21,686 nt of DNA from Thermofilaceae archaeon (GCA_038727095.1 JAVYWK010000028.1:1-21686), one strand, 5' to 3'. Positions 1-21,686 are shown, counted from the stretch's first letter. The notes: generated by a model not told the origin, from the sequence alone. A program made the numbers and translations.

Positions 1-516
1 GTAATTTCATCGGCTGCCGCGCTAAGCTACTGGCTAGCATCGAAGTTCGAGAAGCTTGAATCTAGGCTTAACAGGCTTGAGGACGTAATATGCAGGCATG
101 AGAGTGCTTTGCTCTCGTACAATGAGCTTCTGCTTAAAATCTTGGAGACCAAGGGCGTCCTCACACCCGTGGAGGGCTACGCGCTGATACATGCCCTAAA
201 AGCGTCCTTACCCAAGTCTTCAAGCAAGCACTACACGAGGGATGTTGAGGAGAGGCTCAAAGCCCTCCTAGACAAGGATCCTAAGGAGTACACGCTCGAA
301 GACGTAAAGGAGCTGGAGAGGATCGCCGACCTCATGTTCGAGGAGTATAGAGTCACTAGGAGGAAGGACCTCCTCGAGTACCAGGCCAGACTAAGGGTGG
401 CAGCACAGGTCATAAAGATCGTCTTCGTCGAACCGAAAATCCTCAAAGGCGAACAAGCGCTAAAACCCGGCCTTAAGACCCCTCTCAACGCCGGCACTGC
501 ACTCTCAACACGCTAG
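1..516 (+). CDS. Archaeal hypothetical protein (N-terminal hydrophobic segment + short coiled coil), 5'-partial
   Basis: Frame is open from base 1 (VISSAAALSYWLASKFEKLESRLNRLED...) into ORF 109..516, so the start lies outside the window. Coding-like composition. Confidence 0.7.
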   Translation, partial: VISSAAALSYWLASKFEKLESRLNRLEDVICRHESALLSYNELLLKILETKGVLTPVEGYALIHALKASLPKSSSKHYTRDVEERLKALLDKDPKEYTLEDVKELERIADLMFEEYRVTRRKDLLEYQARLRVAAQVIKIVFVEPKILKGEQALKPGLKTPLNAGTALSTR

Positions 517-825
517 CAGCACTACCCTACGCAGCAGGCAATCCCCTCCTTGAGTCCGGGCTCGCCTTTCCCTCATGCTTCTGTAGCCCTTAGCACGCTC
601 TCCTCAGAGCCTTACCGGTCGTACTGATCGTGCCTATCACGTAATGCGGGCGTGCTCACCTGCTTTTGCAGTGAGTTGCCGGCCGGTGTCAATGCTTCAC
701 TCAACGAAACCTTCATCTAGTCCAGAGCCACCTGCAACTCCCTATCCGTGTAGAAGAAAACAGAGCAGTTCTCTCCAGATTATTCAGTTCTGAGAAAATA
801 TTAGCGGCAAGCTTGCTATAAGTGC

Positions 826-1311
826 TCAGGTTGAATACACGAAGTTTGTTTCAGCCTCCTTTAGCGATAAGCCTTTACTGTCTTTCTCGCTCACAATAGC
901 TTCCCTGATCGGCCACTCTATCCCCAAGCTAGGGTCGCACCAGAGGATACACCTTTCGTGCTGGGGACTGTACTCCTTTGTTACCAGGTAGATGAAAAGC
1001 GAGTCCTCCAAAGCTTGGATGCCGAACTACGGCGAACCCCTTCTGATATCTACTGCTACATCGAAGACACGCCCCGAGACAACGGTAACCAGCTTACCCT
1101 GCTCCATCGGCCTCAACTGGTAGTGCAAACCTCTAACCACATCCCTCCTCGAGAAGCTCATGTTCACCTGCGCGAAGTCGTACGGGATTCCCGCTGCAGC
1201 GAAGTCGGTTCTCCTGTAGAGTTCCGCAAAATAGCCTCTCGCATCTTTGAAAATCTTAGCGTCAACAAGCACTACGTCAGGGATCTCAAGCCTCTTAAAG
1301 GTGAACGGCAT
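826..1311 (-). pseudogene. rmlC: dTDP-4-dehydrorhamnose 3,5-epimerase pseudogene
   Basis: MPFTFKRLEIPDV..DARGYF..RGLHYQ..QGKLV..G.VFDVAVDIRRGSP, then in-frame TAG at 1027-1029, then FGIQALEDSLFIYLVTKEYSP..ERCI.W.DP.LGIEWP..SEKD. The usual ~20-aa segment ending in GFAHG is missing between FG and QALED. Confidence 0.9.
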
Positions 1312-1315
1312 AGGC

Positions 1316-1665
1316 TCACCCCAAAGCCTCACGATAGCTCCTAATGAAGTGCTCTAGGCAAACCTTCAGCGGCGGTAGAGCTAAGCCCAAGGTCGCGGCC
1401 CTCGACGTGTCGAGGCTGGAGTCCCTCGGCTTCCTCGCCATCAATCTCACGCTGCTCATCGGAACCGCTCTAACCAAGCCCCTCTCCACTCCCAGGAGCT
1501 CTGCCGGCCGGAGCGCGAAGTCGTACCTGGACAACCTCTTACTTGCGAAGAGCAGAACACCGGTAACTCCTCTCCCAGCCACCTCCACCAGCCTTTCCGC
1601 GAGGAAAGAAGCGTAAATGAGCGAAATAAACTGGTCTTTAAAGCCGCTCCCTCACTTCCTGCCCC
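1316..1665 (-). pseudogene. rmlD: dTDP-4-dehydrorhamnose reductase, C-terminal fragment
   Basis: GQEVR / frameshift / FKDQFISLIYASFLAERLVEV..GVTGVL..RLSRYDFA..ARKPRDSSLDTSRA matches the RmlD C-terminus. The NAD-binding N-terminus is absent. Lies directly upstream of rmlC. Confidence 0.8.
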
Positions 1666-1672
1666 AGCTGCG

Positions 1673-2488
1673 ATGGCTGCAGCCGCTCTAAGCGGCGCGA
1701 GAAGTAGGTTCCAGTTGCTGCTGAGAGTGTTCTTCATCCTGAAACGGTTGCTGAACCCTCTGGGTCTTGAGGGGGTTTTAGCAGACGTTTCAAAGGGTAT
1801 CGTCGAAGTGAACGTGACCCTGCGGGATGCTGAAGCCAAGTACTCCGCCGGCGACTACAGCTCCGCCAGCAACCTGGCTTCCAGTGCTTCGGCTAGAGCT
1901 GGTCAGTTGATAGGCCTGGCCTTCGAGCTCTCCGTCAACGCTTTAAGGGGTTTCGCGGGCAACTTGAGGAGCTCTACGAGCGATTGGCTCGTGCTAGCTC
2001 TGCTGAACCCTACGGATAGCATACTGGGCAAGGTTTCCCCCACGTACGTGGACGCTTCGCTGGAGAGCATCGATTTGGCCTCTAAGATCCTACTGGCTGC
2101 CAAGAGGATCGCCGACGGCGCTCAGCTCGAAGAAAAGGTGGAGGAGCTGAACAGGAAGCTAGCTGATGCCGAGAAAATGCTGGACGCCATGCGTAGAAGG
2201 GTTGGGGAACTGGAGGGGAAGGTCGGCCAGCTCGAAGGCGAGAAGGCGCAGCTAAGCGCGAGCCTCAGTAGGGCAGAGGCGGAGCTCTCATCGGCGCGTA
2301 ACGAGCTCGAGCAGCTTAGGGCGGAGAACCAGCAGTTGAGAACTCGAAACGCGGAGCTGGAGCAGCAGCTCGCCAGCGCTACCTCCCAAGCGAATACAGC
2401 GAGGATTATTGCGGTTATGCTGCTGGCGATCGGCCTAGCTGCCGGCTTCGCGGTAGGCTACATTCTAAGGGCCAGGAAAAGGGCGTAA
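1673..2488 (+). CDS. Coiled-coil protein with C-terminal membrane anchor (start uncertain, possibly 5'-truncated)
   Basis: Long heptad region (LEEKVEELNRKLADAEK...LEQQL), then hydrophobic IIAVMLLAIGLAAGFAVGYIL and basic tail RARKRA. Confidence 0.7.
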   Translation: MAAAALSGARSRFQLLLRVFFILKRLLNPLGLEGVLADVSKGIVEVNVTLRDAEAKYSAGDYSSASNLASSASARAGQLIGLAFELSVNALRGFAGNLRSSTSDWLVLALLNPTDSILGKVSPTYVDASLESIDLASKILLAAKRIADGAQLEEKVEELNRKLADAEKMLDAMRRRVGELEGKVGQLEGEKAQLSASLSRAEAELSSARNELEQLRAENQQLRTRNAELEQQLASATSQANTARIIAVMLLAIGLAAGFAVGYILRARKRA

Positions 2489-2621
2489 TTGGACCATCTT
2501 CGCAGCCCTCCTTCTTTACCAATCGTCTTTGTAGATTCGCGCAACCTGCTAATAGATCAAGGAAACATGTGTAACAAAATACTAGAGGGGCGACGACTCT
2601 CCTACAGCCAATCCGCTGCTC

Positions 2622-3152
2622 TCACCTGCTTAGAGCCCCCTTTAAATCCGAGACGTCCCTTTGTATGTCGACGAGCACCTTACTTATCTCGAGAATAACC
2701 CCCTGAATGCTCGTGAGCACCTTCTGTAGATCGCCCAGCATCCTGTAGACGGAGTCGATCCTCTCGCTCAACCGCTCGTCCAGCTCGGTGATCCTAGCGT
2801 TGAGCGAGCCGGCTAACGTGTCCATACGCCTGTTCGTCTCATCAATACGCTTATTCGTCTCGTCGATCCGCCTGTTCAACTCCTCAATCCTCCCGCCCAA
2901 TTTCTCGTCGAGCATATCAATCCTCCTGTTCAACCGCTCGTCCAGCTCGGAGATTCGAGTATTGAGCGAGTCGGCCAACACGTCGATCCGCCTATTCGTC
3001 TCATCAATCCGCCTCGATAAGTCCCTCACGACGGCTATGGTGAGCACGGCCAAGTCCTCCGCCTTCAACCTCTCACCCTTCTCCACCTTCCTCACGATGA
3101 TCTCCAAGGCCTTATCAACCGCCACCGAAAGCAGCTATTCAGCCACAATCAT
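2622..3152 (-). pseudogene. PaREP15-like coiled-coil protein, copy 1 (nonsense codon near start; GTG at 3125 could restart)
   Basis: ATG at 3152 gives MIVAE*LLSVAVDK (TAG at 3135-3137), versus VGVAEQLLSLALDK in copy 2. Contains RIDETN[KR]R heptad/hendecad repeats. Confidence 0.7.
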
Positions 3153-3200
3153 CCCGTCAACACTGATAGAAAAACGTTACCAAGCTGACCGCAGTGCCGC

Positions 3201-3596
3201 TTAAAGAGGGGGAAGGGATGGAGCAAGCTCGCTTCGGCTTAGCGCTTCCTCGGTTAGCTTAACCAGCTTCTCTATTGCCGGCTTCCTAGCCTTAACTCCC
3301 TCGATTTCGATCTTCGCTTCATGAAACCCCCAAACGTGCAAGTAATTCGCAGCGTCCCATCCGATCCTTACATCAGCGCCGAGCTTATCGGTTAAAGCTT
3401 CAACGGCCCTTTCAAGCAGAATGACAGTCCACCTCCCCTTCTCCTCGGCAATCTCAGCTTCGCGAAGCCCAAAGTCCTTTGCGGGGAGCTTTATGCACTC
3501 CTCTGCAGCCTTATAGAGCTTCTCAGAGGCTTGAACAACGTCGCCTCTATCGATATAAACCTCTGATTCGCTAAGTAAGCTTCTAACAACTGACAT
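3201..3596 (-). CDS. PaREP1-family (HEPN-like) protein
   Basis: GDVVQASEKLYKAAEECIK...GRWTV.LL..AV...WDAA.YLHVWGFHEAK signature. Start placed at ATG 3596 after GGAGGG. Confidence 0.88.
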   Translation of the reverse strand: MSVVRSLLSESEVYIDRGDVVQASEKLYKAAEECIKLPAKDFGLREAEIAEEKGRWTVILLERAVEALTDKLGADVRIGWDAANYLHVWGFHEAKIEIEGVKARKPAIEKLVKLTEEALSRSELAPSLPPL

Positions 3597-3845
3597 GCCC
3601 TCCATTGAACCGCACCTTGAGATGAATCTCATAAGCCATCCTTAAGTCCTCTTAAGACTCAACTCAGAGCGGATAAGCAGATCGGCTGAAGAGCGCAAGC
3701 GTGGTTCAGCACGATCATCCCTCCGACAGAAACAGGGCTTCACAGCCATGGCTTAGGGAAGTAGAGGAGGCCGGGCTACCGCGTTCGCGTCTTCACTCGT
3801 AGTTAATTAAGCTTTGATCGATCTGAGGAAAACGTGATAATCGCG

Positions 3846-3926
3846 CTAGACCATCGGCAATCCCGTGGGTTTAAGCCGCCCTGTAACCGGGTCCACTTGA
3901 TACCCGAGCGCTTTGAGGGATGCGGC
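3846..3926 (-). pseudogene. 3' remnant of clan AA aspartic protease
   Basis: Translates AASLKALGYQVDPVTGRLKPTGLPMV*, matching the C-termini of the intact paralogs and remnant 14517..14615. Confidence 0.8.
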
Positions 3927-3929
3927 TAT

Positions 3930-4155
3930 TACTCATCACGTACTCCAGGATCCTAGTTGCTGCCCGGAGACGCTTCTCATCAGTATCCCTCGTATACGCT
4001 TCACTGAGCCCCGCGCCTGTAGCGATCGAATACCTTGAAACCCCCTGTCTTTAAACTCGGTATAGGAGGCTGTTTTCTCCTCTTCAGCCTCTCCAGCCAG
4101 AGCTGGCAGAATCCAGAGGCCTTACCATGATGATGTTTTGGACAGCTTTCACCAA
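3930..4155 (-). pseudogene. Possible degraded HEPN-domain gene
   Basis: Fragments VKAVQ.., LERLK.., KVFDRY.., YTRDTDEKRLRAATRILEYVMS across several frames resemble HEPN C-termini. Weak match. Confidence 0.3.
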
Positions 4156-4194
4156 TCTCACCCTCTACGCTCCGGGAGTCTCAAGTTCCTTTTC

Positions 4195-4234
4195 AAACCC
4201 TGTCTCACTTTCAGAGCGGAGAAAGGGGGGTCAA
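4195..4234 (+). mobile_element. Possible IS200/IS605-family right-end relic
   Basis: aaaccctgtctcactttcagagcggagaaaggggggtcaa resembles, from recall, archaeal IS605 right ends (ctcgcccttcagggcggggaggaggtca) and ends in TCAA. Confidence 0.3.
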
Positions 4235-4260
4235 ACTGCGGACGTGCACTCACGTTCTTC

Positions 4261-4291
4261 TGTATACAAAAAATTTTAAAACTTGTATACG
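4261..4291 (+). promoter_or_regulatory. vapBC promoter with inverted-repeat operator
   Basis: GTATACAA (4262-4269) and TTGTATAC (4283-4290) form a perfect 8-bp inverted repeat around the TATA-like TTTTAAAA, ~25-40 nt before the GTG at 4314. Confidence 0.65.
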
Positions 4292-4313
4292 TTTAACTGT
4301 TGGTTGTTTCGCT

Positions 4314-4541
4314 GTGAGTGCGGTGCTGAGCATACGTATACCGAGGGAGCTGAAGGAGAAGATGAGGGAGCTGAGAGACGTGGACTGGAGAGGAGAGGTA
4401 GTATCGTTTCTAATTGAGAGGGTGAAGTACTACGAAAGGTTAAGGATAATCAGGGAAGTGCGCAAGATCATCGATGAGGTACCTGCAGCTGAGCCAGGGA
4501 CGGCTTCGAGGTACGTGAGGGAGGATCGTGATAGTAATTGA
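4314..4541 (+). CDS. vapB: VapB-like antitoxin (ribbon-helix-helix)
   Basis: MSAVLSIRIPRELKEKM..VDW..E RHH-type N-terminus and VREDRD C-terminus. Overlaps the PIN gene. Confidence 0.85.
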   Translation: MSAVLSIRIPRELKEKMRELRDVDWRGEVVSFLIERVKYYERLRIIREVRKIIDEVPAAEPGTASRYVREDRDSN

Positions 4542-4935
4542 TGCTTCAGCGCTAGCCAAGTACCTGCTCCGAGAACCCGGCTACGATTCGGTGGAGAAGC
4601 ACCTGCTCGAGGGCACCTACTCAGTAGACCATGTAGTGAAGGAGGTAGCCAACGCTCTGTGGAAGCACGCAGTAATTCACGGGAAAATACCCCCTGAGAG
4701 AGCGAGGGAACTGTACAGGGCGCTCACAATGCTGATCGAGGGAGGACTCGTGGTGATAGAGCCGCAGGATAAGTACATGCGGGAGGCTTTCGAGATGGCC
4801 CTAACCTGCGGGATCACGGTGTACGACGCGCTCTACATCGCACAGGCAAAAGCGAGAGGCGCGAAGCTCCTCACATCCGATAAGGTTCAGCTAGCCGCTG
4901 CGGAAAAGCTGGGAGTAGAAGCCCTGCGCGCGTAA
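4528..4935 (+). CDS. vapC: VapC PIN-domain ribonuclease toxin
   Basis: IVIDASALAK...KEVANALWK...ITVYDALYIAQA...LLTSD, with intact PIN acidic residues. Confidence 0.92.
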   Translation: MIVIDASALAKYLLREPGYDSVEKHLLEGTYSVDHVVKEVANALWKHAVIHGKIPPERARELYRALTMLIEGGLVVIEPQDKYMREAFEMALTCGITVYDALYIAQAKARGAKLLTSDKVQLAAAEKLGVEALRA

Positions 4936-5037
4936 CCCCGGTTGAGGAATACGCGCCCGGAAAGGACCCCATCCCTGTCGCGTAGGAGGACCTCGCGGAG
5001 CCGCAGCCCAACAATCTCTATAGTGACTGTGGAACTC

Positions 5038-5361
5038 CTATGCTATCCTGACCAGCTCAGCCCTCTTCCTGTAGATTTCGAAAACGTCTCTCGTGACCAC
5101 GTGTATCTCGAAGGGGTCCGTGATGCCGTTCTTCCAGAGCTCCGCGATCACCTGAGCCGGCGCCGCGTCCGTAACCACCAGAACGTCTATGTCGCTAGAC
5201 AGCAGGCACTCCCCCTCGGCGACGCTGCCGAAAAGGTACGCTTCACCTCTTTCATCCAACCTCTTTACAGTGTCCGCTATCGTTTTCAGGTACTTGTCCA
5301 GGTCGCTGAAAATCCTCGCCCGGCGCTTCGCCTCACTAACCAGCAACTTTTCCGATAGCAT
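5038..5361 (-). CDS. Minimal nucleotidyltransferase (MNT)
   Basis: YLFGSVAEG...SDIDVLVV (GS-x-DxD motif), FEIHVV; 107 aa; overlaps the HEPN gene. Confidence 0.9.
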   Translation of the reverse strand: MLSEKLLVSEAKRRARIFSDLDKYLKTIADTVKRLDERGEAYLFGSVAEGECLLSSDIDVLVVTDAAPAQVIAELWKNGITDPFEIHVVTRDVFEIYRKRAELVRIA

Positions 5362-5728
5362 CCACCAGCTCCCTCACAACCCTCTCGAGCCGCGCAACCT
5401 CGTCGAAGGTGTACGCTCTGGCCACGCACCTAGAGGTTATGTACGCGTCCTCGAGCGCCCCAATCTCTACGCTGAACTTAGATAGCAGGGTCTTGATCTC
5501 CTCGCACTCTTTCACTTCGTACAGGAGCTCCATAAGCCTCCTCACGCTGTGCGTTCTCGGGTACTCTAAGCCCAGCTTCAGCAGCACAGCTTTGAGGTAC
5601 AGCTGCAAAGACTGCTCAAAGCTGAAGGCGGCCAAGTCGAAGAAGCCCCTCTCGATCTGCATGCGCGCGGTTTCGTAGAAGCGCCTCGACCTCTCGAGAA
5701 GACACTCGTACTCCTCACGCTTCGTCAT
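5336..5728 (-). CDS. HEPN-domain protein paired with MNT
   Basis: G.FDLAAFSFEQSLQLYLKA.L...YPRTHS..L...LEDAYITSR. Start at ATG 5728, ~30 nt from TATA-like CTTTATC (5761-5767, minus strand). Confidence 0.9.
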   Translation of the reverse strand: MTKREEYECLLERSRRFYETARMQIERGFFDLAAFSFEQSLQLYLKAVLLKLGLEYPRTHSVRRLMELLYEVKECEEIKTLLSKFSVEIGALEDAYITSRCVARAYTFDEVARLERVVRELVDAIGKVAG

Positions 5729-6241
5729 ACACCGCCAGTAATCCCCACGAGGATGATGCAGATAAAGCTTAGCCATCTGAAACAACGTTAAGCCCGCAAC
5801 CCCCAGCTCCCCGAAGCTCGCGGACAGCCAGCTCTAAGAAGTACGAGACGCCGTAGAGAAACCCAGGGATACTCAGCGTGATCTGCGAGCAGATCAGATG
5901 GGAAGCAAAGAAGGGCAGCGTCTCAAAAGAGGGGGAGAGAGCCCTGAAGCCCAGCAAGAGGAAACCGTCAGCCGCTTCACCCCGCAGTACTCCGGAAAAG
6001 CGCTTTCACTAGTGAGGCCTTACCCCGCAGGGTCCCAGCGCGGGCTCACTAGCTTGATCCCCACCCAAGTGCGCCGCTACCCATGTATAAACTTCATGTT
6101 ACTCGCCCCGGCTCTGAACTTACTTGAGCGAGGGGCAAGCCCGCATGCGCAAACCGATGCGGAGTGTTCAGCTCTGAAAGCCCTGGGCGAAAGAGAAGAG
6201 TTCACTCTGCTATCTTCAGGCGCGTTTCCCAAAGCTAGCCC

Positions 6242-6607
6242 CTAATAGAAGTATGCTAAGCCGGCCGGCCTGGTAGGCTCAAGCTTACCGCTCACAGGAT
6301 CCACTCTCAACCCCAGGTCCTCCAAAGTCCTCACCCCGAGAACACTTCTAGCCCCTTTAAAGCAGGCGACCAGCGTGGCGGCGGATCGATCCCCAACTTT
6401 CACCACGACCGCGTACACGCTCGCCTCGACCACTCTGCCGTCGCCGAGCTCCGAGCGAACCTTGTACGGTATAGGCCACGCACCCACCTTCTCGGCGATT
6501 TCCTCGTCCAGCACCGTGTAGCTCGCCCCCGTATCCACGAGCACGCCCCTCAAAGGTACCTCTCCCTTAGCACCCCTCACCACGACGTCGACGTAAACAT
6601 GCCCCAT
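6242..6607 (-). CDS. Single-domain clan AA (retropepsin-like) aspartic protease 1
   Basis: MGHVYV..LVDTGASYT..VLGVRTLEDLGLRVDPVSGKL. Confidence 0.88.
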   Translation of the reverse strand: MGHVYVDVVVRGAKGEVPLRGVLVDTGASYTVLDEEIAEKVGAWPIPYKVRSELGDGRVVEASVYAVVVKVGDRSAATLVACFKGARSVLGVRTLEDLGLRVDPVSGKLEPTRPAGLAYFY

Positions 6608-6910
6608 GCCGCCCCCCATCTCAAACCTGCGTCCGAAAACCTCGGAAAGCCACAACCCTTACGCTTTACGGCTAGAGGCACGGCTCCCGCGTCCGCACCA
6701 GCTAGGACACCCCAACCTCCAGCTTCTCCGAGAACCAGCCGGCACGCCAGCTCAGGGAAGTACGAGGCTCCGCACTAGTGACAGAAAACTGTGCAAGAGC
6801 ACCGGAGCACAGGATAAGCTCGAAAGATCACTAAACTTCCAACCCCTCACACCTCAGTCGGAGGGCAGGCCTCGGGGGACGGGGCGATCAGCCGGATTGC
6901 CTAACGCGGT

Positions 6911-7459
6911 TCACTGCTTCAGCAGCGCCCTCTTCAGGTCGGCCACATCCCTCTGCACTTCAACGAGCAGCTTACTCATCTCCAGCATCGTCTTCTGCAT
7001 CTCCACAACAGCCTTCTGCAAGTCGCCTAACACCTGGTAAACACCATCAATCCTCCCACTCAACCGCTCATCCAGCTCATCAATCCTCTTGTTCAAACGC
7101 TCATCGAGCATGTCGATCCTTCTATTCAAACGCTCATCCATCTCAGTGATCCTGGCGTTGAACGAATCAGCCAGCGCGTCGATCCGCTTATTCGTTTCAT
7201 CAATCCTCCTGTTCAACCGCTCGTCCAGCTCGGAGATTCGAGTGTTGAGCGAGTCGGCCAACGCGTCGATCCGCTTATTCGTCTCGTCGATCCGCCTGTT
7301 TGTCTCATCAATCCGCCTCGATAAGTCCCTCACGACGGCTATGGTGAGTACGGCCAAGTCCTCCGCCTTCAACCTCTCACCCTTCTCCATCTTCCTCACG
7401 ATGATCTCCAGGGATTTGTCGAGCGCCAATGACAGCAGCTGCTCAGCCACCCCAACCAC
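6911..7459 (-). CDS. PaREP15-like coiled-coil protein, copy 2
   Basis: Paralog of 2622..3152 with 7- and 11-residue repeats. TATA-like AAAACTTTATC at ~7482-7492 (minus strand) favours a GTG start at 7459 or 7450. Confidence 0.8.
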   Translation of the reverse strand: MVGVAEQLLSLALDKSLEIIVRKMEKGERLKAEDLAVLTIAVVRDLSRRIDETNRRIDETNKRIDALADSLNTRISELDERLNRRIDETNKRIDALADSFNARITEMDERLNRRIDMLDERLNKRIDELDERLSGRIDGVYQVLGDLQKAVVEMQKTMLEMSKLLVEVQRDVADLKRALLKQ

Positions 7460-7775
7460 ACCAATCCAGCCACCGCCAAAAGATAAAGTTTTACTAAACC
7501 ACAAAGCCTTAACACTGCAACCCCGCTTAAACTCCTCACCCTATCCACTTCAACAATACTGCGATACATGTTCGTCGGAAGCTCCCTCGATTTCGGCTAC
7601 CGGTAGAGCATCTCCACTGCTTGCTGCTCGAGCAACCCGGGTCCGCAGCGAGGAGTGCGCCCAGGGCTGCACCACGGCGAGCGCCTAGCTCTCCCCCTCC
7701 ACTGGCCACGAAACCGATCCCCTGCCCCCGCCCCTCTCCCTCAGCGATCCCCAATCCCGCATAGCTGCTCGCAAC

Positions 7776-8156
7776 CTACTTCAAAAGGCTCTCCACGATC
7801 CTCAGGTACCCCTCGGCTTTCCTAAGCTCCTCCTCGCGGTCCTCCGGGTCGAGAGCTCCCTCGTGGAAGCCCAGCACGTGCAGCTTTTAGGCTCTAGCGT
7901 AGAACTTGTCGTCGAGCTCCAGCTCAGCGAGCTCCGCTCTCCCAGCCACGAGCCTCCGCAGCATGGTTTTCCTCTCGACGTAACTGGAGGGCTTACCCAC
8001 CCCACTCCTCACGAGGAGCAGGTCGGTGGCCAGGAGCACGGCGAGCCAGGCCTTCTCGCAGGCATCCCTGAGCAGCAGGGGATCCCCGTTCTCCTTGAAC
8101 CTCTCGAACCCCTCGCGAGCGTGAGCTAAAGCCCTCCACGCCTCCTCGATGGACAT
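7776..8156 (-). pseudogene. PaREP1/HEPN-like gene with in-frame stop
   Basis: MSIEEAW..LRDACEKAWLAV..ATD..ERK.ML..FYARA, then TAA at 7887-7889, then KLHVLGFHEGALD..LLK* in the same frame. Confidence 0.85.
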
Positions 8157-8666
8157 GCGAGCCGAAAACACCGGGGCAGCTGCCCTAAAAACCCCTTGGG
8201 GGCGAGGCCCCAGGAACCCTCTTAGGCTGGAGAAAACGGAGCGTCGAGCAGTCCCCGAAGCGCACCCCGATGGCAAGAGCCCGCCCATCGCGAGACCTCT
8301 TCAAACCTCGAAGAGTCCGTCAAGCTAGAGACCGTCACGCCAGCAAGGCCCGCTCGCAACGACCGAGCGGCAAACCACCCGCTAAAAGACCCCCCATTCG
8401 CTGCGCAGATCCAACGATTCGCAACAGGGTCTTAGCCCAGTTCAGGTATCCCGTCTCGGTAGCCCCCTTCTTCACGAAGCTGGCTGCCGTACCGCCCTCT
8501 TTATTGTCGCTAGCTCCAGCGCGCTCACGCTCGTAGCTCCGAACCTCCGACGCTGCATTGACGCTAGGGGCTCCACCACCCGCGCAGCGCTCAATCAAGT
8601 TTTCACAGCTTCGCGTCTACGGTTCTAGTACGCATCGTCGTACCAACGCGCGCCGCGTTTCAAACG

Positions 8667-9188
8667 TCATGTCGTCTTCCTGATCTTTCCTGCTACGACT
8701 TGTCTAGTGAAGTTTAGTAACCATTCGGTTAGCGGTAGAGCAGCTTTTACGTCTTCCACCCTATACTTCGCCTCACGGAAACCCCATACGTGGATGTCGC
8801 ACGCATCCTTCCACGCGAGTCTAATCCTATCCTCCTTAAGGGTCTTGGATAGGTCCGTCGAAGCCATCCCTAGAAGCCAAGTATCCCACTTACCCCTCCT
8901 CTTAACTTCTTCAACCTGCGGCACGTTGAATACCTCCGCCAACGCTTTGATGCACTCTTCGACAGTTTTATACAACTTTTCAGATGCTTGAACCGCTTCA
9001 CCCTTCTCAAGGTATAAATTGGCCTCTTCAAAAAACCTCGATGCTAACTCTAGGCGAGCCTCAGAGATTTCCTCAGGATCCAGCTTAAGCTCCTGAGCTA
9101 AGACCCTTAAGATGAGGTCTCCGATGTCAAGGCCTCTCCTCTTAGCTTCTTCAGCAGCCCTCCTAGGAAGATACACGACCTCAACCAT
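8667..9188 (-). CDS. PaREP1-family protein with N-terminal extension
   Basis: VYLPRR..EEAKRRG..LDP..ARLELA..F..EA..GEAVQASEKLYK.VEECIKALA...IHVWGFREAK. The usual GFHE reads GFRE. Confidence 0.9.
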   Translation of the reverse strand: MVEVVYLPRRAAEEAKRRGLDIGDLILRVLAQELKLDPEEISEARLELASRFFEEANLYLEKGEAVQASEKLYKTVEECIKALAEVFNVPQVEEVKRRGKWDTWLLGMASTDLSKTLKEDRIRLAWKDACDIHVWGFREAKYRVEDVKAALPLTEWLLNFTRQVVAGKIRKTT

Positions 9189-9433
9189 GAGTAGCCACTA
9201 GTTTAGCACTCGTTTATGTCATATAACGTTTTCCGTTTTGGCCATCTCTCAGCGTAGGATTGCAGTCAACCCTGCTGCCGCATCTCAATGCACTCCTCGA
9301 CACCCCCCTGCAGCTTTTCAAGCACTCTAACGCCTATCGAGCACGTAGATGCCCTCGCTAGTTCTAAACGGCCCGCACGATCTCAACCTTTAGCGGCCAC
9401 CAGCTCACGGCTCAGCCGCAGCCGCGTCGTCCC

Positions 9434-9785
9434 AGACGTCCAGAGCGGAAACGGTAGTCTTCTGGTAAGCCCACCGCTGCTGGGTCACCCCTCTAGCCCA
9501 TCTGCTCCAAGGCTACCGCGCCTATGAGTAGAATCACGCCCCTCAGTCTAACGATAACGGGGGGCTGCGCTACCCCACCCTGCCTCTATTATAGCTTTGG
9601 CTGCAAGCCTAACTTCTCCAGCACCCTCGGCTGCTTCAGCCGAACGTTCGCTCAACGCTCGGCAACGCGAGTTCCGCAACCACATCTTCAGGCAGAGCTG
9701 GGAAAACCGCACCCGTATCAACGAGAGCCCTCTCCTTCCCGGCCTCTTCTGATCCACGCCCCCTAAATATTCGACGTAGTCGATG
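9434..9785 (-). pseudogene. Degenerate clan AA aspartic protease (paralog of 14626..15042)
   Basis: Contains ALVDTGAVFPALPEDVVAELALPS. Aligns along 14641-15005 with several indels and lacks the first ~14 codons. Confidence 0.85.
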
Positions 9786-9900
9786 CCCCCGGCCTCCTCA
9801 ATAGCCGTTAAGACTAGCACTCGCGCGCATCTAAGATAATGTTCAAGCTATTTGCGTTTCAAGCGTCTCAGTTAAACGCCAGACCCCTCTTCGGCTCGAT

Positions 9901-9950
9901 GCTTCCTCGGTTAGCCCGGCCAGTTTCTCTACAGCAGGCTTCCTAGCTTC
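9901..9950 (-). pseudogene. 3' remnant of PaREP1 gene
   Basis: gcttcctcggttagcccggccagtttctctacagcaggcttcctagc resembles 3243-3289 and 17692-17738 (ARKPA.EKL..L.EEA). Confidence 0.6.
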
Positions 9951-9985
9951 AATTCTAAAGCCGCTGAAACACCAGCCCCGTTCGC

Positions 9986-10393
9986 TTAGGAAATACTCCC
10001 CTCAGGATCTGCGTTCATGATCAACTGTCTTTCCAACAACTCTACAAGTCTTTTTACTATGGGCATTCTCCTCTCGACATCCTCCCTATCTAGCTTTGCC
10101 TCATGAAAACCCCATACGTGTAGGTGGCTTGCGGCATCCCATCCGAGCTGGACCTCCATGCCGAGCTTATCTGTCAGCTTCCTAACGGCTTTCTCTAGCA
10201 GCGTGACCGTCCACCTTCCCCTCTCTTCAGCAGCTTTAACTTCCTCGAGCTCGAAGATCTCAGATAGGGCTTTCACGCACTCCTCAGCAGCCTTGTAGAG
10301 CTTCTCAGACGATTGAACAGCATCCCCCTTCATTAGAAACTCCTCGGCTTCAGCTAGTAGAAGCTTGATGAGCTCCAACCTTTTCGAAGCCAT
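9986..10393 (-). CDS. PaREP1-family (HEPN-like) protein
   Basis: GDAVQSSEKLYKAAEECVKAL...GRWTVTLLEKAV...WDAASHLHVWGFHEAK. Confidence 0.9.
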   Translation of the reverse strand: MASKRLELIKLLLAEAEEFLMKGDAVQSSEKLYKAAEECVKALSEIFELEEVKAAEERGRWTVTLLEKAVRKLTDKLGMEVQLGWDAASHLHVWGFHEAKLDREDVERRMPIVKRLVELLERQLIMNADPEGSIS

Positions 10394-10538
10394 TGCATTC
10401 TCCCCTTTGCGGCCGTATCGCTCCCTCTATAGCCTTTCTACGCTCCCTCATAGTGGTAATTCGATAGCGAGTTGGTGAGCAGGGAGAGGCCGCCGTGTAG
10501 AGTTTCCCTATCCACGAAAACCTTGCTTTCAAGCCGTT

Positions 10539-10961
10539 TTAAAGCGGGTCGCTCTTCGTCGACCTTAGCATCCCGCTTACGTCGTTTAAGTACGCTCTAA
10601 CCCTCTCCAGCTCATACCTTATATCCTCCACATCTATGTTTCCCTCGTAGAACACCATTTCGTGTAGATGCCTTTCCCTCGCCCCATACCTATCCCTAAG
10701 CATCAGCTTCCCAATCTCGGGGAACCTTGCTTCCAGTTCCCTAAGCATCCTCCTACGCTCCCAGTTGCTGGATGGAAGCTTTCCTACCAGCCTCAGGATT
10801 AGAGCATTCGTCGCCTGAACTACGGCATTCCAAGCCTTTTCAGCCGAATCCCTAATCTCGTACGCGTTATTTCCCCTAACCCCCTCCTCAAACTCCTTTA
10901 AGGCCTCCTCATAGAATCTAAAGGCATCTTCAAGGTAGATGGCCACCCTGCAGGCCATCAT
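10539..10961 (-). CDS. PaREP1/HEPN-like protein with Rx4H motif
   Basis: IRDSAEKAWNAVVQATNAL...ERRRML...ARERHLHEMVFYEG. Start uncertain (10970/10961/10946). Confidence 0.85.
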   Translation of the reverse strand: MMACRVAIYLEDAFRFYEEALKEFEEGVRGNNAYEIRDSAEKAWNAVVQATNALILRLVGKLPSSNWERRRMLRELEARFPEIGKLMLRDRYGARERHLHEMVFYEGNIDVEDIRYELERVRAYLNDVSGMLRSTKSDPL

Positions 10962-10996
10962 ACCATTCACCCACTACTTACATTCTTTTAAAGGCC

Positions 10997-11546
10997 TTAA
11001 TGCAACACTGGATGTTCCTTGGCTAACCTAAGCCTCTATTCGTATTCTAAGGGGTCTTCAAGGTCCACTTCCAATTTGAATGGTACGATGCTTGGCGGTA
11101 CGATCCAGCTGTAGCCCCAGTCCTCTTTAACCCTCCTTATCCCTAAGCTTCGAAGCTTCTCGTTGACCTTATCCTTCAACCTCTTCACCAAGCCCTCCTT
11201 ATCGTAGATTATCTTCCCTCTATGAGGGCATTGAGGATCAGGGGGCTCGATACGTTCCTAACGAGGTCTTGAACGGACACTACGAGGACCGTCGTATCCC
11301 TGTTTACAGCCTCTCTAAAGGCCCTCAAGCCCTCGTAGGCTTTAAAGTAGGTCTTCACTGGATCACCGTCAAAATAATCTTTCAAGGGAAGAGTATGTCG
11401 TAGTCGCTCTCATCCCTGTAATCCCCCCTAGCCCTGAAGCCAAAGAGCATCAACCCCAGCAAGCCGTCTCCGAACATCTTCAGAGAGAGGCTTGTGAGGA
11501 GCCCTTCGACATCTACCTCAACGCCTCCCCATACCCGCAACTTCAA
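10997..11546 (-). pseudogene. MNT nucleotidyltransferase pseudogene, possibly once fused to a HEPN domain
   Basis: LMLFGFRARGDYRDESDYDIL / frameshift / ..PLILNALIE / frameshift / GKIIYDKEG..GIRRVKEDWGYSW..EYE*RLRLAKEH (TAG at 11036-11038). The GS motif reads GF. Confidence 0.85.
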
Positions 11547-11590
11547 CCACGACGGTAAGGAGCGTATAGAACATGTATAAAAAGTTCGAT

Positions 11591-12010
11591 ATGGGTTGTG
11601 TTGGGTACGCCGGAGTTGGGTTTACGATAATCACTCTACACTCGTATGATCCTAGCTACGCCCACAGGTTTATGCGCGACTCTTGAGGGGCAGGAGGCGT
11701 CGCTAAAGCTTACGAGGCTGGTGGAGACGCGGCTGAGCGTGTGCGTAGGCTCAACGGGGCGTTAAAGCCCGCAGCTGAAGCCGAGTCCAGTGGAGTTAAG
11801 CCTGGCCGGCGAGGCTAACGCTTCGATCAATTCTACGGTCAAGGATGCTCCTGCGATTAGGGATGAAGGCTCGAGGGCTAGAAAAGCCACGTACATTCTC
11901 TACGAGTCTGCTTTAGCAGTTGTAACAGTCGCAGATGCGCTCACGTACTCCTACGCCAAGGCTCTTCCGGAGGACCTGGGTCTAGCTCAGGGCCGACCAT
12001 ATGGTTAAGC
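11591..12010 (+). pseudogene. Degraded small membrane protein
   Basis: Fragments AYEAGGDA..VRRLNGAL.., LAGEANASINSTV..APAIRDEG and a hydrophobic C-terminus across frames resemble, from recall, small membrane proteins of archaeal glycosylation loci. Confidence 0.35.
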
Positions 12011-12312
12011 TGAGCTCCGAGAGGTACCGTCACTCGACATACGTTACTAAAATCTCAAGATTTTCATGAGGGGCCCGCAGATTTAAGAAAATGGAATTTA
12101 GCTTCATCTCTCGTAGGCGCCACTACGCTTACAAGAATAGGTTTTCTGAACACTTAAGGCTTGAACTGAATGCTTTGATGCTCTCTACAGCGGTCGACCA
12201 TCTCATGAGCATCAAAAACCTGAGATCACTATCAGTCCAGCGATCTCGAACAGCCTCTTTACTCGCGACCCATCAACCGCAGATACTATTTTCGTGCTTT
12301 ACCGCTCGATTA

Positions 12313-13170
12313 CTAGTACGTTCTTCTCTTGATCCTCTGGACCAGCTGATGCACAGTTCTTTTTCTCATCGCAAGTCTTAGTATGTTTATTGTCGTTGCT
12401 CTGAAATTCGAATCCTCCATGAATTTCCTCGCCAGGATTTCCATCGACTGTGCCGGTTTGAGTTTTATCGGTGTTTCCACCCTACCCTGCTCTATTTGCT
12501 CGTTGAGTTTCAGGACCGTCTTTACCGCCTCCTCTGCTCTGAGCTCTCTCGCTAGGTTTAACGCTTTACCGTTAAGCCATCTCTTCGTCACGTAGTAGTC
12601 GCTGAGGAGGTACATGTGCTCCTTGTAGATGGCGTGCGTGGCCGCGGCGACGGCTTCGGCCTCCCGGGTCAACGCCTTTGCCTCTGAACCATTCACTTCG
12701 ATCGGCTCGGTCTCCCCCAGCAGGCGCTCGCCGTCAAGGTATACGATCCACGCGAATGAGGGGTGCGTGTACAAGTCCACTATGGTCCCGCCCCTAACCA
12801 TCGTCACCGTGTAGGGCTCCAAAACCTCGATTCTGAAGCCCCTATCGGCTAACGTCCTTACGGCTTTCGGGAGATGAGCACGACGTATCAGCACATCTAT
12901 GTCGACTGAGACGTGCTCTACGGGCTTCCTAAACTTGAAAAGCGCGTAGTCTAAGCCGCTTAGAGCCCTAGATACCTCCGCAACCCCACTCATGTAACGC
13001 CTGTAACGGTTCTCCTCCCTCACCCTTAGAGGGCCTTCGTAACCCACCCTCCTTAGGAAGCCTAGCAGAAGCTTGTTGAGCTCGGCCAGCTCAGCCAACT
13101 CCTCGATACTACCGCCTACGATACTGCCCGAATCTATGCTCCTCAAGAGCTTCAAGGTTTTCGTAGGCAT
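12313..13170 (-). CDS. Uncharacterised nucleotidyltransferase (NTP_transf_5-like, Pol-beta fold)
   Basis: YALFK..KP..HVSVDIDVLI (DxD) and IVDLYT third Asp; 285 aa; overlaps the upstream kinase gene. Confidence 0.8.
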   Translation of the reverse strand: MPTKTLKLLRSIDSGSIVGGSIEELAELAELNKLLLGFLRRVGYEGPLRVREENRYRRYMSGVAEVSRALSGLDYALFKFRKPVEHVSVDIDVLIRRAHLPKAVRTLADRGFRIEVLEPYTVTMVRGGTIVDLYTHPSFAWIVYLDGERLLGETEPIEVNGSEAKALTREAEAVAAATHAIYKEHMYLLSDYYVTKRWLNGKALNLARELRAEEAVKTVLKLNEQIEQGRVETPIKLKPAQSMEILARKFMEDSNFRATTINILRLAMRKRTVHQLVQRIKRRTY

Positions 13171-13787
13171 TTCAGCAGCTCCCCCATAGCCTCCTTTGGC
13201 GTTTTATCGGTTGTATCTATAGTGTAGCTCGCGTAGTACTTAGCTAGAACGTTATAGCATGCCCACTCCTTAAGCAGGAAGATGTGGGGTGTGCCGTGCG
13301 CACGTTTACGCAACACTTCGAAGGCGGCCGTAACGTACACCGCCCTATCCATAGCGGATAACCTGGCGAGGAACCTGCCGGTAAGGCTTGTTAGGAACTC
13401 GGGGTAATCCAGCGTCACGATGATCCAGACTATGAAGTCCAGGACACCGCGATCCCCGATCACCGGGTGGAGCTTGGAGAGGAGCCTCCTCAAGAGGTAG
13501 TGCGGTAGGAGGGAGAAGAACTCTACCACGATCCAAACGGACCTCAGCCTATTCGGCACGGCAACTCCGTAGTAGGGGTTGCTACCCCCCTTAAAGGCGG
13601 CAAACCGCGAGAGAAACCTAGCGAGGAGGGAGGCGAAAAGGTGGGAACCCCTAAACCATGAAATGTGAGCGTAAACGCCGCGCGAAAGCAGGTAGCTTCT
13701 GAGGTACTTGACCAACGTAGTCTTGCCGGAGCCGTCTGGACCCGAAAGGCAGACCGTAAACCGGTGGGCATCCTCCATAGCAATCAT
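13152..13787 (-). CDS. Thymidylate-kinase-like P-loop kinase
   Basis: CLSGPDGSGKTT Walker A, VIGDRGVLD (DR motif) and IDTT near the C-terminus. Start at ATG 13787 or 13778. Confidence 0.82.
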   Translation of the reverse strand: MIAMEDAHRFTVCLSGPDGSGKTTLVKYLRSYLLSRGVYAHISWFRGSHLFASLLARFLSRFAAFKGGSNPYYGVAVPNRLRSVWIVVEFFSLLPHYLLRRLLSKLHPVIGDRGVLDFIVWIIVTLDYPEFLTSLTGRFLARLSAMDRAVYVTAAFEVLRKRAHGTPHIFLLKEWACYNVLAKYYASYTIDTTDKTPKEAMGELLKCLRKP

Positions 13788-13926
13788 CACTCCCGCAGCC
13801 ACCTGATGCCCCTCCTTACCGCAGCATGGCTCACGCAATCTCCAGGCCCTGCATACCCGTTCCATCCCATCAAACCTCTATCGCTCGCGCAGATCCTAGC
13901 CACGTTACTTCCCCTCGCGCAGGGCA

Positions 13927-14317
13927 TCAACCTATCAGCGATTCGATACCCTCTATTAGATTCCGAGCCTTTTCCATCTCCGCCCTCAATTGCCCTATGC
14001 CTATGATCCCTTCATAAAACGTTACCCCCGAAGGACCTTATGCCCAGCCACGCATCCAAGATTCCCAACTCTTCAACTCGCCTATCCTTTCCTTCGATCT
14101 CCCTGAGCATCTTCCCTCCTCTCAAAGCGGCTTAAGGGGATCCTCTCCATGTACTTACGCACCAATGCGTTCACCGCCTGTACAACCGCGTTCCAAACCT
14201 TTTCGGCGGAATCCCTCACGGCTGGCACATCCGCCCTAGCTGAGCACTGCTAAATTCTCTGCGAACTCTCGCAGAAGTCTTCAGCCATTTCAAAAGGGTC
14301 TCAGCATCCAGCTCCAT
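13927..14317 (-). pseudogene. PaREP1/HEPN-like pseudogene (paralog of 10539..10961)
   Basis: Across frameshifts: MELDAE..; VRDSAEKVWNAVVQAVNALV..FERR; MLREIE..ELGILD; FYEGII..EMEKARNLIEGIESLIG*. Confidence 0.82.
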
Positions 14318-14516
14318 ACAAGCGGCTCCAACGCCTCCCACGGTGACTTTGGTAGAGTCAATCAGATGTCTAAGAACGACTGTAGTATAATCGTAAGGAC
14401 GGCTTAGTATTTCCGTACCATCGAGCCGCCGTGCCAAGGCGCTACGCCTACAGCTATGCCGTACCGAATAGATCGTACCCCATCGATTAGCGCGCGAACG
14501 CGATGGCTCCGCTACG

Positions 14517-14615
14517 CTAGACCATCAGCAATTCCACGGGTCTAAGCCGCCCTGCAACAGGGTCCACTTGATACCCTAGCGCTTCGAGGAATGTGGCGCC
14601 TAGAACCGGTATAGG
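14517..14615 (-). pseudogene. 3' remnant of clan AA aspartic protease
   Basis: PIPVLGATFLEALGYQVDPVAGRLRPVELLMV*; begins ~10 nt after the stop of protease 2. Confidence 0.85.
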
Positions 14616-14625
14616 CCCCGGCTTC

Positions 14626-15042
14626 CTAATCGTATTTGCTTCGAACGTTCAGCATAAACGGTAGCCCTTTGATGAGCCTCCCCGTCGCTGGGTCAACCCT
14701 GTAGCCCATCTGCTCCAGGGCCCCCACGCCTATGAGCGGAGCTGTGCCCCTCGGTCTAACGATGATGGGCGATTCAGCTACCCTATCCTCTATTCTTACA
14801 ATGGCGTTCGCTGCAAGCCTGACCTTCCCCACGCCTTCAGCCGTTTCAGCCAGATGCACGCCCAAGCTCGGCAACGCGAGTTCCGCAACCACATCTTCAG
14901 GCAGAGCTGGGAAGGTTGCGCCCGTATCGACGAGAGCCTCCACCTCCACCTTCCTGACCTCTTCCAGCCTACGCTTCCCTTCCACGTATTGAACGTAATC
15001 GACAGCGTTGTAGAACGTAGCCTTCACGCAAATGTGCCCCAT
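14626..15042 (-). CDS. Single-domain clan AA aspartic protease 2
   Basis: MGHICV..ALVDTGATFPALP..PLIGVGALEQMGYRVDPATGRL, with a ~18-aa insertion before the catalytic motif. Confidence 0.88.
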   Translation of the reverse strand: MGHICVKATFYNAVDYVQYVEGKRRLEEVRKVEVEALVDTGATFPALPEDVVAELALPSLGVHLAETAEGVGKVRLAANAIVRIEDRVAESPIIVRPRGTAPLIGVGALEQMGYRVDPATGRLIKGLPFMLNVRSKYD

Positions 15043-15637
15043 CGCATCAGCCGCGGAAAAGACTCCGCGAGCGCATAAATACCTTATCAAAGTGCGCCTC
15101 GAGATCATCGAAACGCGTGTTTACGGCCTCAGCGTGAATGGTCGCGTGTAGTTTCAAGCAAGCTATGGCAAGGAGCTGCTGAACCAGCATCCAGGAAGCG
15201 GTATTCGATTAAGCCGCCCCCCGGTCTCAAGGGTTCCCCACCGCGAGACCACACGCGTTTCAGGCTCATCCGATGTCACTTCGAGAGCTTTGCATACCTA
15301 GCCCCACGTGTACGGGATGCCGCGAAGCCGAACCTCCATCCTTCTGAAGCACGCTGTAGGATCTCGCATCAGGCTCTCCCTACCACTCGTAAGGCTTACC
15401 TACGCTGTCCCCTACGAGCTGAACCGTATACGATGGTTTTAGCAGTTTAAGCCCGCGTTGAAACCATCCCACCCTGCTTAGCACGCTTCTCTTTCGCTCA
15501 ATGCTGGAATTTACCCGCGATGGTTAGAGGCTTCAAAGCTTAGGGTGATCAAACGAGGGCGTTAGCAGCCAAAGCGTCTGCGATCATTTGCGTCAAAGCA
15601 TTTAAGGCCGTTTCAGCATGACTGTTTAGGCTTAGCA

Positions 15638-15997
15638 ATGGGTTTCACGCACGTAAAGGTGAAAGTTGCTAATCCGGTAAACCCAACGAGGGTGGAGGAG
15701 GTTGAGCTGCTGGTGGATAGCGGCGCCATCTTCACCTCCATACCCGGCGAAGTCCTGAAAGGCTTGGGTTTAGGGCCCATCGACCGCGTAAGGCTCAGAG
15801 TTTACGGGGGAGCCGTTATAGAGCGGGAGATCGGGTGGGCTTTAATCGAGTACGAGGGCGTACGCAGAGTCGTACCTGTGATTTTCGGAGAAAAGGGTGA
15901 CACCCCAGTGCTTGGAGCAACAAGTTTAGAGTCTTTAGGTTTCCAAGTCGATCCAGTAACCAAAAAGCTAAAACCGGTAGAGTTTCTGATGATTTAA
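15638..15997 (+). CDS. Single-domain clan AA aspartic protease 3
   Basis: MGFTHV..LLVDSGAIFT..PVLGATSLESLGFQVDPVTKKL. Confidence 0.9.
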   Translation: MGFTHVKVKVANPVNPTRVEEVELLVDSGAIFTSIPGEVLKGLGLGPIDRVRLRVYGGAVIEREIGWALIEYEGVRRVVPVIFGEKGDTPVLGATSLESLGFQVDPVTKKLKPVEFLMI

Positions 15998-16020
15998 TAC
16001 CGCTTGCAACTGTTCAAAAC

Positions 16021-16110
16021 GTTTTACTCAGAAACTGAGTAAAGCGCTCTAGTGCGCACCGGAAAACGCGCTTCACCCGGTGCCCCCACATCACCCCCCG
16101 AGCCTCTCGG
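16021..16110. other. Three tandem hairpins between convergent protease sequences
   Basis: TTTACTCAG-aaa-CTGAGTAAA (16023-16043), GCACCGG..CCGGTGC (16056-16083) and CCGAG-cct-CTCGG (16098-16110). Confidence 0.45.
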
Positions 16111-16125
16111 AGTAACTTAGGAAGG

Positions 16126-16255
16126 TCACAGCGCCAGCAGCGCTTCAACCTTCCCAAGCTGCTTCGTTACGGGATCAACCTCGAGCCTCAAGCCCTCTAG
16201 GGCGTCAACGCCCAGAACTTCAGCGTCCTCACTTTCCGCAAAAACGACGATCCTA
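16126..16255 (-). pseudogene. 3' remnant of clan AA aspartic protease
   Basis: IVVFAESEDAEVLGVDALEGLRLEVDPVTKQLGKVEALLAL*. Confidence 0.85.
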
Positions 16256-16259
16256 GTGG

Positions 16260-16500
16260 CTGAGAGAAGCCTCCTACAGAAATAGCGTGGTAAAAGCGAG
16301 GAGAACCCTATGAGGACCTGCAGGAGTCTAAGCTTCAAAAGTACGGCGACCCCATAGCAGGGGCTTCTACACCCCCTAAGCGGTGCGAAGCACGGGAGTG
16401 CGAGGGCTGAAGCGAACAAGTGGAAAACAGCGCGAAGACGTGCAGCTCCTGAAAAGCCCAGCAAGCTTACCCCAACCGGGGCCGTCCGGTCCAAGGAGTG
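16260..16500 (-). pseudogene. Degenerate copy of the N-terminal half of the TMP-kinase-like gene
   Basis: LGPDGPG (shifted frame) and HLFASALA..FAPLRGCRSPCYGVAV..FSSLLPRYFCRRLLS align to HLFASLLA..FAAFKGGSNPYYGVAV..FFSLLPHYLLRRLLS of 13152..13787. Confidence 0.8.
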
Positions 16501-16844
16501 ATTGTAGATGCTCGACGAGCGTTTCTCACAACAATTCACCACTTCCCCCCACAGCCATGCCCAGCACCTTCCTCCCACGCGACCCCAGCTTACACCATCC
16601 CCAGGGAGCACGCCCAGCCTAATGTAGAGCTCGCGGCGGCAACCTAGATAGGAGGGCTTCGCTGACATCGCTCTTTAGGGGCACATCCCCGTTTCGAGAG
16701 CCTTCTGAAACTCCTCAGCGCAGCTCAGCCCCTTCGGCTGTTGCGAGAGATATCGATGAAGCCTTCGGCCGAAGAACCACAGCACTGTCGATGATCGCGA
16801 ATCCCACGCTTCGATAGCTCTCCCGGACACCTGCTCTTATCGCC

Positions 16845-16934
16845 TCGAACGTTCAGCGCAAACGGTAGCCCTATGACGAGCCCCCATCGCTGGGTCAACC
16901 CTGAAGCCCGTGCTCCAGGGCCACCACGCCTATG
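16845..16934 (-). pseudogene. 3' remnant of clan AA aspartic protease (protease 2 type)
   Basis: Nucleotide similarity to 14641-14734 (tcgaacgttcagc..aaacggtagccct..cgctgggtcaaccctg..tgctccagggcc..cacgcctatg). Confidence 0.8.
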
Positions 16935-16961
16935 GTGAATCGCGCTCTTCGACAGTTCTCG

Positions 16962-17321
16962 TTAAATGAGCGGGTATGGGGCTCGTTCAAGCTCTCCCGT
17001 TAAAGGATTCACCTTAAGCTCGAAGATCTCTAGAGTTGTCACTCCGAGGACGGCTGCATCCCCCTCCTCAGCGAAGATGACTGGCACGTGCCTCCTCTCC
17101 CCCATGAGCTCGATTAGGGCCTCACCAACAGCCCTCTCAACCTCCTTCCCCTCAAAGGTCCTGTACCTTCCTCTTCGTACCGGCTTTATACCGAGCGCCT
17201 CCAGCATCCCCTTAGGAATGCTCGTGTGGAGGGCACCGCTATCCACCAAGAGCTCAACCTCCTCGAACCTAGAGGGGTCCACCGGGCTAAAGACTTTGAT
17301 TTTTACGTATGTGAAGCCCAT
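16962..17321 (-). CDS. Single-domain clan AA aspartic protease 4
   Basis: MGFTYV..LLVDSGALHT..VLGVTTLEIFELKVNPLTGEL. Start at 17321 or 17330. Confidence 0.9.
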   Translation of the reverse strand: MGFTYVKIKVFSPVDPSRFEEVELLVDSGALHTSIPKGMLEALGIKPVRRGRYRTFEGKEVERAVGEALIELMGERRHVPVIFAEEGDAAVLGVTTLEIFELKVNPLTGELERAPYPLI

Positions 17322-17375
17322 CTTCACCACCTAGATAACGCTCCAGCTCTTTACTATTACTGTCACCTTCTTAAA

Positions 17376-17530
17376 GGGGTTCAGCTCTTACGTAAGTCGA
17401 TTTCATCGCCTCACCTCTTCTTCCCCGCATCGGTCTTGGGCCTGCACCACCCTTAGGGGCGTTCGGGGCGCCCCCCAAACCCCACAGCTTGAGCAGCTCG
17501 GGGGGAGCCCCTAAGGCCCTCGACCCCTCA
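17376..17530 (-). mobile_element. Possible non-autonomous tnpB/IS605-derived relic (structured right end)
   Basis: 10-bp inverted repeat CCTTAGGGGC (17451-17460) / GCCCCTAAGG (17507-17516) enclosing C6/G6 pairing. The minus strand reads ELLKLWGLGGAPNAPKG..MRG.., recalling archaeal TnpB tails. Confidence 0.4.
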
Positions 17531-17638
17531 TCGAACACTTCCACGCACCACTACATAGGGTGCTTGTAAGCGCTTCCATCTACATCCCAACGAGCAGACA
17601 TGAAACCCGAACAGTTACGTTAGGCTCTCAGACCCAAT

Positions 17639-17914
17639 TTAGATCCCCTCACTCGTACGATGGCTTGAGAACACCCTTGAGACTTTCTGTGGCTTCCTCA
17701 GCTAGCCTAACCAGCCTCTCTACAGCTGGCTTCCTAGCTTTAACGCCCTCAATCTCGATCTTGGCTTCATGAAGGCCCCAAACATGTGGGTAGTTCGCAG
17801 CATCCATCCAATCCTCGCATCGACACTGAGCTTACACGTTAAAGCTTCGACGGCTCTCTCAAGCAAGGTGACGGCCCACCTACACCTCTCCTCAGCAACC
17901 TTAACTTCACTAAG
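17639..17914 (-). pseudogene. 5'-truncated PaREP1 pseudogene (close paralog of 3201..3596)
   Basis: LSEVKVAEERCRWAVTLLERAVEALT..IGW / frameshift / AANYPHVWGLHEAKIEIEGVKARKPAVE. Confidence 0.88.
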
Positions 17915-17965
17915 AAGTGCTTTTGGGTTTCCGCAAACCCATGTGTTTAAGCGTTACTGCGCACC

Positions 17966-18248
17966 TTACGGGATGGTGTTTACTCCCAGCTTTCTTGCTA
18001 CTTCCCTCTGTTTTTGGTCGAGGGTTAGTAGCGGTTTACCGTGTTGTAGTGCTTGCGCTACGTATAGAGCATCGTAGACCGTGATGTTGTGGTCTAATGC
18101 TACTTCGAAGGCTTTGCCTAGGTACTTTACCTCTGACTCGATCAACATGTTCTTCTCTACGTAGGATCGAAAGAATTAGTATTTTTACGACGTCGCCTAA
18201 GCTTACGTGCCTCCTTATGTTAACACTCTTCCAGAGAGCATTATAGAA
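17966..18248 (-). pseudogene. vapC: 5'-truncated vapC (PIN) pseudogene
   Basis: FYNALWK.. / frameshift ~18172 / ..KAFEVALDHNITVYDALYVAQA..LLTLD; same subtype as 4528..4935. Confidence 0.85.
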
Positions 18249-18410
18249 CTATTACAATATAAATATGACATTAAGATGCCCCATTCATATCCACTTATTT
18301 AATTACATAAAAGTTGCATTTAAACTCTACTCCACATAACTAACAATACAATGGGTTGTCGAAAAATTAACATCTTCCTCCAAACTAAAATCCTCTGAAG
18401 AGTCGGATCT

Positions 18411-18484
18411 CCGAGGAGGTGCTCAAGATGTGAGGAGCCCAGGGTCCTCGATACGCCTCTCGATGACATGAGGGAGGAAGTCAG
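18411..18484 (+). mobile_element. Possible IS605/tnpB right-end relic
   Basis: ctcaagatgtgaggagcccagggtcctcgatacgcctctcgatgacatgagggaggaagtcag: an LKM(W)GA-like TnpB tail ending in GGAGGAAGTCAG (resemblance from recall). Confidence 0.4.
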
Positions 18485-18577
18485 ATTTTCGACGCCCTAA
18501 ATTTAAATTTTCGCCCTCAGACGCAGTTGCCCTCATGTCTCGACATCAATACCATCAGCGCATTAATCTAAACGCAC

Positions 18578-18606
18578 AAAAGATATAAAGTTCTAAAGTT
18601 CTTTAG
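18578..18606 (+). promoter_or_regulatory. Promoter/operator of the second vapBC
   Basis: AAAAG-ATATAAAG TATA-like box, tandem TAAAGTTC x2 (18586-18601) and inverted repeat CTAAAG-tt-CTTTAG (18593-18606). Confidence 0.5.
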
Positions 18607-18622
18607 TAATTAGGGGACAAAG

Positions 18623-18898
18623 ATGGGTGGAATAAAAGTTTACATATCTGATGAATTGGAGCGCAAATTTAGGGAGGTTGCCATGAAGCTTTACGGCTAT
18701 GGTAAGGGTTCATTAAGTGTAGCGTGTGAGAAGGCGATAAGTATGTGGCTTTCTCAAGTTTCAGAATCCCTTGATATTGTGGAGTCGGTTGAGGACCCAG
18801 TTGAAGCCATCTATGGAATGCTCTCTCACATTAAAAAGACTGGGGTTGAATTGCAGCATGAGGCCCGAGAGATCAGAGCAAGAAAAACTCTTAGATAA
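18623..18898 (+). CDS. Putative RHH antitoxin
   Basis: IKVYISDELERKFRE..GSLS.A.E.AI..WL RHH-like pattern; stop is 1 nt before the PIN gene. Confidence 0.8.
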   Translation: MGGIKVYISDELERKFREVAMKLYGYGKGSLSVACEKAISMWLSQVSESLDIVESVEDPVEAIYGMLSHIKKTGVELQHEAREIRARKTLR

Positions 18899-18899
18899 A

Positions 18900-19310
18900 G
18901 TGGTGTTGATAGACTCAAACGTTTTCTTGGAGGTAGAGTTAGCGGAGAGCCATGCGGAGGCTTGTAAGCAGTTTCTCAGGAAGGTTAGAGATGGCTCCAT
19001 TAAGTCGGCGATCACCGACTTTCACGTAGACTCCATAGTGATTGTTATGGAGAATTATGGAAAGAGCTGGAAGGATATAGCCACGTTCCTAGCATCGCTT
19101 CTTCGCTATAGGGGGCTGATAATTTACCCGGTAAGCTTGAGTGCCCGTATAAAATGTACAACTCTCATGAGAGACTACGGCTTAGACTATGACGATGCCC
19201 TCGCAGTACAAGCCCTCAAAGATCTATCCACTTCAGTAATAATCTCTTATGACGAAGATTTCGACTCAGTTGACTGGATTAAAAGATATGTCCCTGAAGA
19301 ATTGATATGA
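18900..19310 (+). CDS. vapC: VapC PIN-domain ribonuclease toxin
   Basis: VLIDSNVFLE...GLDYDDAL...IISYDEDFD; GTG start at 18900. Confidence 0.9.
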   Translation: MVLIDSNVFLEVELAESHAEACKQFLRKVRDGSIKSAITDFHVDSIVIVMENYGKSWKDIATFLASLLRYRGLIIYPVSLSARIKCTTLMRDYGLDYDDALAVQALKDLSTSVIISYDEDFDSVDWIKRYVPEELI

Positions 19311-19751
19311 TACCTATCTCCTCCCCCATTGAAAGGAACCACGAAAGAGATAGAACTGTTACAAAATCGACCATTCCAAGTTTTCAAATATCTCTGGCAA
19401 CATACTTAAGACTCTTAAACGCGAGAAGAATTTAAGAAAAATTGTCGAAAGGATGGAGAAGTTCTTCGAAGGAAAAACTAAAGAGAAATTCATACAGACG
19501 CCCAGATATATCACCATGTAATATCTTGCTACCATTTCTTGATCTTAAAATAAAGCTAGAGAGTTCTGTACTCAGTATGATGGAAGTAGGATTACGTCTC
19601 GCGCGACTGTTTCGGGTTTCACATAGATGTTAAGGTTGATGCTAATTCGTATTGTCAGAGCTGAGCCCCATGCCCTCCAAAGTTAAAGCATCTCCCTCCC
19701 CAATCCGATCAACTTATATGTTGATGCATCTCGATAAAGTTCGGTGATCAA

Positions 19752-20114
19752 ATGGGTTACGTGAGGGTGAAGGGCTTCGTCGGATCGCCCGAGAAGGCGA
19801 GGGTTGAGGAGGTGAACTTTCTAGTTGATACGGGCGCTTACTACACAGTCTTGCCTCCGCAGCTGACAGAGAGCCTGGCCATAAGGCCGATGGCGAGGGC
19901 TGAGCTGCTGACAGCCGGCAAGAGGAAGGTGGAAGCCCACCTATCTTACGCCTACATAAGGATAGGAGAGAGGGAGGGGGTTTTGCCCGTTGCGATAGTG
20001 GAGGCCCCGGAGCCCACGCTCGGCGTAACGGCCATGGAGGGGCTCGGGATAAAAGTCGACCCGACGACGGGTAGAATAGAGTACACTAGACCCTATGGAC
20101 TCGCGATACTCTAA
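19752..20114 (+). CDS. Single-domain clan AA aspartic protease 5
   Basis: MGYVRV..FLVDTGAYYT..TLGVTAMEGLGIKVDPTTGRI. Confidence 0.9.
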   Translation: MGYVRVKGFVGSPEKARVEEVNFLVDTGAYYTVLPPQLTESLAIRPMARAELLTAGKRKVEAHLSYAYIRIGEREGVLPVAIVEAPEPTLGVTAMEGLGIKVDPTTGRIEYTRPYGLAIL

Positions 20115-20720
20115 AACAACCGAAGCATAAGTTTATCGAACCTTCGCGGTGGAAGCTTGACGAGCATCACGCCTTCAAGCAGATTATGGTAGAGCTGTCG
20201 AATCCGCACTCGAAAGGCCGCACCCGATCAAACCGCTCCCCGAGGCCCACCGCATGAGCAGGCGCGCTCCAGGCCCATCGGACGCCACGCCGGGGGCGTA
20301 ACGTAGCCCCACCAGCCGGCGCGAAGCCCCAGCAACGCTTCCCCCACCCGCCCGATCGAGCCTCACAACCCCCACCACCACCCCCTCCGCCAAGCCTCCA
20401 CCATCGAGCGCCGCGGCTCTAACGAAGCTGAAGCTAAGCGTTCGCTCGACCGAAGGCCTCCTCGCTAGGAGGACGCGGCTTTCACTCCCGGGGATGCCAC
20501 TCGCACTGCTCCAGGCCGGTGCGGACCCAGCCTGTGCGAACGCCTCAGCCGCCCCCAGCCTGGCGCCCAGCTACAGGTACAGGGTGCTCTCAGCCCCGCT
20601 CTACCCGCCCCCTGACCAACCTGGAGCTGCTCAAGCTGGCCGCCCGGTTGACCCGTAACCCCCGTTTCCTCCCGGACGCTACGGCGAAGGTTTTTAGCCT
20701 AGAGCCAGCCTCTTTACGCG

Positions 20721-21320
20721 ATGGTGGAGCTGAATCGGGCGATCCCTAGACGTGTGGTGCTATGCATCAAGACGTACCTCGATGATATCAGGTCGCTCGA
20801 CGAGTCGGTCTGGAAGGAGCTGCCATTCCCCGAGCCGGCAAGCTTCAGCGACGGTAGGGTCGGCTACTTCCTCCTCGCCGAGGCGGGCTTCCCCTACCTC
20901 GCCTACGCGCTCTTCGGCGATGACAAGCCGCGCGACGAGAAGGAGGAAGCCCTCTACTACACCAGAGACATCACCGTCGACATAGGCAAGGTGCTGTTCA
21001 ATTTGCCCTTCCGCTTCTACGACTTCACCATCTATTGGCCGAAGGTGCTCGAGGTGGCGGGGAACGAGGTGCAGCGCTTCTTGGAGTGGGCCGAGAAGCT
21101 GACGCTGGGGGACGTTGAGGCGATGCTGGACTGGCTGGAGGAGCTCGAAAGGCAGCAGCGGGTCGAGCCAGAGATCTATTACGACCCGGACGAGGAGTGC
21201 CTCAAGAGCATCAAGAACCTAGCTGCATTGATGCGCTGGCTCCTCGACGAGCGGACCAGGCAGTACGTTACCCTCGTAGCAACCGTCAACCCCAGGCTTG
21301 ACGAGCCGGGCGTGGATTGA
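20721..21320 (+). CDS. Hypothetical acidic protein
   Basis: 199-aa ORF with strong GC3 bias, rich in Asp/Glu and aromatic residues. TATA-like GTTTTTAG ~25-30 nt upstream. Confidence 0.8.
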   Translation: MVELNRAIPRRVVLCIKTYLDDIRSLDESVWKELPFPEPASFSDGRVGYFLLAEAGFPYLAYALFGDDKPRDEKEEALYYTRDITVDIGKVLFNLPFRFYDFTIYWPKVLEVAGNEVQRFLEWAEKLTLGDVEAMLDWLEELERQQRVEPEIYYDPDEECLKSIKNLAALMRWLLDERTRQYVTLVATVNPRLDEPGVD

Positions 21321-21324
21321 CTGG

Positions 21325-21686
21325 GTGGGAGAAGTGGAGGCTCGGTATAGGGTGGCTCCGGCGGCCGCGGTCTCGCTACCCACGCCGTCAGAGCCGCCGC
21401 TCACCTTCGCCGACCAAGTCTACGGCTGGTGCACCTACGGTATGCCCTTCTGGGGGTGCCCCTCCGTCGCGGACGTCAGCGGTATTGGGATTGGAGCCGG
21501 CTTGGCGTCCCTCCCCTTTGTGCTGGAGGAGGTTGCGAGACAGATGCAGCAGCTGGCGCCCACAGTGCAGCAACCGAGCCAGCAGCCGGGCGTGCCGACG
21601 GGCCACATCGAACAGCCGAGGCAGGCGGAAGGCGCACAGACCAGTGCCGTCGGAGTCGACTACCAGCAGCAGGCTCAGGTACCTCG
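21325..21686 (+). CDS. Hypothetical protein, 3'-partial (Gly-rich hydrophobic segment + Gln/Pro-rich linker)
   Basis: Frame is open from GTG 21325 to the window end: MGEVEARYRV..VSGIGIGAGLASLPFVL..QQLAPTVQQPSQQPG... Not listed in the ORF track. Confidence 0.55.
   Translation, partial: MGEVEARYRVAPAAAVSLPTPSEPPLTFADQVYGWCTYGMPFWGCPSVADVSGIGIGAGLASLPFVLEEVARQMQQLAPTVQQPSQQPGVPTGHIEQPRQAEGAQTSAVGVDYQQQAQVP

Follow-up and report, generated by a model that had tools for sequence, protein, structure and literature searches.

Prokaryotic single-domain enzymes of protease clan AA include RimB, RloA, and APRc of Rickettsia. In PMC12239564, RimB is described as a cytosolic enzyme that is encoded in the rimABK operon and works with RimK, and RloA is described as a secreted enzyme with a signal peptide that is encoded in an operon with RloB and RloC and forms dimers with the DTG motif at the interface. 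Rickettsia APRc is membrane anchored, and PMC11957791 and PMC4140852 also deal with bacterial retropepsin-like proteases. The TIGR03698-type "clan AA aspartic protease" (AF_0612 type) corresponds to the "pSNCAP" of Llorens et al. 2009, and little is known of it; the part of that account seen here makes no mention of multicopy arrays in toxin-antitoxin islands (PMC2642776).

We analyzed a 21.7-kb stretch of DNA (the window), which is an entire contig of a 1.86-Mb Thermofilaceae-like metagenome-assembled genome (MAG) and which carries five intact stand-alone clan AA (retropepsin-like) protease genes together with five protease remnants. Like the COG5550/TIGR03698 proteins of Archaea and Bacteria, the window proteases are stand-alone proteins of ~120 amino acids (aa) with a D-T/S-G motif, and they align end to end with the TIGR03698 profile. 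They share with the retroviral retropepsins (MEROPS A2, e.g., HIV-1 protease) the position of the active site and, for copy D, the predicted fold and symmetric homodimer, but they are only 13 to 20% identical to them, are not cut from a polyprotein, and have no retroelement genes nearby. Like RimB, RloA, and APRc, they are single-domain enzymes, but no signal peptide, membrane segment, or operon of those kinds was found for them. With type II toxin-antitoxin and HEPN-MNT modules they have in common island residence, a patchy distribution, rapid gain and loss, and spread across lineages; unlike those modules, they showed neither a cognate partner gene nor an arrangement as a two-gene operon.

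RESULTS

Five intact proteases of a known family

An earlier note on this DNA had proposed five intact proteases of 119 to 138 aa, and all five open reading frames (ORFs) were confirmed, with lengths counted from the conserved MG start:

6242..6607, minus strand: copy A, intact retropepsin-like protease, 121 aa, VDTGA; PF13650 35.4 bits, PF13975 32.6 bits, TIGR03698 35.2 bits
14626..15042, minus strand: copy B, intact protease, 138 aa, with an N-terminal insert and a C-terminal tail
15638..15997, plus strand: copy C, intact protease, 119 aa, VDSGA; full-length TIGR03698 alignment
16962..17321, minus strand: copy D, intact protease, 119 aa, the copy that was modeled
19752..20114, plus strand: copy E, intact protease, 120 aa

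The motifs listed in that note were present in every intact copy, namely, the MG[HFY]xxV start, VD[TS]GA (as VDTGA three times and as VDSGA twice), and V[DN]Px[TS]xx[LI], as was a hydrophobic-x-G motif with an invariant G93. Among 55 sequences, D27, G29, and A30 were at least 90% conserved, and G93 was conserved too. The maximum Kyte-Doolittle value over any 19-residue stretch of the window proteases was only 1.24; a signal peptide or membrane segment is therefore unlikely, in keeping with what had been noted.

The gathering scores of both PF13650 and PF13975 were passed by four of the five copies, with copy C falling below each (20.6 and 21.0 bits, respectively). All five aligned over their full length with TIGR03698 (clan_AA_DTGF) at 35.2 to 45.2 bits, below the curated cutoff of 57.35, while TIGR02281 (clan_AA_DTGA; cutoff, 57.95 bits) gave 14 to 24 bits or no match. 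The COG5550/TIGR03698-like group comprises 7,702 clusters in public data, with members in Bacteria and Archaea. Judged by these profile matches, the protease family is an already known one, little studied, annotated as PF13650, and widespread, so that the epithet "undescribed" had to be given up.

Copy A matched PDLC04405 (protein B of PADLOC PDC-M08) around the active site (residues 5-44; E = 3.7e-5). Membership in PDC-M08 was rejected, since this was the only one of the five copies to match and did so over the motif only (40 residues), short of a full-length PDC-M08B match. A search of the genome returned two weak partial matches, PDLC04404 returned none, and no paper on PDC-M08 was found in the literature.

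Predicted fold and dimer of copy D

The AlphaFold2 (AF2) model of copy D had a pLDDT of 94.8. A Foldseek search with this model gave 133 PDB chains with E <= 0.001, among which retroviral proteases, APRc, and DDI1 ranked first. The best match was HIV-1 protease (E = 7.6e-5); HIV-1, SFV, APRc (structures 5c9f and 5c9b), and DDI1 proteases matched at E ~1e-4 with TM scores of 0.55 to 0.79. Copy D is thus confidently predicted to adopt the retropepsin beta-barrel fold, and the view that these are genuine retropepsin-like proteases was borne out by the Pfam scores, the intact catalytic motif, and the modeled fold alike.

Dimeric action, which had been cited as established for the clan, agrees with the modeling of copy D as a homodimer, for which the ipSAE was 0.49 (0.46 to 0.56 in three runs) against 0.00 for the best control; of the solved structures put to the mark used for dimers, 20 of 30 homodimers and 1 of 23 single chains attain it. 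The runs had at least 75% of their contacts in common, and the partner pLDDT was 89. The interface of the symmetric dimer takes in residues 29-32, beside the catalytic Asp, and residues 94-101. These models support a symmetric homodimer whose active site lies where the subunits meet; since retropepsin dimers have already been solved, the pass may reflect likeness to them.

Remnants and turnover of protease copies

The five remnants recognized earlier were all verified by tblastn:

3849..3926, minus strand: C-terminal protease remnant, 26 aa, 58% identical to the copy C C-terminus; 87% nucleotide repeat of 14515-14597 (D8)
9443..9731, minus strand: frameshifted copy-B-type pseudogene with an in-frame stop; 92% identical over aa 36-60 and 64% over aa 88-120
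14520..14624, minus strand: C-terminal protease remnant of 35 aa, just downstream of copy B but with 63% identity to copy C
16126..16668, minus strand: chimeric ORF of a P-loop gene fragment (like 13152-13865) and a C-terminal protease remnant
16845..16908, minus strand: copy-B-type tail remnant just downstream of copy D, in two short pieces with 75-78% identity to the copy B tail

The pseudogene is a direct repeat of 14682-14945 (D6 and D9). The protease part of the chimeric ORF is its tail (16132-16251, minus strand; 38 aa, 53% identical), and a near-identical peptide occurs in genome G019 (L031 15375-15530). The remnant at 16845-16908, the weakest of the five (E = 0.002), is backed by an 86% nucleotide repeat (D10).

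Two segments of the window differ in a sister genome, G002:

9750..14655: 4.9-kb segment missing from G002 (blastn collinearity break)
16958..19460: 2,503-bp cassette present here and missing from G002 (exact junction) and from one population contig

The 4.9-kb indel is flanked by direct repeats of protease sequence (D6 and D9). Within the cassette (GC content, 0.42-0.45) lie copy D, fragments of PaREP1 (17649-17807) and PIN (17966-18148), and a VapBC-like pair of low GC (18623-19310); the deletion form of the cassette is seen in DNA run X1, where one contig joins 16957 to 19461. Contigs of the single RNA run, in which DNA carry-over is possible, were mostly 90 to 95% alike. In the G002 orthologue of copy E, codon 11 is changed to TGA. 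Comparison of sister genomes and natural populations thus shows that protease copies come and go, break, and recombine; their gain and loss had been supposed before.

Copies A to E are pairwise 31 to 54% identical, and their relatives are spread across lineages. Copy A has a 97% identical orthologue in G002, copy B is 57% identical to its closest relative outside the genus (in G019), copy C is 88% identical to P0016, and copy E is 78% identical to a copy in G019. Homologues 81 to 96% identical to copy D carry the labels of other archaeal orders. Mis-binned MAG contigs could explain part of these matches to copy D. Recent tandem duplication of the array is countered by the low identity among the copies, most of which are closer to sequences elsewhere (96%, 88%, 78%, and 57%).

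Island setting and neighboring genes

The window contig, only 1.2% of the assembly, holds 9 of the 17 protease profile matches in the genome, which indicates that the clustering is not due to chance. Interspersed with the proteases, at gaps of ~60 to 600 nucleotides (nt), are PaREP1, VapBC, HEPN-MNT, and coiled-coil genes:

3201..3632, minus strand: PaREP1 (HEPN clan), PF05942, E = 1.3e-30
4314..4935, plus strand: VapB-like gene and PIN (VapC) gene; PIN PF01850, E = 1.6e-12
5038-5361, minus strand: MNT, paired with HEPN; PF01909, E = 5.2e-10
5336-5785, minus strand: HEPN, PF05168, E = 1.6e-23
6911..7504, minus strand: coiled-coil protein with a 33-nt periodic repeat (D1-D3); paralogue at 2622-3125
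7812..8288, minus strand: divergent PaREP1-like gene (match 7812-8105, E = 7.7e-7) with one internal TAA
8667..9188, minus strand: PaREP1, E = 8.7e-33
9986..10393, minus strand: PaREP1, E = 1.1e-34
10539..10970, minus strand: PaREP1, divergent, E = 5.5e-8
12313-13170, minus strand: NTP_transf_5 gene, PF14907, E = 1.8e-9; overlaps the P-loop gene
13152-13865, minus strand: P-loop gene, weak AAA matches
17993-18115: PIN fragment (match within 17966-18148)
18903-19277: PIN

The putative VapB antitoxin is a 75-aa ORF that lies upstream of the PIN gene at 4314..4935 and overlaps it; a Pfam search with this ORF gave no match. For the coiled-coil gene, the Pfam matches were low-specificity coiled-coil ones only, all under the cutoff. 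In three Desulfurococcaceae-MAG loci, the same block of P-loop and NTP_transf_5 genes comes after a protease of the copy D type. The window showed no integrase, transposase, tRNA, or Rfam element, with part of its ORFs scanned for integrase and transposase domains.

Enrichment and the search for a partner gene

Three complete relatives together have 21 protease loci, and 11 of these lay within 3 kb of a PaREP1, PIN, or HEPN gene, compared to 1.8 expected, with clustered loci counted as independent and the genomes picked for completeness (G019 also for its many copies). This is the neighborhood enrichment that had been anticipated. Arrays of this kind are also present elsewhere in the phylum, in other families, and by eye, from the N termini, the copies in G183, G079, and G019 resemble the protease, PaREP1, and MNT subtypes of the window; the GC content of these arrays (0.47 in G183 and 0.44 in G079) differs from that of the window.

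No recurring operon neighbor was found around 62 protease ORFs, the commonest family occurring just 6 times with crude gene calls; genes in the relatives were called by a longest-ORF heuristic that small partner genes could escape. A type II toxin-antitoxin module was not supported, since with these gene calls the 62 ORFs showed no conserved adjacent partner in one operon. An obligatory two-component system of PaREP1 and protease was not supported either, because among 201 genomes of the phylum 33 carry only the protease and 20 only PaREP1. The earlier note is supported where it described real, island-enriched proteases that turn over rapidly, and it is not supported where it called them a candidate undescribed system.

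DISCUSSION

With a probability of roughly 0.55 for the explanation as a whole, we read the window as a hypervariable accessory island that gathers small, singly dispensable, horizontally exchanged genes, and the proteases as real, mobile, island-resident solo genes, i.e., independent passengers and not parts of a fixed system. Each protease would be a separate gene with a soluble product of ~13 kDa, predicted to form a symmetric homodimer; as in retroviral proteases, the two subunits would share an active site to which either one contributes a single Asp (D27 of D-S/T-G-A). On this reading, the array would represent an accretion of anciently diverged paralogue lineages rather than recent tandem duplication. 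Cassette indels, pseudogenization, and recombination at repeats of protease genes would shuffle these paralogues, which would co-reside and travel between lineages with PaREP1, HEPN-MNT, and VapBC genes in no fixed operon with any of them.

Alternatively, the proteases might be working parts of a conflict system with the neighboring HEPN, PIN, or PaREP1 toxins, as sensors or effectors that cleave antitoxins, coiled coils, or viral proteins, with PaREP1 as the likeliest partner. PaREP1, whose antitoxin is stated to be unidentified in PMC3632139, lay within 3 kb of a protease in 6 of 14 cases in the three complete relatives (0.19 expected, ~30-fold) and was the top or joint-top Pfam family in three neighbor tallies (6/150, 6/150, and 8/137). 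Moreover, protease and PaREP1 genes or remnants lie 100 to 350 nt apart several times in the window, G017, and G018, and look-alike protease, PaREP1, and MNT subtypes are found together again in other families. Across the 201 genomes (49 with both, 33 with protease only, 20 with PaREP1 only, and 99 with neither), the odds ratio was 7.35, a statistic confounded by shared ancestry. Together, the ~30-fold association and this odds ratio leave room for a functional link between PaREP1 and the proteases. However, no PaREP1 match accompanies the 13 protease loci of G019, the 9 genomes of one family in the phylum all carry PaREP1 (9/9) but never the protease (0/9), the relative orientation and order of the two genes vary, and toxin-antitoxin families showed no excess next to protease genes, being as frequent within two genes as five or more genes away (Pfam tallies). 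We therefore regard such a system as doubtful.

It is less probable still that these are ordinary cellular peptidases, redundant paralogues with a housekeeping role, e.g., in protein quality control, whose extra copies sit in a recombination hot spot. In G010 and G018, one protease lineage does adjoin genes for NUDIX, dihydroorotase, and dihydroorotate dehydrogenase (NUDIX also in G019), an arrangement that also speaks against a toxin-linked system; the neighbors of many bacterial and other archaeal homologues are metabolic or transporter genes, and 82 of the 201 high-quality phylum genomes carry the family. Yet the other 119 are without a strong match, copy number ranges from 0 to 12, copies are lost or broken between sister genomes, and the enrichment in islands is strong. 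That the proteases are mostly decaying, nonfunctional relics of a mobile element is very improbable, since the intact copies keep their catalytic and structural motifs over the divergence among them, copies A and C together show very small synonymous:nonsynonymous counts of 5:5 relative to G002, with fewer nonsynonymous changes than under neutrality, and the window yielded no mobile-element gene in the ORFs scanned, despite its five remnants, the many partial or stop-containing matches in relatives, and a count of 1:6 plus the stop for copy E.

As solo passengers of the island, the window proteases would probably be active cytosolic endopeptidases. The diversity of the paralogues may correspond to a diversity of substrates, for which proteins of invaders or of the shared mobile gene pool are the likeliest candidates, and a conflict role is plausible. 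As far as a limited literature search goes, the behavior of such arrays in toxin-antitoxin islands looks new. A bolder proposal, which we hold to be decidedly unlikely, is that the diversified proteases form an unrecognized archaeal conflict class with the PaREP1/HEPN gene pool, along with a sister family of the same fold in which the catalytic Asp is invariably replaced by Asn. If this were true, the proteases might, for example, activate or neutralize PaREP1, and paralogues of the Asn type might exert a dominant-negative effect by forming heterodimers.

Protease genes and remnants on the contig

The window comprises contig C28 in its entirety, and this 1.2% of the assembly (1.86 Mb in 52 contigs, 92% complete) carries 9 of the 17 protease profile matches of the genome. 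The labels of homologues point to a Thermofilaceae-like archaeon. ORF listing, family scans, and verification of the remnants bore out the earlier note's observation of five intact proteases and five remnants, as follows:

6242-6607, minus strand, copy A, intact protease (ORF listing and family scans)
14626-15042, minus strand, copy B, intact protease (ORF listing and family scans)
15638-15997, plus strand, copy C, intact protease (ORF listing and family scans)
16962-17321, minus strand, copy D, intact protease (ORF listing and family scans)
19752-20114, plus strand, copy E, intact protease (ORF listing and family scans)
3849-3926, protease remnant, verified
9443-9731, protease remnant, frameshifted and stop-containing, verified
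14520-14624, protease remnant, verified
16132-16251, protease remnant, verified
16845-16908, protease remnant, verified

Each intact copy has the MG[HFY]xxV start, VD[TS]GA, the hydrophobic-x-Gly motif, and V[DN]Px[TS]xx[LI], and in none of the five is there a hydrophobic segment of the kind seen in signal peptides or membrane helices. Four copies reached the gathering thresholds of both Pfam PF13650 and Pfam PF13975, and copy C (15638) was slightly under both. NCBIfam TIGR03698 (AF_0612 type), the nearest curated family, aligned end to end with all five at 35 to 45 bits, short of its cutoff of 57.35. PHROGs held no match for any of the five copies, and the PADLOC candidate PDC-M08B was matched by copy A only, weakly and around the active site; no literature on PDC-M08 was found.

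Two remnant copies of 83 nt (3844-3926 and 14515-14597; repeat D8) are 87% identical to each other, and therefore the remnant itself has been duplicated or moved. A C-terminal bias of the remnants was suggestive, and no claim is made from it; detection favors the conserved C-terminal motif. The neighboring genes were likewise as previously described, namely, four PaREP1 genes and a broken one, VapBC, HEPN-MNT, a second PIN gene preceded by a small gene, and a pair of coiled-coil genes. The latter (2622-3125 and 6911-7504) are paralogues made of 33-nt (11-residue) repeat units, and a 166-nt stretch near their 5' ends, corresponding to the protein N termini, is 91% identical (D2, D3). An MNT-like gene, recognized by eye from its motif, is broken into three small ORFs at 11036-11546; hot-spring contigs from other runs contain an additional base following 11215 and another following 11386, and the gene in the window is therefore frameshifted or misassembled. 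No tRNA or Rfam match was found in the window.

Predicted structure and family

An AlphaFold2 model of copy D, built from a 55-sequence alignment, had a pLDDT of 94.8, and its best PDB matches were the HIV-1, SIV, FIV, and foamy-virus proteases, Rickettsia APRc, and the DDI1 protease domain (E about 1e-4; TM no higher than 0.79). A PDB sequence search with the proteases gave chance-level matches only. The homodimer that the earlier note had proposed to model was also predicted, the two-copy complex of copy D scoring an ipSAE of 0.49 (runs, 0.46 to 0.56) versus 0.00 for the best of three controls, with at least 75% of contacts in common between runs and a partner pLDDT of 89. In calibration, this mark was attained by 20 of 30 homodimers of solved structure and by 1 of 23 solved single chains, and the predicted interface includes residues 29 to 32, next to the catalytic Asp, and a conserved helix (residues 94 to 101). 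Because retropepsin dimers have already been solved, this pass is a likeness rather than proof of binding. The models show the fold and the predicted quaternary arrangement of retropepsins, and the window proteases are predicted to be dimeric, cytosolic, retropepsin-like enzymes that are probably active.

The family comprises 7,702 clusters (50% identity) at E ≤ 0.001 and 2,736 at E ≤ 1e-10, with members in Bacteria and Archaea, and among the 150 best-scoring matches listed, nearly all are stand-alone proteins of 115 to 170 residues. Stand-alone prokaryotic retropepsin-like proteases are thus widespread, and a role is known for few. The family is COG5550 ("pSNCAP"), of which little was known according to a 2009 survey (PMC2642776). 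Pseudomonas RloA is a secreted protein tied to an operon (PMC12239564), a context unlike that of the window proteases, and the contexts of RimB (PMC11957791) and APRc (PMC4140852) do not apply to them. Two database proteins, P0063 (749 residues) and P0064 (301 residues), contain four and two tandem protease domains, respectively, with D-T-G or D-S-G in each. These may be natural single-chain "dimers," with gene-calling read-through a possible source; if they are genuine single chains, different domains of this protease family can be paired.

Origin and turnover of the array

The five copies share only 31 to 54% identity with one another, and their closest relatives outside the genus are P0001 for copy D (16962; 96%), P0016 for copy C (15638; 88%), and copies in the complete relative G019 for copy E (19752; 78%), copy B (14626; 57%), and copy A (6242; 48%). 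Since mutual identity is low and most copies have closer relatives elsewhere, the array was built up from paralogue lineages of long standing rather than by tandem duplication in recent times. The labels on copy-D homologues of 81 to 96% identity are Thermofilaceae, Nezhaarchaeales, Bathyarchaeia, and Thermosphaera, and one Desulfurococcaceae MAG has three copies at 74 to 90% identity; misbinning could account for part of this pattern.

When the window was compared with a 133-kb contig of the congeneric genome G002 (93 to 97% nucleotide identity), three collinear blocks and two window-only segments were seen. One segment (9750-14655) lies between protease sequences that form direct repeats, namely, the pseudogene at 9443-9731 and copy B (D6, D9). 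The other, a 2,503-bp cassette (16958-19460) with an exact junction in G002, contains copy D together with fragments of PaREP1 and PIN genes and a VapBC-like pair of low GC. A contig of the DNA metagenome run X1 joins 16957 to 19461, and therefore both cassette-bearing and cassette-free forms exist in nature. The VapBC-like pair (18375-19041; GC, 0.42) had a summed contig depth several-fold above its flanks in hot-spring runs X2 and X7 and a very low depth in X1; other organisms in the X2 and X7 springs may share it.

In G002, the orthologue of copy E is interrupted by a stop at codon 11 and differs at 1 synonymous and 6 nonsynonymous sites, and the synonymous-to-nonsynonymous counts are 2:3 for copy A and 3:2 for copy C. 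These counts are tiny, and their direction would fit constraint on intact copies A and C and relaxation in the broken copy E. RNA run X18 covered parts of the window, mostly at 90 to 95% likeness, and was not taken as evidence of transcription because DNA carryover is possible.

Association with toxin-antitoxin genes

A strong protease match was found in 82 of 201 sampled high-quality genomes of the phylum (40 of 98 genera), with 0 to 12 copies per genome and the highest number in the source genome of the window. Protease and PaREP1 were both present in 49 genomes and both absent in 99, with protease alone in 33 and PaREP1 alone in 20, giving an odds ratio of 7.35 that is confounded by ancestry. 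Multicopy arrays recur in other families (8 loci from 6 genomes), and the 137 nonprotease ORFs of these loci, which were chosen for having several copies, included 8 PaREP1, 7 MNT, 5 HEPN, and 2 PIN genes. In two of the genomes, G183 and G079, several N termini resemble the protease, PaREP1, and MNT subtypes of the window (by eye, unaligned and unscored), and array GC is 0.47 and 0.44, respectively, versus about 0.55 in the window. This suggests island content common to different lineages. The G079 array, which lies in another family, also contains a TnpB/Cas12f-like TNB-domain fragment (L081:7920-8279), a possible vehicle for island mobility.

The neighborhood enrichment foreseen in the earlier note was found in three complete relatives (G017, G018, and G019, picked for completeness), with the genome fraction covered as the expectation: 11 of 21 protease loci lay within 3 kb of a PaREP1, PIN, or HEPN match versus 1.8 expected, clustered loci not being independent. 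By the same test, PIN was near PaREP1 or HEPN in 9 of 43 cases, PaREP1 was near PIN or HEPN in 7 of 14, and PaREP1 was near a protease in 6 of 14 versus 0.19 expected, again with nonindependent clustered loci.

At operon scale, with crude gene calls and ORF clustering of the relatives' loci, the commonest neighbor family was seen only 6 times next to the 62 protease ORFs. Pfam tallies were similar near to and far from the proteases.

Pfam tallies in a random 150 of 228 ORFs per distance class, same loci (within two genes; five or more genes away)
PaREP1: 6; 6
MNT: 4; 4
DUF3782/PDDEXK: 3; outside the top 25
AAA_21: 3; 4
PIN: 2; 7
HEPN: 2; 3
MazE: outside the top 25; 3

The protease-toxin-antitoxin association is therefore one of island scale and not of operon scale. 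Many of the protease neighbors are metabolic genes; one protease lineage adjoins NUDIX, dihydroorotase, and dihydroorotate dehydrogenase genes in G010 and G018, and its NUDIX neighbor is also found in G019. Moreover, since in one family of the phylum all 9 genomes have PaREP1 and none of the 9 has the protease, and since G019 has 13 protease loci and zero PaREP1 genes, the link is not obligatory in either direction.

Candidate partners and other recurring genes

A family of about 140 residues without a Pfam match (L031:2292-2714 in G019; G000 C9:54192-54614, C20:13614-14036, and C44:10186-10614) has an invariant N-[ST]-G in place of the protease D-[ST]-G and conserved WPP, TAGGP, and GLWRF motifs, and it occurs in 23 of 41 relatives at 0 to 18 copies. 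It aligned with the protease profile (hhalign probability, 82%; E = 1.1e-5), and its AlphaFold2 model (pLDDT, 95.8) had HIV-1 protease as its best Foldseek matches; it looks like a pseudo-retropepsin family. In protease-centered loci, 6 of 7 members (cluster c5) were within two genes of a protease. As a specific protease partner, it was rejected: 1 of 7 copies in G017 and G019 lay within 5 kb of a protease, and none was present in the window.

A P-loop gene overlaps an NTP_transf_5 gene in the window (12313-13865; the sole PF14907 match in its genome) and at L001:2458-3886, L005:4801-5883, and G019:C1:365834-368156; the P-loop gene also has a broken copy at 16263-16595 of the window. In one Desulfurococcaceae MAG, the pair follows a copy-D-type protease at three loci, and NTP_transf_5 alone lies near a protease remnant in G019. 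A protease/P-loop/NTP_transf_5 system was rejected, with too few independent cases (one subtype in one MAG, the window, and NTP_transf_5 alone in G019).

A DUF3782 coiled-coil protein fused to a PD-(D/E)XK nuclease domain (PF12644 and PF07788) lies beside PaREP1 and protease genes in these islands:

L024:5990-6661, DUF3782-PD-(D/E)XK protein
L024:8419-9177, DUF3782-PD-(D/E)XK protein
L024:9318-10037, DUF3782-PD-(D/E)XK protein
L019:7720-8535, DUF3782-PD-(D/E)XK protein
L020:5565-6215, DUF3782-PD-(D/E)XK protein
L080:2918-3724, DUF3782-PD-(D/E)XK protein

A dTDP-sugar-epimerase-like gene is found beside the island in the window (826-1332, split over two ORFs), G017 (L019:11136-11792), and G019 (L031:8546-9148), which hints that the island occupies a conserved chromosomal position adjoining sugar-nucleotide genes.

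Interpretation

The earlier note had suggested that the proteases may be conflict genes and had proposed a candidate system within the HEPN/PIN toxin array. What stands is that they are real proteases that resemble toxin-antitoxin genes in distribution and turnover; what does not, given the near and far tallies, is a fixed system. They belong to a known but uncharacterized family and are not wired into one with HEPN or PIN genes. The likeliest reading, with a probability of roughly 0.55, is that each is a solo accessory gene in a hypervariable island. A functional connection with PaREP1 or other conflict genes is considerably less probable; it would accord with the co-occurrence and the enrichment within 3 kb, and the island scale of the association and the occurrence of each gene alone speak against it. 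The missing PaREP1 partner was an open question in 2013 (PMC3632139), and the accessible parts of the PaREP1 literature (PMC3710099, PMC2701414, and PMC3632139) do not mention an aspartic protease. Literature searches, with supplements (possible defense-island COG tables) outside their scope, found nothing relevant linking a retropepsin or aspartyl protease to toxin-antitoxin, defense, or anti-phage functions and nothing related on a Pyrobaculum aspartyl protease.

One branch of these proteases behaves like a toxin-antitoxin or defense gene, being patchy, multicopy, recombining, common to several lineages, and concentrated in islands of PaREP1, HEPN, and PIN genes. Proof of a conflict role would add a protease class to archaeal immunity and might identify the missing PaREP1 partner. 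If there is no link, the locus would still be a clear example of hypervariable islands gathering unrelated small genes and a warning against inferring a "system" from neighborhood alone.
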